DNA of 62,809 nucleotides, counting the filler. It is 6 parts of 6 records of this genome, joined end to end, with 100 filler letters (N's around TTAATTAATTAA, not from the genome) between each part and the next. Parts side by side here need not be neighbours in the genome. Positions count along the whole stretch, not along the records: positions 15,427 to 30,614 come from SRR31156797_12057; 5 more parts are not named here. One strand, written 5' to 3'. Of the stretch, positions 1 to 62,809 are shown piece by piece. A program made the translations under genes and the position numbers. The stretch's first letter is position 1. Each line of letters opens with the position of its first letter. The notes beneath the pieces are model-generated. The model did not search any database, was not told where the DNA came from, and saw nothing but the letters and a program-made list of their open reading frames with translations.

Positions 1-1
1 T

Positions 2-352
2 GGTCTCGAAAAAGAACATGTGGAGGAAGACGAAGAAGTGTTTACATCCTCCCCTGCCCAAGCAGCTGAAGTTTTCTCATCAGTTGCTGCAGATGAAAAT
101 GTTATAAGTGATGTAAGGGAGCCCCCGGTCACTGAAAAGCCCGCATCAATTAATGTTGAAGAAAGACCTGCACCGGTGGCAGATTATTCATTACCTGCAA
201 AGTCAGTCGAAAAAACAATGGCGGTTGCGCCATCTGGAGATGCACCTGTGAATATAAGAATACCAATGTCTGAAGCCATAAAATTCTGGGCAATAGGCAT
301 TATTGCAATGCTCATAGTTATGCTATTGTCATCTGTCATTCTGGGACAATAA
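2..352 (+). CDS. Hypothetical protein, 5'-partial; acidic low-complexity region and C-terminal TM anchor
   Basis: Frame is open to the window edge; hydrophobic tail FWAIGIIAMLIVMLLSSVILG. Confidence 0.6.
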   Translation, partial: GLEKEHVEEDEEVFTSSPAQAAEVFSSVAADENVISDVREPPVTEKPASINVEERPAPVADYSLPAKSVEKTMAVAPSGDAPVNIRIPMSEAIKFWAIGIIAMLIVMLLSSVILGQ

Positions 353-493
353 GCCAGCCGAATTAGCAGCATTCAAGTATCAACTTAAATTCAATGGTAT
401 CTGGCAGACCAGGTATCATTAATCTCTTTTTCTCATTTTCCATGCTCTTAAACACCTATCCTTATCTAGAATGAAAACAAAACAGTTCCACTA

Positions 494-1225
494 ATGTTTG
501 GACGATTCAGAAGCAAGGGCGAAATATTTTATGGTGAAGTAAATGGCAATACTGTAATTCCACAGGATTGCGCGTTTACAGAGTATGAACTCTCAGACCT
601 GGAAATTCTGCCTCCTACAATTCCGTCCAAGATAGTATGTGTAGGGCTTAATTATCATGATCATGCTTCTGAGCTTGGTTTATCCGTTCCTGAAGAACCA
701 CTCCTTTTCATAAAACCGCCGTCTGCTATTATCGGGCAGCACGGTAAGATTCTCTATCCTAAAATAAGCGAAAGAGTTGACTATGAAGCTGAGCTGGCTA
801 TTGTTATTGGCAAGAAATGTAAGAATATACCCTATGACCGGGCTTATGATGTGATTGCCGGTTTCACATGTTTTAACGACATAACTGCCCGTGACCTGCA
901 GCAGAAAGACGGACAGTGGACAAGGGCAAAATCCTTTGATACCTTTGCACCGGTGGGCCCTTACATAGTTCCTGTGGAGGATTTCAATCCTGAGGATGCT
1001 TCCATCGTCACACGTATAAATGGTGAATTAAGGCAGGATTCGAATATCTCCAAGCTGATATTTGATGTTCCATACCTTATTGAATTTATCTCAGGAATAA
1101 TGACACTGGAAGTCGGAGATATAATTGCCACAGGTACACCTCCCGGAGTAGGGGAGCTTCATACAGGGGATCTTGTGGAAGTGGAGATAGAAGGACTGGG
1201 AACTTTGATCAACGAGGTTGTATAA
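494..1225 (+). CDS. Fumarylacetoacetate hydrolase family protein
   Basis: KIVCVGLNYHDH, VDYEAELA, FNDITARDLQ, RAKSFDTFAPVGP, GDIIATGTPPGVG motifs. Confidence 0.93.
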   Translation: MFGRFRSKGEIFYGEVNGNTVIPQDCAFTEYELSDLEILPPTIPSKIVCVGLNYHDHASELGLSVPEEPLLFIKPPSAIIGQHGKILYPKISERVDYEAELAIVIGKKCKNIPYDRAYDVIAGFTCFNDITARDLQQKDGQWTRAKSFDTFAPVGPYIVPVEDFNPEDASIVTRINGELRQDSNISKLIFDVPYLIEFISGIMTLEVGDIIATGTPPGVGELHTGDLVEVEIEGLGTLINEVV

Positions 1226-1524
1226 TGTTATTTGACCAGGTAAACAGGGAACTTGAACTTGCCCAGCGTCATCTTGATGTGTTAAAAGTGGTAATTGAGC
1301 GTGGACCTATAGGTATTCTGAAACTGGCAGAAGAAACAAATATGCCCACACACAAGGTACGCTACTCTTTACGTGTTCTTGAACAGGAACAGCTAATAAA
1401 ACCATCATCTCATGGGGCGATTGCAGGTGATTCGGTCGACCAGTTTATTTCTGGTTTTGAAAAGGAAATAGACGAACTTATCATTATGGCAGAACTTGTA
1501 AAAGAAGCTGGCAAACTCCTGTGA
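1225..1524 (+). CDS. Archaeal winged-helix transcriptional regulator-like protein (COG3388-like)
   Basis: GPIGILKLAEETNMPTHKVRYSLRVLE wHTH pattern; start overlaps the upstream stop (TAATG). Confidence 0.75.
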   Translation: MLFDQVNRELELAQRHLDVLKVVIERGPIGILKLAEETNMPTHKVRYSLRVLEQEQLIKPSSHGAIAGDSVDQFISGFEKEIDELIIMAELVKEAGKLL

Positions 1525-1673
1525 CACAAATCTTGATCATACTTGATCATAATCAACCATACATTTTAAGTTCAGTTCTTATAATTCATCCTACTATGCC
1601 TATCATTACAGGGACCATCACAATCCCTTTATTCATTTGATTTATTACAATTCGATTTTCCCGGAGACCTATA

Positions 1674-3383
1674 ATGAGTTTAACTGATGATGATAAGAAG
1701 ACCATTGAAAAGTACGCACTCCAGAATGCTGTGAAATACGGCCAGGCACCACAGATTGGTGCTGTCATGGGTCGTGTCATGGGTGAGTGCCCTCACCTTC
1801 GCCCAAAGGCAAAGGACGTAACTCCTGCTATACAGGAGGTACTAGCAGAGGTTGCAAGAGAGACTCCTGAGCAGTGGCAGACACGTCTTGAAGCCCTTGC
1901 TCCTGAACTTATTGAGGAGCTGAACACTAAAAAGGAGCCTGATAAAGGATTGAAGGCTCTGGACGTTGAAGAAGGCCAGAAGGTAGTAATGCGTTTTGCA
2001 CCAAATCCAAACGGTCCGCCAACCCTTGGAAGCACCCGTGGTATAGTTGTGAATTCCGAGTACGTGAAGAAATATGGTGGAAAGTTCATCATTCGTTTTG
2101 ATGATACTGATCCACAGACCAAACGTCCCATGCTCGAAGCATACGACTGGTATGTGGACGATTGCAAATGGCTTGGTGCAGTCCCTGATGAAGTGGTAAT
2201 TGCCTCTGACCGGGTACCAATGTACTACGACTATGCCCGCAAGCTCATTGAAATGGGCAAAGCATACGTATGTTTCTGTGAAGGCGGAGATTTCAAGAAA
2301 TACAAGGACGCCAAAGAAGCATGTCCTCACAGGGATGCCAGCCCTGAAGAGAACATAGAACACTGGGATAAAATGATCTCAGGTGAGTACGAGGAGAAAT
2401 CTGCAGTCCTGCGTATCAAGACCGATATTACTCATAAAGACCCTGCACTTCGTGATTTTGGAGCCTTCAGAATTGTCAAGACCGCTCACCCACGTCCTGA
2501 AGTGGATGACAAATACTGTGTCTGGCCATTGCTTGACTTTGAGGGTGCCATCGAGGACCATGAACTTGGCATGACTCATATCATCAGGGGCAAGGATCTT
2601 ATGGACAGTGAGAAACGCCAGGGATACATTTACAATTACCTGGGTTGGGAATATCCAAAAACAACTCACTGGGGCCGTGTGAAGATGCACGAGTTCGGAA
2701 AGTTCAGTACAAGTGGACTGCGTAAGGCCATCGAAGATGGTGAGTATTCAGGCTGGGACGACCCGCGCCTTCCAACTATTCGTGCACTACGAAAGAGAGG
2801 TATCCTCCCAGAGGCCATCCGCAAGTTCTTCATTGAAATGGGTGTCGGTGAGACCGATATCAGTCTCAGTATGGATACTCTCTATGCAGAGAACCGTAAA
2901 CTTGTAGATTCCACAGCAAACAGATACTTCTTCGTATGGGATCCTGTGGAGCTTGAAATTACAGGAACCAATCCATGCAAGACAACTCCTGCATTGCATC
3001 CTACTGAAGACAGGGGATGTCGTGAGATCGAAGTGAACAATAAGGTCAACGTCTGTACAGAAGATGCAGAAAAGTTAGAGGTAGGTTCAAAAATCAGGCT
3101 CAAGGACCTGTACAATGTTGAGATCACTTCCACCGAACCCCTACAGGCAAAGTATCTTGGTGATTCCATCGAGTCTGTGAAGAAGGATAAGATGAGGATC
3201 ATCCACTGGGCTCCAATGGAAGGGGTTCCTGTAAAGGTATTCTCACCTGATGGTAAGTTCACAGGTATTGGTGAAAGACAGGTTGCTACTGAACTGGATA
3301 AAGTGGTCCAGTTTGAGAGATTCGGTTTCTGCAGGATCGATTCAGTTGCCGGAGAAGTAGTAGCTTATTATACACATAAGTGA
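1674..3383 (+). CDS. gltX: Glutamate--tRNA ligase, archaeal type
   Basis: N-terminal ALQNAVKY domain, RFAPNPNGP, RFDDTDP, THIIRGKD, GWDDPRLPT, VQFERFGF. Confidence 0.96.
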   Translation: MSLTDDDKKTIEKYALQNAVKYGQAPQIGAVMGRVMGECPHLRPKAKDVTPAIQEVLAEVARETPEQWQTRLEALAPELIEELNTKKEPDKGLKALDVEEGQKVVMRFAPNPNGPPTLGSTRGIVVNSEYVKKYGGKFIIRFDDTDPQTKRPMLEAYDWYVDDCKWLGAVPDEVVIASDRVPMYYDYARKLIEMGKAYVCFCEGGDFKKYKDAKEACPHRDASPEENIEHWDKMISGEYEEKSAVLRIKTDITHKDPALRDFGAFRIVKTAHPRPEVDDKYCVWPLLDFEGAIEDHELGMTHIIRGKDLMDSEKRQGYIYNYLGWEYPKTTHWGRVKMHEFGKFSTSGLRKAIEDGEYSGWDDPRLPTIRALRKRGILPEAIRKFFIEMGVGETDISLSMDTLYAENRKLVDSTANRYFFVWDPVELEITGTNPCKTTPALHPTEDRGCREIEVNNKVNVCTEDAEKLEVGSKIRLKDLYNVEITSTEPLQAKYLGDSIESVKKDKMRIIHWAPMEGVPVKVFSPDGKFTGIGERQVATELDKVVQFERFGFCRIDSVAGEVVAYYTHK

Positions 3384-3460
3384 AGAAAGGGACAGGATTC
3401 CTTTCTTCTTTACTTGTTTTACCCAAAAACTCTTTTTTCTTGTTTACTGTTTTACATACT

Positions 3461-4429
3461 ATGGAATCTTTCCCTCGATTAAAGTTCTCTCGTCCGATAA
3501 TTGTTGTCAGCAAATGTCTAGGTTTTGCTCATTGTAGGTACGACGGACAAATAGTACCTTCTCCACTCGTTGAATCCATGAAACCCTTTGTCGATTTCAT
3601 AGATGTATGCCCGGAGTGTGAGATTGGTCTTGGGGTTCCGAGGGAGCCTGTTATGATTATTGATGATGTTGACAGAAAGCTTGTACAGCCAGCTACGGGA
3701 CTGGAATTGACAGAGAATATGAAAGCATTTTCACGCTATTATCTTGGAGAACTGGAAGATTTTGATGCTTTCATCCTTAAGTCTAAATCGCCATCATGTG
3801 GTGTTGGCTCTACAAAAGTATTCCCTGATTCCAGTAGCGCTAAGTGCCTGCACCATGAAGGTAACGGTTTTTTTGCAGAGGAGATCCTGAATAGTTATCC
3901 CGACCTGCCTGTGATCGATGAAGAGCAACTAAAAGACCCCCTTCTCATGGATTATTTCCTGACACGAATCTTTGTCCTTGCGTCTTTCAGGGATGCTTCT
4001 CTTTCAGGAACCATGGAGACTTTGATAGAATACCATGCCAGGAACAAACTACTGCTTATGGCGTATGGCAAAGAGTTGCTTACTGTCATGGGTCGCATTG
4101 TTGCAAACAGTGAAAAACTCCCTGCTGAACAGATCTACGAAAAGTATCTCTCGGTGTTATTAGAAATATTGTCCCGGCCGGCAAAAACAAGGCCAACTGT
4201 TAATGCATTTATGCATGCATTCGGCTATTTTTCCAGAAACTTAAGCGCCGGGGAAAAGTTTGTTTTCATGCAGAGACTTCAGCGATACCGTGATGATACT
4301 TCCAGTATGTTTGAACTTAAAAAATGGTTTTTATCAAATGCTGAGGAGTTCAATGTTGAATATCTCATAAAGCAAACATTTTTTTGTCCGTATCCACTTG
4401 AACTAACAGGTAACTTTTACAGGTATTAA
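3461..4429 (+). CDS. DUF523 (TudS-like) + DUF1722 (YbgA) fusion protein
   Basis: SKCLG..CRYDG, VCPECEIGLGVPREP, LKSKSPSCG, FHARNKL-like (YHARNKL), HAFGYF, YLIKQTFFCPYP; ATG 3461 preferred over the ORF-track start 3380. Confidence 0.88.
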   Translation: MESFPRLKFSRPIIVVSKCLGFAHCRYDGQIVPSPLVESMKPFVDFIDVCPECEIGLGVPREPVMIIDDVDRKLVQPATGLELTENMKAFSRYYLGELEDFDAFILKSKSPSCGVGSTKVFPDSSSAKCLHHEGNGFFAEEILNSYPDLPVIDEEQLKDPLLMDYFLTRIFVLASFRDASLSGTMETLIEYHARNKLLLMAYGKELLTVMGRIVANSEKLPAEQIYEKYLSVLLEILSRPAKTRPTVNAFMHAFGYFSRNLSAGEKFVFMQRLQRYRDDTSSMFELKKWFLSNAEEFNVEYLIKQTFFCPYPLELTGNFYRY

Positions 4430-4624
4430 GTATCAGATTTTTATTCAATCTTCAGGTATGAATTTGCTGAAGTACCTGGTTGTTGCATGGATGAAATGGT
4501 TCAGTTGTAATGGAAAACAGGAAGCTTTATCCAGGCTGTACATTATCATCAATTTTACAAATCTTCTTTGATATTTTTGCACGATATATATAAGTAACGT
4601 ATGTATAAATATGCTTAGTAAGAT

Positions 4625-6637
4625 ATGACAACGGGGCAGAATAAGGAAAATAGCAGCATTTCAGGAATGTTCGGAAAAAACCATGCCGGTTTTGAGAACC
4701 TCGTGAATGAATTACCTCTGGGTATTTTTTCATGTGACATAGAAGGTAACGTTACTGCCGTAAATGATTTTCTTTTAAAGATTCTGGGCTCCCCTTCTGC
4801 CGAAGCAACTAAAAAAATCAATGTACTGACATTCTCTCCTCTTGTAGATGCAGGTATTTCTGCTATTATCAAGGAGGCGCTTAAAACAGGAAACGAGACA
4901 TCCATAGAAACACCTTACAGGTCTGCGTGGGGCAAAGAACTGTTCCTGGGTTTCAGGTTTTTTCCTTTAAGAGATGAAAACGGATCGATTGTTGGGTGCC
5001 ATGCTATAGTTGAGGACTTTACTGAGAAAAGAAAAGCTGATGCTGAAATTGAGAAGAACAAAGAACTACTGAGGCTTTTCATAGACCATGCACCTGCTTC
5101 TCTGGCAATGTTCGATAAAGACATGAATTATCTTGCAGTTAGTCGTCGCTGGATCAATGATCTTTCCCTTGGTTACAGAGATATAATTGGTTTGTCTCAT
5201 TATGATGTGTTTCCGGAAATCGGTGATGAATGGAAAGAATTACATCGCCGTGCATTAAATGGAGAAATTATCATCAGAAATGAGGATCATTTCGAGAGAG
5301 CTGATGGAAGTGTGCAGTGGGTTCATTGGGAAGCACGTCCATGGAAAAATACTGAAGGTGCAATTGGTGGTATTGTTATTTTTGCAGAAGATATAACTGA
5401 ACGTAAAAAAGCTGAAATTGCACTCAGAGAAAGAGAATCTCTCCTGAATGAAGTAGGAGGCCTCGCTAAAATCGGAGGATGGGAGCTTGATCCGGTATCA
5501 GGAAATATTACAGTAACACCTGAAATCAGAAGAATCCATGAGATTGATCCCGATGAAAAAACAAATCATGAAAGAGGGCTGTCTTTTTATCCACCCGGTT
5601 CAAGAGAAATAATTGAAAATGCGATAAAAAATGCCATTGAACAAGCTGAGCCATATGACCTTGAACTTGAGATTATTTCTGGAAAAGGAAATCATAAGTG
5701 GGTCCGATCAATTGGGAAACCAATATTAGAAGACAATAAGGTTGTAAAAATAAGAGGTACTTTACAGGATATCACTGAGCGTAAGTTGGCAGAAAACAAA
5801 CTGCTTGACAATGAGGAAAAATTAAAGTTGTTTATTGAGTATGCACCTGTAGCAATAATAATGTTGGACCGCAACATGCGACATGTAGCTGTTAGTCGTC
5901 TATGGATCGATATATTTTCTCTTAAAATAGAGGATGTTATTGGCAAATCTCATTATGATCTATTCCCGAATTTATCGGAAGAATACAGGGATGCACATCG
6001 CAGGGCTTTGAAAGGCGAGATCGTTCGTAAAGATGAAGAGCGATATGAGATGCCAGATGGATCAATTCGTTGGACTCGTTGGGAGGTGCGACCATGGAAC
6101 GCAGTAGATGGTACAATTGGTGGCGTTATAATTCTATCGGAAAACATCACTGAACGTAAGGAGGTCGAGCTGGCCTTAGTTGCTGCAAAGGTAGAAGCAG
6201 AGGCCGCAAATCGTACTAAGACTGATTTCCTTGCCAATATGAGTCATGAGTTGCGTACTCCATTAAATTCTGTAATTGGTTTTTCAGAGGCGATGCTTGG
6301 AGGTGTCATAGGGAACCAGGATCCCGAAAATGAACGTTATCTGGGACATATTTATGATAGTGGAAAGCACCTGCTTACTATCATCAATGATATTATTGAT
6401 ATCTCAAGGATAGAAACAGGAAATATTGAACTGTTTTTCGAGACTGTAGATGTGGGAGCTGTCATAAGGGAGGTTGTAACCCTGATGGGACCACTTAGCT
6501 CCAAAAAGGGAATAGTGGTTGACATCGATGCAGCTGAGAATGTTTCTGGTATACTGGTAGATAGAGTGAAGTTCAAGCAGATAATGTATAACCTGCTGGG
6601 CAATGCAATTAAATTTACAGGCAGCAATGGTAAGATC
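4625..6637 (+). CDS. Multi-PAS sensor histidine kinase, 3'-truncated by contig end
   Basis: Four PAS/PAC repeats (DITERK ends), H-box FLANMSHELRTPLN, N-box NLLGNAIKFT. Confidence 0.93.
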
Positions 6638-6737
6638 NNNNNNNNNNNNNNNNNNNNNNNNNNNNNNNNNNNNNNNNNNNNTTAATTAATTAANNNNNNN
6701 NNNNNNNNNNNNNNNNNNNNNNNNNNNNNNNNNNNNN
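6638..6737. other. Artificial contig linker
   Basis: 44 N + TTAATTAATTAA (stops in six frames) + 44 N. Confidence 0.99.
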
Positions 6738-6738
6738 T

Positions 6739-7392
6739 AAAGCTTCGGTTGATTTAATGAATGCTGCACACAAAAAAAGCTTATCCAGTAGTTTAACTAA
6801 GGTATTGGTTGAGATTGATGATTGCAGAGATAAAGCCATCAATGGAATTATAATGAATTTAGATTCCTATAAGCAACACTTTGATGAAGAGGTGGTGCGT
6901 GCAGCTAATAAACTAATGGAAACCATCAATTTATATGATGGAAATATTGCCCGTTACAGTTATCAGCACGAAACCAATGCGCTGGAAGATATTTTAAGTA
7001 AATGGAAAAAAGATGAGGCCTCTCAAGCAGCATTGCAAAGGCTGCACCTGAACGATTGGGCAACGCATTTAGAGGAGCAAAATGTATTGTTTAACAACAA
7101 GTTTATTGAAAGAGCCACGGAACAGGAGCAATATGCCGATATAAAAATTACAGAAATACGTAAAGAGATTATCGAAAAGTATAATAAAGTATTGCAGTAT
7201 TTATCGGCCTATGCCACCATTGAACCTTCAGAAGAATATACCTATGTGGTGCATGCCATTAACGGAATCATACAGGAATACGAGCGAGTACTCACCCTGC
7301 GTAGTGCCAAGCGCGAAACCGATGAGGAAGATGAGGAATTATCTAACACCGAAAACATCAATTCTGAATCGGATACAGAAATTCAATCATAA
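6739..7392 (+). CDS. DUF6261-like Bacteroidota helical protein, 5'-partial
   Basis: Frame open to the contig edge; DDCRD..NIARYSYQHET..LEEQNVLF pattern resembles DUF6261 / hemagglutinin-associated proteins. Confidence 0.65.
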   Translation, partial: KASVDLMNAAHKKSLSSSLTKVLVEIDDCRDKAINGIIMNLDSYKQHFDEEVVRAANKLMETINLYDGNIARYSYQHETNALEDILSKWKKDEASQAALQRLHLNDWATHLEEQNVLFNNKFIERATEQEQYADIKITEIRKEIIEKYNKVLQYLSAYATIEPSEEYTYVVHAINGIIQEYERVLTLRSAKRETDEEDEELSNTENINSESDTEIQS

Positions 7393-7583
7393 CCAAATTA
7401 TTAACCGCAGGGTTTTATAAAGCATACAAGGAGCTGTTCTGTTAGAATGGCTCTTTTCAGTTTTCAGTGAACTGACAATAGTCATTGGTCAGTAGTATAT
7501 CAGATACTTTCTAATGACCTATCATCTAATGATCTATTGACCTACTAACTACTGACCTAATAAGCTTTAGACCAATATACCTA

Positions 7584-8003
7584 TTAACTAAACACCAACA
7601 CAGCCAGTATAATCACAACCAGACTTAAGATCAGGTTAAGGCTATTTAAACTAGCTACTTTAGCGAATGCTGAATCGGATGGTTCTTTCTTTGCTTTTTT
7701 CGCTTTAATACTCATTAGCACCAATAGTACCAACAGAACTACAACAAGAGTCAGCTTAGTTAACAAAAGCGGCATAGCACCTAAGGCCTTCCAATAGGGT
7801 GTCATTAAATAACCACCGGTAATAATGAGTAGTGTTAAGCCGGTTTTGCCTAAGTAGTTTAATGATAAAAGTGCTTTTTGAATACCTAGTTTAGTATCTG
7901 TTTCTAGTTTATTAGCTACTTTATTTAGTACAAACGAAGAAAGTGCAGCACCAACAAAAGTTACTACTGAAATAAGGTGTATAATAAGCATTGGTTCTCT
8001 CAT
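7584..8003 (-). CDS. Small 4-TM membrane protein (DUF2269/CopD-like)
   Basis: IIHLIS, LLIITGGYL, LLLTKLTLV hydrophobic segments. Confidence 0.65.
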   Translation of the reverse strand: MREPMLIIHLISVVTFVGAALSSFVLNKVANKLETDTKLGIQKALLSLNYLGKTGLTLLIITGGYLMTPYWKALGAMPLLLTKLTLVVVLLVLLVLMSIKAKKAKKEPSDSAFAKVASLNSLNLILSLVVIILAVLVFS

Positions 8004-8285
8004 GGTATTTTTGTTTTTAGCCTTTAATGGCAGGCTGTTAGCAATATCATTTTCTATAAGAGTATTAACCTGAAAGAAGAGAATTTGTTTATTTTGAGTA
8101 TAAAGTATAAAGTATTTTTGTTAAACCACCTTTTAACCTTTAACCTATGACCTTTTTACAAAAAGAGTGTTTTGTCTTTATACTTTCGTCTTTTGTCTCA
8201 TAAAAAAGGCCCCACATCACGTGAAGCCTTTATTCTATTCTGACCAATGTAAATCAGACTTATGTCTTGATACTTGTGTCTATTT

Positions 8286-8807
8286 TTATTTCTCCGGTTC
8301 AATTTCAAATAACAATTGATCTTTCATTACGGTTTCTTCGGCTTTTACCTGCAGGCTTTTCACCTTACCGCTAACAGGACTGGTAATTTCATTTTGCATT
8401 TTCATGGCTTCCAGTATCATTACCGGTTCGCCTTTATGCACTTCCTGTCCTTCGCTCATTAATACAGCTACAATTTCGCCCGGAAGCGGTGCATTTACCT
8501 TAGCTATTTTAATACCGGTTGTTTTGGCCAGTTTGGCTTTACGTTTAGAAGCTATTTCCGTTTCGATTGTAAAATTGTAGGTGTTGCCATTAATCATTAC
8601 CGAAACTTCGTTCTGCTTTAAGCTCACCACTTCTCCAATATGGGTGTTTTTATCACACTTAATCAGGTATTCTTCATCTTCCAGTTTCTCAACCTCGATG
8701 TTGGTTTTACGGTTGTTGATCTTGTAAATCTCATCATCCTTAAGCGTGATGTTTACCTTATTGTCACCTGTAAGTGTATAATTTTTGGTATGTCTAATTA
8801 ACTTCAT
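8286..8807 (-). CDS. Biotin carboxyl carrier protein of an acyl-CoA carboxylase
   Basis: APLPGEIV and biotinylation motif EAMKM; ATG at 8807 preferred. Confidence 0.9.
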   Translation of the reverse strand: MKLIRHTKNYTLTGDNKVNITLKDDEIYKINNRKTNIEVEKLEDEEYLIKCDKNTHIGEVVSLKQNEVSVMINGNTYNFTIETEIASKRKAKLAKTTGIKIAKVNAPLPGEIVAVLMSEGQEVHKGEPVMILEAMKMQNEITSPVSGKVKSLQVKAEETVMKDQLLFEIEPEK

Positions 8808-8851
8808 GTTTCCAGATTTAAACACTAATGTCTTTGTCAAACAAAAACGTA

Positions 8852-10342
8852 TTAACCTTTAATTTTCTTACTCATGGCCCATGCCGAAACCGGCTTGTCA
8901 TCTAATTCATCAGAATTAATTTTAGCCTGTTCGCTTAAGTAAGCTTCCATGGCCAAAGCGGCAGCTGCAATCAGCTCATCATCCTTTTGGAAATAGCTTT
9001 GCTCCAAATCAGTTTCAATAAACGAAGTGGTGTATTTTCCTTTTACAAAGGATGGCGTTTGCATCACCTGCTTAAAGAAAGGCAAGGTGGTTTTTACCCC
9101 TTTAATGGTGGTGTTATTTAATACGGTTCTACAGTTTTTAATAGCGTCGCCACGCGATTTTCCGGTAATAATCAGTTTAGCTACCAACGAGTCGAAGCTG
9201 GATACCACTACTTTTCCTTTTTGATATCCGGAATCGCAGCGCAAATACTTTTTACTAGGAATATCCATTTCTTCAACCAATCCTGTTGAAGGCGCAAATC
9301 CTGATTGTACATCTTCGGCATTTACACGAAGCTCAATAGCCCAACCGTTAATATTGATGTCCTCTTGTTTTAAAGAAAGGGTCTCGTCCTGTGCAACTCT
9401 GATTTGCTGCTCAATAATATCAACGCCTGTAATCTCCTCTGTAATCGGATGCTCTACCTGAACGCGGGTATTCATTTCCATAAAGTAGTGGTTCAGATCA
9501 TCATCCATTAAGAACTCTACTGTACCGGCACTATAATAATTGGTAGCCTTACAAATTTTAACTGCATCGGCACCAATCTTTTGTCTTAACTCCTCGTTTA
9601 ATGCAGCCGAAGGCGCTTCCTCCAGTAGTTTTTGGTGCTTTCGTTGAATACTACACTCTCGTTCGTATAAGTGAATAATGTTACCGTGCTTATCGGCCAA
9701 TACCTGAAACTCCACGTGACGAGGATTCTCCACATACTTTTCAATCAGCATCGAATCATTATCGAATAATGACTTTGCTTCGTTAGTGGCCAGTTTGTAC
9801 ATCAATGGCAGCTCGCTCTTTTTACGAACCACACGCATACCTTTACCACCACCTCCGGCAACCGCCTTTAGTATGATTGGATATCCAATTTTACTGGCTG
9901 TTTCTTCCGCTTCTTTTTCCGAAGAAATCACACCATCGCTACCTTGTAATACCGGAATGTCGTTTTTGATAGCCATATCTCTGGCCATTCCTTTATTACC
10001 CATTTGGTTGATGGCTTTGGATGAGGGGCCAATAAAAATGATATTATTACGCTCACACTCTCTTGGTAAAAACGGGTTCTCAGATAGGAAACCATAGCCA
10101 GGATGAATGGCGTCGATTTTATATTCTAAAGCCGTTTCAATTAGCTTATCAATGTTGGTATACACATTAATATACGTATTATCAGAAACGTCGATTACTT
10201 CATCTGCATGATCCAGATGCAATGCATTGGGTTCGTGGTGCGATAGAAACATATAGGTTTTAACACCCATTGTTTTTGCCGTACGTGCAATACGAATTGC
10301 AATTTCACCACGGTTTGCTATTAATATTGATTTAATTTTCAT
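8852..10342 (-). CDS. accC: Biotin carboxylase subunit (acetyl/propionyl-CoA carboxylase)
   Basis: LIANRGEIA, HPGYGFLSEN, GGGGKGMR, ERECSIQR, FMEMNTRVQVEHP. Confidence 0.93.
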   Translation of the reverse strand: MKIKSILIANRGEIAIRIARTAKTMGVKTYMFLSHHEPNALHLDHADEVIDVSDNTYINVYTNIDKLIETALEYKIDAIHPGYGFLSENPFLPRECERNNIIFIGPSSKAINQMGNKGMARDMAIKNDIPVLQGSDGVISSEKEAEETASKIGYPIILKAVAGGGGKGMRVVRKKSELPLMYKLATNEAKSLFDNDSMLIEKYVENPRHVEFQVLADKHGNIIHLYERECSIQRKHQKLLEEAPSAALNEELRQKIGADAVKICKATNYYSAGTVEFLMDDDLNHYFMEMNTRVQVEHPITEEITGVDIIEQQIRVAQDETLSLKQEDININGWAIELRVNAEDVQSGFAPSTGLVEEMDIPSKKYLRCDSGYQKGKVVVSSFDSLVAKLIITGKSRGDAIKNCRTVLNNTTIKGVKTTLPFFKQVMQTPSFVKGKYTTSFIETDLEQSYFQKDDELIAAAALAMEAYLSEQAKINSDELDDKPVSAWAMSKKIKG

Positions 10343-10451
10343 GCTAATAATAAATTAGTATAAGACTAAAGTATAAGACAAAAGATTAATAAAATAATCT
10401 ATTATAAAAGAAATACTTAATACTTATGTCTTAATACTTTATACTAAGTTT

Positions 10452-11993
10452 TTACAATGGAATGTTGCCGTGTTTACGAATAGGGTTTTGTTCCACTTTA
10501 TTTTCAAGCAATGCAAAGGCATTAATTACCACTTCGCGTGTTTCGGCCGGATCGATTACTTCATCGATGTATCCTTTTTCATCAGCCACATATGGGTTCG
10601 CTACATTTTCTTTGTAATCAGCAATCAGCTTTCTTTTTAACTCTTCCGGATCTTCGGCACTTAACAGCTCTTTGCGGTTTAGAATTTTAACTGCTCCTTC
10701 AGGACCCATTACAGCCACTTCTGCAGTTGGCCAGGCAAAGTTAAAGTCGCCACCCATGTTTTTACTATTCATCACAATATAAGCCCCACCAAAGGCTTTA
10801 CGTAAAATAACTGTGATTTTAGGAACAGTAGCTTCGGCAAAAGCATACAGCAATTTAGCACCATGCATAATAATGGCATTTTGTTCCTGACTTTTACCCG
10901 GCATAAACCCGGGAACGTCTTCTAATACCAAAATTGGAATATTAAAAGAATCGCAGAAACGAACAAAACGTGCCGCTTTTTTAGATGCATTAATATCTAA
11001 ACAGCCTGCCATTACTTTAGGTTGGTTCGCTACCACGCCAATTACATGGTTATCCATACGTGCTAAACCAATGACTATGTTTTGGGCATGATTTTCGGCT
11101 ATTTCAAAAAAGGAGTTTTTATCAACTATTAGTTTGATCACGTCAACCACATCATATGGTTTGTTTGGATCATCTGGTAAAAGCAACGAAAGTTTTTCCG
11201 GTTTACCAGGTATAATATCTTCACTTTTTCTTACCGGAGGATGTTCTACATTGTTAGAAGGCAAATAGCTCAATAACTTTTTAACGCCCATTAGGGTATG
11301 CTCTTCATCGTTAAAAATCATATCGGCCACACCGCTTTCTGTAGCATGTACTTCGGCACCACCCAGTTCCTCAAAAGTAACATCTTCGTTAAGTACTTCC
11401 TTAACCACTTCCGGACCAGTGACGAACATGTATGATGTGTCTTTGGTCATAAAACGGAAATCGGTTAGGGCAGGAGAGTACACCGCACCACCAGCAGCAG
11501 GTCCCAGAATAACTGAGATTTGAGGAATTACACCGGAGCTTTTTACATTTTGCATAAAGATACCGGCATATCCGGCTAAACTGGCAACTCCTTCCTGAAT
11601 TCGTGCACCACCGGAATCAATTAATCCAATTATAGGATGCCCCATTTTAAGCGACATCTCCTGTACTTTTTGGATTTTGCGGGCATGAACCGAACCAAGC
11701 GATCCTCCCATAAAAGTAAAGTCCTGAGCAAATATAAATACTTTACGGCCGTTGATGGTACCATAACCAACAATTACTCCATCACCGTATTTTTTTTCAT
11801 CTTCCTTTCCTAAAGGTTTAACAAAGGCATCAATTTCGCGAAAGCTGCCTTCGTCCATTAAAAATTCAATACGTTCTCTCGCTGTCAGCTTACCCTTGGC
11901 ATGCTGTTTTGCGTAATAGTTGTCATCATACTGACTTACTAAGCTTTCGTTACGGGCATGAAACCTCTTAAACGGAATCCTATTGTCATTCAT
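10452..11993 (-). CDS. Acyl-CoA carboxylase carboxyltransferase subunit (PccB/MmdA family)
   Basis: GKLTARERI, DSGGARIQEG, GGAVYSPA, DVPGFMPG, RKHGNIPL. Confidence 0.93.
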   Translation of the reverse strand: MNDNRIPFKRFHARNESLVSQYDDNYYAKQHAKGKLTARERIEFLMDEGSFREIDAFVKPLGKEDEKKYGDGVIVGYGTINGRKVFIFAQDFTFMGGSLGSVHARKIQKVQEMSLKMGHPIIGLIDSGGARIQEGVASLAGYAGIFMQNVKSSGVIPQISVILGPAAGGAVYSPALTDFRFMTKDTSYMFVTGPEVVKEVLNEDVTFEELGGAEVHATESGVADMIFNDEEHTLMGVKKLLSYLPSNNVEHPPVRKSEDIIPGKPEKLSLLLPDDPNKPYDVVDVIKLIVDKNSFFEIAENHAQNIVIGLARMDNHVIGVVANQPKVMAGCLDINASKKAARFVRFCDSFNIPILVLEDVPGFMPGKSQEQNAIIMHGAKLLYAFAEATVPKITVILRKAFGGAYIVMNSKNMGGDFNFAWPTAEVAVMGPEGAVKILNRKELLSAEDPEELKRKLIADYKENVANPYVADEKGYIDEVIDPAETREVVINAFALLENKVEQNPIRKHGNIPL

Positions 11994-12387
11994 AGACTAA
12001 TTCTTAAATGATTTGTTTTATTGGGCAGGAGCATATTTCTCCAATACCTAATGTAATCAAGTAATTAATTATTAAAAAGTTAAATGTTTGTTTAGAATTA
12101 GGCAATGTTAAAGTAACACTGAAACGATGCGATTTGTTTATCGCTTATAAAAACCGGATGTAAAAGAAGTAAAAAAAACGGATAAATCAATGTTAAATAT
12201 GTTTTACAACACATTTTCGACTAAAAAGAGTAAGTGTTTTACTTAAATAATTAAGCTCATAGTGTAGTTATTTGTATTGGTTAAAACTGACTACATTTTT
12301 CTTATTAGCTCCTTCTTTATTCATTTTTGACATTGAAAATATTCTATCGTAACTTTTAATATAGGGGTGTTATAATAAAAAGTTTCG

Positions 12388-12906
12388 GTGATGAAAAGGA
12401 TAGGATGTTTGCATTGTTTTTTGATTCTGCTGTTTCTCGTTACATCATGCGATTTGTTTGAGGATGATGAAAAATGTAATAAAACGGATGCTCCAGAGAT
12501 TAATTTCGGACTACTTGTAGGAGGACAGGTGAAGATTATTGACTCTTCTTCAGGTGAAGATATTACCAGTGATTTCGACGATAAAGAAGTTCTTGTATTT
12601 TTTAACAAAGTCTATTGTAACGGAAAAACGAATGGCCCGTTTGAAGACTATTTTGTATTGGATAATCTTGGGGTAATGTGGCGAAATGCAGTTGGAACCT
12701 GGGAATTTAGAATGGATAATATAGAAGATTATATGCGTATTGTTTTTTTTATAGAGGGAGATGAAATAGGGAAGTACAATATCGATTACAACATGTTAAA
12801 AGCAGATGATAATGGAAAAGCTTATTTTGAATTCGATGTTTTATGCGAGTATTTTGAATCTACTAGTGGGAATTATTTAAATGGAACGACAATATCTTTG
12901 CGTTGA
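12388..12906 (+). CDS. Hypothetical lipoprotein
   Basis: Lipobox LVTSC after a hydrophobic leader. Confidence 0.65.
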   Translation: MMKRIGCLHCFLILLFLVTSCDLFEDDEKCNKTDAPEINFGLLVGGQVKIIDSSSGEDITSDFDDKEVLVFFNKVYCNGKTNGPFEDYFVLDNLGVMWRNAVGTWEFRMDNIEDYMRIVFFIEGDEIGKYNIDYNMLKADDNGKAYFEFDVLCEYFESTSGNYLNGTTISLR

Positions 12907-12920
12907 CAACATTATGAAAT

Positions 12921-12951
12921 AAAAAACCTGCAACGATAATTGCAGGTTTTT
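12921..12951. terminator. Bidirectional intrinsic terminator
   Basis: AAAAAACCTGCAA...TTGCAGGTTTTT between convergent genes. Confidence 0.8.
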
Positions 12952-12971
12952 GTTATTTGAAAACCTTTTAA

Positions 12972-15326
12972 TTAGGCTAATTTATCTTCAATAAAGGCTT
13001 TAGCTTTTGCAATAGCAGCATCAATACCTTCTACTTTTTTACCTCCGGCTGTAGCAAAAAATGGCTGACCTCCACCACCGCCTTGTATTTCTTTGGCGCA
13101 ATCACGAATTATTTCTACTGCGTTTAGTTTACCAGATTTAGAAAGTTCGTCAGAAATCATAACACTAAGTTGTGGTTTGCCATTTACATTAGCTCCTAAT
13201 ACCGCAACAAAATCATCCATCTCTTTTTTAATTTGGAAAGCTAAATCCTTCAATTTGTCTCCTAAAATTGGATTTACGTTAGCAGTAATAACATTTACTC
13301 CGTTAACATCAATAGCGCTGTCAATTAAATCTCTTTTTTCAATATTGATAAAGTTCTGCTTTAATGCATCAATTTCTTTACCTAGTTGAGAGTTGTCACT
13401 AATCAGCGATTCAATGTTTTTCTCCAGATTACCAGTTGACTTAAACATTCCCTGAAGACTAAGCAATAAATTGTGTTCTTTAATGATAAGTTCTTCTGCT
13501 TTTTCTCCTGAGATAGCTTCAATTCTTCTAACACCCGCAGAAATAGAAGCTTCACTTATGATTTTAAAGAAACCAAGTTCCCCGGTATGGTTAACATGTG
13601 TTCCTCCGCAAAGCTCAATAGAATCACCAAACTTAATAGCTCTCACTACATCGCCATACTTTTCTCCAAATAACATCATGGCACCCATATCATGGGCTTT
13701 TGCAACAGGTATATCACGCATTTCTTCCAATGCATAATTGGCGCGAATTCTTCGGTTTACAATTTTTTCCACTTCTTCAATCTCTTCACGAGTCATCTTT
13801 TGGAAGTGCGCAAAGTCAAAACGTAAATATTCAGGATGAACCAACGACCCTTTCTGTTCTACATGTGTTCCCAGAACTTCTCTTAATGCCTGATGCAATA
13901 AGTGGGTAGCTGTATGGTTGTTAGCAGTACTTTGGCGTTTATTTCCGTTTACGTAAGCTTTAAATTCTGACTTTAAATTAGCCGGTAACTTTTTGGTAAG
14001 ATGGATAATCAGGTTGTTTTCTTTTTTGGTATCAATGATTTCAACCTTTTCCATACCGTTATCAATATATCCGGTATCACCTACCTGACCACCGCTCTCT
14101 GCATAAAAAGGTGTAATATTAAATACCAATTGATAAAGCGTTTTGTTTTTAGCCGTTACTTTTCTGTATCTGGTAACAGTTACTTCGCTTTCCAGGTAAT
14201 CATATCCAATAAACTCTTCTTCGTCATCTTCCAACAAAGTAATCCAGTCATCAGTTTCAACCTGAGTTGCATTGCGGGCACGCTCTTTCTGCGCTTCCAT
14301 TTCTTTTTCAAATTCCTTGCGATTAATTACCAGGTCATTTTCTTTCAAAATTAACTCAGTTAAATCCAATGGAAACCCAAAAGTATCATATAATTCAAAG
14401 GCCACTTTACCATCAACAACCTTATAATTATCTTTTTTAGTTTGCTGAATAATTTTATCCAACATAGTAATACCTGTAGAGAGCGTTCTTAAGAAAGATT
14501 CTTCCTCTTCTTTAATTACTTTAGTTACTAACTCCTGCTGATTTTGCAACTCCGGATAAGCATCACCCATCGAAGCAATTAAGGCAGGAAGAAGTTTATA
14601 CATAAATGATTCGCGCTGATTCAGGAAAGTATATCCATAACGCACAGCACGTCTTAATATTCGACGAATTACATAACCGGCTTTGTTATTAGAAGGAAGC
14701 TGCCCATCAGTAATAGAAAAAGAAATGGTTCTAATATGATCGGCAATAACTCGCATAGCAATATCAGCATCCTCATTTTTGCCATATTCGGTATTGGTTA
14801 CTTTGGCAATTTCCTTGATGATAGGTACAAATACATCTGTATCGTAGTTGGATTGTTTTTGTTGTAACACCCTGCACAAACGCTCAAAGCCCATACCTGT
14901 ATCCACGTGCTTTTGTGGAAGCGGTTCTAGTTCTCCGCTTGCCTTGCGGTTATATTGTATAAAGACAAGGTTCCAGACTTCGATAACCTCAGGGTGATCC
15001 ATATTTACCAGTTGTTCTCCGGGTACTTTAGCTCTCTCATCATCTGATCTTAAGTCAACATGGATTTCAGAACAAGGTCCACATGGCCCCATATCACCCA
15101 TTTCCCAAAAGTTGTCTTTACGATTTCCGTTGATGATTTTATTTTCAGGTAAATGTTGCTTCCAAAAATTAAAAGCTTCCATATCCTTTTCAAGGTTCAT
15201 TTCGCTGTCACCTTCAAAAACAGAAGCGTATAATCGGCTTTTATCTACTTTTAATACTTCGGTAAGATACTCCCAGGCCCAATTGATTGCTTCTTCTTTA
15301 AAGTAATCACCAAACGACCAGTTTCC
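12972..15326 (-). CDS. alaS: Alanine--tRNA ligase, 5'-truncated by contig end
   Basis: [61 protein letters not shown]. Confidence 0.97.
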
Positions 15327-15426
15327 NNNNNNNNNNNNNNNNNNNNNNNNNNNNNNNNNNNNNNNNNNNNTTAATTAATTAANNNNNNNNNNNNNNNNNN
15401 NNNNNNNNNNNNNNNNNNNNNNNNNN
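15327..15426. other. Artificial contig linker
   Basis: N44-TTAATTAATTAA-N44. Confidence 0.99.
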
Positions 15427-15456
15427 TCGAACACGCGGCACCAGGATTAGGAATCC
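15427..15456 (-). repeat. Left att copy: duplicated tRNA-Arg 3'-half fragment ending at the anticodon arm
   Basis: Reverse complement GGATTCCTAATCCTGGTGCCGCGTGTTCGA = anticodon loop TTCCTAA, variable loop and T arm; sequence beyond 15456 no longer fits the tRNA stem. Confidence 0.85.
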
Positions 15457-15571
15457 GTATAGTATCTTTTTGAACAAATACTACCTATAGCTATAATGGT
15501 ATAAAATCATATACTTTTATTTTTTTAGATACCTTGACGCACCACCTGTTTCCACCTATTGAGATAAATAT

Positions 15572-15606
15572 TGTGGGGAATACTGTGGGGACCAGTGTGG
15601 GGACCA
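15572..15606 (+). repeat. Three TGTGGGGA direct repeats with 12-bp period (putative integrase arm sites)
   Basis: Copies at 15572, 15584 and 15596; same motif recurs at the other end. Confidence 0.8.
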
Positions 15607-15621
15607 AAACAAAATATACCT

Positions 15622-16749
15622 ATGGCAAAATACAAACGACATAAAACAAAATACCCCGGTGTATTCTTCATTGAGGGGCGGCATCCTGCCACCGGCAAAA
15701 CGGAAAAAACATATTATATCCGGTACCGCCTTGCGGGAAAACTCGTCGAGGAAAAAGCCGGGCACCAATTTCGCAATGATATGACCCCTGCTAAAGCATC
15801 CAAACTCAGAGGCCTTAGAATGGATGGTGAGCAATCAAACAACAGAGACCGTAGGAAAGAAAGCAGAAGCTCAAAAAAAATCACCATGGGAAATTTATGG
15901 GTAAAATTCCATGAAGGGAAAAAAAACAATAAAAGCATCAAAGACGATTATTATCGTTGGAAAGCCCATCTAGAACAAAACTTCAGTCCAGTTCTCCCGT
16001 CAGCCCTGACCACAACAGATATCGATCGCCTCAAACAGGTCTTAGAACGGAAAAAACTCGCTCCGGCAACAGTACGACAGGTGCTGATGCTCCTCCAGCG
16101 TATGTTAAACTTTGGAGCCAAACGCGGCCTTTGTAAACCCATTGATCCGGCACAACTTCAATTCGAAATGCCAAAAGTAAATAACATCAAAACAGAGGAC
16201 CTGTCTCTCGATCAACTAAAATCTCTTTTGAAGGCCATCAAGGAAGACTCCAACATTCACGCGGCCAACATTATGCAAATGGCATTATGTACCGGCATGC
16301 GAAGAAGTGAATTATTTGCACTAAAATGGGAACATATAGATTTTGAAAGAAAATTCATCAACATCGTCGACCCTAAAGGTGGAATCGATCAAAAAATCCC
16401 GCTCAATTCCGCAGCTCATGATATTCTTATTAACCATCCCCGTGGAGAAAGTCCTTATGTCTTTCCCGGCAGGAACGGCCAACGACGCAAGGATATTCGC
16501 CACCAAGTTGCACGGATCAAAAAAAGGGCTGGACTGCCGAAAAATTTCCGACCTCTGCACGGCTTAAGGCATGTGTATGCTTCAACCTTAGCGAGCTCCG
16601 GCAAAGTAGACATGTACACTTTATCAAAACTCCTAACCCACAAAAGCCCCGAGATGACTCAGCGTTATGCACATTTACGCGATGAGGCTCTAACACAGGC
16701 ATCAAACATAGCGAGTGACTTCATGAGTAGAATAGACACCGACGCTTAA
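15622..16749 (+). CDS. int: Tyrosine recombinase / integrase
   Basis: Catalytic R (TGMRRSE), HGLRH, H (LTHKS), Y (TQRYAH); N-terminal arm-binding-type domain; start MAKYKRH at 15622. Confidence 0.95.
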   Translation: MAKYKRHKTKYPGVFFIEGRHPATGKTEKTYYIRYRLAGKLVEEKAGHQFRNDMTPAKASKLRGLRMDGEQSNNRDRRKESRSSKKITMGNLWVKFHEGKKNNKSIKDDYYRWKAHLEQNFSPVLPSALTTTDIDRLKQVLERKKLAPATVRQVLMLLQRMLNFGAKRGLCKPIDPAQLQFEMPKVNNIKTEDLSLDQLKSLLKAIKEDSNIHAANIMQMALCTGMRRSELFALKWEHIDFERKFINIVDPKGGIDQKIPLNSAAHDILINHPRGESPYVFPGRNGQRRKDIRHQVARIKKRAGLPKNFRPLHGLRHVYASTLASSGKVDMYTLSKLLTHKSPEMTQRYAHLRDEALTQASNIASDFMSRIDTDA

Positions 16750-16854
16750 CGACTGAAACGTCATAAACGTCAAATCCGTCAATTTTGACGGTTATTCCTC
16801 ATACGACCACTTATAACCACAGCTATGTCTAGGCTTTGGTTTAAAGGAGTTACT

Positions 16855-17715
16855 ATGTCTAATGCTATCGATATCACGGGTCTTACAGCTAAAGATCTTA
16901 ACTTACTTTACCCAGCTCTTGGTGGGTACGAAGTCATTTGCTACCTCATTCGGGAAAGAACTTTGGCTCCGTTTGAAATAATCAAAACAAATGAATCCGG
17001 GAAACACACGGTCAAACCGTTTTCCTACTGGAACTATGGGATATGCCGCAGCCTTATTTTGGGTAAGCCTGTAGGGGACATCCTCTTCAAAATGTGGGAC
17101 GAGCATGACTGTGACGAATACTCCTTTTATGCTCCAGAAAAAATCCTGTTTGAAGAAAGCGCTGTCGCCAAAGTCTTGAAAACTTATCCTGCAATCATCA
17201 ATTCTGACAAAGTGCTTTTTAGCATCGACCCTGAATCTGGTGAAATCATTCACCACCATGATGAAGATTCTAATTCCCAACCTAATCACGAACGCAGTTG
17301 CGATAAAGATCAAGCTTGGCTTTTACTTCGTATGGAACAACTACTAAGCACACTTCAAGAAGCTCACAAAGAAATTGCCAGCCTCAAACAAAAGCTCTCT
17401 CTATCCGAAAAAGAAAACGGAACCTCGCCCAAGGCCAGTGAAGCGAGGAAAGCGTTGACAAAAAACACCGCTGAAACCTGGGCCAATCGCCTTGCAGTTG
17501 CAGTAACGTTGACGATAATTCTTATTAAGAAATGGGACACTAAAACCGACCGCGAACCTTGGGCAAAGGACGGTTTCACAAATGAGGAGCTCAAAAAATA
17601 CTCTGATGAATTAGGAGGACTGTCTCAAAGGGGACTTCGGTCTTTTAAAAAGGCTTTCAGGAAAAGTTGTCCTGAAGTTCTTCTCAAAAAAGGAGGAGGA
17701 GCTAGGCGCTCGTAA
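16855..17715 (+). CDS. Hypothetical element protein with a central coiled coil
   Basis: SD AAAGGAG before ATG 16855; lies between int and alpA. Confidence 0.7.
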   Translation: MSNAIDITGLTAKDLNLLYPALGGYEVICYLIRERTLAPFEIIKTNESGKHTVKPFSYWNYGICRSLILGKPVGDILFKMWDEHDCDEYSFYAPEKILFEESAVAKVLKTYPAIINSDKVLFSIDPESGEIIHHHDEDSNSQPNHERSCDKDQAWLLLRMEQLLSTLQEAHKEIASLKQKLSLSEKENGTSPKASEARKALTKNTAETWANRLAVAVTLTIILIKKWDTKTDREPWAKDGFTNEELKKYSDELGGLSQRGLRSFKKAFRKSCPEVLLKKGGGARRS

Positions 17716-17839
17716 ATTCCATCACCATTTTCAATAAAATCAATCTGTGCAATGAGTATGCACCGTTTTTTTTATCGTTTAGCCTCCGACAGCAAAACGG
17801 CCTTGTCATCCTGTAAAAACCGTTCTCTCCCAAAGACTC

Positions 17840-17880
17840 AAACCTCGTCGAACTGTGCTCAGTTCGACGAGGTTTTTTTT
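17840..17880 (+). terminator. Strong intrinsic terminator
   Basis: Perfect 16-bp stem AAACCTCGTCGAACTG-TGCT-CAGTTCGACGAGGTTT followed by a T tract. Confidence 0.85.
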
Positions 17881-17982
17881 GCAGCCCTTACAGCATGAAC
17901 AGATTACCGCGCTTCCCTCGACAACCTCTATGGGGTTCCATTCTGCCAACAAGAAAACGAAACCTTACCATGGAGTTCTATT

Positions 17983-18183
17983 ATGACTCATGAACAGTAC
18001 ATCAACGAAAAAGAAACATCTACCCTGACCGGCCTTTCCGTTGGAACTCTGCGCAAACACCGCCAAGAGATGCGCGGCATCCGGTATGCAAAAATCGGCA
18101 AATCTGTCCGCTATGCATACAGCGACGTGATCGCTTACATGGAATCCAAAATGATCAATCCTCTCAATTCGGTGAAGGGGTAG
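17983..18183 (+). CDS. AlpA/HTH_17-type excisionase-regulator
   Basis: YINEKETSTLTGLSVGTLRKHR..GIRYAKIGKSVRY; SD GGAG. Confidence 0.88.
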   Translation: MTHEQYINEKETSTLTGLSVGTLRKHRQEMRGIRYAKIGKSVRYAYSDVIAYMESKMINPLNSVKG

Positions 18184-18187
18184 AAAG

Positions 18188-20665
18188 ATGAATACGCTGA
18201 TAGACACATCAAAGATCATTGAATCCTTCCGTCAAGCTCTTGAACAGGCCGAAATCGTCACAGACGAGATTATCGCTGACGACGAAATCCACCGCTGTGG
18301 GACGACCGGCAAAGAGAAAAAAAAAGACGGCGCCTATCTCTTCCATAACAACCCTCCATACTCTGGCTGGTACAGAAATTTCCGAAATGACATTGAGGAC
18401 ACTTGGACGTACGAAGGCAACGTTTCTCTCGCCCCCGACCAGCTCAAAGCGATGCGAATCAAGATCGAACAGGAAAAAGAGGAACGTTTTAAGGAACGCC
18501 TGAAGCAGCAGACTGCTGCTGCCAAGCGTGCAGAAAAGCAAATAGCATATCTCCCAGCAGCAACGCCGAAAAACCCCTATCTTACCCAGAAAGGAGTTAA
18601 ACCGGCAGGAAATCTTCGCGAAGAAGGAGATATGCTTGTCGTACCCATGATCAATGAACAGGGAGAAATCCAATCCCTTCAACACATTTGGCCAAACGGT
18701 GACAAACGTTTTCTCAAAGGAGGCAAAACGAATGGAGGTTACTTCCCTATCAAGGGGGATAAAGGCCCTCTCTACATAGTAGAAGGCATCGCAACGGGCT
18801 TAACGGTCTACGAAGCCACTGGCGAAACAGTCCTGTGCGCCTTCAATGCAGGAAATCTGACCAATGTCGCGCGAATTGCACGCAATCTCTATCCTGATAG
18901 GAAAATCGTGATCGCAGCTGACAATGACCACCAGACGAAAAACAACCCTGGATTAACCAAAGGACGTGAGGCTGCAAGTGAAATTGGCGCCAAGCTCTCC
19001 AGCCCCCATTTCGCAGACAACTCCCTCGGAAGCGACTTCAATGACATCCACGCAACCGGTGGGATCGAGGAGGTCCGCAGACAACTCAATACTATAGAGA
19101 TAGCAATGGACGAAGTTCCCAAAAATTCAGGCATCCCCGTGAATCTCAAATCCTTGAGTCCGCCTGAAGATTTCCCGTTTGGCATATTCCCTAAGGACAT
19201 TGAAAAAGCCTTGACCGCAGCAGCTAAAGCTTTTGGCGTCCCTTTGGCTGTCCCTGGTCTCACCTTCCTGGTTGCAACGGCAGCCGCAATAGGGAGGACT
19301 CGTGCGCTTCAGGTAAAACCAGGCTGGAAAGTCACACCGAATATTTACGCTGCTCTCGTGGCTGACTCCGGGATGGGGAAGACGCCTTGTACTTCCCGAA
19401 TATTCAAAGCCTTGCAACAACAAGATTACAAATACTACCAAGAATTCCAAAAAAAATACGCTGAATACGAGGATTTATTGCAAGCCTGGAAAGATTCCAA
19501 AAAAAAATCGAGCAGCTCCTCTCAAGAAAAGCCTTCGATACCCACTCAGACCGAACTCTTGGTTGACGATGCCACCATGGAAAAAATCGGGCACATTCTA
19601 GCGGCAAATCCTCGTGGAATTCTCTGGCACAGGGATGAATTGTCAGGGCTCATCAATGATCTGGGAAAATACTCTAAAAATGGTAAAGGGGATGGCGACA
19701 AAGCCCGCCTCCTTTCCGCATACTCCGGAGAGCCATGGAAAGCCTCCAGAGTCACGAAGGATGGAGTATATGTCCCAGCTGCTTGCATCACCCTTTTCGG
19801 TACCATCCAGCCACAGATCCTTTTGAACTGTTTTAATAAGGACGACCAGTACTCTGGCCTATTACAGCGCTTCATTTTTATTCACGCTGAAAAAAACACC
19901 CCTTCGTTGTGGATTGACGATGTCTTCGACGAAGAAGCCGCTGCTCCAGTGGACCACGCTTTGGAATTTCTCATGGGCCTCAAACTCAACCAAGAAGAAA
20001 ACCCCTATTTGATCAGGCTATCTGAAGAAGGACGGGCAATTGCCATCGACAAATTCAACAAAATGGCGTGTGAAGTTGAAAACAATCCTGAACTTGAACA
20101 ATACAAATCCCTTGCTCCGAAACAACGAGAACAATTGTTCAAGATTTGCCTCAACCTCCACATGTTAAACTGCTGGGAAAAGGGCACCCCGGATTCGACT
20201 CCCGTTTCCGAAGACACCGTTCGCAAAGCGGTGACGTTGATAGATTGGATTGTAAAACACCAGAGATCAACTTGGGACATGTTCAACGGAAAAACCAAAC
20301 AGATATCTGGCAAGTCCTTAGCAAAACGTATTGGTAAAGCCATTATCAAACTGGAACAGAAAATCAACAAAGGAGTACTTCTGACTGGGGATATCGCAGC
20401 CGACCTGAACTCCGACCTCCCACCCGAATATCATGTATCATCTCGTTCCGTGGGAAAAACATATAGTCAACTGGGCTTGAGCACTGGACGGGGAAAATCA
20501 GGTGAGCGTGGCGTGAATATTTCTCCTGAAACCCTCAAGTTTTTGAAACAAACCTTCGAGAAGGAAAAAGTAAAAAACAGCGTTCCTACGTCCAATCCGC
20601 AAAAAAAACAGATCGGAGAATCCCCGCACCAGATCTGGGACGGCAAAAACGAGGTAGAGATATGA
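18188..20665 (+). CDS. TOPRIM primase fused to DUF3987 (helicase-like NTPase)
   Basis: SLQHI..GDKRF, IVEGIATG, AADND, SDFND (TOPRIM); Walker A ADSGMGKT, WHRDE, FGTIQP, GLLQRF. Confidence 0.9.
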   Translation: MNTLIDTSKIIESFRQALEQAEIVTDEIIADDEIHRCGTTGKEKKKDGAYLFHNNPPYSGWYRNFRNDIEDTWTYEGNVSLAPDQLKAMRIKIEQEKEERFKERLKQQTAAAKRAEKQIAYLPAATPKNPYLTQKGVKPAGNLREEGDMLVVPMINEQGEIQSLQHIWPNGDKRFLKGGKTNGGYFPIKGDKGPLYIVEGIATGLTVYEATGETVLCAFNAGNLTNVARIARNLYPDRKIVIAADNDHQTKNNPGLTKGREAASEIGAKLSSPHFADNSLGSDFNDIHATGGIEEVRRQLNTIEIAMDEVPKNSGIPVNLKSLSPPEDFPFGIFPKDIEKALTAAAKAFGVPLAVPGLTFLVATAAAIGRTRALQVKPGWKVTPNIYAALVADSGMGKTPCTSRIFKALQQQDYKYYQEFQKKYAEYEDLLQAWKDSKKKSSSSSQEKPSIPTQTELLVDDATMEKIGHILAANPRGILWHRDELSGLINDLGKYSKNGKGDGDKARLLSAYSGEPWKASRVTKDGVYVPAACITLFGTIQPQILLNCFNKDDQYSGLLQRFIFIHAEKNTPSLWIDDVFDEEAAAPVDHALEFLMGLKLNQEENPYLIRLSEEGRAIAIDKFNKMACEVENNPELEQYKSLAPKQREQLFKICLNLHMLNCWEKGTPDSTPVSEDTVRKAVTLIDWIVKHQRSTWDMFNGKTKQISGKSLAKRIGKAIIKLEQKINKGVLLTGDIAADLNSDLPPEYHVSSRSVGKTYSQLGLSTGRGKSGERGVNISPETLKFLKQTFEKEKVKNSVPTSNPQKKQIGESPHQIWDGKNEVEI

Positions 20666-21072
20666 GCGCCCTCGATGCCCTGGCTTCGCTCGGCCTGACG
20701 ATTAACGCCTGCAACGGCAAAATCAAAATGACTGGCCTGGAGTTCCTCTCTGAAGGTCAAGCGCAATATGCAGTGCGCCTAGCGCACGCCAACAAGGCTA
20801 AGATCTTGTACGAACTGAGTGAATCCCAAAACGCTCTGGCAAAGCTTCTCGCCCATTTGCGCCAAGCGCCCGGTATTAATCTTCACTTCTATGCCGTGGA
20901 ACCTGTTCCGGCCTTCACCCTCGAATTCGACGATGACGTCAGCTACGAAGATCGCTCGGAGGCTCAAACGCTGTTCCACCCTGCCGTGGACGCAATTCAC
21001 TTCAACGCCAAAGCTGTCGCAAACCTCACCACGAAGATGCGACGGACCTCGGCATTCGAGTGGCCCGAATAA
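20662..21072 (+). CDS. Hypothetical protein translationally coupled to the primase (TubC-N-like N-terminus)
   Basis: ATGA overlap, SD GAGG; LASLGLTI..NGKIK..NKAKILYEL. Confidence 0.6.
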   Translation: MSALDALASLGLTINACNGKIKMTGLEFLSEGQAQYAVRLAHANKAKILYELSESQNALAKLLAHLRQAPGINLHFYAVEPVPAFTLEFDDDVSYEDRSEAQTLFHPAVDAIHFNAKAVANLTTKMRRTSAFEWPE

Positions 21073-21344
21073 AATCACTGCACAACCTTCTACACTCATA
21101 GCAAACGGCCACCCCCCTCCCCTACCCCCTACTATTGAGAAAGGGGGTGGCCCCCTATCGAAATCGATTCAGAGATAAAAAAAATAAAAATATTGCAAAA
21201 ATTTAACCGTTTTCAAAATTCACACTAGAGCTTTCAGATGTCTATTTACAACCAATTCTCTCCAGATTTAAAATGACAACCACCTAATATTGAACGGAAT
21301 TCCCACCGATGATACGATATCGCAAGAAACCCAAGGAGTAGAGA

Positions 21345-21575
21345 ATGACGAACGAACAAATCAAACAGCAAATAATGACCCTGTGGTGGCCCCGGTACAG
21401 CAAGAGGATCAAGAAGATGGGACCCGAGGAGACGCAGTCACAAGCGGACGCCCTGGTGAACATGACACGCAGGGAAATGGACGACCTGAAGCTGATCGGC
21501 CTGGACGAGGAGACAGCCTGGACGGAAGCTCGCCGGATCTGTCTGGTGCCGCCAGTGGTGCCCGACCAAAAATAA
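21345..21575 (+). CDS. Small helical protein (76 aa) nested in a polyvalent-protein relic frame
   Basis: SD AAGGAG before ATG; ordered amphipathic sequence ending AWTEARRICLVPP. Confidence 0.7.
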   Translation: MTNEQIKQQIMTLWWPRYSKRIKKMGPEETQSQADALVNMTRREMDDLKLIGLDEETAWTEARRICLVPPVVPDQK

Positions 21576-21623
21576 GGCAACCCGTCCAAAATTCAAATAT
21601 ATCAAAAGGAATCTGCCAGCTAG

Positions 21624-23717
21624 AATGTTGAACCCCTTGAGCGCGACGCCCTGAGAGAGAAGGTCCGTTGGCTCCAAATCCAGGTGGCCTTTGCCGAGGC
21701 CGAGGCCGACATCGAGCGAAGTGGTCGAGACAATCAGTACATTGACTCAGACTCTACCCGCCCCCTGTCGCAAGTCTCTGGAATTACATTGAGGGAAGAG
21801 GAAACCATTACGGTTAAAGGCGAGGCCTACCGGACTACCGGCCTCCACACCGCCCACGGCACCGCCCTCCAGGCCGTGCGGGAAAGCGATGGCGTACCGG
21901 CCATTATCTTCGAGTCTACGGTGGATGGCCCCAACAAGGAGAAGGTCAAACAGCACGATGTCCTCTTGCAACCGGAGTCTATGCGCGAAGCGCCTGCTAA
22001 GAAGGATAAGGCACGAAGCGCCGAGAGCGACCGTAGCCGCAAAGAGCCTACCACCGACGAAATTATTGATGACGTTCTTGGGGATCTCATCACTGATGAG
22101 CCTGGACTGAAAGCGTTCCTTGGTGGTAAGGGGACTCGAAAGGAGGCCCAATATGAAAACGAAAGAGTCAGTGGCTCCATCGGTCGCTTGCAAAAACGTG
22201 TTGAGGAACGAATCGGTCGTAGACTTCTTCCCGGCGCTTTCCGAGAAGTTACATTGTCTGGGGCCGCTGGACAGGCCATGTACCGCCTCGGAAAAAATCT
22301 CGGGGTGGAAGTCGTCTTCTTCCGCACAACCGACGAAGTCAAAGACGGCGAAGGTTACGCCCACGAAGGGAAAATCTATCTCCGAGTAGACACGCCCGAA
22401 CCTCACTTGTTCCTCCTGGGACATGAGCTCCTCCATATAATCAAGAGTTCCTCACGCGAACATTACGAGCGTTTCAAGTCTGCCGTTCTTGCAGAATTGG
22501 AACACCAAGGAACTCTTGGGCTGTACCGCAGAAAATACCGCGAACGCCTCAAAGAATTGAGCCTCGAAGATATGCACGACGAGGAGATCGACGAGGAGTT
22601 CATTGCCGATGTAGTCGGCAGTGAGTTTATGAATAATGAGTTCTGGGAGAACTTGGCCAAGCGGGATACCCCTCTCTTCCAAAAGGTCCAGTCCTGGTTG
22701 TCTGGTATGCTCAACAAACTCACCAAGGGCTCCTTTGACAGCCCTAACTTTGAAGCCTTCAAGAACCTGGACAACATCCACACCGCCCTGGCCACCACCA
22801 TCGACGACTTTGTGGCCAACTCCTCCATTAAAAAGGTTGGCGAGGTTAAAGCCTCCCTGGGCCGAGATCTCCACAACGAGCTCGAACAGAAACGCACATT
22901 CGTCAATACCCTCTTCGAGCGCCAGGACGAAGCTCGCTACCAGATTCAGCGCATTGCGCGTAACCTGGAGAAAGAGGTACAGCGCCTCGCCGGTTCCAAG
23001 CGTGGCCGTCCTGTGGGACCGTTCGCCTACGACCGGAAGTACGCCGACTCGAAAGCGGCCCGTGACCTTAACGAGGCCATGATGATCTACCGAGATCTCA
23101 AAATTAACCCCGAGAAGGCGAACGAATTCCGTGCATGGGCCAAGCGCCAATTGAGACGAGCTCGCGGAAAATTCAGACTTCAAATCAAGCACCAACTGGA
23201 AGTCCTCAACCGGGCAGAGAACCTGACCGACAAGCAAAAAGAGTTCGTGGATACTCGCATGGACCGTGCTTTCGAGAAGCTGACACAGATTGCAAACGCC
23301 CACGGCGTGACCAAGTCAGCGCTTGATCATTACGTCCGGCGCGTGTGGAAGCGGGAAGATCTCAAACGAGACACAGACAATTCCAGTTACGGATTCAAAA
23401 CCTTTACCACAGCATCCATGCAGCGCTCGCGTGAGACGATCATGGACGGTTGGATGGCCGGTGACGACCTGGCCGTCAAGGGCCTCGTAAACTCCTACCA
23501 GGCGCTTGGCGAAGATCTCACAACAGTTGTAGCCAACAAGCGGTTCTTGCAACTGGGAATGAAGCACGGGATCTTCACCACCAAGGACTTGGATGGGTAT
23601 GAGAAGCTCAATGCGCCTGGCTTCGCCGTGTGGCAGGTCCGAGCGAGTGATGCCCATGTTACAATCCAGTATGCAATTAATACATGCGCGACAGAACTAC
23701 ATGCTCTTACGACATAG
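21624..23717 (+). pseudogene. Truncated fragment of a phage large polyvalent / internal virion protein with a zincin-like HExxH domain
   Basis: GEGY..GKIYL, LGHELLH, EEFIAD; C-terminal YVRRVW..RETIMDG..NKRFL segment; no SD at GTG 21684; frame opens after TAG 21621; atypical C-terminal tail. Confidence 0.6.
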
Positions 23718-23784
23718 TTGCGGCTTGACCCCATTTCCTCTTCTGCTACTCTTTCAATGGGGGCTTCCGGTTACACTGTAATTA

Positions 23785-25167
23785 TTATTCGGAAACGGTG
23801 TCAAAACTGCCGCCCAGGGCTAGATGCAGGTCGATGCGCTGCAGAAGGCGTTGGTTGCGGATGTTGATCAACTCTACGCTTGAGCCGATCCATTGTCCCT
23901 GCATAATGAGCACGCTTAGGAGATCAGCTTTGCCAACTATATATTCGGCCCTGGCGATTTTAAGAGCATCCCGATACCGCGCTTCCACCGACTTCAGATA
24001 ATCATACTGGCTGGCAAGGTTTTTTTCGGACGACAGAGAGTTTTCCACTTCTCGAAACGCAACGAGTGCCTGCTGACCGTAACTGGCCATGGCCGCTTTC
24101 TGACCCGCTGTGGCGATGTCCACCTGCGCCTCAAGTGCTCCGCCTGTGTACAGAGGGCCGAACACACCCGCACCAAGGGTAGCAATAGTGTCCGCAAGGT
24201 TGTTGAACGCACCCACCGCGGAAAGGGAAAAGCGCGGGAGTCGAGCCAACTCGGCCTGCTGCGTCAGATAAAAGGCGGCAGCCACCCTACGCTCCGCAGC
24301 CTGTAAGTCGGGGCGCCGCTCCAGCAACTGGGAAGGTAGCCCCGCAGGCAACGGACCGGGGAACGCTGGCAAATCGTCTGCGGTGTCCATTTCTGCCGAG
24401 GGGTATCTGCCAAGCAACAATTCCAGACTGCGCTGGGCACGCTCCACGGCAAGGTCCGTCTGTTCGCGCCGTGATTTGGCAGCCGAAAGATTCGCTTCGG
24501 CCAGATGAACGTCTTGCATAGAGACCCGTCCCACCTCATGTCTGGTCTTAACGAGCTCGAACGTTTGGTCCATAATGGCGACCACGTCGTCGGCCAATGC
24601 GCTTTGCAATTTGGTTTCGATGCAGATGAACCATGCCTTGGCCACGGCTGCGGCAATGGACTGGCGGGCAAATTCGTAGTCGGACTGCGTGGCTTGCAGC
24701 GATTCCTCGGCTGCTGCGGTTCCGGCCCGGATACGGCCCCAGACGTCGAGTTCCCAGGACACGCCCAGCCCCACGTTGTACCGCTTGCTGTCTCCGGCAA
24801 GGGCTGCAAGCTGTTCGTTGCCGATAGTGGAACCGCTCACTTCGGCCCCATAGCCGACCATGGGCTTGAGAGCTGCGCCCGCAAGCACGGATTGGGCCGT
24901 GGCCCGTTCCACTCCGGCTTTGGCGGTCTGCAGGTCCAGGTTGTTCTTAAGGGCCTCATCCACCAACGCTCGCAGTTCCGCGTCGTCGAAGTTGTCCAAC
25001 CAGCCGTCATCAACGTTGCCTCTGTCCTGCGGGGAGGCATAGCTGTCGGGCACCGTTGTCTGTTCCGGCAAGGACGAACGTTGGATATCGCTCCCCTTGG
25101 GGGCCGGGGTGACGGCGCAACCGGTAAAACAGACAAGCAGGGTGATCAGGATGATGAACCGTTTCAT
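23785..25167 (-). CDS. TolC/NodT-family outer-membrane efflux lipoprotein
   Basis: Lipobox FTGC, NNLDLQ, SWELDVWGR, LLERRPDLQAAE, LALGG. Confidence 0.93.
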   Translation of the reverse strand: MKRFIILITLLVCFTGCAVTPAPKGSDIQRSSLPEQTTVPDSYASPQDRGNVDDGWLDNFDDAELRALVDEALKNNLDLQTAKAGVERATAQSVLAGAALKPMVGYGAEVSGSTIGNEQLAALAGDSKRYNVGLGVSWELDVWGRIRAGTAAAEESLQATQSDYEFARQSIAAAVAKAWFICIETKLQSALADDVVAIMDQTFELVKTRHEVGRVSMQDVHLAEANLSAAKSRREQTDLAVERAQRSLELLLGRYPSAEMDTADDLPAFPGPLPAGLPSQLLERRPDLQAAERRVAAAFYLTQQAELARLPRFSLSAVGAFNNLADTIATLGAGVFGPLYTGGALEAQVDIATAGQKAAMASYGQQALVAFREVENSLSSEKNLASQYDYLKSVEARYRDALKIARAEYIVGKADLLSVLIMQGQWIGSSVELINIRNQRLLQRIDLHLALGGSFDTVSE

Positions 25168-25175
25168 GGCGTATC

Positions 25176-26123
25176 CTAGTAAGGCAGTATGTAGTTCAAC
25201 CAGGCGTCCATACGGATGATAACCTGGCGAATGATGTGTGAGAATCCGGCACTCTTTGTGTAGATGGCCGCCGTGCCCAATGCGCCGCCGTAGATGGCGT
25301 CCTTGGGTAGATCCACGTTGTCGTCAAGTTGGACCACCACCGGGAACATACCTGGAAAGTTGGGGTTGGGAGCCGTCGGGGCGACGCCCGTGGGTATCCA
25401 CTGCCCCTGACCGATGGCGGTAGCCACATGGACTACGCTGCCTTTGTATATCCTGCCCGGCTGCAACTTCCAACTCACTTCGACATTCTGCCCCGGCTTG
25501 ACGTGGCGCAAGTAAGTCTGGGGGAGCCAGATGATGGGAATCCGGTTGTCCTTGACGAATGACACCCAGGATCGCAGCGGCATATTGGCCACACGCTGGC
25601 CTTTCTGGAGGGCCAGTGCAACTACATGCCCGTCCGCTGGGGCCTTGACCACAGTTTCTTCCAGATTCCACTTGGCGGACAGGAGTTGCGCTTCGAGCTG
25701 GCGTACCGTGGACTCGAATTGTTCCACGTCGTAACGGCTTCCCGCACTCTTTCCGGCAAGCTGTGTGGACTGCTTGAGTCGTAGCCGCGCCAAATCGAGC
25801 TGGGCTTCAAGGTTGTCGACAGTCGCCTTGAACAGGGTGTCGTCGATGGTGAAGATCGGATCGCCCTTGTGCATGGCCTTGAGCGGCTTGGCCGTTACTT
25901 CCGCCACTTCGCCGCTGACGTTGGGGATCACTTCCAGGATTTCCTGATACATGTTGATGTTGCCCTGCGGCGCACCCCATTGCATTGGAATGAAGAGGAA
26001 CACTAGCAGCGCGATCATCCACAGGACCGGGGAGAATTTCCAGAACGGGGTCCAGCGGATGATGTTCATCTTTACCAGTCCGAACAGGATGCCGACATAG
26101 ATGAGGACCAGAAAAACAATCAT
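25176..26123 (-). CDS. HlyD-family membrane fusion protein (YiaV/YibH-like)
   Basis: Two N-terminal TM helices, VIPNVSGEV, KGDPIFTID, VKAPADGHV. Confidence 0.9.
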   Translation of the reverse strand: MIVFLVLIYVGILFGLVKMNIIRWTPFWKFSPVLWMIALLVFLFIPMQWGAPQGNINMYQEILEVIPNVSGEVAEVTAKPLKAMHKGDPIFTIDDTLFKATVDNLEAQLDLARLRLKQSTQLAGKSAGSRYDVEQFESTVRQLEAQLLSAKWNLEETVVKAPADGHVVALALQKGQRVANMPLRSWVSFVKDNRIPIIWLPQTYLRHVKPGQNVEVSWKLQPGRIYKGSVVHVATAIGQGQWIPTGVAPTAPNPNFPGMFPVVVQLDDNVDLPKDAIYGGALGTAAIYTKSAGFSHIIRQVIIRMDAWLNYILPY

Positions 26124-26365
26124 GCCTGTTCCTCCTTGGATTTTTTATCAGGGACCGTGAAGGCCCAGATGAATGCCACGGGCATGAGCAGCCCCATGGT
26201 TATGGCGCCCCACCAGCCACAGATATTGACGGCCTCGGCCTGGGGGTGATTTCGCTGCCTAGCTATCTTGCCCGGCAACATGCCGAGGAACAGCCATATT
26301 CCAACGGCTGTGATAATCAGGACCACAAGGATGACAAGAGCGAAGTATTGCAACCCGTCAAACAT
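26120..26365 (-). CDS. DUF3302 (YiaW/YibI-like) small membrane protein
   Basis: LPGKIARQRNHPQAEAV..GW..P.AFIWA signature. Confidence 0.88.
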   Translation of the reverse strand: MFDGLQYFALVILVVLIITAVGIWLFLGMLPGKIARQRNHPQAEAVNICGWWGAITMGLLMPVAFIWAFTVPDKKSKEEQA

Positions 26366-26403
26366 CGACTACTCCTTTTATAGGTAATTGAGCATCCGTA
26401 GGT

Positions 26404-27525
26404 CTATTCCGCAAGGGAGAGGCTGCTCGGCTCAAAAAGATCCTCAATGGTGAGAAGCTTCTTGGCGAGTTTCTGCTCGTAGGAGTACCGGAACAGCGCC
26501 TCCAGCGTCTTACGGTTCGGCTCGATGCCGTAGGGGAAATAGTTGTCCCCCATAAGTCGTTTTGTTTCTTCATACTCCTGCGGAGCCCACGGCAGCATTA
26601 AGTCGTACCACGCCTTCTGGGTCAGGTAGTCGTATGCCTTCTGCTTGGACTGGGAGTATGCCTTGAAAGTGGCCTCTACCAGTCCGGGGTGGGCCTCGGA
26701 GAGATCTTTCCTGATGGCTACGGCGTGCATGATCGGGAAGATACCCGTCTTCTTGAAAAATGCCTGCTCTTCGGCCCTGGAATCGGCAAGGATGCGGGCA
26801 ACCTTGGGGTGGCCTTCAATAAAGCATTGGGGTTCTGCTGCGTGGAAAACCGCGTCCACGTCGCCGTCCGCCAGCAGATCCGATTCGCTCTTGCCCGCCG
26901 GCCCCATGGTGGCGGAAATGCCCTTGGGCACGACGCTCTCCTCGGCTGAGACCTTGCCTGCGGCATTGGCCGAGGAATCCTTTTGGGAAATGACCCACTT
27001 CACCTCTTCCGGCTTAAGGCCATACTCGTCCTGGAAGATGCCGCGAATCCATGTCAGCGAGGTGGACGAGTACCCTGCTGTTGCGACTTTTTTCCCCCGC
27101 AGGTCTTGAGGTTTATTGATGCCCCGATCCGTGCGGATAAAGACGTTCTTGTGGCGGAATGTCCGAAGGGGAAATATCGGAAGGAGCCAATAGTCGCGAA
27201 AATTGTTGTTGGCATAGGCAAGCATGAAGGGGTGCAGCCCGACTTCGGTGATACCGAGTGTCTGCGGCCCGCTGAACACATGGGTGTTGATGTCGCCGAT
27301 TCCCATGGGTTTGTATGTGATGTCACATCCTTCGATGCCGATTTCCCCGCTGACGAGGGCGCGGGTTCGATCCAGGCTGTATCCGGACAACTCAATGGGG
27401 ATGCCCTTGGCGGTGGCACTGGCAGGCGCGCTGCCTAGCAGGGAAACGGCTACGGCCGATGCGGACGCAGTCTTGATGAAATCTCTTCGGGAGATGCCGT
27501 TGGTGTCGCTAGTCTTTTTACTCAT
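26404..27525 (-). CDS. Tat-exported periplasmic-binding-fold protein related to 4,5-dihydroxyphthalate decarboxylase
   Basis: SRRDFIK Tat motif; PIFPLRTFRH, DLRGKKV, WIRG, TGIFPIMHAV, PYGIEPNRKTLE. Confidence 0.82.
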   Translation of the reverse strand: MSKKTSDTNGISRRDFIKTASASAVAVSLLGSAPASATAKGIPIELSGYSLDRTRALVSGEIGIEGCDITYKPMGIGDINTHVFSGPQTLGITEVGLHPFMLAYANNNFRDYWLLPIFPLRTFRHKNVFIRTDRGINKPQDLRGKKVATAGYSSTSLTWIRGIFQDEYGLKPEEVKWVISQKDSSANAAGKVSAEESVVPKGISATMGPAGKSESDLLADGDVDAVFHAAEPQCFIEGHPKVARILADSRAEEQAFFKKTGIFPIMHAVAIRKDLSEAHPGLVEATFKAYSQSKQKAYDYLTQKAWYDLMLPWAPQEYEETKRLMGDNYFPYGIEPNRKTLEALFRYSYEQKLAKKLLTIEDLFEPSSLSLAE

Positions 27526-27543
27526 TGGTATATCTTCATTTTT

Positions 27544-28284
27544 TTAGAAGTCGAATTTGAATCCGAATGCCGGGCCGATCTGGAGCAGGTCGTACTTGAA
27601 CCCGTCGTCACGGTAATAGACGTCCATGGCCCGGAAGCCTGCCACCAGCGAAAAGTGCTTGGCAGCCTGATAGTCAAAAAGCAGTTCGCCGTTCAGGGCG
27701 TGGTCGGCCCCGATGCCGAAACCGCCGACATCGCCACGGAACGACATTTTCCAATCATCGGAAATCTGGTGCACAAGCCGCAAGCCCACCACCGGGTCCA
27801 CCCAGTCTACATCCTTGTCGATGGACCGGGCCGAACCTATGGACAGGTCCAGAAACGTGGCGCGAAATCCGGCCAGAAAATCCAGATGGGTGTCTTCCTG
27901 CAAGAATATGGAGTAATAGCCGAGCAGTTCGGTCATGGTCTGGCTGAAACTGACATCGATATTGCCGGGGCCCACTGCCTGGCTGCCTGTGAGCTTCATG
28001 TACGACGTGTCGAATAGGGCACCATACTGCCCCTTGTTCGCTTGCATGCGCAGGGTGAACATGGATTCCAGTGCATTTGCCACGTCCCCGAAGTTCATTT
28101 TGACATCCGTGGCTGCAGGCCCGGTCGTGGCAGTGCCGTCAAGGTGCACGGCCCAAAGATACATGGGGGCAACGTCGAACTGCCAGGGTTCGCTTTCATC
28201 GCCGCCTTCCGCGCATACGGGGAATGCGAGGGCTATTGCGACGAAAAAAAAGAGAGCTGTTGAGAAAGGGCGCGCGCTGTTCAT
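27544..28284 (-). CDS. Outer-membrane beta-barrel protein
   Basis: Signal peptide, WQFDVAPMYLW, DWVDPVVG, DVGGFGIG, C-terminal FDF. Confidence 0.8.
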   Translation of the reverse strand: MNSARPFSTALFFFVAIALAFPVCAEGGDESEPWQFDVAPMYLWAVHLDGTATTGPAATDVKMNFGDVANALESMFTLRMQANKGQYGALFDTSYMKLTGSQAVGPGNIDVSFSQTMTELLGYYSIFLQEDTHLDFLAGFRATFLDLSIGSARSIDKDVDWVDPVVGLRLVHQISDDWKMSFRGDVGGFGIGADHALNGELLFDYQAAKHFSLVAGFRAMDVYYRDDGFKYDLLQIGPAFGFKFDF

Positions 28285-28294
28285 ATTAAAATCC

Positions 28295-28340
28295 AAAAAA
28301 AGACGAGGCGAGAGGCCGTGGAATCCGGCCTCTCGCCTTG
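28295..28340 (-). terminator. Intrinsic terminator after the sulfatase gene
   Basis: CGAGGCGAGAGGCCG/CGGCCTCTCGCCTTG stem with a T7 tract on the minus strand. Confidence 0.75.
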
Positions 28341-28353
28341 ATGGTTGTTGGTT

Positions 28354-29964
28354 CTAATTTTTGGGCTTGAAGTTGGACAGGCCCGTAAATACTTTACCTG
28401 TACGGGGTGGGGTATTGGGGTATTTTTCCATCATTTTTTCGTGATTCGCCTTGATGGCATCAAAGGGTTCCCATGCCCACAGGAACTGGCCCATCATGCC
28501 ATGCTCTTCGCGGGGGTCCTTGTACAAGTCAAAGAAGGACTTGCCCACTAGGCCGGGACGGCTAGACGCCCAATGGCGCTTATACTGTTGTTTGACGGTC
28601 GCCCCGTACATAGGACCTGCATAGATATGGACATAGTCACGGCGGCTGTGCCCGTCACCGTTGATGAGCAGAGAGGTCTGGTCCACACCGTCGATGACGC
28701 GATCGGTGGGGATGTACTTGGTCGCATCTCCAATGCGGGCAAAGGTGGTGAACAGATCAGAGACATGGAGGATGTCGCCAGCCACAGAACCGCTCTCGAT
28801 GACGCCAGGCCATCTGGCGAATGCTGGAACACGAACGCCGCCTTCAAGGAAGGAACCTTTGCCACCGGAGAAGATGGCTTGGAATGCTTCGTCGGGGAAG
28901 ATCTCTTTCATGGGACCGTTGTCAGCCATGAGGATAATCAGGGTGTTTTCAGCTATGCCAGCTTTTTCCACTTCTGCGAAGATTTCGGCAACCATCTTAT
29001 CCATGTGTTCTACAAAGTCACCGAAAGCGTTGGCGCGAGCGCTATTTGCCTCACGGCCATGCTTGACTTCGGGGGCAAAGTTTGGCCCATGAAACCAGTA
29101 ATCAAGATAAAAGGGTTTTTTGTCCCCTGCGTGGTCACGGATATACTGTAAGGTGCGCGAATGGGTTTCCTTGGTGAAGCGAAGCTGTTCATCTGCTGAA
29201 AGGTCCTTATTCCAACGTTTGCCCTTTTCGCCTTTTTTGCCTTCAACTGCCCAGACAATTTCATCGCCAGAATAACGGAATTTCTTGTCGATGGCATACC
29301 CATGCTTGTCCCACTGGTCTTCAGTGTAGCCGACGGTCATGCGGATAAGCTCGCCTTCTTTGTTGAAGAACTGAGATGCAAACTGGTTGTAGGTCGAGAA
29401 AAGAGCTTCATCGAACCCCTGGTTGTGCAAATAGCTTTCTTCGATATCGCCTTGATGAGCCTTGCCGAAGAATGCGGTCTGATAACCGGCTTTGGACAGG
29501 ATTTCCGCGATGGTCACTTCTTCACCGGGCAATCCCATTCCGTGGATGGGAAAAATAACTTGATACATGCCGGTACGAATGGGGTGACGTCCCGTCAATG
29601 CTGCGGCGCGGGTTGGCGTGCAGGATGGCTCGGTATACATGCGGGTGAACGTCATGCCGTCTTCTGCCATCTTGGCGATGGTCGGCGTGTCGATACCATG
29701 CACACGGGTTAAAATGGGGCTACCGACGTCGCCATAGCCAGAGTCGTCCCACATCAGGTGAATGATATTCGGAGACTTGCCATATTTGGCTTTGAGTTCG
29801 GCAAGTTTCTTGTCGAGCTTCACGTCTTCCATGGTCCACTTGGCGCCGTGTTGTTCGTACAGTTTGACGAACTCGGCATCATGAACAATCTTCTTGCCGG
29901 CATGAGCGGGGATGATCCCCAATACCATAACCAGCATGGTAATTAAGAGAATTCTGATTTTCAT
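28354..29964 (-). CDS. Exported Cys-type arylsulfatase (formylglycine-dependent family)
   Basis: Signal peptide, PNIIHLMWDDSG, SCTPTRAAALTG (CxPxR), GKAH, ADNG, GGKGSFLEGGVRVP. Confidence 0.93.
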   Translation of the reverse strand: MKIRILLITMLVMVLGIIPAHAGKKIVHDAEFVKLYEQHGAKWTMEDVKLDKKLAELKAKYGKSPNIIHLMWDDSGYGDVGSPILTRVHGIDTPTIAKMAEDGMTFTRMYTEPSCTPTRAAALTGRHPIRTGMYQVIFPIHGMGLPGEEVTIAEILSKAGYQTAFFGKAHQGDIEESYLHNQGFDEALFSTYNQFASQFFNKEGELIRMTVGYTEDQWDKHGYAIDKKFRYSGDEIVWAVEGKKGEKGKRWNKDLSADEQLRFTKETHSRTLQYIRDHAGDKKPFYLDYWFHGPNFAPEVKHGREANSARANAFGDFVEHMDKMVAEIFAEVEKAGIAENTLIILMADNGPMKEIFPDEAFQAIFSGGKGSFLEGGVRVPAFARWPGVIESGSVAGDILHVSDLFTTFARIGDATKYIPTDRVIDGVDQTSLLINGDGHSRRDYVHIYAGPMYGATVKQQYKRHWASSRPGLVGKSFFDLYKDPREEHGMMGQFLWAWEPFDAIKANHEKMMEKYPNTPPRTGKVFTGLSNFKPKN

Positions 29965-30513
29965 ACGATCACCTCATTTGGAATGCTGTAATACTTCTCG
30001 ATTTCCACAGTAAAAACATTGTCGACTTACACGGCGGGAAATAGCCCTATACCACTAGGTAATAACTCTTATCACATATTTACCTAAAATCCATCAAAAA
30101 AGTGCTTTTTTAAGAGTAGTATACTGTGACTAGTTGTTATTTTTATATAATACACCTTAGTATTGACGACTTGTGTGAATCGCTTCTCTCTGTGATACAA
30201 GCCATCTGCGCTTGAGGCCACTCTCTCCTGCAGGAGGAAGTGGTAGCAGACTTTTACGGTAGGGTTTTCAGCACGTTACATTTTGGGTCAAGCCGTTAAC
30301 AAGCTGAGAAATGCACCAGATTAAAGGAGGTCTATAGGCCTCCTTTTCCTATTGTAGCCTCTTTCGAGCAAGTCTGCCCTCTCTCAACTTTGACGACCAA
30401 TGACAAAAATGGCGTTTAAGACATTTTTGACGTTATACTCAACGTGCAGACAAAAATCTTTGCCACCCCATACACAAAGTTAGCTAACTAAAAGAACCCA
30501 AATTGCTCTAGGC

Positions 30514-30536
30514 TGTGGGGACTATTGTGGGGACCA
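30514..30536 (+). repeat. Two TGTGGGGAC repeats with 12-bp period (putative integrase arm sites)
   Basis: Copies at 30514 and 30526; same motif and orientation as 15572-15606. Confidence 0.8.
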
Positions 30537-30543
30537 TAAAAAA

Positions 30544-30579
30544 TAAGGCCTCAGAGCATACACTCTAAGGCCTTGATTT
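30544..30579 (-). promoter_or_regulatory. Hairpin downstream of the tRNA with an overlapping IHF-like site
   Basis: TAAGGCCT..AGGCCTT stem; minus-strand AATCAAGGCCTTA fits WATCAAnnnnTTR. Confidence 0.55.
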
Positions 30580-30584
30580 TATTG

Positions 30585-30614
30585 TGGTGCCCCCAGCGCG
30601 ATTCGAACACGCGG
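30585..30614 (-). tRNA. 3' end of tRNA-Arg(CCT), right att; truncated by contig end
   Basis: Reverse complement CCGCGTGTTCGAATCGCGCTGGGGGCACCA (T arm, acceptor strand, CCA); anticodon assigned from the overlapping left copy. Confidence 0.85.
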
Positions 30615-30714
30615 NNNNNNNNNNNNNNNNNNNNNNNNNNNNNNNNNNNNNNNNNNNNTTAATTAATTAANNNNNNNNNNNNNNNNNNNNNNNNNNNNNN
30701 NNNNNNNNNNNNNN
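30615..30714. other. Artificial contig linker
   Basis: N44-TTAATTAATTAA-N44. Confidence 0.99.
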
Positions 30715-30715
30715 C

Positions 30716-31831
30716 GGCATCGCCCATGATTTCAACAACATTCTCTCCGGCCTCTTCGGTTTTTCACAACTGGCAAAAAAGCACCTGAACGATCCGGACA
30801 GGGCGGAAAAGGATCTCGACAACATCCTGGAATGCGCCAAACGGGCCACCGACCTGGTTCAGCAGATCCTTGGGTTCAGCAGCAAAAAGGCCCGCGGAAA
30901 AAAGCCTTTACAAATCAGTCTGGTGCTCAAGGAGGCCCTTAAACTGATCCGGTCATCGATCCCGTCCACCATCAGGATCGAACAGAAAATCCTCTCGGAA
31001 GCGTCCGTGCTGGCAGACCCCACACAGATTCACCAGGTGATCATGAATCTGTGCACAAACGCCTACCATGCAATGATGGAAACCGGCGGCACCCTGGGGG
31101 TCAAACTGGAAGAGGTCGCCATCCACAAGGACCGGATCGTCCCCGGGCTGAACCTGCTGCCCGGCAACTATCTCAAGCTCCAGGTAAAGGACACCGGCCA
31201 CGGCATGACGCCAACCATCCGGGAGAAGATATTCGACCCCTATTTCACGACAAAAGAGAAGGACAAGGGAACCGGCCTGGGGCTGGCCGTGGTGTTCGGG
31301 ATCGTCACCGAGCACAACGGCCACATCAATGTCTACAGCGAAGAGGGCCGAGGCTCGATTTTTCAAATATTTCTCCCGGTCGTAGAGAAAGAAAAAAAGA
31401 CGAATTCGCTGATCGAGCCAAGGGAAGAAGTAAAGGGGGGAGGAGAATCCATCATGGTGGTGGATGACGATGAGGGCATCAGGAGTTCGACCCAGGCGCT
31501 CCTGGAAGACTTCGGATACAGGGTCACAACCCATGAAGACGGCGCCCGGGCCTTTGACGACTTTAAAAAGTCCCCCCTGGGGTATGACCTGATCCTGACG
31601 GACATGACCATGCCCGAACTGACAGGCTACGAGCTTGCAAAAAAAGTCCTCGAGTTGAAAACCGACCAGAAGATCATCATGTGTACCGGCCACAGCGAAG
31701 AAATGGACCGAAACAAGGCCCTTTCCATAGGAATCAAGGCCTTCGTCACCAAGCCCATGATCACCCGGGCCCTCATCTCCGTCATACGGGACGTACTTGA
31801 CGGCAAAGACGTAGAGAGAAACGCCCGTTGA
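30716..31831 (+). CDS. Hybrid histidine kinase-receiver protein, 5'-partial
   Basis: GIAHDFNNIL H-box at the contig edge, MNLCTNA, GTGLGLA, VVDDD..LTDMTMP..TKP. Confidence 0.93.
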   Translation, partial: GIAHDFNNILSGLFGFSQLAKKHLNDPDRAEKDLDNILECAKRATDLVQQILGFSSKKARGKKPLQISLVLKEALKLIRSSIPSTIRIEQKILSEASVLADPTQIHQVIMNLCTNAYHAMMETGGTLGVKLEEVAIHKDRIVPGLNLLPGNYLKLQVKDTGHGMTPTIREKIFDPYFTTKEKDKGTGLGLAVVFGIVTEHNGHINVYSEEGRGSIFQIFLPVVEKEKKTNSLIEPREEVKGGGESIMVVDDDEGIRSSTQALLEDFGYRVTTHEDGARAFDDFKKSPLGYDLILTDMTMPELTGYELAKKVLELKTDQKIIMCTGHSEEMDRNKALSIGIKAFVTKPMITRALISVIRDVLDGKDVERNAR

Positions 31832-33789
31832 AATCATTTATCCGAAACCTGCCCATCCGCCACAAGATCTTCTTTCTGCTGGCCATGATCCTCACGGTCG
31901 CCATCCTGGCAGAGGGGCTCTATGTGAACATCACCGTGAAAAACGCCCTGGAGAAAGATATCGAGAGCGAACTGACAAACACCACCCGGGCCATCCTCGA
32001 CATGGTGAAAACAGAAACGGCCCTCTCCATTAAAAACAGGCTCAGGGCCATTGCGGAAAAGAACCATGAGATCCTGACCCTTTTGCATGCCCGGTCCCTG
32101 AAGGGAAGCATGAGTGAACCGGAAGCCAAACAGCTCGCTGCGGACATTCTGTTGAGCCAGACCGTGGGCAAAACCGGGTACATCTTCTGCGTGGACAGCT
32201 CGGGCAATCTGCGGGTTCATCCCGAGGCGACCCTCCTGGACACGGATATCTCCAACCACGATTTCGTACGACAGCAGATCCGCCGGAAACAGGGATACAT
32301 CGAGTATGAGTGGACCTTCCCCGATGGCCGTAACCGCCCCAAGGCCCTTTACATGATCTATTTCAAACCCTGGGACTGGATCATCTCGGTGTCGGCCTAC
32401 CGGGGCGAATTCAAGGAGCTGGTAAACATCGAGGACTTCCGGGAAGCGGTTCTCAGCCGGAAATTCGGAGAGTCCGGCTACTCCCATATCATGGACACCA
32501 AAGGCAACCTGATCCTCCATCCAAAGCTCGAGGGAGAAAATATCTATAATTCTGTGGACGCGGAAGGACGCAGGTTCATCCAGGAGGTCTGCACCCTGAA
32601 GAACGGCAAGATCATCTACCCATGGAAAAACCCGGGAGAAAGCGCCATCCGGCAGAAACTCGTGATCTTCCACCATCTGCCGGAATTCGACTGGATCGTT
32701 GCCTCTTCAAGCTACCTGGAGGAGATCTACAGCCCCTTGAGGAATATCAGGACGGCCATCGCCTCAACCGCGGTACTGACCCTGGCTGCGGCCCTGGCCG
32801 TCACCCTCTGGATCTCCTCTTTTATCACCCAGGCCCTGGAACGGCAGATGAAACTCCTGGACACCTTTATCAACACCATCCCCTGCCCGGTATTTCTCAA
32901 GGATCGAAACGGCGTCTACATGGGATGCAACAACGCCTTTGCCGGCCAGATCCTGGGACTTGAAACCGGAAAGGTGGTGGGAAAATCCCTGTTTGAATTC
33001 AAAGAAAAAATTCCCCTGGCCCATGCCATTCTCTACAAGAAGAAGGACGATGCCCTGATGAAACAGGGGGGAGAACAGCAGTATGAGGGACAGGTAAAAT
33101 GCTCGGACAACACCAACAGGGATTTCCAGTTCCACAAGGCCTGCTTTTATGAGCCGGACGGGGAGGTTGCCGGCATTGCCGGGGTGATGATGGACCTTAC
33201 CGAGATCAACCGGGCAAGGATCAAGATCCAGGAACAGAGCGAAAAACTGCACCAGGCAAACCTCCGGCTCTCCCAGCTTGCTTCCCTGGACAGCCTCACC
33301 GGGATTGCCAACCGGCGAACCTTCCAGAAGGAGCTTGAAAACCAGATTCGCCTTGCCGCCAGGACCCGGTCCCCCCTCTCCCTTGTCATGGCGGACATCG
33401 ATCACTTCAAGAAGTATAACGACAGCTTCGGCCACACGGCCGGGGACCAGGTCCTGGAGACGATCGCCCGGCTGCTGACCAAGGGGTCCAGGGGCACGGA
33501 TACGGTGGCCCGTTACGGTGGAGAGGAGTTTGCCGTGATCCTGCCGACCACGGACCGAAAGGGCGCCCTGATCATGGGGGAACGGTTCTGCCATACCGTG
33601 GCGATCCACCCATGGGAACTCAGAAAAGTGACCCTGAGCATCGGCCTTGCCACCGCCGCCTTTGACTCGGTTGACAGCACTACGGTCGAACAGACGAGCA
33701 TCGCATTTGTCGACCGGGCGGACCGGGCCCTGTACGCCTCCAAGGAAGGAGGGCGAAACCGGGCCACCCACGAAGATCAGCTTGGGTAA
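31828..33789 (+). CDS. Cache-PAS-GGDEF diguanylate cyclase
   Basis: Two TM helices around Cache domains, DSLTGIANRR, RGTD I-site, GGEEF. Confidence 0.92.
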   Translation: MKSFIRNLPIRHKIFFLLAMILTVAILAEGLYVNITVKNALEKDIESELTNTTRAILDMVKTETALSIKNRLRAIAEKNHEILTLLHARSLKGSMSEPEAKQLAADILLSQTVGKTGYIFCVDSSGNLRVHPEATLLDTDISNHDFVRQQIRRKQGYIEYEWTFPDGRNRPKALYMIYFKPWDWIISVSAYRGEFKELVNIEDFREAVLSRKFGESGYSHIMDTKGNLILHPKLEGENIYNSVDAEGRRFIQEVCTLKNGKIIYPWKNPGESAIRQKLVIFHHLPEFDWIVASSSYLEEIYSPLRNIRTAIASTAVLTLAAALAVTLWISSFITQALERQMKLLDTFINTIPCPVFLKDRNGVYMGCNNAFAGQILGLETGKVVGKSLFEFKEKIPLAHAILYKKKDDALMKQGGEQQYEGQVKCSDNTNRDFQFHKACFYEPDGEVAGIAGVMMDLTEINRARIKIQEQSEKLHQANLRLSQLASLDSLTGIANRRTFQKELENQIRLAARTRSPLSLVMADIDHFKKYNDSFGHTAGDQVLETIARLLTKGSRGTDTVARYGGEEFAVILPTTDRKGALIMGERFCHTVAIHPWELRKVTLSIGLATAAFDSVDSTTVEQTSIAFVDRADRALYASKEGGRNRATHEDQLG

Positions 33790-33879
33790 TCTGCCACAGA
33801 GCAATTTTTCCTGGACTTTTATCCCCTGCCCCCATAAATTGTGTCCTGAATCTATTAAAACATACCAGGTGAGAAGAAT

Positions 33880-34668
33880 ATGGAGAAAAAAAACATTCGG
33901 CTGATATCATGGAACGTCAACGGCCTCAGGGCCGCCGTTAAAAAGGACTTTTTCGCATCGGTAGAAAAGCTTGCTCCCGATATCCTCATGCTCCAGGAGA
34001 CCAAGCTCCAGGAGAACCAGCGAACCGAGGAGATGATCTCTCCTCCCGGGTACACCTCCCATTGGGCCTATTCCACCGTCAAGAAAGGGTACAGCGGGGT
34101 TGCGGCCTACACCCGGCTTGCCCCCCGGACGGTCACCCCGGGCATGGGGATCCCGAAGTTCGACCAGGAGGGCCGAATCCTGGAGCTGGATCTCGGGGAT
34201 TTCATCCTCTTCAACATCTACTTTCCCAACGGCCAGATGAGCGAAGAGCGGCTCCAGTACAAGCTCGACTTTTACCAGGCCTTTTTTGACCATGCCGACC
34301 GGCTCAGGGACCAGGGAAGAAGCCTGATCATCACCGGGGATTTCAACACCGCCCACAACGAGATCGACCTGAAAAATCCAGGGCCCAACAGCAAGCGGTC
34401 GGGGTTTCTGCCCATCGAACGGGAGGTGCTGGACAAGATCGTGGCAAACGGCTATGTGGACACCTTCCGCCACTTCAACCCGGACACCGTAAAATACTCC
34501 TGGTGGTCCTACCGCTTCAACGCAAGGGCCAACAATGCCGGGTGGCGTATTGACTATTTTTTCGCAACCCAGGATATCATTGACAAGGGCTGGATCACCA
34601 ACACCTTTATCGACAACGAGATCCTGGGATCGGACCACTGTCCCGTGGGACTCGAACTGACCATTTAA
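33880..34668 (+). CDS. xth: Exodeoxyribonuclease III / AP endonuclease
   Basis: SWNVNGLR, LQETK, GYSGVA, YFPNG, GDFNTAH, GWRIDY, SDHCPV. Confidence 0.95.
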   Translation: MEKKNIRLISWNVNGLRAAVKKDFFASVEKLAPDILMLQETKLQENQRTEEMISPPGYTSHWAYSTVKKGYSGVAAYTRLAPRTVTPGMGIPKFDQEGRILELDLGDFILFNIYFPNGQMSEERLQYKLDFYQAFFDHADRLRDQGRSLIITGDFNTAHNEIDLKNPGPNSKRSGFLPIEREVLDKIVANGYVDTFRHFNPDTVKYSWWSYRFNARANNAGWRIDYFFATQDIIDKGWITNTFIDNEILGSDHCPVGLELTI

Positions 34669-34693
34669 AACCATATTTCAGGGAGATGCCAGG

Positions 34694-36133
34694 ATGAAAC
34701 CGTCAACCATCGTTCTCTTGACCGTTGCGGCCCTCTTGTTGTCCAGCTTAACGATTGCGGCCCCCCCCTACATGCAGACCGACACCGATTTTTACCCATA
34801 TGCCCCTTCCCTGCTCAAGTGGGAAAAAACCGGGGCGGATTTCACCGAGCCTGAAACCTGTGGCGAATGCCACCCGGAAAAGTACGAACAATGGCAGGGT
34901 TCCATGCACGCCATGGCATTCCAGGATCCCCTCTACCAGGGAGAGCTGAAACTGGCCGTCGCCAAGGCGGGCCATGACACGGCACGCCAGTGCGAAGGGT
35001 GTCACACCCCGGCGGCCGTAGTAAAAGGCGAGATCAAGGGCCCAGGCCTGAAGGGGCTGAGTCCCCTTGCCCTGTCCGGCGTCTCCTGCGATGTCTGCCA
35101 TTCGGTCAAGGGCCACACCCACTGGCAGACCCCCTCCCACCAGCCAGAGAACGGCTCCCTGGTCCTCTCCCCGGGCACGGGGGATGAGGAGCTGACCAAA
35201 TACGGTCCCCTGGCACCCGATGAATGGTGCGGCGAGGAGTTTCACACCTGCGTGGAATCAAAACTCCACACCTCGTCCGAGCTGTGCGCCTCCTGCCACC
35301 AGGTGTTCAACCACCGCACCCACACCCCCCTGGAAGAAACCTACCAGGAGTGGAAAAACAGCCCCTACTCCACCCGAAGCATCCATTGCCAGGATTGCCA
35401 CATGGTGGATACAAAGACCTTTAAACGCTCCGCGGACGAGCTGGTCAGGCCGAAACTTGCCGAATACCGCCACTTTTTCAACGGCGCCAACCTTTTTCTA
35501 TACAACATGTCGGCTCTGGCTGCGGAAAAAAAAGGGGATAAGGACCTTGCGGACAATGCCAGGGAGAAATACGACATGGCCCTGGCCCGGCTCAAGGCCG
35601 CGGCGGAATTAGCGGTCTTTCCGGTCCACCGGAACGGCAGGCTTGCCGAAATACGGATCCGGGTGAAAAACATCCGGGCCGGGCACAACCTGCCCACCTC
35701 CCTGACCAACATCCGCCAGATGTGGCTGGAAGTCACGGCCACCGGGCCGGACGGAAAGGTGCTCCTCTCCACGGGCACCCTGGATCCAAAAGGAAAACTT
35801 GCCAAAGGCACCCGGATCTTCAACACCCGGGGCCAGGACCGCAACCTGAACTTTTCCATCTATCCCTGGGAGATCGAAACCTTTTCCCAAAACGAGACCA
35901 TTCCCCCCAAGGGATTCAGGGAGGTGAGTTACGGGCTTGCCATGAAAAAGGGCGTCCCTGTGACCATCCATGCAAAGCTGCGGTTCCGCCAGGCGGACCA
36001 GGAGATCGCGGAAAAACTGCTCCGCCAGGTTCCCGACCCGGGCCACCTGGAAAAAATCTACGGTATCAAGGAGATCCCCCTGCTGCCGGTGATCGACATG
36101 ACGGAGACAAAGGTTGTCCTGAACACCCCTTGA
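34694..36133 (+). CDS. Periplasmic multiheme c-type cytochrome (5 CxxCH; c554-like N-terminus)
   Basis: Signal peptide; CGECH, CEGCH, CDVCH, CASCH, CQDCH; AGHNLPT. Confidence 0.9.
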   Translation: MKPSTIVLLTVAALLLSSLTIAAPPYMQTDTDFYPYAPSLLKWEKTGADFTEPETCGECHPEKYEQWQGSMHAMAFQDPLYQGELKLAVAKAGHDTARQCEGCHTPAAVVKGEIKGPGLKGLSPLALSGVSCDVCHSVKGHTHWQTPSHQPENGSLVLSPGTGDEELTKYGPLAPDEWCGEEFHTCVESKLHTSSELCASCHQVFNHRTHTPLEETYQEWKNSPYSTRSIHCQDCHMVDTKTFKRSADELVRPKLAEYRHFFNGANLFLYNMSALAAEKKGDKDLADNAREKYDMALARLKAAAELAVFPVHRNGRLAEIRIRVKNIRAGHNLPTSLTNIRQMWLEVTATGPDGKVLLSTGTLDPKGKLAKGTRIFNTRGQDRNLNFSIYPWEIETFSQNETIPPKGFREVSYGLAMKKGVPVTIHAKLRFRQADQEIAEKLLRQVPDPGHLEKIYGIKEIPLLPVIDMTETKVVLNTP

Positions 36134-36196
36134 TTTGATCCCGTCAGGAGGGTTACATACTTTGTTTGTTTTTATCCTTACGGGCCTGTCAGGTAT

Positions 36197-37744
36197 CTAT
36201 CCCCTCCAGGCCCCGGCCAGTTGCGTCAAGGGATCTGCCAGGGACTGAAACCGGGCCAGCCGGACCGTATCCTGATTTTTGTATGAAATGAACAAAATGA
36301 GCCCCAGATCCAGGATCTTCTCCATGGCCCGCTCCGTCAGCAGCACTTCCGCGCAGGGCTTGGTGACAAATTCCCCCTGTTCCTGATACACATGCAGGGG
36401 AAGGCCCTGGATCTCCGGGATGCCCCCCGGACGAAGATCCCAGCCGAAACGGGTAAATGCCTGTGCCAGGAGCAACGCACAGGCAAAGGCGGCATTGCCC
36501 CACAGGTAATGGTCATGCTCGGGAACGGCAGAGAGTTCTTCAAAATCAAAATAACTCACCGGGTCGGTATCCGCTCCATAGGGGAGGCGCAACAGGAAGC
36601 GGGGCAAGGCAAGGCCCAGGTATGTTGCTTCGGGAAGCTCCCTGAGCGCCTTCCACGCCTGGGCATCCGCTTCATCGACAGTGGGCGGCAAGTCCGCCGG
36701 AGAGTCATGGTCAAGCATCCGATCATGGCCCCCCGCAATGAACGGGGCACCGGCAAGCCGGGCAAGCCCTGCCATTGGCCCGAGGATTTCAGCATCCTCC
36801 CGGGTCTGATCAAAGGTGTAATTTCCGGCCAGCACCGCCCAGGGTTCCCCCCCCGGCGTTCCCGCAGACTGGGCCACAAAAAGCCGGTAAACCGCGGTGC
36901 TTTGCAGGTCGTCCCCCCCTTTCAGATCCGCGGCCAGTTCCGCCTTTGTCATGTCCAGCAGATACACCTTGAGCAATGCATCCGTTTCCGCCCTGTGGAC
37001 CAGAAACCGGAGGGCACGCCAGGCCGCCTCCAGGGCCTGAAATCCCGGATCGTGGAGAAGAACGCCCATGAGCCCGGAAATGGACGCGTCAACTGCGGCC
37101 ACAAGCCCGGCCTGCCCGGGATCCTCCCCGGGAATCAGATGGGGGCCGACAATATGCTTCATGAACCCATCCCATTCCGAAGGGGCCGCCCCCCCTACGC
37201 TATCCGGCGGCCGGTCTTCCGCTTCCCCAATGATCTGATCGAGGAGGCCTGGGCCGGAGACATCAGGTACGGGCACAGGCGGTTCCGGTACGGATGGTAC
37301 CGGCTGTTCCGGTGCGTGCCCCGGGCCAGCCCAGGCCCGGACCTCTTTTCCGGCGGATTCAAATGTCCGATGATCCGTGAGCCGTTTACGGGTTTCCCTC
37401 AGTTTTCCAAACACTTCAAGCCGTTCATACAACTGCTCGGGATGAAAGTCATCAAATTCGGCAAATTGAACGGTAATGGGAGGCTCCGCATTTCCGGCCA
37501 CAGGCACCTGCACCGCCACGCCAAGCGTTTCCATGACCGCTTCAATATTGTCCCTGTCCACCTGGATGGGCCGCAGGTCAGCGGGCACAGCGGCAGGACC
37601 GGAGGCAACCCGGTTTCCCCGGCCGCTGAAATCCCCGATCATGCAAATCCGAAACGGGGTCTCGGCTTCCGGTTGCCCCCGTACCTCATCCATTGACGCA
37701 ACGAGTTGGAAATCAAGTGCTCCAAAAGAAATGGGCTTTCCCAT
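36197..37744 (-). CDS. T6SS contractile-sheath-domain protein (TssB-TssC fusion, C-terminally shortened)
   Basis: PFRICMIGDFSGR/VDRDN/DDFHPE (TssB-like); LHDPGFQALEAAWR, LALPRFLLRLPYG, YLWGN (TssC-like); SD AGAGG before ATG 37744. Confidence 0.85.
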   Translation of the reverse strand: MGKPISFGALDFQLVASMDEVRGQPEAETPFRICMIGDFSGRGNRVASGPAAVPADLRPIQVDRDNIEAVMETLGVAVQVPVAGNAEPPITVQFAEFDDFHPEQLYERLEVFGKLRETRKRLTDHRTFESAGKEVRAWAGPGHAPEQPVPSVPEPPVPVPDVSGPGLLDQIIGEAEDRPPDSVGGAAPSEWDGFMKHIVGPHLIPGEDPGQAGLVAAVDASISGLMGVLLHDPGFQALEAAWRALRFLVHRAETDALLKVYLLDMTKAELAADLKGGDDLQSTAVYRLFVAQSAGTPGGEPWAVLAGNYTFDQTREDAEILGPMAGLARLAGAPFIAGGHDRMLDHDSPADLPPTVDEADAQAWKALRELPEATYLGLALPRFLLRLPYGADTDPVSYFDFEELSAVPEHDHYLWGNAAFACALLLAQAFTRFGWDLRPGGIPEIQGLPLHVYQEQGEFVTKPCAEVLLTERAMEKILDLGLILFISYKNQDTVRLARFQSLADPLTQLAGAWRG

Positions 37745-37892
37745 GGCCTTTCCTCTTAAATGAATTGCGATTATTTTAAAGTGGAGACGAAAATAACATA
37801 CCACGAAATCGTTTCGCCGGCAAGGCCCCGGCCATGGGACCACGGGCGGGAGATGGCGGCCGGACGCCCCGGTCCGGCCGCCGTTGCCGTTA

Positions 37893-39854
37893 TTAAAGTT
37901 GCCGTCTGTCGGACATATCCACGAGCACCCGCTCCCTTGCCTTGTCAATGCCAAGGGCAGCCCGCTTCTTGTCGATATGGGCGATCATGCTGTGTGCCAT
38001 GGCGATGGGATCGGTTTCAAAGCCCCACTTGCCGAGTCCCATCTCCTCCAGCTCCTTGAACAGGTGAGCGTGAAACTTCGTGTTCTCCACAATGGGAAAA
38101 GTGACACCGAACATGGTGTATACGCCGGATGCGACAAAGTACTGACCAATGGCGATCGCCTTTTCGCTCATGTACTCAGGCGCGGCACCTGCAACGGGCA
38201 GGTCTGCCAGGCTTTCGCCCAGTCCGCCCTGGGCCACCATGGCCGATGCCGCAATGAGGATCCGGGAGTTGTCCACACAGGAACCAAGTCCCAATACCGG
38301 CGGCATGCCGACGGTTTCGCACACCTCCTGGAGGCCCGGCCCTGCAAAATGGGCCGCCTCCGGACTTGAGAGCCCGGCCTTTGCCATGGCGATCTGGGAA
38401 CACCCGGTCAAAAGCACCAACACATCGTTCTTGATCAGCTCCTTGACAAGCTTAATGTGGGACTCGTCCTGCCGGGTCCTGGGGTTGGTGCAGCCGACCA
38501 CGCCCGCAACCCCGCGGATCCTACCGTTGATGATGTTTTCATTCAAGGGCGCGTAACTGCCCCTGAAGGTGCCGCCCAACATATAGCTGATATACTCGTG
38601 ACTGAACCCCTGGATTCCGGTATTCACATCCTTTGGAATCTCAATGGGCTGTTTCCGGCTCTTGAACCGTGAAATCGCCTTGATCACAATTTCATCGGTG
38701 CAGGCCATGGGATCGTGCTCATGGAACTCCACGTGAACGGCCTCTTCAATCATGGCCCGGGTGTTCGTGGTGATCAAGGGCGTATCGTAGCACTGGGCCA
38801 CGGCCGCCAGTCCCTGCTTGATGCACTGGATATCCACGGCCATGGCATCCACGGCCCCGGTGACCAGGATCGCCTCGGTGGAGGAGAAGTTGCCCGCATG
38901 GGGAACCCCGTGACGGGACATCATCTCGGCACCGGAGCAGCACATGCCCACAAGGTTGATCCCTTCCGCCCCGGCATCCTTCGCGGCCTGGACCAGGACT
39001 TCGCTTCCCACGGAAACCATCATGGATTCAAAGAGGTTAGGTTCATGGCCATGGATAATGATGTTGACCATATCCTCCTTGAGCACCCCCATGTTCACCC
39101 CCACCTCGACGGGCGAAGGAGTTCCGAAGAGGATGTCGGAAATCTCGGTGGAAACCATGGAACCGCCCCATCCGTCGGACAGGGCTGTCCGGCTGGCCTG
39201 TTTGGTGATGTTCTCGTAATGCTGGTCCACCCCCATGGTGGTGCGGTGCATGATCTCCATAATCTCCCGCATGGCCCCCCGGGGAACGATGTCCAGTTTT
39301 CGCCAGTTTTCCAGGGTCACCTCGGGCACCCGTTTGGCAAACGGAATTTCCCCTTCCACCTGGGTATAGGTCCGCTCGAGCTCCTGATAGAGATCCGTGG
39401 CGATCTCCTTGACGCTCCGGTCCTCGGTCTCAATGTCCAGTGATTTAGCAACGGCAACAAGCTTGAAAGGGTCCTTGATCTCGTAATCCAGGACCTTGCC
39501 GTTCACCACATCCCGAAACAGCTCCAGCATGGCCATGCCGTGGTCCGTGTGGGCAGCGGCCCCGCCGGCCACGGCCCTGGCGAAATTCCGCGCCATGATG
39601 GTATCAATGGTGGCGCCGCACACCCCCACCTTTTTGTACGGATCCCGGGCATTGAGGCGACAGGGCCCCATGAAGCAATGCTTGCAGCAGGCGGAGTCCG
39701 CGCCGATGGGACAGGCCTTCATGTCACTCGCCCGGTCAAAGTTGAGAATAACCCCGTCATTACGGGCCTTGGTAATCATCTGGGCCGTGGACTGGCAGGC
39801 GGTACAGTTTAAGGGGTCAGACATGGATTTGGTGTTTTTGTCTTCTTTTTTCAT
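37893..39854 (-). CDS. cooS: Anaerobic Ni-Fe carbon monoxide dehydrogenase catalytic subunit
   Basis: CCKHCFMGPC, GVCGA, HGHEP, GMCCSG, VGCTN, TGC, GSCVDNSR, SEKA; SD AGGAGG before ATG 39854. Confidence 0.95.
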   Translation of the reverse strand: MKKEDKNTKSMSDPLNCTACQSTAQMITKARNDGVILNFDRASDMKACPIGADSACCKHCFMGPCRLNARDPYKKVGVCGATIDTIMARNFARAVAGGAAAHTDHGMAMLELFRDVVNGKVLDYEIKDPFKLVAVAKSLDIETEDRSVKEIATDLYQELERTYTQVEGEIPFAKRVPEVTLENWRKLDIVPRGAMREIMEIMHRTTMGVDQHYENITKQASRTALSDGWGGSMVSTEISDILFGTPSPVEVGVNMGVLKEDMVNIIIHGHEPNLFESMMVSVGSEVLVQAAKDAGAEGINLVGMCCSGAEMMSRHGVPHAGNFSSTEAILVTGAVDAMAVDIQCIKQGLAAVAQCYDTPLITTNTRAMIEEAVHVEFHEHDPMACTDEIVIKAISRFKSRKQPIEIPKDVNTGIQGFSHEYISYMLGGTFRGSYAPLNENIINGRIRGVAGVVGCTNPRTRQDESHIKLVKELIKNDVLVLLTGCSQIAMAKAGLSSPEAAHFAGPGLQEVCETVGMPPVLGLGSCVDNSRILIAASAMVAQGGLGESLADLPVAGAAPEYMSEKAIAIGQYFVASGVYTMFGVTFPIVENTKFHAHLFKELEEMGLGKWGFETDPIAMAHSMIAHIDKKRAALGIDKARERVLVDMSDRRQL

Positions 39855-39895
39855 TCTTCCCTCCTGATTGGAGTTCGATTTGTCGCAATACATGG

Positions 39896-39913
39896 AGTGT
39901 ATCGCGATACACT
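39896..39913. promoter_or_regulatory. Perfect 18-bp palindrome upstream of cooS (candidate operator)
   Basis: AGTGTATCG|CGATACACT, 42 bp before the cooS start. Confidence 0.55.
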
Positions 39914-40198
39914 TATGTCTTATACGTATCAACTACAATGAGACGTTGACGAGAATCACCTCCTTGGAAAAAAGCCTTGATTGGACAGGTACAGCCAGGT
40001 TGATAAGCCCGGTAACAATTGAATCGAAGCAAGAGGAATGCCACAACGTGGCAGGTATATTGCAAATACAGCCGCCGGCCCGGAACAGCAAACCATTGTC
40101 ACGACCTGGCTTGGATCTTGCACATTTAGTTTGGATATTATTGATCCATAGACCCGTAACATTCTTTTAAACAAATAACACCTTGTCAGGAGGGAACC

Positions 40199-40381
40199 AT
40201 GACCACACCAATGCACTGCCCGGGATTCGAGCAGTTCAAAAGCCTTAAATCCTTTGTCTGCAAGTGCCCGGAATGCAACGCGGAGAACGAGATATTTTCA
40301 GACGAATTCGACAAAAAGCATGCCTGCACCGCCTGCGGCAAACAGATCGATTTTAAGCAATGCAAAGCCGAAAATCTTTAA
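40199..40381 (+). CDS. Small Cys-rich zinc-ribbon protein
   Basis: HCPG, CKCPEC..EIFSDE..CTACG; SD AGGAGG. Confidence 0.8.
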   Translation: MTTPMHCPGFEQFKSLKSFVCKCPECNAENEIFSDEFDKKHACTACGKQIDFKQCKAENL

Positions 40382-40468
40382 CCGGAATCGATTTTAATAA
40401 ATGCAAAGCTAAAACCTTTGAACAGAATCGATTTTGAAAAATGCAAAGCAAAAGACCTATGACCTGAA
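40346..40468 (+). repeat. Three degenerate ~40-bp tandem repeats copying the 3' end of the Zn-ribbon gene
   Basis: ATCGATTTT-N4-AATGCAAAGC at 40346, 40387 and 40427. Confidence 0.85.
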
Positions 40469-40490
40469 ATCTATCAGAAGGGAGGATCAC

Positions 40491-40952
40491 ATGTCGTTCA
40501 AATCCATGGATGAAATTCTTGCCTATGCCATTGAAAAAGAAGAGGAAGCCGTTGCGTTTTATACGGAACTGAGCGAAAAAAAGGGGTTCGCCTCGGTAAA
40601 AGAGACCTTTAAGAACTTTGCCGATGAAGAGAAAAAGCATGCCAAGATGCTCCGGGAACTGTCCCTGGATGCCTCAAAGATTGAATCCTACGAGGTCAAA
40701 AAGATTCCCGATCTCAAGATCAGCGACTACATGGTGGAAATAGAGTATTCGGAAGGAATGCTGATGCCCGAGATCCTCAGGCTTGCCATGAAGCGGGAAG
40801 AGCAGGCGGTAAAACTGTACAAGGATCTTGGGGAAAAATCCCCCACCCCGGAACTGCAAAAGATCTTCCAGATCCTGGTACAGGAGGAATCAAAACACAA
40901 GCTCTCCCTTGAGACCATGTACGACGATTTCCTGGCCGACCATGAATACTGA
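40491..40952 (+). CDS. Rubrerythrin/ferritin-like diiron protein
   Basis: Two E..A..Y / EExxH modules (EEKKH, EESKH); SD GGAGG before ATG 40491. Confidence 0.88.
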   Translation: MSFKSMDEILAYAIEKEEEAVAFYTELSEKKGFASVKETFKNFADEEKKHAKMLRELSLDASKIESYEVKKIPDLKISDYMVEIEYSEGMLMPEILRLAMKREEQAVKLYKDLGEKSPTPELQKIFQILVQEESKHKLSLETMYDDFLADHEY

Positions 40953-40992
40953 TTGCCCCCCGTATGTTCCCGCATTCCGAGGGCATTGACGG

Positions 40993-41025
40993 AAAAGAGC
41001 CCCCGGCGGCAATCGCCGGGGGCTC
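40993..41025. terminator. Hairpin terminator between convergent genes
   Basis: GAGCCCCCGGCG-GCAAT-CGCCGGGGGCTC. Confidence 0.7.
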
Positions 41026-41038
41026 CTTACAAAAAAGG

Positions 41039-41618
41039 TCACGACTTCATGCGCACGCAGACGGCCGTGGCGAACTCGGAGCACTTCACCTCCATGGCAT
41101 CGGGGATCTGGCGGGCAAGATCGTAGGTGACGATTCCATCCAGAATGGTCTGTTCCAGGGCCCGGGTGATCACCCCGGCCGCCCCGTTCCACCCCATGTG
41201 CTCCAGCATCATCACGCCGGAGAGAATCAGGGAGCCCGGGTTGACCTTGTCCTGGCCCGCATATTTCGGCGCGGTCCCGTGGGTCGCCTCAAACAGGGCG
41301 CACTCGTCGCCGATGTTGGCCCCCGGGGAAAGCCCCAGCCCTCCCACCTGGGCTGCCAGGGCGTCGGAGATATAGTCCCCGTTCAGGTTGGGCGCGGCAA
41401 TGATGTCGAACTCGTCGGGCCGGAGCAGCACCTGCTGGAACAGGTTGTCGGCGATCCTGTCCCGGATGAGGATTTTTCCCCTGGGAAGCTTGCCGTCATA
41501 TTTTTCAAACAACGCTTCTTCGGTAACGACAGTATCGGGGAACATCCCGGTCGCCGCCTCATACCCCCAGCGTTTGAAGGCGCCTTCCGTAAACTTCATG
41601 ATGTTCCCCTTGTGCATG
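41039..41618 (-). CDS. icd: NADP-isocitrate dehydrogenase, 5'-truncated
   Basis: [42 protein letters not shown]. Confidence 0.95.
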
Positions 41619-41718
41619 NNNNNNNNNNNNNNNNNNNNNNNNNNNNNNNNNNNNNNNNNNNNTTAATTAATTAANNNNNNNNNNNNNNNNNNNNNNNNNN
41701 NNNNNNNNNNNNNNNNNN
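41619..41718. other. Artificial contig linker
   Basis: N44-TTAATTAATTAA-N44. Confidence 0.99.
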
Positions 41719-42330
41719 ATGAATATTGTTGATGTAATGCTTTCCCAAAAAGGAACATACGCGTTTGAAGAGAAAAAAAGCATAAGAGAGGTTCACGGAG
41801 TTAGAACCGTTGATATAAAGATGGTGCAGATACTGTCAAGCTGTCTTGATTCTTCGGAAAATAGAAAAGCCTTGTCTTTTATAATGAAACATGTTTACAG
41901 CAATGTAACGGAGAGGTCTCGTGCAGACTATTTGATAGTTGGCAAGCCGTTTATTCAAAATTTTCTGGCAACGGAAGTTGACTTTCTAAAGTATGTTTCA
42001 AAGGCGACAGAGGACTATAGCAAGGGCGGATGGAAAGTTCAAAGTAGGTTAAGTAGCTCAAAAACAATCAACACGGCGCTTCTCTATTTTTTTAGAGGTT
42101 TTGTTATTTTGGGAATTTTTGCATTCCTTTATCTTGCAACAATGACAAACACTTTTAAAGTTGAAAAGGAGCATCGATCTGTCAAGGATTTTTATTTTTT
42201 TAAAGTTTCTCTTCTTTCGTCGCTGACAAGCTTTGAAACAGGTGCTAAGCCTGATGTTAACAAAACCGTGGAGTCAGGTCTGATAAGCAAGGACGAAGTT
42301 GAAAATTCTGGTTATCAAATAAAGGAGTAG
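41719..42330 (+). CDS. Hypothetical membrane protein, probably 5'-partial
   Basis: ORF starts at the contig edge; one TM segment. Confidence 0.5.
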   Translation: MNIVDVMLSQKGTYAFEEKKSIREVHGVRTVDIKMVQILSSCLDSSENRKALSFIMKHVYSNVTERSRADYLIVGKPFIQNFLATEVDFLKYVSKATEDYSKGGWKVQSRLSSSKTINTALLYFFRGFVILGIFAFLYLATMTNTFKVEKEHRSVKDFYFFKVSLLSSLTSFETGAKPDVNKTVESGLISKDEVENSGYQIKE

Positions 42331-42333
42331 GTC

Positions 42334-44709
42334 ATGGCGAGAAAGATCAAGGAAATCAATCCAAAGGAATTGAGATACTATCCGGAACTGAAAAAATACC
42401 AGGGAAAAACTACAAAAGAAATAGAGCCGGTGTCTCAACTCGTTTTTCAAAGAAGGGGTTTTGAGGCGATGGACTTTGGACTTACAGTCAATAAAAAAGG
42501 TTTTAATATCTATGTTGCCGGAGATGCAGGCACAGGTAAGACATCCAATGTTAAGGCCCATGTTGAGTGTTTGGCTGCAAAGATGCCGGTTCCTGATGAT
42601 ATTATCTATGTTCATAATTTTGAAGACCCTGATTCTCCAGCACTTATTTCAATGACTGCCGGAAAAGGTGAGTGTTTTGTAAAAGATATGGAAGATGCTC
42701 TTTCAACTTTTATTTTTCAGGTGCCAAGACAGATGGAAAGTGAAAGCTTTGAGATCCAGAAAGGGGAAGTTGCCAGATGGTATCAGGAAGAAAGCCAGAA
42801 CAACTACGCTGAAATAGAAAAAGAGGCTACCAAGCTGAGCTTTTCGATCAAATCCACACAGAACGGACTGGTAATAAACCCACTTGTTGACGGAGCCATT
42901 ATTGATAAGGAAAAATTTGATGCACTTTCTGAAGAACAAAAAGAGATAATAAAGGGAGATGAAGAGCTTCTTCAGGAAAAACTTATAGCATATTTTCATA
43001 AAGAGCGTCGTCTTGAGAAAAAATATAAGGAAAAGCTCACAAATCTTAGACAGACAATGGTTCGCCTTATTGTTACTGAGCCGCTTAAAGAGGTGAAGCA
43101 TAAGTACCCTGAAAATAAAAAAGTTGAGCATTACCTTGAAGGTCTTTTAAAGCATATCGTTAATTATTACAACGAGTTCTTTATCCATAGAGATTTGGAA
43201 GAAGGCAAAATAGACCCATCAAAAGTAGTTGCCCCGGATTTTAAAGAATATAAAGTTAACTTACTTATCAACAACAAAGGACTAACTGGTGCTCCGGTTG
43301 TTTATGAAACTTCACCAACGTTTCAAAGCATCATCGGATTTTTTGAGTATGAAGAATTTCATAACTCTCTTTTTACTGATTTCACAAAAATGAAACCGGG
43401 TGCGCTTCATAAGGCAAATGGTGGCTTTCTGATCATTCAGGCAAGTGATATTTTAAAAAATTACTATGCATGGACAGCTTTAAAAAGATCTGTAAGAAAC
43501 CGCTCTGTGAAAATTGGGGACGTTGATATTGATTTTAAATACAGGATCAATATTGTTCCTGATCCTCAGCCGGTTGAGCTTGATATTAAGGTTATTGTTA
43601 TTGGTGATGACTATGTTTATCATATGCTTTATAACCATGATCCTGATTTTAGAAGAATTTTTAAAGTTAAAGCTGATTTCGGCTCTTCCATAGATATTAC
43701 CGCGAGCTCAACAGACGCACTTATCGGGTTTATTTCTCGTGTTGTAAACGAAGACTGTGACCTTCCTTTTGATGCTAGTGCGATCAGAAGACTGCTGCAT
43801 TACAGTTCAAGAAAGGCCGGGGATAAGAAGAAATACAGGATCCATGCCAGTGATATTGTTGAAGTTATTGTTGAATCAGCATTCTTTGCAAAAAAGAAAA
43901 AGAAAAAAGTTGTTGATGAGCTACTTGTTAAAAAGGCTTTGACAAACAGAGAGGCCAGACATGACAGGTTTAAAGAACATTACTATGAATCAATTGAAAG
44001 AGGCAAGATCCTCATTGATGTAAAGGGAAAGGAAGAAGGACAGATAAATGGCCTTGCGGTTTATTCCATTGGTGACTACAGCTTTGGAATTCCTTCAAGG
44101 ATCACAGCGATGGTCTTTGCCGGTAGAAGAGGAATAATAAACATTGAAAGAGAAGCTCGTCTTTCAGGCTCAATACACGATAAAGGCGCAATGATATTAG
44201 CTGGTTATATGGGGAACACCTTTGCTCAGGACAAGCATCTTTCTCTTAGCGCTTCAATAGCTTTTGAGCAGAGCTACGGAGGAGTTGATGGTGATAGTGC
44301 AAGCTCAACAGAGCTTTATGCACTTCTTTCAGCACTTTCAGATATTCCTATTAAGCAGACTATTGCTGTAACAGGTTCAATAAATCAGCTTGGAGATATT
44401 CAGCCTATTGGCGGAGTGAACGAAAAGATCGAAGGTTTTTATGAAATATGTAAAATTAAGGGAATGACAGGCGATCAGGGTGTTATTATTCCAATTCAGA
44501 ATACTCAGAACCTTAATCTTTCAGATGACGTTGTAGAATCTGTTAAAAAGGGTGAGTTCCATATTTATGCGATCAAGAATGTCCGTGAAGGAATTGAAAT
44601 ACTCACTGGAGTCCAAGCTGGAAGAAGACTTAGAAATGGTGAATTTACTAAGGATTCGGTTTTTGATCTTGTAAACCAGAAGATAAAGACTTTAAACAAG
44701 ATAAAGTAA
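42334..44709 (+). CDS. Lon-family protease (LonB/LonC-like, AAA_32 + S16)
   Basis: GDAGTGKT, GALHKANGG, HDKG, DGDSAS (Ser), GGVNEKIEGF (Lys). Confidence 0.92.
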   Translation: MARKIKEINPKELRYYPELKKYQGKTTKEIEPVSQLVFQRRGFEAMDFGLTVNKKGFNIYVAGDAGTGKTSNVKAHVECLAAKMPVPDDIIYVHNFEDPDSPALISMTAGKGECFVKDMEDALSTFIFQVPRQMESESFEIQKGEVARWYQEESQNNYAEIEKEATKLSFSIKSTQNGLVINPLVDGAIIDKEKFDALSEEQKEIIKGDEELLQEKLIAYFHKERRLEKKYKEKLTNLRQTMVRLIVTEPLKEVKHKYPENKKVEHYLEGLLKHIVNYYNEFFIHRDLEEGKIDPSKVVAPDFKEYKVNLLINNKGLTGAPVVYETSPTFQSIIGFFEYEEFHNSLFTDFTKMKPGALHKANGGFLIIQASDILKNYYAWTALKRSVRNRSVKIGDVDIDFKYRINIVPDPQPVELDIKVIVIGDDYVYHMLYNHDPDFRRIFKVKADFGSSIDITASSTDALIGFISRVVNEDCDLPFDASAIRRLLHYSSRKAGDKKKYRIHASDIVEVIVESAFFAKKKKKKVVDELLVKKALTNREARHDRFKEHYYESIERGKILIDVKGKEEGQINGLAVYSIGDYSFGIPSRITAMVFAGRRGIINIEREARLSGSIHDKGAMILAGYMGNTFAQDKHLSLSASIAFEQSYGGVDGDSASSTELYALLSALSDIPIKQTIAVTGSINQLGDIQPIGGVNEKIEGFYEICKIKGMTGDQGVIIPIQNTQNLNLSDDVVESVKKGEFHIYAIKNVREGIEILTGVQAGRRLRNGEFTKDSVFDLVNQKIKTLNKIK

Positions 44710-44720
44710 AAGAGGGTTTT

Positions 44721-45008
44721 ATGCCACAGGTAAAGATGAATTTTAAAAGCGAAAAGTCAGACGAAGAAGTTTGGGAATGGCTTAAAAATAATTTTGATAG
44801 AAAAATGGCAGGGAAAACTGCCTATGAAAAAATAATTCTTTCTGAAGAAGTAACTGATAATACTTTGACATTTAAAGGCAGAACGGTTTCCGGTTCTATA
44901 AAAGTTGTTTCAGGTGTCATTGATATTATCGTTGCTGTGCCTCTTCTTTACAGGCCTTTTATTCCAAGGATCAAAGCAGCTGTATCAAAAGTTTTTGAAG
45001 AGATATGA
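44721..45008 (+). CDS. Small hypothetical protein (possible PHA-system-associated fold)
   Basis: SD AGAGG; 95 aa with an alpha/beta pattern. Confidence 0.5.
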   Translation: MPQVKMNFKSEKSDEEVWEWLKNNFDRKMAGKTAYEKIILSEEVTDNTLTFKGRTVSGSIKVVSGVIDIIVAVPLLYRPFIPRIKAAVSKVFEEI

Positions 45009-45625
45009 TCGAAAAGTTTCTCACAATTTTTAAGACATTCGGGCCTTACGAGATCAAAGAAAAAAGTTCCAAGTTTATTTCGCACTGCTTTCCAGTTAAA
45101 ACAGCACAAGAAGCGGAAGAGACGATCAAAAAGCTTTGGAAAGAGCATTATAACGCCACTCATATCTGTTATGCCTATAACCTTGGTGAAGGTAAAACTG
45201 AAAAGTTCAGATATAACGATGACGGAGAACCTTCAGGAACCGCAGGACTACCAATTTATAATGAGATTCTTAGAAAAGAGCTGTTTAATGTTCTTGTTAC
45301 TTCTATCAGATATTACGGTGGAACAAAGCTGGGAACAGGTGGACTTACAAGAACCTATGGTCTTTCAGCGAGAACTGTGCTGGAAGAAGTTGAGGCTGTA
45401 ACAATTCATCTTAAAGATCAGGTTGTTATGGATGTTCCTTTTGATCTGACAGGAATTGCAATGAACCATATAAACCAGTTTGAAATGGTCGACATTGGTG
45501 AAACTCTCTATAACGAAACAGGTCAGACAATGAACCTTCAGGTTCCAGTTGCTTCTGTAGAAAAATTTATTGCTGACATGATAGAAAGAAGTAACGGAAA
45601 GATAGTGCCAAAAGAAAACACTTAA
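45005..45625 (+). CDS. yigZ: YigZ/IMPACT family protein
   Basis: KSSKF, ATHICYAY, DDGEPSGTAG, RYYGGTKLGTGGL. Confidence 0.92.
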   Translation: MIEKFLTIFKTFGPYEIKEKSSKFISHCFPVKTAQEAEETIKKLWKEHYNATHICYAYNLGEGKTEKFRYNDDGEPSGTAGLPIYNEILRKELFNVLVTSIRYYGGTKLGTGGLTRTYGLSARTVLEEVEAVTIHLKDQVVMDVPFDLTGIAMNHINQFEMVDIGETLYNETGQTMNLQVPVASVEKFIADMIERSNGKIVPKENT

Positions 45626-45637
45626 AAAGGAAAGACA

Positions 45638-46411
45638 ATGAGCGAAGAAAAAAAGTCAATACATGAATGTGATATTGCGTTAATAGTTGAATATTACTCA
45701 ACTTTAGAAAGACAAGGGCCGGGAAGTCCGGAAGTCACCAAAAAGGCTTTAAGCTTTGTTGAAGGTCTTGAAAATAGCTCAAAAATTGCAGATATTGGCT
45801 GCGGATCAGGTGGTCAGACAATGGTTATGGCGAAACATGCTCCCGGAACGATAACCGGTGTTGATCTTTTTCCTGCCTTTGTCGAAAAGTTTAATGAAAA
45901 TGCGAAAAAACTCGGTATTCAAAATAGAGTGAAATGTATTGAAGGGTCAATGGACGCTCTTCCTTTTAATGAAGATGAAATGGATCTCATGTATTCAGAA
46001 GGTGCGATCTACAACATTGGTTTTGAACGCGGACTCAAAGAATGGAAAAAATTCCTTAAAAAAGGCGGATATGTTGCAGTTTCAGAGGTTTCCTGGTTTA
46101 CGAATGAGCGACCAAAAGAGATCGAAGAGTTCTGGATGGATGCTTATCCTCAAATTGACACTATTCCCAATAAAATAAAGCAGATGCAGGATGCAGGTTA
46201 CACGCCTGTCGCAAGTTTTATTCTGCCTGATCTTTGCTGGACAGAGCATTTTTACGCGCCTCAGGTTCAAGCTCAGATAGATTTTCTAGAAAAGCATAAA
46301 GGCAATGAAGCTGCCAAGGATTTTATTGAGAATCAGCGCCATGAAACAAGGCTGTATAATAAGTATAAAGATTTCTATGGATATGTTTTCTATATTGGGA
46401 AAAAGATCTAA
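45638..46411 (+). CDS. Class I SAM-dependent methyltransferase
   Basis: RQGPGS, IADIGCGSGG, SEGAIYNIGF. Confidence 0.9.
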   Translation: MSEEKKSIHECDIALIVEYYSTLERQGPGSPEVTKKALSFVEGLENSSKIADIGCGSGGQTMVMAKHAPGTITGVDLFPAFVEKFNENAKKLGIQNRVKCIEGSMDALPFNEDEMDLMYSEGAIYNIGFERGLKEWKKFLKKGGYVAVSEVSWFTNERPKEIEEFWMDAYPQIDTIPNKIKQMQDAGYTPVASFILPDLCWTEHFYAPQVQAQIDFLEKHKGNEAAKDFIENQRHETRLYNKYKDFYGYVFYIGKKI

Positions 46412-47112
46412 AGATTCAGCTTGATCCCTGAAGTATAGTTTCTTATCTTTTCGACAAATTCTTCTGTTGTTTTCTTGTCTTCAAGGTTTTTAAGAGCGTG
46501 GTCAAGAGCAGTCATTCCTTTGTAATCTTTAGCAAGGGGGCTTGCTTTTAACTCTATGAGCTTGTTGAGATATTTCGAATAATTCTTTTCCGCTGAATAA
46601 ATTAGAGCGGTCTTTCGATCCTTATCTCGGTCATTTATATCTACAAGTTTAATGAGAATGTCAAAAACTTCAGGACACTCCTTATTTGTTTTTGCAAGGT
46701 GTGAGAGCAAAGCTGTTCTTGAGTAGTTGTCCTTCCATTTAGGGTTGATGCCTTTTTCAAGAAGCAGCTTAATGTTTTCAATTGAGCAAACTTCTGCAGC
46801 AAAATGTAGCGGAGTTTTCTTCGAATTATCATTTATAACAGTTTCCGCGCCGGCACTTAGAAGCATTTTGCTTATTTTGGGATCATTAAGACTAACTGCA
46901 TAAAAAAGTGCCGTTGCCCCGGTCTCATCTGTCTGATTTAAATCAATTTTCTTCTGAAAAAACAGTTTTATAGCAGCTTCATCTTCAGATTTTACTGCAT
47001 GAAAAAATCCAGTCTCATCAGGAAAATATCCGGAGCTCGTGATCTTGTCATCAATGCTTTCTGTGCAGCCAAGAAAAAGAAGAGAAAGGACTGTTAAAAC
47101 GACTAGCTTCAT
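46408..47112 (-). CDS. Ankyrin-repeat lipoprotein
   Basis: Lipobox LFLGC; repeats GATALFYA, TPLHFAA, TALIYS, GMTALDHA. Confidence 0.85.
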   Translation of the reverse strand: MKLVVLTVLSLLFLGCTESIDDKITSSGYFPDETGFFHAVKSEDEAAIKLFFQKKIDLNQTDETGATALFYAVSLNDPKISKMLLSAGAETVINDNSKKTPLHFAAEVCSIENIKLLLEKGINPKWKDNYSRTALLSHLAKTNKECPEVFDILIKLVDINDRDKDRKTALIYSAEKNYSKYLNKLIELKASPLAKDYKGMTALDHALKNLEDKKTTEEFVEKIRNYTSGIKLNL

Positions 47113-48227
47113 CTCTGTGCTATAAATCCTTTAAACTGTTTAACACATTCTTCGTTCATGTCTTCAAGGCCAATTGAGATCCTTATCCAGTTGGGGAATC
47201 CGTAGCCGGCCATTGGTCTAACAATAACGCCTTTTTTCAACAGATAGTTAAAGCATTCCATTCCTGATGCAGGATCATCATCAATTTTTACAAGAATGAA
47301 ATTTCCCTGAGTTTCAAGATACTCAAGCCCCATTTCGCTAAACTGCTCGTAGTAGTATTCTTTTCCAACTTTGTTAACAGCAACAGACTTTTTAAGATAG
47401 TCCATGTCGTTAAGTGCTGCAATTCCGGCTGCCTGAGCAAGAATATTCGTATTAAAAGGTTCTCTTACACGGTTCATGTAGTCAGCGATCTCAGGAGTTG
47501 TGATCCCGTAGCCAAGTCTAACACCGCTAACTCCAAAAGCTTTAGAAAAAGTTCTAGTTACCATAATGTTCTTAAACTTATCTCTGTATGAAAGAGTGTC
47601 CGGATAATCATCAACGTCCACATAATCATAGTAAGCTTCATCAACAAGAAGAATGGCGTTTTCAGGCATTGCAGCGAGAAGTTTTTCAAAGTCGCTTTTT
47701 GTATAGTATGTTCCAGTTGGATTGTTTGGGTTTACAAGACAAACAAGCTTTGTTTTATCAGTAATTGCAGCTATATATCCATCAATATCGATCTTATGAT
47801 CTGCTGTTTGCGGAACGAGGACTGTTTTGATGTTTGCAGCAGCCGGGATAAGCTCGTAAATGATAAAAGCCTGCTTTGAAACAAGAAGTTCTTCGCCAGG
47901 ACCAACGAGAGTTCTAATAGCAATATCAATGACTTCGTTTGATCCGTTTCCTACAATAACACCGTCAAAATCTATCTTTTCATCTTTTTTTGCGTGATAT
48001 TCAACAATAGCATTTTTAAGATAGAAAGCGTTTCCGTCTGGATAAAAGGCCACTTCTTCCGCAGCTCTTTTAATTGCTTCAACAACATTTGGATTTGCGC
48101 CAAGAGGATTTTCGTTGCTTGCAAGTTTCACTGTGTGGCTAAGTCCAAGCTCTCTTTCAACTTCTGAAATTGGTTTTCCTGGTTTGTAAGGTTTGATGGC
48201 CTTGATGTGTTCTCCGATTCTGATCAT
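47109..48227 (-). CDS. hisC: Histidinol-phosphate aminotransferase
   Basis: YKPGKP, KLASNENPLG, GNGSNE, NPNNPTG, DEAY, RTFSKAFG. Confidence 0.93.
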   Translation of the reverse strand: MIRIGEHIKAIKPYKPGKPISEVERELGLSHTVKLASNENPLGANPNVVEAIKRAAEEVAFYPDGNAFYLKNAIVEYHAKKDEKIDFDGVIVGNGSNEVIDIAIRTLVGPGEELLVSKQAFIIYELIPAAANIKTVLVPQTADHKIDIDGYIAAITDKTKLVCLVNPNNPTGTYYTKSDFEKLLAAMPENAILLVDEAYYDYVDVDDYPDTLSYRDKFKNIMVTRTFSKAFGVSGVRLGYGITTPEIADYMNRVREPFNTNILAQAAGIAALNDMDYLKKSVAVNKVGKEYYYEQFSEMGLEYLETQGNFILVKIDDDPASGMECFNYLLKKGVIVRPMAGYGFPNWIRISIGLEDMNEECVKQFKGFIAQR

Positions 48228-50800
48228 TAGTTGTCTCCTTCCGGGTTTTTAATATGATAAAGCTTAAAAATAATGTCCATTGCCTGTCTGGGTGTCATAT
48301 TGTTTGGATCAATATCATCAATAATATCTATGGTTTTTGATATATGTTCCGGGATTTCTGCTTCAGCTGCAGATTCCATTGAAAAAATATCTGTCTGCAA
48401 AGAACTCCCTCTTTCAAATCTGATCTTTCTATCTGTTTTTTCCATGTCTTTGAGGATCTTTTCAGCCTTTTTAATAACATTTGAAGGCATGTCGGTGAGT
48501 TTTGCGACCTCAACACCGAAGCTGCGGTTACTGCCGCCTTCTTTCATCTGATACATAAACCTGATCCTGCCGCCGTATTCTCTGGCTGTCATGTGGAAAT
48601 TACAGCAAGTTGAAAAATCCTCGGCAAGCTCTGTAAGGATATGATAGTGTGTGGCAAAAAGAGTTGTGGCATTAATGTTCTCAATAATATATTCCGCAAT
48701 AGCTTTTGCAAGGCTGATTCCGTCGTAAGTTCCAGTTCCCCGACCGATTTCATCAAGAATTATAAGGCTTTTTGATGTAGCTCGGTTTAAAATTGTAGCT
48801 GTTTCTTTCATCTCGACAAGGAATGTAGACTCACCTTTTGAAAGGTTGTCGCTTGCTCCAACTCTTGTGTAAATTGAATCAACGACCCCGATACTCGCCT
48901 GTTTTGCAGGAACATAGCTTCCGGTTTGGGCAAGAAGAACAACAAGGGCTGTCATCCTCATCAAGGTGGATTTACCACCCATGTTCGGGCCGGTAATTAC
49001 AGAAAACCTTCTTTCGGACTTTCCGATCTTTACTGTCGCCGGAACGTATGTTCCACGAGGCACAGAAGCTTCAACGACAGGGTGTCTTCCATCAATGATC
49101 TCAAGGCCTTCTTCTTCCCGTATTTCAGGTTTGCAGTAGTTGTTCTCAAGTGCCATTTTTGCAAATCCGCAAAAGAGATCAACATAAGAAATAAAGGATG
49201 CAAGGCTTAGAATGTCCTTTTCTGAGCTTTCTATTTCGTTGACAGTATCCTCAAGGACTTTAAGTTCGATCTGAGTCAGGCTGTCCTTTGCTCCAAGGAT
49301 CTTTTCTTCAAGCTCCTTGAGTTCCCCTGTAAAGTATCTTTCTGCATTCGCAGTTGTCTGTTTTCTTATGTAATGCTCCGGAACTTTATCAGAAAAACGT
49401 TTGCTGATTCCGATATAATATCCAAAAACACGGTTAAATCCGACTTTAAGTGTTGATATTCCTGTAGCATCTTTTTCTTTTTGCTCAAGTGCTGCAATAT
49501 GTTCTCTGGAGTTTGAGATCAGGTCGCTAAGTTCTTCAACTTGCTTAGAAAAACTGCTGATGACGAAGCCGCCTTCTTTAAAGTTAAAAGGCGCCTCTTC
49601 AACAAACCTTTCTCCCCAGTTCCTGACAGTTTTTTCATTCATTCCCAGCGCGATCTCATCATCAAAGAACGGCAGGTTTTTTATTAGGATCTTTTTGCGG
49701 ATCTCCAAGGCTGTTTTAACAGATTCAGAAAGCATCTGGATCTCTCTAGGTCCACCTCTTTTAACAAGAATTCTGCTTAATGTTCTCTCAAAATCCTTCA
49801 CTCTTGACAGGTCTGAGCGGATCTCATTAAAAAAGGCAGTATTTTCAATGAGCTCAGTAACACACATCTGTCTAAGAAGGATCTTACCTCTATTCTTAAG
49901 GGGTGTTTTTATAATGTTTGAAAGAAGCCTTTTCCCCATCGGGGTTTGAGTTCTGTCAATTGCCCAAAGTAGCGAGCCTTCTTTTTTTCCGCCGATCAGA
50001 GTTCTTTCAAGTTCAAGATTTGCAGTGGTATTGTAATCAAGTGATGAGCAATCTTCGTTTTGCCACTCAAGAGGTTTTCTAAGTGGTGGAAATTTGCCAA
50101 AATAAAGAGTGTCAAGATAGAAAATGATAGCTTCAAAAGTTTTATAAACTGTTTGTGGAAGTTCACAATCTTTAATTAATTCAAGCTGTTGGAGTGCATT
50201 TTCTGACGGGATCCAAAGATCAAGTTCGTCTTTATCCAGGATATCTCCATTTACAGCTTCAGTGCTTTGAGAAAGTACAACTTCTTTTGGTCTTACTGTC
50301 TGGACAAGATCTTCAAGGTCTTTTTCCTGGCACTGAGAGTAGTAAATATTTCCGCAACTTACATCAACCCAGACGGGTGACGCTTTAAGTCCTGAAAAAG
50401 TCACTGCCATTAACCAATTGCTGCTGTCTTCATTTAGTGAGCTTTCTTCCACGACGGTGCCGGGAGTAAGAACTCTGACAACATCTCTAGCAACAGTCTT
50501 TTTCTTTTTATCCGGCTTTTCTGTCTGCTCACAAACTGCAACCTTTTTGCCTGCTTCAAGAAGTTTTTTTATATAGTTCTCTGCTGCATGGTAAGGAATT
50601 CCTGCAAGTGGAATATCAGCGTCCTTGTGACGGCTTGTAAGCGTTATTCCAAGTATCTGAGATGCAACAACGGCATCTTCAAAGAACATCTCGTAAAAAT
50701 CTCCGAGACGAAAAAATAGAATGGCGTCTGAATACTTTTCCTTAAAAGCAAGATACTGCTTCATCATGGGGGTGTTCAGCGCCTTTTCTTTCGGGTCCAT
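48227..50800 (-). CDS. mutS: DNA mismatch repair protein MutS
   Basis: TPMMKQY, GDFYEMF, GPNMGGKST, STFLVEM, DEIGRGT, FATHYH. Confidence 0.96.
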   Translation of the reverse strand: MDPKEKALNTPMMKQYLAFKEKYSDAILFFRLGDFYEMFFEDAVVASQILGITLTSRHKDADIPLAGIPYHAAENYIKKLLEAGKKVAVCEQTEKPDKKKKTVARDVVRVLTPGTVVEESSLNEDSSNWLMAVTFSGLKASPVWVDVSCGNIYYSQCQEKDLEDLVQTVRPKEVVLSQSTEAVNGDILDKDELDLWIPSENALQQLELIKDCELPQTVYKTFEAIIFYLDTLYFGKFPPLRKPLEWQNEDCSSLDYNTTANLELERTLIGGKKEGSLLWAIDRTQTPMGKRLLSNIIKTPLKNRGKILLRQMCVTELIENTAFFNEIRSDLSRVKDFERTLSRILVKRGGPREIQMLSESVKTALEIRKKILIKNLPFFDDEIALGMNEKTVRNWGERFVEEAPFNFKEGGFVISSFSKQVEELSDLISNSREHIAALEQKEKDATGISTLKVGFNRVFGYYIGISKRFSDKVPEHYIRKQTTANAERYFTGELKELEEKILGAKDSLTQIELKVLEDTVNEIESSEKDILSLASFISYVDLFCGFAKMALENNYCKPEIREEEGLEIIDGRHPVVEASVPRGTYVPATVKIGKSERRFSVITGPNMGGKSTLMRMTALVVLLAQTGSYVPAKQASIGVVDSIYTRVGASDNLSKGESTFLVEMKETATILNRATSKSLIILDEIGRGTGTYDGISLAKAIAEYIIENINATTLFATHYHILTELAEDFSTCCNFHMTAREYGGRIRFMYQMKEGGSNRSFGVEVAKLTDMPSNVIKKAEKILKDMEKTDRKIRFERGSSLQTDIFSMESAAEAEIPEHISKTIDIIDDIDPNNMTPRQAMDIIFKLYHIKNPEGDN

Positions 50801-50989
50801 TCTTCACCTATTTCAAACTTAACACCGGAAAACATATCAGAAAAAAAATTAAAAATAAAGGAGGTAATAAATATTAAATGATTTTGTAATAATTAATGGT
50901 ATTCGTTTAAGAATTTTTGATTTTTTCCGCTATTTTCTTAAAATTTACGCAGTAGCAGTCAATTGGTTTTAAACATTTTGGAGGTTTTT

Positions 50990-51664
50990 ATGAAAAAGCT
51001 GATTTTTCTTCTAGTTGTTCTTAGTTCGCTGGTGCTTTTTGCCGGAGCTAAAAAGAGATGCACAGTTAATGTTCTCGGTGTGAATGCAAACGCAAATAAA
51101 GTGTTTAATGCTGAAAGTTTGACCTTTTTCGGAATTGATTATTCAAGAGTAAGACTTATTGGAGATCACGGTCACGGGTTTGGAAAAGACATGGATACAG
51201 TCAAGATCAGAGATAAATATTTTAACGCTTTTAACTCGGTTGTAATCAATGAAAGGAAAAAATATAATCTTTCAAAAGCAACTGGTGGAAAATTCATAGA
51301 GTATAAGTTTGATCAAGTTCTAAAGATAAATAAATCAGCAGACCCTGAAAAACTTAGAGCCTTAACAAAATCAAAACCTCTCGGACTGCCAGTTGTTTCA
51401 CAGATGATCAAAAAGTATAAAACAGGCAAAATGTCAGGCATCGGAGTTGTTCTTGTTGCTGATCAGATGAATAAGTTCGATAAAGCAGCTTTTTACTATG
51501 TCACATTCTTTGATATCAAAACAAAAGTCGTTCTTTTTGCAGCATATGTGAAAGGAAAGCCAGGAGGTTTTGGTTATAGAAATTTCTGGCTCAAAACAGT
51601 TGCAAGTGTTTTTAAAGACATGAAAAAAGGTGACTGGGAATATTGGAAGAAGGAAGCTAAGTAA
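50990..51664 (+). CDS. Secreted hypothetical protein
   Basis: SD GGAGG before MKKLIF; signal peptide; FFGIDYS, GKPGGFGYRNFW. Confidence 0.7.
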   Translation: MKKLIFLLVVLSSLVLFAGAKKRCTVNVLGVNANANKVFNAESLTFFGIDYSRVRLIGDHGHGFGKDMDTVKIRDKYFNAFNSVVINERKKYNLSKATGGKFIEYKFDQVLKINKSADPEKLRALTKSKPLGLPVVSQMIKKYKTGKMSGIGVVLVADQMNKFDKAAFYYVTFFDIKTKVVLFAAYVKGKPGGFGYRNFWLKTVASVFKDMKKGDWEYWKKEAK

Positions 51665-51771
51665 GAGCTTTATCTATCATTCAATATCTACACACAGAAA
51701 CAATTTTTGTTGCGCATGAACTTGTCAACGTGCACAAGAAACCGCGATTCTTTGTGCATGAAAATTGAAAA

Positions 51772-52164
51772 ATGTTTGGTGATACTTTTAAATATATTTC
51801 GCTTGATGACTATACACTTAGGAAGATGGCAAAGGAGTCTCCTGTACTTTTACTGAAGAATTTTCAGGAAAACCTGATAATTGATGAAATCCAGTACGCT
51901 CCTGAAATAATGTCTGCAATAAAAATATCTGTGGATTCAGGTGAAGACAGGAAATTTATTCTAACTGGTTCTCAGCAATTTAACCTGATGAAAAACTTGA
52001 AAGAATCTCTTGCCGGAAGAGTTCTTCTTTTAAATCTTCACCCCATGACGGTTAATGAAAAGAGCGGTAACGGAGCTGAAAAACACTGGCTTGCAGATGT
52101 TCTTGAAAATGGGATGGTAAATTCAAAATTTGAAACTCGACTCGAACCAGCCGTCGAACTTATA
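51772..52164 (+). pseudogene. AAA_14-type ATPase fragment lacking Walker A; 3' end cut by contig end
   Basis: YISLDD, IIDEIQYAP, FILTGSQ, ESLAGR; in-frame TGA at 51766 and no GxxxxGK upstream. Confidence 0.7.
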
Positions 52165-52264
52165 NNNNNNNNNNNNNNNNNNNNNNNNNNNNNNNNNNNN
52201 NNNNNNNNTTAATTAATTAANNNNNNNNNNNNNNNNNNNNNNNNNNNNNNNNNNNNNNNNNNNN
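52165..52264. other. Artificial contig linker
   Basis: N44-TTAATTAATTAA-N44. Confidence 0.99.
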
Positions 52265-52329
52265 CTACCCTTGCTGCCTTCCGACCCTGGGGGAGTTCAG
52301 TAGGAGCTGGTCGCGTAGTGCTTACCCGA
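52265..52329 (-). ncRNA. ffs: Bacterial small SRP RNA, 3'-truncated
   Basis: Minus strand GAACTCCCCCAGGGTCGGAAGGCAGCAAGGGTAG (helix 8 with GGAA loop); Bacteroidota -7 motif TACTTTTG just upstream. Confidence 0.88.
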
Positions 52330-52582
52330 CGACAAAAGTAGAAAAAAGTTGTTTCCCCGCAAATAAAATATGAAACTTCTTCAAGTCTTTTTCGACTAAC
52401 GTAGGTCAAAGGATTTATTTTCAGAACAATAATTTTTCAAAAAAAAATCACTTTTTTATTCTTTACTTGAATTGTTAGAGAAAACATGCTGCCATGAATA
52501 CAAGAATTAAGGATTTTTAAAGCAGGCTTTCCATTAAAAACGGATATCTTTGTGCTCAATTTATAAAACAACAGTTTAAAAA

Positions 52583-53140
52583 ATGTACAACAAACCATTA
52601 TTAAAGCATTCATTTTTGTTTGGCTCGTTAATAGGAGGGGTTCTTATTTTAGCAGCTCTTACATTTTATTTTAAAGAGGTATCAATAAATTTCAATCCAA
52701 CTTTACTTTTTGTTAATAGATTTCTTATTGTACTAGGGATATTTTTCAGTGTGAAAAAATATCGAGATGAAGTTTTATTTGGAGTCATAAGTTATCGAAG
52801 AGCATTGGTTTGTGGAATTATTACAATTGGAATAGCTGCATCTTATTATGCACTTTTTATATATGTATTAACCAGTTATTTTGATTCTTCTATTCTGAAG
52901 GAGGCAATTGACTTTACAGAAAAAGGACTTGTTGAAATAGGATATGAAGATGATAAAGTGGAATTATTAATGTCTATATATAGAAAAATTACACCTGGAA
53001 TTTTTTCTTTTGGACAATGGTTTGGAAAAACTTTGGCGGGAATTTTCTTCTCTTTAATTGTATCCTTCTTTTTTCGCCAAAATAGAAATTTGTTTAATAA
53101 CCGTTCTATTGATAAATTTAACGGTTCAAATAATCAATAA
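52583..53140 (+). CDS. DUF4199 family membrane protein
   Basis: VKKYRD..GVISYRRAL..G pattern; TATCTTTG promoter motif upstream; precedes a GT2 gene. Confidence 0.8.
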   Translation: MYNKPLLKHSFLFGSLIGGVLILAALTFYFKEVSINFNPTLLFVNRFLIVLGIFFSVKKYRDEVLFGVISYRRALVCGIITIGIAASYYALFIYVLTSYFDSSILKEAIDFTEKGLVEIGYEDDKVELLMSIYRKITPGIFSFGQWFGKTLAGIFFSLIVSFFFRQNRNLFNNRSIDKFNGSNNQ

Positions 53141-53149
53141 AAATCACAT

Positions 53150-54097
53150 ATGGATATTTCTGTTGTAGTTCCATTATATAACGAAGAGGAATCGCTTCCC
53201 GAATTGGTAGCCTGGATTGATCGGGTTATGAATAAAAATAACTTTACTCATGAAGTTCTTCTGATTGATGATGGTAGTACCGATACCTCCTGGGATGTGA
53301 TTGAAGATTTGCGAGAAAAATTTTCGGCTGTTCGTGGCATAAGGTTTAGACGTAATTATGGAAAATCTGCTGCATTGTTTTGTGGATTCGATGCAGTAAG
53401 AGGTGATGTCGTAATCACTATGGATGCGGATCTTCAGGATTCTCCGGATGAAATACCAGAGCTTTATAGAATAATTAAGGAAGATGGTTTTGACTTGGTG
53501 TCAGGATGGAAACAAAAACGATACGATCCAATATCTAAAACCATACCGAGTAAATTTTTCAATAGAACTGCCAGAGCTATGTCTGGAATTAAATTGAATG
53601 ATTTTAATTGTGGTCTAAAAGCTTACAAAAGTAAACTGGTTAAAAGTATTGAGGTTTATGGCGAAATGCATCGCTACATTCCTATTTTAGCTAAACAAGC
53701 TGGTTTTGTTAAAATTACCGAGAAGGTAGTTCAACATCAGGAACGTAAATATGGTGTTACCAAATTTGGATTGAATCGCTTTATCAATGGCTTTCTGGAT
53801 CTTTTATCGATCACGTTTATTAGCAAGTTTGGAAAGAAACCAATGCACTTTTTTGGTTTACTGGGTACTTTAATGTTTTTAATTGGCTTCTTTGCTTCAG
53901 CATGGATTGGATTACAAAAAATCTACAGTATGAGTCAGGGTGAAATGCCACCATTGGTTACCGATAGTCCTTATTTCTTTATTGCTTTAGCTACAATGAT
54001 TATAGGAACTCAACTTTTTTTAACAGGATTTGTTGCTGAGTTGGTAAGTCGTAGTTCACCCGAGCGAAATACCTACCATATAGAAAAAGAAATCTGA
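53150..54097 (+). CDS. GT2 glycosyltransferase (ArnC/DPM1-like)
   Basis: VVPLYNEE, DDGSTD, RRNYGKSAAL, MDADLQD, GEMHRYIP. Confidence 0.93.
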   Translation: MDISVVVPLYNEEESLPELVAWIDRVMNKNNFTHEVLLIDDGSTDTSWDVIEDLREKFSAVRGIRFRRNYGKSAALFCGFDAVRGDVVITMDADLQDSPDEIPELYRIIKEDGFDLVSGWKQKRYDPISKTIPSKFFNRTARAMSGIKLNDFNCGLKAYKSKLVKSIEVYGEMHRYIPILAKQAGFVKITEKVVQHQERKYGVTKFGLNRFINGFLDLLSITFISKFGKKPMHFFGLLGTLMFLIGFFASAWIGLQKIYSMSQGEMPPLVTDSPYFFIALATMIIGTQLFLTGFVAELVSRSSPERNTYHIEKEI

Positions 54098-54149
54098 TTA
54101 ATGTTAAATTATTAATTATTGAACCTTAATCATTAAATATTTAGTAGTT

Positions 54150-54926
54150 GTGATAAAAAGTATAATTAGGTTATTACTTCAAATATTTCCTCGTCCATTT
54201 CTAATTAGATTAAGCTTACTAATTAATCGTGTAATAGCTATTTTTTTGATAGGGAATAAAGTTGAATGCCCGGTTTGTGGAGGTAAATTCAGAAAATTTC
54301 TTCCTTACGGATATACAAAAGCTACAGGAAGAGAGAATGCACTTTGTCCTAAATGCCTGTCCTTAGAGCGCCACCGATTGATGTGGTTGTATCTGAATGA
54401 TGAAACCGATTTTTTTACAAATGATTTAAAGGTATTGCATATTGCTCCAGAACAATGTTTCTTCAAGCGATTTAAAGCTTTGCCAAACCTTGATTATACA
54501 ACAGGCGATTTGGAATCGCCTATTGCTGATGTGCATTTCGATGTTCAGGAAATACCTTTTGAGAATGAAACTTTCGATGTTGTAATTTGCAATCATGTAT
54601 TGGAACATGTTGATGATGATGCGAAAGCAATGAAGGAAATGTATCGTATTTTAAAGCCAAATGGATTTGCGATTTTGCAGGTTCCTATGGATACGGATAA
54701 TCCAAAAACAATGGAAGATCCAACGGTTACCGATCCTAAGGAAAGAGAGCGTTTGTACCGACAAAAAGATCATGTGCGATTGTATGGCTTAGATTATGCC
54801 GATCGATTATCGAACGCTGGCTTTAAGGTAAATTCGATTGAATATGCCAAATCATTCGAACCTACTTTAGCTTCTAAATATAGTCTTCCAATGAATGAAA
54901 TTTTCTATTTCAATCAAAAAATCTAA
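54150..54926 (+). CDS. SAM-dependent methyltransferase with N-terminal Cys motifs
   Basis: CPVC, CPKCLSLERHR, LHIAPE, NHVLEHV, QKDHVRLYG. Confidence 0.88.
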   Translation: MIKSIIRLLLQIFPRPFLIRLSLLINRVIAIFLIGNKVECPVCGGKFRKFLPYGYTKATGRENALCPKCLSLERHRLMWLYLNDETDFFTNDLKVLHIAPEQCFFKRFKALPNLDYTTGDLESPIADVHFDVQEIPFENETFDVVICNHVLEHVDDDAKAMKEMYRILKPNGFAILQVPMDTDNPKTMEDPTVTDPKERERLYRQKDHVRLYGLDYADRLSNAGFKVNSIEYAKSFEPTLASKYSLPMNEIFYFNQKI

Positions 54927-54928
54927 AT

Positions 54929-55939
54929 ATGAGTATGGAAATTAAACTTTCGATAATTGTGCCGGTATACAACCGACCTGATGAAATGAAAGAATTGCTG
55001 GATAGTTTATCGGTGCAATCATATAAGGATTTTGAGCTTGTTGTTGTTGAAGATGGATCATCCATTAAAAGTGAAGAACTTTGTAATGATTACAGTGACA
55101 AAATCAATATCTCCTATTATTATAAAAAAAATGAGGGACCAAGTATTGGTCGAAATTACGGATTAGCAAGAGCCAAAGGGAATTATTACTTGTTTTTCGA
55201 TTCTGATTGTATTATTCCAGCTCATTATATGGAAACTATCCAAAAGGAGCTTACCAATAATTTTGTGGATTGTTATGGTGGTCCTGATGGTGCTATGGAG
55301 GATTTTTCAGATTTTCAGAAAGCTGTATCCTATGCAATGACTTCTTTCTTTACAACAGGCGGAATCAGAGGAGGGAAGAAGCAAGTATACAAATTTCATC
55401 CACGCAGTTTTAATCTTGGTTTTTCGAAAGCAGTATATGAAAATACAGGAGGATTTCCGGTAACTACTATGCATCCTGGCGAGGATATGGTATTTGCTAT
55501 TGAGGTTATTAAGCGTGGATTTGAAACTCGTTTGATTAGTGATGCCTACGTTTTTCACAAAAGAAGAGTATCATTCAAAAAATTCTACAAGCAAGTTTTC
55601 GGATTCGGTAAAACCCGTTATATCATATCAAAACATTATCCTGAAACATTTAAAATCTTCTTTTTGTTTCCATCTCTGTTTGTAATAGGAACTATAGGAG
55701 CATTATTGTTGGGTTTAACGGTGCATAGAATTTTTGCATTTCCGGTACTTGTTTATACATTCCTTGTATTTGCCGATGCCTTAAGTAAAAGCAAATCGCT
55801 TACAATTGCAGTAAAAGCTTTGGCAGCTAGTTTTGTTCAATTGTTTGCCTATGGAATTGGTTTTATAGATGCAGTTTGGAAGCACAAAATACTGGGAAAA
55901 GATGAGTTTGGTGTATTGGGAAAAGGATTTTATGAATAA
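54929..55939 (+). CDS. GT2 glycosyltransferase
   Basis: IVPVYNRPDE, EDGS, FDSDC, PRSFN, HPGED. Confidence 0.92.
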   Translation: MSMEIKLSIIVPVYNRPDEMKELLDSLSVQSYKDFELVVVEDGSSIKSEELCNDYSDKINISYYYKKNEGPSIGRNYGLARAKGNYYLFFDSDCIIPAHYMETIQKELTNNFVDCYGGPDGAMEDFSDFQKAVSYAMTSFFTTGGIRGGKKQVYKFHPRSFNLGFSKAVYENTGGFPVTTMHPGEDMVFAIEVIKRGFETRLISDAYVFHKRRVSFKKFYKQVFGFGKTRYIISKHYPETFKIFFLFPSLFVIGTIGALLLGLTVHRIFAFPVLVYTFLVFADALSKSKSLTIAVKALAASFVQLFAYGIGFIDAVWKHKILGKDEFGVLGKGFYE

Positions 55940-55962
55940 AAAAAGAGGCATTAAGCCTCTTT
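55938..55962. terminator. Bidirectional terminator
   Basis: AAAGAGGC-ATTAA-GCCTCTTT between convergent genes. Confidence 0.7.
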
Positions 55963-56860
55963 AAATTTTTTCTTCAAGATAATTCAATATCTTTTGTTCC
56001 TGATCTGGATGGAACCACTGAATCTCATCGTCACGACGGAACCAGGATAATTGGCGTTTGGCATACCTTCTTGAATTGCGTTTAATCAATTCAATAGCTT
56101 CTTCTAAACTAATTTTTCCTTCGAAATGCTCAAACAGTTCTTTGTATCCTACTGTGTTTAAGGAGTTGTAATGTCTAAATTCAAAAACGGATTTGGCTTC
56201 CTCAAGTAAGCCTTCTTTTATCATGATGTCTACTCTTTGATTTATTCTATCGTATAATTCGGCTCTATCACGATTCAATCCAATTTTAACAATATTAAAA
56301 TCCCGGTGTTTTTTTGAATTTGTTCTCAGCTCAGAATAGGGTTTTCCCGACATTAAGCAAACTTCAATTGCATGAAGCACTCGTTTGGCATTTTTCAAAT
56401 CAACTTGATTGTAAAAAACAGGATCGAGTTGTTTAAGTTGCATTCGCATGTGTTCCAAGCCTTCTTTTTCATATTGTACCATTACCTCTTTTCTGAGCTG
56501 GGGATCAATAGTTGGAATTTCATCAATACCATTACAAACGGCATCGATGTACATCATGCTGCCACCAACTAATAGCATCTGATCTTTCTCTTTGTAAAGA
56601 TCTTCAAGAAGCTTAAGGGTTTGTTTTTCACACTCCCACGAGCTAAAGTAATCGTGAATTGAATGTGTGTGAATAAAATGATGCTTAACAGCCGCCAATT
56701 GATGCTCTTCGGGCACAGCCGTTCCAATTCTAATTTCTTTATAAACCTGTCGACTGTCAGAAGAAGATATTTCTGTATTAAAATGTTTTGCGATACTGAT
56801 ACTTAAATCAGTTTTACCAACACCTGTAGGACCAAGAATTACAATTAGAGTTTTGGACAT
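55961..56860 (-). CDS. miaA: tRNA dimethylallyltransferase
   Basis: GPTGVGKT, DSRQVY, VGGSMMY, TVGYKE, RRYAKRQ. Confidence 0.96.
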   Translation of the reverse strand: MSKTLIVILGPTGVGKTDLSISIAKHFNTEISSSDSRQVYKEIRIGTAVPEEHQLAAVKHHFIHTHSIHDYFSSWECEKQTLKLLEDLYKEKDQMLLVGGSMMYIDAVCNGIDEIPTIDPQLRKEVMVQYEKEGLEHMRMQLKQLDPVFYNQVDLKNAKRVLHAIEVCLMSGKPYSELRTNSKKHRDFNIVKIGLNRDRAELYDRINQRVDIMIKEGLLEEAKSVFEFRHYNSLNTVGYKELFEHFEGKISLEEAIELIKRNSRRYAKRQLSWFRRDDEIQWFHPDQEQKILNYLEEKI

Positions 56861-56941
56861 GAGATAAAAATTAGATATTATCTGATTAAACTAAAATGAG
56901 TAATACTCGCATATTACTCATCTTTATTTTTGTGGGACTTA

Positions 56942-57511
56942 TTAAAGTATATCCTCGTAATCGTCCAGGCTTTCAAACTCAGGACCATCTTTTAAATCAT
57001 CATCAAAACCTTCAAGATAATCATCGGCAGTTTTTTCTTTTTCAGGTTTCGATTCGAACGAACCTAAATCAATATCTTCAAAACTTTCAGCATCCATCAT
57101 TATTTGTTGAGGAGCTTCATTTTTTGAAACAATACATTTTGGATAAGCAGAAGTTGATTTAGAAATTCCTCTTTCAACTAACTCAATATTGAAATATCTA
57201 TCTGAGAAAAAATCGTATACATAAATCAGATCTGCGTTTTCTTTTGACGAAAATTCACGAATCATTGCAACATCCATTGCAAAAACGTTCATATTATCGT
57301 CTTCTTCGGTATTCATTTCAAAAAGCGCAATTTCCACCCCTCTTTGTCCATCTGCTCCAATTTGATAAAATGAAGCCATCTGAGAATTGTCATATTTATT
57401 TGATTCCTGAATGGCATTGTGCAAATCTAACCAGGTTTGCTCATGTCCAATTTCAATCTCTCTCACGTATCCTTCTACTTCTGATGAAGTAATTTTAAAT
57501 CGATATATCAT
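56942..57511 (-). CDS. pRiA4b ORF3-like (TnpR-family) conserved Bacteroidota protein
   Basis: REIEI..TWLDLHNAI, MASFY, LIYVYDF; acidic tail. Confidence 0.75.
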   Translation of the reverse strand: MIYRFKITSSEVEGYVREIEIGHEQTWLDLHNAIQESNKYDNSQMASFYQIGADGQRGVEIALFEMNTEEDDNMNVFAMDVAMIREFSSKENADLIYVYDFFSDRYFNIELVERGISKSTSAYPKCIVSKNEAPQQIMMDAESFEDIDLGSFESKPEKEKTADDYLEGFDDDLKDGPEFESLDDYEDIL

Positions 57512-57514
57512 TAT

Positions 57515-58588
57515 TTAGTTTGATTTTAGTTCTGTTAAAAATTTCATTGTATCAACATCATCAGCATAATCCCACAATTGTGGTTCTTGTGCCTTTCCAA
57601 AAGGAATTGTATTGTTGTTTCCTGATCCAACAACGCATTGAATCAGATCTGAGTTTAGTAATAATGTTTGCTCTAACTCTTTAATTTCGGAATAATATTC
57701 AAAGTAAACAACTCCAACAGGTGATGCAATATCATTTTTTTCACGTAGTAGTAAAAAGCCATTGTCAAAATGATCGATCTTATTCATTAATAACAATGAA
57801 CGTTGATAGTCGTAATTGTTAGCATATTTAGAATGGTTGGCTAAATATTCGAATCCATTCCATTCGTCCAAAAGCAATTTTATATCATAGCCTTTAGGAA
57901 GGTAAATTTTAGAAACATTTCTACAGCCTAATCCAAAATAGAGAAATATATCTTTTCCTAAAGCTTTAATTTCATCTTTAGATTCGTTACCAGTAATTGT
58001 GGCAACAGAATTTCTATTTCTTCGAATGATATTAGGATACTTAGAAAAATATGCGTCGAAATATCTTGCAGAATTGTTACTCCCGGTTGCAATTATCGCA
58101 TCAAAATCATTTTTTCCACTAATTCTTTCCGTTTTAAATTGGATCAATTCTTTAAATTCAGGATTTAACTCAATTAAAAGTTTAGAGATGAAATCAAGAA
58201 GTTGATTGTCTTTTGAGGAAAGTTTTCCAATAAAACGATGTCCTGAAATTAGAACACACATCATATCGTGAAAACCAACCATAGGTAGATTACCAGCCAT
58301 TATAACGGCAACAGCTACATTTGTGTTTTTTTCAGAAACAAAATATTTCTCAAGCCATTCAGCAATTTTATCCTCTTTTAAAAGTTCACAAACACCAATT
58401 ATTGAGCAGCGAACATGTTTTGGTGTAAACCAAGCGTTCTCAATTGTTACATTTCTTAGTAAGCTCTCAAAGCTTTCAAAAAATGCAGAATTTAATTTGT
58501 GCTCAATTTTAATTGGCCTTTCACTTGTAAACTGATGCAGAAATTCTCCCAATTCAACAAATGCCTTACTTCTTTGTTCAAGATTCAT
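57515..58588 (-). CDS. Acyl-CoA reductase (LuxC family)
   Basis: NAWFT, IMAGNLPMVGFHD, IATGSNNS, YFGLGCRNVSK, DYADDVDT. Confidence 0.9.
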   Translation of the reverse strand: MNLEQRSKAFVELGEFLHQFTSERPIKIEHKLNSAFFESFESLLRNVTIENAWFTPKHVRCSIIGVCELLKEDKIAEWLEKYFVSEKNTNVAVAVIMAGNLPMVGFHDMMCVLISGHRFIGKLSSKDNQLLDFISKLLIELNPEFKELIQFKTERISGKNDFDAIIATGSNNSARYFDAYFSKYPNIIRRNRNSVATITGNESKDEIKALGKDIFLYFGLGCRNVSKIYLPKGYDIKLLLDEWNGFEYLANHSKYANNYDYQRSLLLMNKIDHFDNGFLLLREKNDIASPVGVVYFEYYSEIKELEQTLLLNSDLIQCVVGSGNNNTIPFGKAQEPQLWDYADDVDTMKFLTELKSN

Positions 58589-58706
58589 TTTTCTAATCTC
58601 TTAGTCCCGAATAAACTTCGGAATCATGATTTGTAATTTCAGGCAAAGATAAAAATTGTGCGGAACTAAAACACGAATTAACAAGGTTTAAGAGTAAAGC
58701 CATGAA

Positions 58707-59006
58707 TTAAATAGAAAGTTTATGGAAGTAATTAAAAAGGATAAGTATGACTGAGAGAGTAAATAGAATTTTTATTCCTTTGGTTCCCCAACTAAGCTTA
58801 AAATTTATATGGACTAGAAGTAATGATAAAGTTGCCAATATTGGGAGAAGTGCCGGATATAATTTTATAGATTCTATAAGGTTTCCTTTTAATAAAGCTA
58901 TAAGTGAACTTTGAAATCCACACCCAGGACAAGAAATACCAATATGTTCTTGAAATGGACAAGTTGAGTTATTTTTACTAATCCAATTAATGAATTGTTG
59001 CCACAT
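58707..59006 (-). CDS. DUF2752 membrane protein
   Basis: CPF..IGISCPGCG. Confidence 0.85.
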   Translation of the reverse strand: MWQQFINWISKNNSTCPFQEHIGISCPGCGFQSSLIALLKGNLIESIKLYPALLPILATLSLLLVHINFKLSWGTKGIKILFTLSVILILFNYFHKLSI

Positions 59007-59069
59007 ATTTTATTAATAATTGAATAAGTGATAGGATTTTAGGACCATACAATTTGATATTCATTAAGA

Positions 59070-59765
59070 TTACAATGAATTGTAGTAAGTAAATATTTTA
59101 ATCAAGTCAGGTTCTTTTTTGTGTTTGTATTTATTAGAGTTTACAAACTTGATTAACTTATCGTTCGACGTGTTAAACATCTTATAAAAGTTAGATTTTT
59201 TAGAAGGAATTTTTAATATGTCTTGATTGTTTTTCTTGAAAAATAAATTCGTTTTTATGATATAATGATCAGGGATTTTTTCTTCGAAACTTGATACATT
59301 TTCTTTTCCTTTAACAAGTTTGCATTTGTAGTGTTTTAAAAGTTGAAAACTTCCATCTACAAGTATTTCATAGCACGACTTCTTATTGTTAATGTGAGAT
59401 TCTGTGTATATAAATTTACTGTTATTAATTGTGATGTATTCAACTTTATCAATTCTATTTAGAGACACTGTATCACCATTTAAGACAAATTGAAATTCTT
59501 GATTGTATATGCAATATCTTAAGTTTAAATCTAAGAGTGATTCATTTTCTTTAAGTTTAACCTGACCGGGCTTAAAATTTTCATCCCAGTAATAATCTCC
59601 CTCTAATTCAAAAGTTTTAGAAAGTATATCTGGATTTAATTTATCGCAATACTTATTAAATTTTAATTGTGATTGGGAAACGCCTTGACCATATACATTC
59701 AAATTTAAAAATATTGAACTGAAAAGTGTTATTATTATAAAGCTAAATTTATTCATAGTTTTCAA
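59070..59765 (-). CDS. Secreted hypothetical protein
   Basis: Signal peptide; EGDYYW..F..G and YYNSL ending typical of Bacteroidota hypotheticals. Confidence 0.65.
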   Translation of the reverse strand: MKTMNKFSFIIITLFSSIFLNLNVYGQGVSQSQLKFNKYCDKLNPDILSKTFELEGDYYWDENFKPGQVKLKENESLLDLNLRYCIYNQEFQFVLNGDTVSLNRIDKVEYITINNSKFIYTESHINNKKSCYEILVDGSFQLLKHYKCKLVKGKENVSSFEEKIPDHYIIKTNLFFKKNNQDILKIPSKKSNFYKMFNTSNDKLIKFVNSNKYKHKKEPDLIKIFTYYNSL

Positions 59766-59828
59766 GTGTTTGGATTTTACATCCTGATTTATATGATCTT
59801 ACCTGTTGCAATATAATAATAATTGTAT

Positions 59829-59857
59829 AAAAAAAGCCGGTGCATTTGCACCGGCTT
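59829..59857 (-). terminator. Intrinsic terminator of acnB
   Basis: AAGCCGGTGCA/TGCACCGGCTT with a T tract on the minus strand. Confidence 0.8.
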
Positions 59858-59876
59858 AGATAGTAATAATATTAAA

Positions 59877-62429
59877 TTACAGATCTCTTCTCTGATATAG
59901 AGCATCCTCCATATCCATTTCGTTAAACTGCATGTATCTGTAAACTTCAGCTTCATGCTCCTGGATCTTATCTTTATAGATTTCCATATACTCGGCTGGA
60001 GTAGGTAATTTTCCTAATACTGAAACTACAGCACCAAGTTCAGCAGATCCCAAGTAAACTTGAGCTCCTGTACCCATACGGTTGTTAAAGTTACGAGTTG
60101 AAGTAGAGTAAACATTTACTTTATCCGGTACACGAAGTTGGTTACCCATACATAGTGAACATCCTGGAGTCTCGATACGAACACCTAACTGAGAGAAAGT
60201 TGAGAATGTAGCTTCTTCTTTCAATACTGCAGCATCCATACGTGTTGGAGGTGCCATATATGTTCTTACCTTATCAGAAGGAGTTAATCCTTTCCAAACT
60301 TTTTCACAAGCACGGAAGTGACCAATGTTTGTCATACATGAACCAATAAATACATCCTGAATTTCAGTATTCTGAACATCAGAAAGTAGTTTTACATCAT
60401 CTGGATCATTAGGGCAACAAAGGATAGGCTCAGTAATATCAGCAAGATCGATTTCGATAGTTGCAGCATATTCTGCATTTTCGTCTCTTTCTAACAATAC
60501 TGGGTTTGCCAACCACTCGTTACAAGCATCGATACGATTCTGAATAGTCTGAGCATCATCGTAACCAAGCTTGATCATTGATTCCATCAAGGCAACGTTA
60601 GACTTCACATATTCAATAACACGCTCCTCTGATAACTTGATACAACCAGCAGCAGCAGAACGCTCTGCAGTCGCATCAGTTAATTCGAAAGCCTGCTCAA
60701 CTGTAATATCCTCAAGACCTTCCATCTCGATAATCTTACCGTTGAAAATATTGATTTTGTTTTTCTTAGGAACAGTTAACTGTCCATTCTGAATAGCAAA
60801 ATATGGAATAGCATTTACCACATCACGCAAAGTGATACCTGGGTTAAGCTTACCTTTAAATTTAATTAATACAGATTCTGGCATATCCAATGGCATGAAT
60901 CCTAATGCACCTGCAAAAGCAACCAAACCAGAACCCGCTGGGAATGAAATACCCAATGGGAAACGAGTATGAGAGTCACCACCTGTACCAACAGTATCAG
61001 GAACCAATAGACGGTTCAACCAAGAGTGAATTACACCATCACCTTGCTTCAAAGGCACACCTTTACGCTCAGACATGAACTTAGGCATAGATTTGTGCAT
61101 TGCCACGTCAGTTGCTTTAGGATAAGCAGCAGTATGACAAAAAGATTGCATGAACATTGGAGCTTCAAACTTCAAACATGCCAACTCCTTGATCTCATCA
61201 CGAGTCATAGGACCAGTTGTATCCTGAGATCCAACAGTTGTCATTTTTGGAGCACATGATGTTCCCGGCAATACACCTTCAACACCACAAGCTTTACCAA
61301 CCATTTTCTGAGCCATAGTATAACCCTGGTTAGCCTTTGGCTGTGGATTGTTAGCTACTTTGAAAATATCGGTAGCTGGAAGTCCAAGTAAAGCACGAGA
61401 TTTCTCAGTCAATGCTTTACCAATAATCAATGGAATACGTCCACCAGCTCTGTACTCATCAGTTAAAGTATCAGGAGCTAAAGTATAAGTAGAGATTACT
61501 TCACCGTCGCGAGTAATTTCACCTTTTACATTGTTGATGATGATTTCATCGCCAGTATTTAATACAGAAACATCAGTTGTGATTGGTAATCCACCTGAAT
61601 CCTGTGTAGTGTTATAGAAAATTGGAGCAATAGCACCACCAATTACCACACCAGCAGTACGCTTGTTTGGTACACATGGGATATCCTCACCAATGTGCCA
61701 TAGTAATGAGTTAGCAGCTGATTTACGAGAAGAACCAGTACCTACAACGTCACCTACGAAAGCAACTTTATGACCGTCTTTTCTGTAACCTGCGATAGTT
61801 TCGATTCCATCTTCGAAACGACCAGCACCCATCGCTAAAGCGTGCAATGGAATATCAGGACGAGTAAACGCCTGAGATGCAGGAGAGAAATCATCAGTAT
61901 TAATCTCACCTTCTACTTTGTAAACCTTAAGTTTGATTTCTTCTGGCAATTCTTCACGAGTGGTGAACCACTCAGCATTTGCCCAAGACTCAATCACACT
62001 CTTGGCAGCAGCATTGTTTTTAGAAAGCTCTGCTACAGTTTCGAAAGCATCATAAACAAGGATAATTCCTTTAAGAGCTTCTGCAGCCTCTTCAGCTAAA
62101 GCTTCATCTTTTAAAGCCTCAACCAATACGGTCACATTGTAACCACCCATCATAGTTCCTAAAATCTTAATTGCTTCAGATTTTGAGATGATTGGTGAAC
62201 TCAATTCGCCTCTTAAAAGCTGTCCTAAAAATTCAGCTTTTACTTTTGTTGAATCATCAACTCCAGGAGCGATTCTTTCTTTGAATAAATGCAATAGAAA
62301 ATCCTCTTTCCCTTGGATAGGATTTTGCAATAACTCGCAAAGTTCTGCAGTCTGTTCTGCATTTAATGGCAAAGCCGGGATACCTTTGGTAGCGCGGGCT
62401 GCTTCGTGTTTTAAGTATGCGTCAATCAT
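59877..62429 (-). CDS. acnB: Aconitate hydratase B
   Basis: LGTMMGGYN, NTDDFSPA, GTGSSRKSA, SQDTTGPMT, GDSHTRFP, GSCMTNIG, GCSLCMGNQ. Confidence 0.96.
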   Translation of the reverse strand: MIDAYLKHEAARATKGIPALPLNAEQTAELCELLQNPIQGKEDFLLHLFKERIAPGVDDSTKVKAEFLGQLLRGELSSPIISKSEAIKILGTMMGGYNVTVLVEALKDEALAEEAAEALKGIILVYDAFETVAELSKNNAAAKSVIESWANAEWFTTREELPEEIKLKVYKVEGEINTDDFSPASQAFTRPDIPLHALAMGAGRFEDGIETIAGYRKDGHKVAFVGDVVGTGSSRKSAANSLLWHIGEDIPCVPNKRTAGVVIGGAIAPIFYNTTQDSGGLPITTDVSVLNTGDEIIINNVKGEITRDGEVISTYTLAPDTLTDEYRAGGRIPLIIGKALTEKSRALLGLPATDIFKVANNPQPKANQGYTMAQKMVGKACGVEGVLPGTSCAPKMTTVGSQDTTGPMTRDEIKELACLKFEAPMFMQSFCHTAAYPKATDVAMHKSMPKFMSERKGVPLKQGDGVIHSWLNRLLVPDTVGTGGDSHTRFPLGISFPAGSGLVAFAGALGFMPLDMPESVLIKFKGKLNPGITLRDVVNAIPYFAIQNGQLTVPKKNKINIFNGKIIEMEGLEDITVEQAFELTDATAERSAAAGCIKLSEERVIEYVKSNVALMESMIKLGYDDAQTIQNRIDACNEWLANPVLLERDENAEYAATIEIDLADITEPILCCPNDPDDVKLLSDVQNTEIQDVFIGSCMTNIGHFRACEKVWKGLTPSDKVRTYMAPPTRMDAAVLKEEATFSTFSQLGVRIETPGCSLCMGNQLRVPDKVNVYSTSTRNFNNRMGTGAQVYLGSAELGAVVSVLGKLPTPAEYMEIYKDKIQEHEAEVYRYMQFNEMDMEDALYQRRDL

Positions 62430-62570
62430 TGGTTTGTTGATACGATTTTGTCGTAAAAGTTACTAGTGTATTATTAATAAAGAATTATTCCTTTATTCGT
62501 AACAAACATATGGTTTTTCTATTAACACAATACATAAAAATATGTGTTTTACATCATATTTTAGGGCACA

Positions 62571-62597
62571 AAAAAAGCTCCCTGTAAGGGAGCTTTT
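62571..62597 (-). terminator. Intrinsic terminator of gap
   Basis: AAAAGCTCCC-TGTAA-GGGAGCTTTT. Confidence 0.8.
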
Positions 62598-62616
62598 AGC
62601 ATGTATTTTGATAGGA

Positions 62617-62808
<192 letters not shown>

Positions 62809-62809
62809 A

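Follow-up and report, generated by a model that had tools for sequence, protein, structure and literature searches.

Integrative mobilizable elements (IMEs), or mobilizable genomic islands, carry an integrase, lack a T4SS and rely on a helper. Integration beside fis is a hallmark of the PICMIs (phage-inducible chromosomal minimalist islands) of Vibrionaceae according to the authors who described them (PMC10803314). In the same description, int, AlpA (PF12728) and the DUF3987 primase are the mandatory genes of the PICMI detection model, and the three were experimentally needed for the excision and replication of PICMI115 (PMC10803314). Tycheposons are described from marine bacteria that include Prochlorococcus (bioRxiv 10.1101/2020.12.28.424599), and VEIMEs (virion-encapsidated integrative mobile elements of seawater) are described as integrated across diverse bacterioplankton (PMC9618062).

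We analyzed a stretch of 62,809 nt (the window), which consists of six contigs with N...TTAATTAATTAA...N spacers between them. The third contig (15427–30614; 15,188 nt) is a complete element that spans att to att inside the 3' half of tRNA-Arg(CCT). We consider it, with a probability of about 0.6, to be an island of marine Desulfobacterota that excises and replicates itself but depends on a helper. Its features are summarized in Table 1.

Table 1. Features of the element, with positions in the window.
Feature	Position	Strand	Basis or remarks
Left att core copy	15427..15456	-	last 30 of 48 repeated nt; tRNA-Arg(CCT) positions 30-59
Three direct TGTGGGGA(C/A) repeats, 12-nt spacing	15572..15604	+	116-148 nt from core, just upstream of int
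Tyrosine integrase, 375 aa	15622..16749	+	ATG 15622, inward-facing; PF00589 1.3e-28, phrog_1 2e-61
orf2, 296 aa	16825..17715	+	no family; backbone gene
Intrinsic-terminator-like hairpin	17840..17875	+	16-bp perfect stem (100% complementary) and T run; between orf2 and alpA
AlpA-like HTH protein, 66 aa	17983..18183	+	PF12728 HTH_17 27.4 bits (cut-off 27); phrog_66 4.4e-5
TOPRIM (Toprim_3)-DUF3987 primase-helicase, 825 aa	18188..20665	+	PF13148 4.9e-55, PF13362 2.6e-12
orf5, 136 aa	20662..21072	+	no family; start overlaps primase stop by 4 nt
Perfect 10-bp inverted repeat	21107..21235	.	arms 21107-21116 / 21143-21152, then A+T-rich stretch; read from sequence
Small ORF, 76 aa	21345..21575	+	no family; AAGGAG 7 nt upstream
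orf6, 677 aa	21684..23717	+	short polyvalent-type protein; backbone gene; parts covered by X2, X3, X5 contigs
Cargo slot, six co-oriented genes and upstream region	23754..30235	-	G+C above backbone
Outer-membrane efflux factor (NodT/TolC family), 460 aa	23785..25167	-	PF02321 3.3e-48; TIGR01845 251.8 bits (cut-off 210)
HlyD-family periplasmic adaptor, 315 aa	25176..26123	-	PF13437, PF16576; TIGR01730 85.9 bits, below 94.9 cut-off
DUF3302 small membrane protein, 81 aa	26120..26365	-	PF11742 4.6e-20
TAT-signal periplasmic binding protein, NMT1/SsuA/TauA kind, 373 aa	26404..27525	-	PF09084 8e-07, TAT_signal
orf11, 250 aa	27544..28296	-	signal-peptide-like start; OMP_b-brl E 0.013 only
Sulfatase, 536 aa	28354..29964	-	PF00884 8e-41; signal peptide
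Conserved non-coding right arm	30236..30584	.	X2, X3, X5 contigs at 97-98% identity
Right att core copy	30585..30614	-	first 30 of 48 repeated nt; tRNA positions 48-77, CCA

Element ends and the tRNA-Arg(CCT) core

The sequence TCGAACACGCGG is present at 15427–15438 and 30603–30614, where it forms a 12-nt overlap of the contig ends. It was found nowhere else in the window, even with one mismatch allowed (2 copies observed, 0.16 expected), and two copies were reached in 0 of 100 shuffles. ARAGORN detected no tRNA in the window, because each contig end holds only a partial tRNA. Two complete 77-nt tRNA-Arg(CCT) genes detected by ARAGORN in other genomes (L168 and L169) were used as references. 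The reverse complement of the right end was identical to positions 48–77 of both genes, including CCA (30/30), and that of the left end aligned to positions 30–59 with the anticodon loop included.

Contigs of runs X1, X2 and X3 part from the element exactly after 15456 and continue into the remaining tRNA. On the other side, X1 and X3 contigs part from it exactly before 30585, and the listed X2 contig does so at 30577. These divergence points indicate that the repeat consists of 30585–30614 plus 15439–15456, giving 48 nt. Between the core copies lie 15,128 bp of unique sequence, which gives a predicted circle of 15,128 + 48 = 15,176 bp. The end alignments and the divergence points thus bear out the earlier note, which had proposed an att-to-att contig with a 48-bp tRNA-Arg(CCT) 3' half and a circle of this size. 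In the integrated form, the left core copy would be a displaced partial tRNA, the right copy would run on into an intact tRNA gene, and a hairpin of the right arm (30574–30545, minus strand) would terminate this gene.

In run X1, the probable source run, the whole element is one contig with a depth of 122.2. A flank contig of 10,996 nt (depth 111.2) has only 30585–30614 in common with it, followed by unlike DNA, and the flank contig and the rest of the tRNA meet the element at exactly 48 nt. At the right-end repeat copy there is a 32-nt contig with 3 differences, whose depth of 245 is approximately that of element and flank summed. The flank contig could itself be mobile DNA. The element is present at about 1.1 copies per flank copy in X1, the sole informative run (122 versus 111), and the replicating state suggested earlier finds no signal in this ratio. 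No attP or empty attB junction was found in the reads or contigs; the k = 31 contig graph is identical for an integrated element and for a circle plus an empty site.

Backbone, cargo and host

The gene calls and profile matches agree with the core order proposed in the earlier note (int, orf2, terminator, alpA, TOPRIM/DUF3987, small ORF, all on the plus strand). The backbone order ends with orf5, the 76-aa ORF and orf6 (677 aa), and all backbone ORFs are open; int, alpA and the primase gene are intact and retain their catalytic residues. The integrase residues R227/R228, H313, R316, H340 and Y349 are invariant across 7 relatives, and the closest relatives among the 120 listed exhibit 77, 77 and 72% identity. 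The TGTGGGGA(C/A) repeats are candidate arm-type integrase sites. Two TGTGGGGAC repeats lie in the right arm at 30514–30534, and all 4 exact copies of the repeat in the window adjoin the two contig ends; the argument is one of placement and spacing, because the total with one mismatch (10) equals chance. The region 30200–30510 has a folding z of −2.67 on the plus strand. The TGTGGGGAC repeats at both ends, the polyvalent-type 677-aa ORF and the cargo other than the sulfatase are additions to what had been noticed earlier.

orf2 had no match in Pfam, PHROGs, NCBIfam or PADLOC and only unnamed clusters in Atlas, and its single-sequence structure model was uninformative (pLDDT 41). The AlpA-like protein, whose stop codon lies 4 nt before the primase start, is a candidate excisionase or activator; phrog_66 is annotated as "excisionase and transcriptional regulator". 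The primase-helicase matched phrog_2249 (DNA primase, 3e-64) and phrog_2373 (helicase, 1.6e-38), and its residues E199, D245, D247 and K398 are invariant across 14 relatives. orf5 gave a single, non-significant match (TraI_2_C, E 0.12). The inverted repeat and A+T-rich stretch downstream of orf5 are, as judged from their sequence, a candidate replication origin, and a promoter-like site at 21245–21274 precedes the 76-aa ORF.

Three modules make up orf6: one at the N-terminus, an HExxH zincin-like one (about 160–390) and an LPD39-like one (about 392–655). Its relatives are mostly giant proteins, 5 of the 11 scanned having InPase, ddrB-ParB, SNF2, ART-PolyVal, LPD38, MuF_C or Eco57I domains, and in fold it best matched large polyvalent tailed-phage proteins (lowest E 2.8e-9). 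No Pfam LPD model matched orf6, even at E ≤ 10, and neither a MuF nor another head-incorporation domain was found in it. Polyvalent proteins are described as typical of conjugative elements and of phages, and are proposed to enter the cell alongside DNA (PMC5512222).

No head, packaging, tail, lysis, relaxase or T4SS family matched in the 12 main ORFs searched against Pfam, the 12 ORFs searched against NCBIfam or the 7 + 9 ORFs searched against PHROGs, in line with the earlier report that no capsid, portal, terminase, relaxase or T4SS gene is recognizable. "None recognizable" is the right wording for the transfer genes, because 4 of the 12 main ORFs (orf2, orf5, orf6 and orf11) match no Pfam family at E ≤ 0.01. 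Furthermore, profile searches found no terS, capsid-redirecting or interference genes on the element, and PADLOC matched 0 of 12 proteins.

The backbone (15457–23753 and 30236–30584) recurs in X2, X3 and X5, which are runs of three marine studies other than that of X1. Its listed pieces, including those of the right arm, are 96.8–100% (X2), 96.9–100% (X3) and 94–99% (X5) identical, many with 0 differences; X2 contigs show 0 differences over the orf2 portion 16891–17281, and 4 differences and 1 gap over 20888–21322. An X2 contig leaves the element for unlike DNA after 23753, and unlike DNA also precedes 30236 in an X5 contig and in an X2 contig of 1,886 nt that fits the element with its last 379 nt only, so that both cargo borders are left in X2 and one in X5. 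These results indicate that the backbone is common and the cargo exchangeable, and the proposed search for the same core with variable cargo was positive in the X2 and X5 contigs. The contigs with the integrase relatives of 77 and 72% identity are 10,476 and 12,522 nt long, and primase relatives at 51 and 52% come from contigs of these same lengths, which suggests sister elements of other sizes. Islands L223 and L230 have the same layout at other tRNA genes. Only 3 relatives of the primase with at least 50% identity were found, and orf6 had a single close relative; an undescribed family is accordingly plausible for the backbone, but the kind of element is already known.

The G+C content is 0.54–0.61 at 24001–29000, compared with 0.36–0.53 in the backbone windows. 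The sulfatase cargo named in the earlier note was confirmed by the Pfam match and by the C-x-P-x-R site, which reads CTPTR in translation; scores against the arylsulfatase and choline-sulfatase models of NCBIfam were under the cut-offs, and no sulfatase maturase was found on the element. The binding protein matched SsuA_fam (3.7e-08) and taurine-binding models, all far under the NCBIfam cut-offs. orf11 had no family in Pfam, NCBIfam or PHROGs and is possibly an outer-membrane beta-barrel. We infer that the genes now in the slot form a module that benefits the host through organosulfur use or export.

Desulfobacterota account for all 10 integrase relatives with an organism name among the 120 listed and for the 18 best primase loci in species genomes. 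The host is probably a marine Desulfobacterota (sulfate-reducer) lineage, as also thought earlier, on the basis of relatives with 44–61% identity and of a tRNA match made without a control phylum.

Proposed mobility and alternative readings

In a helper-dependent island, the integrase would recombine the 48-nt core, aided by the flanking TGTGGGGAC arm repeats, and the element would restore the tRNA 3' end and supply the terminator as well. Excision would be triggered or directed by the AlpA-like protein. The translationally coupled alpA-primase-orf5 operon would then copy the circle, with the origin probably at the hairpin and A+T-rich region at about 21.1–21.2 kb. Because it has no recognized transfer genes, the element would move as a hitcher, for which the earlier note had considered a helper-dependent or vesicle-borne route; by analogy with PICMI and VEIMEs, packaging in helper-phage particles would be the likeliest route, and orf6 may be an early-acting protein that aids establishment in the new cell.

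It is unlikely that the element is instead an integrative mobilizable element whose circle is moved by the conjugation machinery of an ICE or plasmid in the same cell, with an unrecognized oriT, perhaps an ORF without a family as relaxase or accessory factor, and the TOPRIM primase and orf6 acting in the recipient. Primases of conjugative plasmids are transferred into the recipient and act there. Relatives of the TOPRIM part were found in 4,698 of 72,556 plasmid records (3,864 predicted conjugative) versus 141 of 50,697 phage records, which speaks for conjugation over phage transfer. In plasmids they often lie within "LPD7 domain-containing" proteins, TOPRIM fusions to ArdC/zincin (P0065, P0069, P0070) and to TrwC-type relaxase-helicases (P0071, P0073) occur, and the polyvalent type of orf6 would suit conjugative elements too (PMC5512222). 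However, the plasmid matches span 44–60% of the primase, with 0 records covering 80%, and the DUF3987 half is a marker of PICMIs, described as phage-borne (PMC10803314). Moreover, an integrase of the same clade (54%) is followed by primase, terS and terL on an IMG/VR contig, relaxase, coupling protein and T4SS families were unmatched in any ORF, and the TraI_2_C match of orf5 is not significant.

We also regard as improbable a genomic island without a dedicated transfer route, which would spread only by vertical inheritance or through chance events (vesicles, generalised transduction, natural transformation) and swap its cargo by homologous recombination between backbones. The ratio of about one copy per flank copy and the lack of a free-circle junction (in a k = 31 graph that is the same either way) are consistent with such an island, as is the lack of any hijacking or interference gene match in Pfam, PHROGs and PADLOC; cargo tycheposons are described as not found in phage fractions, with vesicles proposed (bioRxiv 10.1101/2020.12.28.424599). 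On the other hand, backbones almost the same as this one occur in three other studies and, in two of the runs, give way to unlike DNA where the cargo begins or ends, which argues for recent horizontal spread. The 48-nt cores are identical, all backbone ORFs have stayed open, and keeping a primase-helicase operon intact alongside a polyvalent-type protein would be costly for an element confined to the chromosome.

It is highly improbable that the element is not discrete but an arm of a larger prophage or ICE, or of a tandem array that the assembler broke at the tRNA repeat, or a low-GC/high-GC chimeric contig. In favour of this reading, the G+C content does rise from 0.36–0.49 (15–21 kb) to 0.54–0.61 (24–29 kb), the bin contigs range from 34 to 57% G+C, the 10,996-nt flank contig may itself be mobile DNA, and X2 and X3 show a second, differing path beyond 15457, so this core can be followed by other DNA. 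Against it, X1 holds the whole element in one contig (its depth being a single contig-wide mean and not a test of evenness), the integrase and arm repeats at one end are matched by arm repeats and a tRNA terminator at the other, and in X2, X3 and X5 the conserved backbone is accompanied by the right arm from the far side of the cargo, as predicted for a genuine element that holds its cargo slot inside and not for a chimera.

Comparison with described elements

We compared the element with each described system. Like IMEs, it has an integrase and no T4SS, and its TOPRIM primase is of a type common in conjugative plasmids; it differs from them in that a relaxase or oriT was unrecognized. With P4-like satellites and PICIs, as described by the SatelliteFinder models (PMC10085698), it shares an integrase, an AlpA-type regulator, a large primase/replicase and a size of the same order, and its layout resembles the PICI left arm. 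However, seven core components are given there for P4-like satellites, among them psu, delta, sid and epsilon, and five for PICIs, among them a capsid-morphogenesis gene and terS; none of these named genes was matched on the element.

The element resembles PICMIs in its three-gene core, marine origin and direct repeats at the ends, and in the absence of capsid-remodelling and packaging genes. It lies in tRNA-Arg(CCT) and not next to fis, has 15.2 kb and about 14 genes compared with about 6–7 kb and about 6 genes, probably belongs to another host phylum, and differs further in the TOPRIM N-terminus of its primase, in a backbone protein of the polyvalent type and in a 6.5-kb slot for metabolic cargo. 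PICMIs are described with a helper and virion concatemers, whereas the element is known here from its genes. The term "satellite" was therefore not retained, as neither hijacking genes nor a fis site was found in the comparisons with P4-like satellites, PICIs and PICMIs. VEIMEs are likewise small marine integrative elements with an integrase, AlpA and a primase/helicase and no major capsid gene (PMC9618062); they are defined in that source by concatemers in virus particles, and the element, known from its sequence, is likened to them by description.

Tycheposons, as described in bioRxiv 10.1101/2020.12.28.424599, are defined as one lineage by an integrase clade and hallmark gene profiles of their own, and the element is likened to them by function only; of the name "tycheposon-like", the functional definition stands. 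Its probable host is an anaerobic member of Desulfobacterota and not a streamlined photoautotroph, and tRNA-Arg(CCT) is outside the seven Prochlorococcus sites listed there. In functional terms, the element shares with tycheposons an inward tyrosine recombinase at one end with an adjoining replication module, insertion into a tRNA gene together with a partial repeat of that tRNA, a size of 10–20 kb without capsid or conjugation genes, and a modular backbone with swappable, nutrient-related cargo.

Delimitation of the element and its tRNA core

The six contigs of the window, joined by N...TTAATTAATTAA...N spacers, have G+C contents of 0.42, 0.37, 0.51, 0.57, 0.38, and 0.34. This spread suggests that the window is a mixed bin, in which the element and the low-GC contigs may or may not share a host. 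The element is exactly the third contig (15427-30614; 15,188 nt, 51% G+C), and the genes on the other five contigs are ordinary chromosomal ones (Glx- and Ala-tRNA synthetases, carboxylases, MutS, aconitase B, glycosyltransferases, and sensor kinases). No integrase was found at a contig end of the fourth contig (10,904 nt). Apart from the element, one 585-aa ORF at 36197-37954 on the minus strand matched T6SS VipA (residues 94-194) and VipB/tail sheath (residues 284-571), as if both sheath subunits were fused, and adjoins the gene of a hybrid-cluster (prismane) protein.

Within the window, the sequence TCGAACACGCGG is confined to the two ends of the element; 2 matches were counted where 0.16 would be expected, and none of 100 shuffles gave as many. 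No tRNA gene was found in the window using ARAGORN. Two complete tRNA-Arg(CCT) genes (loci L168 and L169), from genomes that share the phylum of a Desulfobacteraceae MAG, were used as references. The reverse complement of the right end was identical to tRNA positions 48-77 of these genes, CCA included (30/30), and that of the left end aligned with positions 30-59, within which the anticodon loop lies. These results indicate that the element ends are overlapping portions of one 48-nt tRNA 3' half. The repeat is split such that its last 30 nt open the contig and its first 30 nt close it, the repeated core being 30585-30614 plus 15439-15456. The 12-nt overlap of the ends follows from a k=31 contig graph on a 48-nt repeat (2 x 30 - 48 = 12); assembly at k=31 is our reading of the 30-31-nt overlaps between run contigs. 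The joined circle is 15,176 bp with about 14 ORFs. In the public sequencing runs X1, X2, and X3, contigs continue past 15456 by 8, 13, and more than 255 letters, respectively, and the extension reads as the D arm and 5' acceptor strand of the tRNA, which indicates that a complete tRNA-Arg(CCT) gene exists. The alignments and these contigs confirm the claim of the earlier note that the contig spans att to att with a 48-nt tRNA-Arg(CCT) 3' half.

Within the one phylum covered, the 30-mer of the tRNA 3' end was present with up to 2 mismatches in 14 of 401 genomes and was exact in 3 (G379, G278, and G250). These three genomes contained no close relative of the primase, the one match having 29% identity over 85 residues. 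Among 183 loci, the core pattern was found beside no integrase relative and occurred only in the intact tRNA genes of L168 and L169. In L169 (1531-2400), the intact tRNA-Arg(CCT) gene is followed by the same 14 nt as the right end of the element, then by a hairpin with a T run, CCCCAC-type repeats, and a HigB/HigA-like pair, the contig stopping about 1.2 kb in. Most likely, this region derives from a related element, either as its arm or as what remains of it.

The exact sequence TGTGGGGAC occurs four times in the window, always on the plus strand and with 12-nt spacing. On the joined circle, the repeats would flank the 48-nt core at distances of 51-71 nt and 116-148 nt, and arm-type integrase sites usually sit at such distances from the core. 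With one mismatch allowed, 10 occurrences were found in total against a chance mean of 10.0. Because this count equals chance, the argument rests on placement, by which the repeats are candidate arm-type integrase sites. The hairpin and T run directly after the tRNA 3' end would act as a predicted tRNA terminator supplied by the element. Between orf11 and the sulfatase gene, a hairpin is terminator-like in both directions, and hence the six cargo genes may form two transcription units. The conserved non-coding right arm (30200-30510) contains two strong hairpins (30218-30243 and 30323-30346), and its plus strand folds better than 100 of 100 shuffles (z -2.67); it could encode a small RNA or contain an origin or packaging site. 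No Rfam family reached the gathering score in the window, and the element contig gave one chance-level suhB row (E 0.4).

Features of the element (window positions unless stated otherwise) and of two sister islands
Feature	Position	Strand	Evidence or remark
TGTGGGGAC pair, left	15584-15604	+	third copy with one mismatch at 15572
Tyrosine integrase (int)	15622-16749	+	PF00589 1.3e-28; phrog_1 2e-61
orf2, 296 aa	between int and the 17840-17875 terminator	+	no family
Terminator hairpin, perfect 16 bp	17840-17875	+	between orf2 and alpA
alpA-primase-orf5 operon	17983-21072	+	Pfam, PHROGs
AlpA-like HTH, 66 aa	operon, from 17983	+	PF12728 27.4 bits, cut-off 27; phrog_66
TOPRIM + DUF3987 primase-helicase, 825 aa	within 17983-21072 operon	+	PF13362; PF13148 4.9e-55, 187.6 bits; primase/helicase PHROGs
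orf5, 136 aa	operon end, 21072	+	start overlaps primase stop by 4 nt
76-aa ORF	between orf5 and orf6	+	good ribosome-binding site
orf6, 677 aa	after 76-aa ORF	+	see text
orf6 segments	residues 1-115; about 160-390; about 392-655		HMMER matches
NodT/TolC-type outer-membrane factor	cargo	-	Pfam/NCBIfam-type families
HlyD adaptor	cargo	-	family match
DUF3302 protein	cargo	-	family match
TAT-signal NMT1/SsuA-like binding protein	cargo	-	family match
orf11, 250 aa	cargo	-	weak beta-barrel match
G+C-rich hairpin, 15 bp	28304-28340	both	terminator-like; between orf11 and sulfatase gene
Sulfatase, predicted secreted	cargo	-	CTPTR site
TGTGGGGAC pair, right	30514-30534	+	exact copies
Hairpin with T run	30574-30545	-	directly after tRNA 3' end
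L230 island	ends at tRNA-Asp		int, ORF, HTH, CHC2-D5_N-DUF5906 primase
L223 island, about 9.3 kb	786-10161 of its locus		between two full-length tRNA-Arg(TCT) genes; int, 231-aa ORF, 891-aa TOPRIM protein

Backbone genes and their relatives

The int gene reads inward, 166 nt from the core. The core order proposed earlier (int, orf2, terminator, alpA, TOPRIM/DUF3987, and a small ORF, all on the plus strand) is supported by the family matches and the hairpin at 17840-17875. The primase start lies 4 nt past the alpA stop, and the AlpA-like protein did not match PF05930, the other AlpA family of the PICMI model. The catalytic residues of the integrase (R, HxxR, and Y) and the TOPRIM E and DxD and Walker A K of the primase are invariant in the alignments with relatives. 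The primase had no match among solved structures. For orf2, Atlas returned unnamed clusters only, the single-sequence model had a pLDDT of 41, and no likeness was found to the position-2 ORFs of the sister islands L005, L223, and L230.

No ORF matched head, packaging, tail, lysis, relaxase, coupling-protein, or T4SS families (Pfam, PHROGs, and NCBIfam), in agreement with the earlier statement that no capsid, relaxase, or T4SS gene is recognizable. A "head and packaging" PHROG was matched by 0 of 16 ORFs, and no terminase family was found in Pfam. Four ORFs have no family match at all, and a divergent terminase or morphogenesis analogue among them is possible. None of the 12 proteins searched with PADLOC matched a defence family.

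Among 5.8 billion protein clusters, only three relatives of the primase had at least 50% identity (63, 52, and 51%), and the next full-length matches reached at most 33%. In the search with one genome per species, the best full-length matches had 31-35% identity, and the best 18 loci were all in Desulfovibrio-, Bilophila-, or Desulfobacter-type records. Neither the scan of genome contigs with the single primase (84 stretches) nor the scan of metagenomes with the four closest primases (592 stretches) gave a relative. The closest relatives of the integrase had 77, 77, and 72% identity, followed by a large clade at 54-61%. All 10 organism-named relatives among the 120 matches listed belong to Desulfobacteraceae, Maridesulfovibrio, Pseudodesulfovibrio, and Desulfovibrio, and the clade was present in 19 of 251 sampled genomes of the same phylum. 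The contigs with the 77% and 72% integrases measure 10,476 and 12,522 nt, and those with the 51% and 52% primases are of the same two sizes. This coincidence, the equal sizes being the one basis for pairing them on the same contigs, suggests that the 77%/51% and 72%/52% pairs represent sister elements of other sizes. Sister islands of the integrase clade, such as L230 and L223, have the same layout with other targets and other replicases; the integrase of L223 is 50% identical to that of the element. On L266, an IMG/VR contig of 9,029 nt, a 54% identical integrase at the start is followed by a primase-like gene, terS, and terL. L266 is a phage or a capsid-forming island with the same left-arm layout, and the integrase clade thus also occurs in genuinely phage-like genomes.

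The product of orf6 had one close relative, P0083 (742 aa, 54% identity), encoded on a contig of 8,333 nt. A HMMER search against 1.84 billion representatives gave 749 matches with E <= 1e-3, 116 with E <= 1e-10, and 28 with E <= 1e-30; the best were mostly proteins of 1,000-5,000 aa, each aligned to one of three orf6 segments. InPase, ddrB-ParB, SNF2/ResIII, ART-PolyVal, LPD38, MuF_C, or Eco57I methylase domains, which are markers of polyvalent proteins, were present in 5 of the 11 scanned relatives, and the other 6 had no family at 1e-5. The middle segment contains a HELLH motif and weakly matched Peptidase_M78 (E 0.022). The Atlas feature search returned viral LPD39 clusters with scores of 0.95, 0.93, and 0.92, in which LPD39 is found on 65, 18, and 76% of the members, respectively; LPD domain models (e.g. 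PF18858, LPD39) did not match orf6 itself at E <= 10. The AlphaFold model of orf6 (32 sequences) had a mean pLDDT of 73.6, with 80-98 in both main domains. A Foldseek search with this model gave no PDB match at E <= 0.001. In BFVD, the model had four matches at E <= 1e-3 (best 2.8e-9), to large polyvalent proteins of uncultured tailed phages. In VIA-align, the best Z was 6.7 (rmsd 4.4, 194 residues) to an ejectosome protein of podophage PhiM1, a value that can reflect a common helical arrangement, and the modelled likeness is only a lead. Relatives of orf6 were present in 1 of 50,697 records of cultured phages and 1 of 72,556 plasmid records.

In the part of the source available, it is proposed that polyvalent proteins accompany phage or conjugative-element DNA on its injection or transfer and that zincin-like peptidases process them (PMC5512222). 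Such proteins combine modules shared among large multidomain proteins that phages and conjugative elements encode, often together with a zincin-like HExxH peptidase; with its module matches and its HELLH motif, orf6 fits this description. The most unusual feature of the element is that a capsid-less island has a short polyvalent-type protein in its backbone. This protein is the sole feature that does not fit the described satellite families, and it could inform how such elements become established in a new cell.

Two further observations concern the two ends of orf6. In its N-terminal part (22033-22099), 65 nt are replaced in X2 by 5 other letters; this change nets 60 nt, so the reading frame is kept. 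The site falls in a low-confidence linker of the model, and the region is the most divergent of the backbone (24 differences in 747 nt). P0083 extends about 180 residues past the end of orf6 (compared at 23655-23717). The likeness is lost after residue 657 of orf6, some 100 nt short of the cargo border. From this alignment, the cargo slot may have replaced a C-terminal module.

Cargo slot, copy number, and proposed mechanism

Four runs (X1, X2, X3, and X5) were compared, all as Logan contigs, which have no power to show starts, strands, or rare forms; X4 (share 0.07) was left out. Three of the runs, X2 (seawater), X3 (marine), and X5 (marine sediment), belong to three studies besides that of the possible source. 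Their contigs cover pieces of 15427-23753 and 30236-30614. Four X2 pieces had 0 differences over 391-885 nt and the others were 96.8-99% identical; the X3 and X5 pieces were 96.9-100% and 94-99% identical, respectively. One X2 contig departs from the element after 23753, 36 nt past the orf6 stop, and another of 1,886 nt fits with the last 379 nt only (30236-30614). An X5 contig likewise carries unlike DNA before 30236. These departures indicate that the cargo slot is 23754-30235 and that the backbone includes orf6 and the 349-nt right arm. The G+C content, 0.36-0.53 in backbone windows versus 0.54-0.61 at 24-29 kb, agrees with these limits. The earlier note had raised the possibility that the same core carries variable cargo, and the contigs that leave the backbone, in X2 at both slot borders and in X5 at one, bear this out. 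Over the cargo, X2, X3, and X5 gave no cover at 25060-29115 and 0.1-0.4 in four X2 bins elsewhere between 24046 and 30129; this sparse cover was not counted as evidence, the slot being defined by the loose ends at its borders only. The cargo borders showed neither repeats nor a second att-like site. In X2 and X3, a second, different continuation follows the 48-nt core plus one base (15457 on), which indicates that other DNA can follow the same core there. Another element or variant uses the same att site in these communities.

In X1, the whole element is one contig with a depth of 122.2; this run may be the source of the stretch and hence is not independent. A 10,996-nt contig with a depth of 111.2 shares only 30585-30614 and then continues into unlike DNA; it is the flank on the tRNA-3' side. 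The depth of a 32-nt contig at the right-end repeat copy (3 differences) was 245, approximately the sum of element and flank. An integrated element and a circle with an empty site would give identical contig graphs and hence cannot be told apart in these data, and no joint of the right end to the left end was found among the joints listed in the run contigs. One X1 joint, from 15453 to 30584, was rejected as an element junction; its depth was 17.6, its 27-nt side was too short, and it was read as the tRNA region of another organism. Four X1 pieces within the cargo (33-59 nt, 3-4 differences) were taken as paralogues of other organisms.

We consider, with a probability of about 0.6, that this is a self-excising, self-replicating, helper-dependent integrative element, for which a phage helper would be the likeliest route. 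Int would recombine the 48-nt core with the assistance of the arm repeats, AlpA would trigger or direct excision, and the coupled alpA-primase-orf5 operon would copy the circle, perhaps from an origin at the 10-bp inverted repeat and A+T-rich run of 21107-21235. Transfer would require a helper. A phage is favoured in this role because the core comprises the three genes needed for the PICMI115 lifestyle, because the integrase clade adjoins terminase genes (L266), and because the fold relatives of orf6 are phage proteins. Against the phage route, relatives of the TOPRIM half are far more numerous in conjugative plasmids than in phages, and some TOPRIM homologues are fused to ArdC or relaxase-helicase domains. 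The same two observations speak for mobilization by conjugation, which we nevertheless regard as unlikely; no relaxase family was matched, although an oriT is unrecognizable without its helper and several ORFs are family-less. The active replication claimed in the earlier note finds no support in the depth in X1, which gave about 1.1 element copies per flank copy; that the island is altogether passive seems improbable to us. The contig runs from att to att, and its being a piece of a larger element, or a chimera, is very unlikely.

A more specific form of the phage-helper reading is rather doubtful. It holds that the element is the first member seen of a so far undescribed family of phage satellites, which shuttle cargo in marine sulfate-reducing bacteria as an anaerobic equivalent of tycheposons; that the 8.7-kb backbone (int, orf2, alpA, TOPRIM-DUF3987, orf5, the mini polyvalent protein, and the right arm) swaps metabolic cassettes at a fixed slot; and that the polyvalent protein is packaged with the DNA in the particle of the helper and disarms the defences of the recipient on entry. 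To our knowledge, no satellite packages its own polyvalent protein against the defences of a recipient.

Comparison with satellites and marine integrative elements

Hitchers, which excise and replicate and do not transfer themselves, are thought to form a large and poorly charted share of genomic islands, and the worked examples are mostly from enterobacteria, staphylococci, vibrios, and Prochlorococcus. The present element places the same minimal engine of int, AlpA, and DUF3987 in a host that is probably a marine member of the Desulfobacterota and links it to a fixed cargo slot. This slot holds organosulfur genes in this copy, and at both of its borders X2 contigs pass from the backbone into different DNA. 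If it moves, it would offer sulfate reducers a route for trading metabolic modules. It is also a compact, fully delimited test object, with a 48-nt core, arm repeats, three core genes, and a candidate origin.

In the part of the survey available, P4-like satellites are assigned seven components as their core (integrase, psu, delta, sid, alpA, epsilon, and alpha) and PICIs five, including a capsid-morphogenesis gene and a small terminase (PMC10085698). In contrast to P4-like satellites, the element has only the integrase, the AlpA-like protein, and a primase of other architecture and is without psu, delta, sid, and epsilon (Pfam and PHROGs); unlike PICIs, it is without terS or a morphogenesis gene (PHROGs and Pfam).

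The PICMI model, as given in the accessible part of its description, combines an integrase (PF00589, PF00239, or PF07508) co-located with the other core genes, an AlpA (PF05930 or PF12728), and a primase with DUF3987 (PF13148) or DUF5906 (PF19263) (PMC10803314). The element possesses all three core genes in these families, AlpA barely so (27.4 versus 27 bits). According to the same partial source, integration beside fis is "a hallmark characteristic" of PICMIs, which average about 6.7 kb with about six genes and are found as concatemers in the particles of a virulent helper phage (PMC10803314). In contrast, the element ends in the 3' half of tRNA-Arg(CCT), no Fis-type family was found on its contig (Pfam), and it is larger, with 15,176 bp and about 14 ORFs. 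The 135 int-alpA-prim elements reported there from complete genomes may already include elements of Desulfobacterota (PMC10803314).

VEIMEs are defined, in the portion of the source available, by concatemeric repeats in virion DNA (PMC9618062); the present element is known from contigs of bulk runs alone. In function, the element corresponds to tycheposons, as far as their description was available to us (bioRxiv 10.1101/2020.12.28.424599); these are also defined by an integrase lineage of their own and by shared hallmark gene profiles. The element resembles them in its integrase, which lies at one end, faces inward, and adjoins the replication module, in the tRNA-gene site with partial tRNA repeats, and in its adaptive cargo (a sulfatase, an SsuA-like binding protein, and an efflux set), the function of which is deduced from families. 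Every functional point of the available tycheposon definition is found in the element, and the likeness drawn here is one of function.
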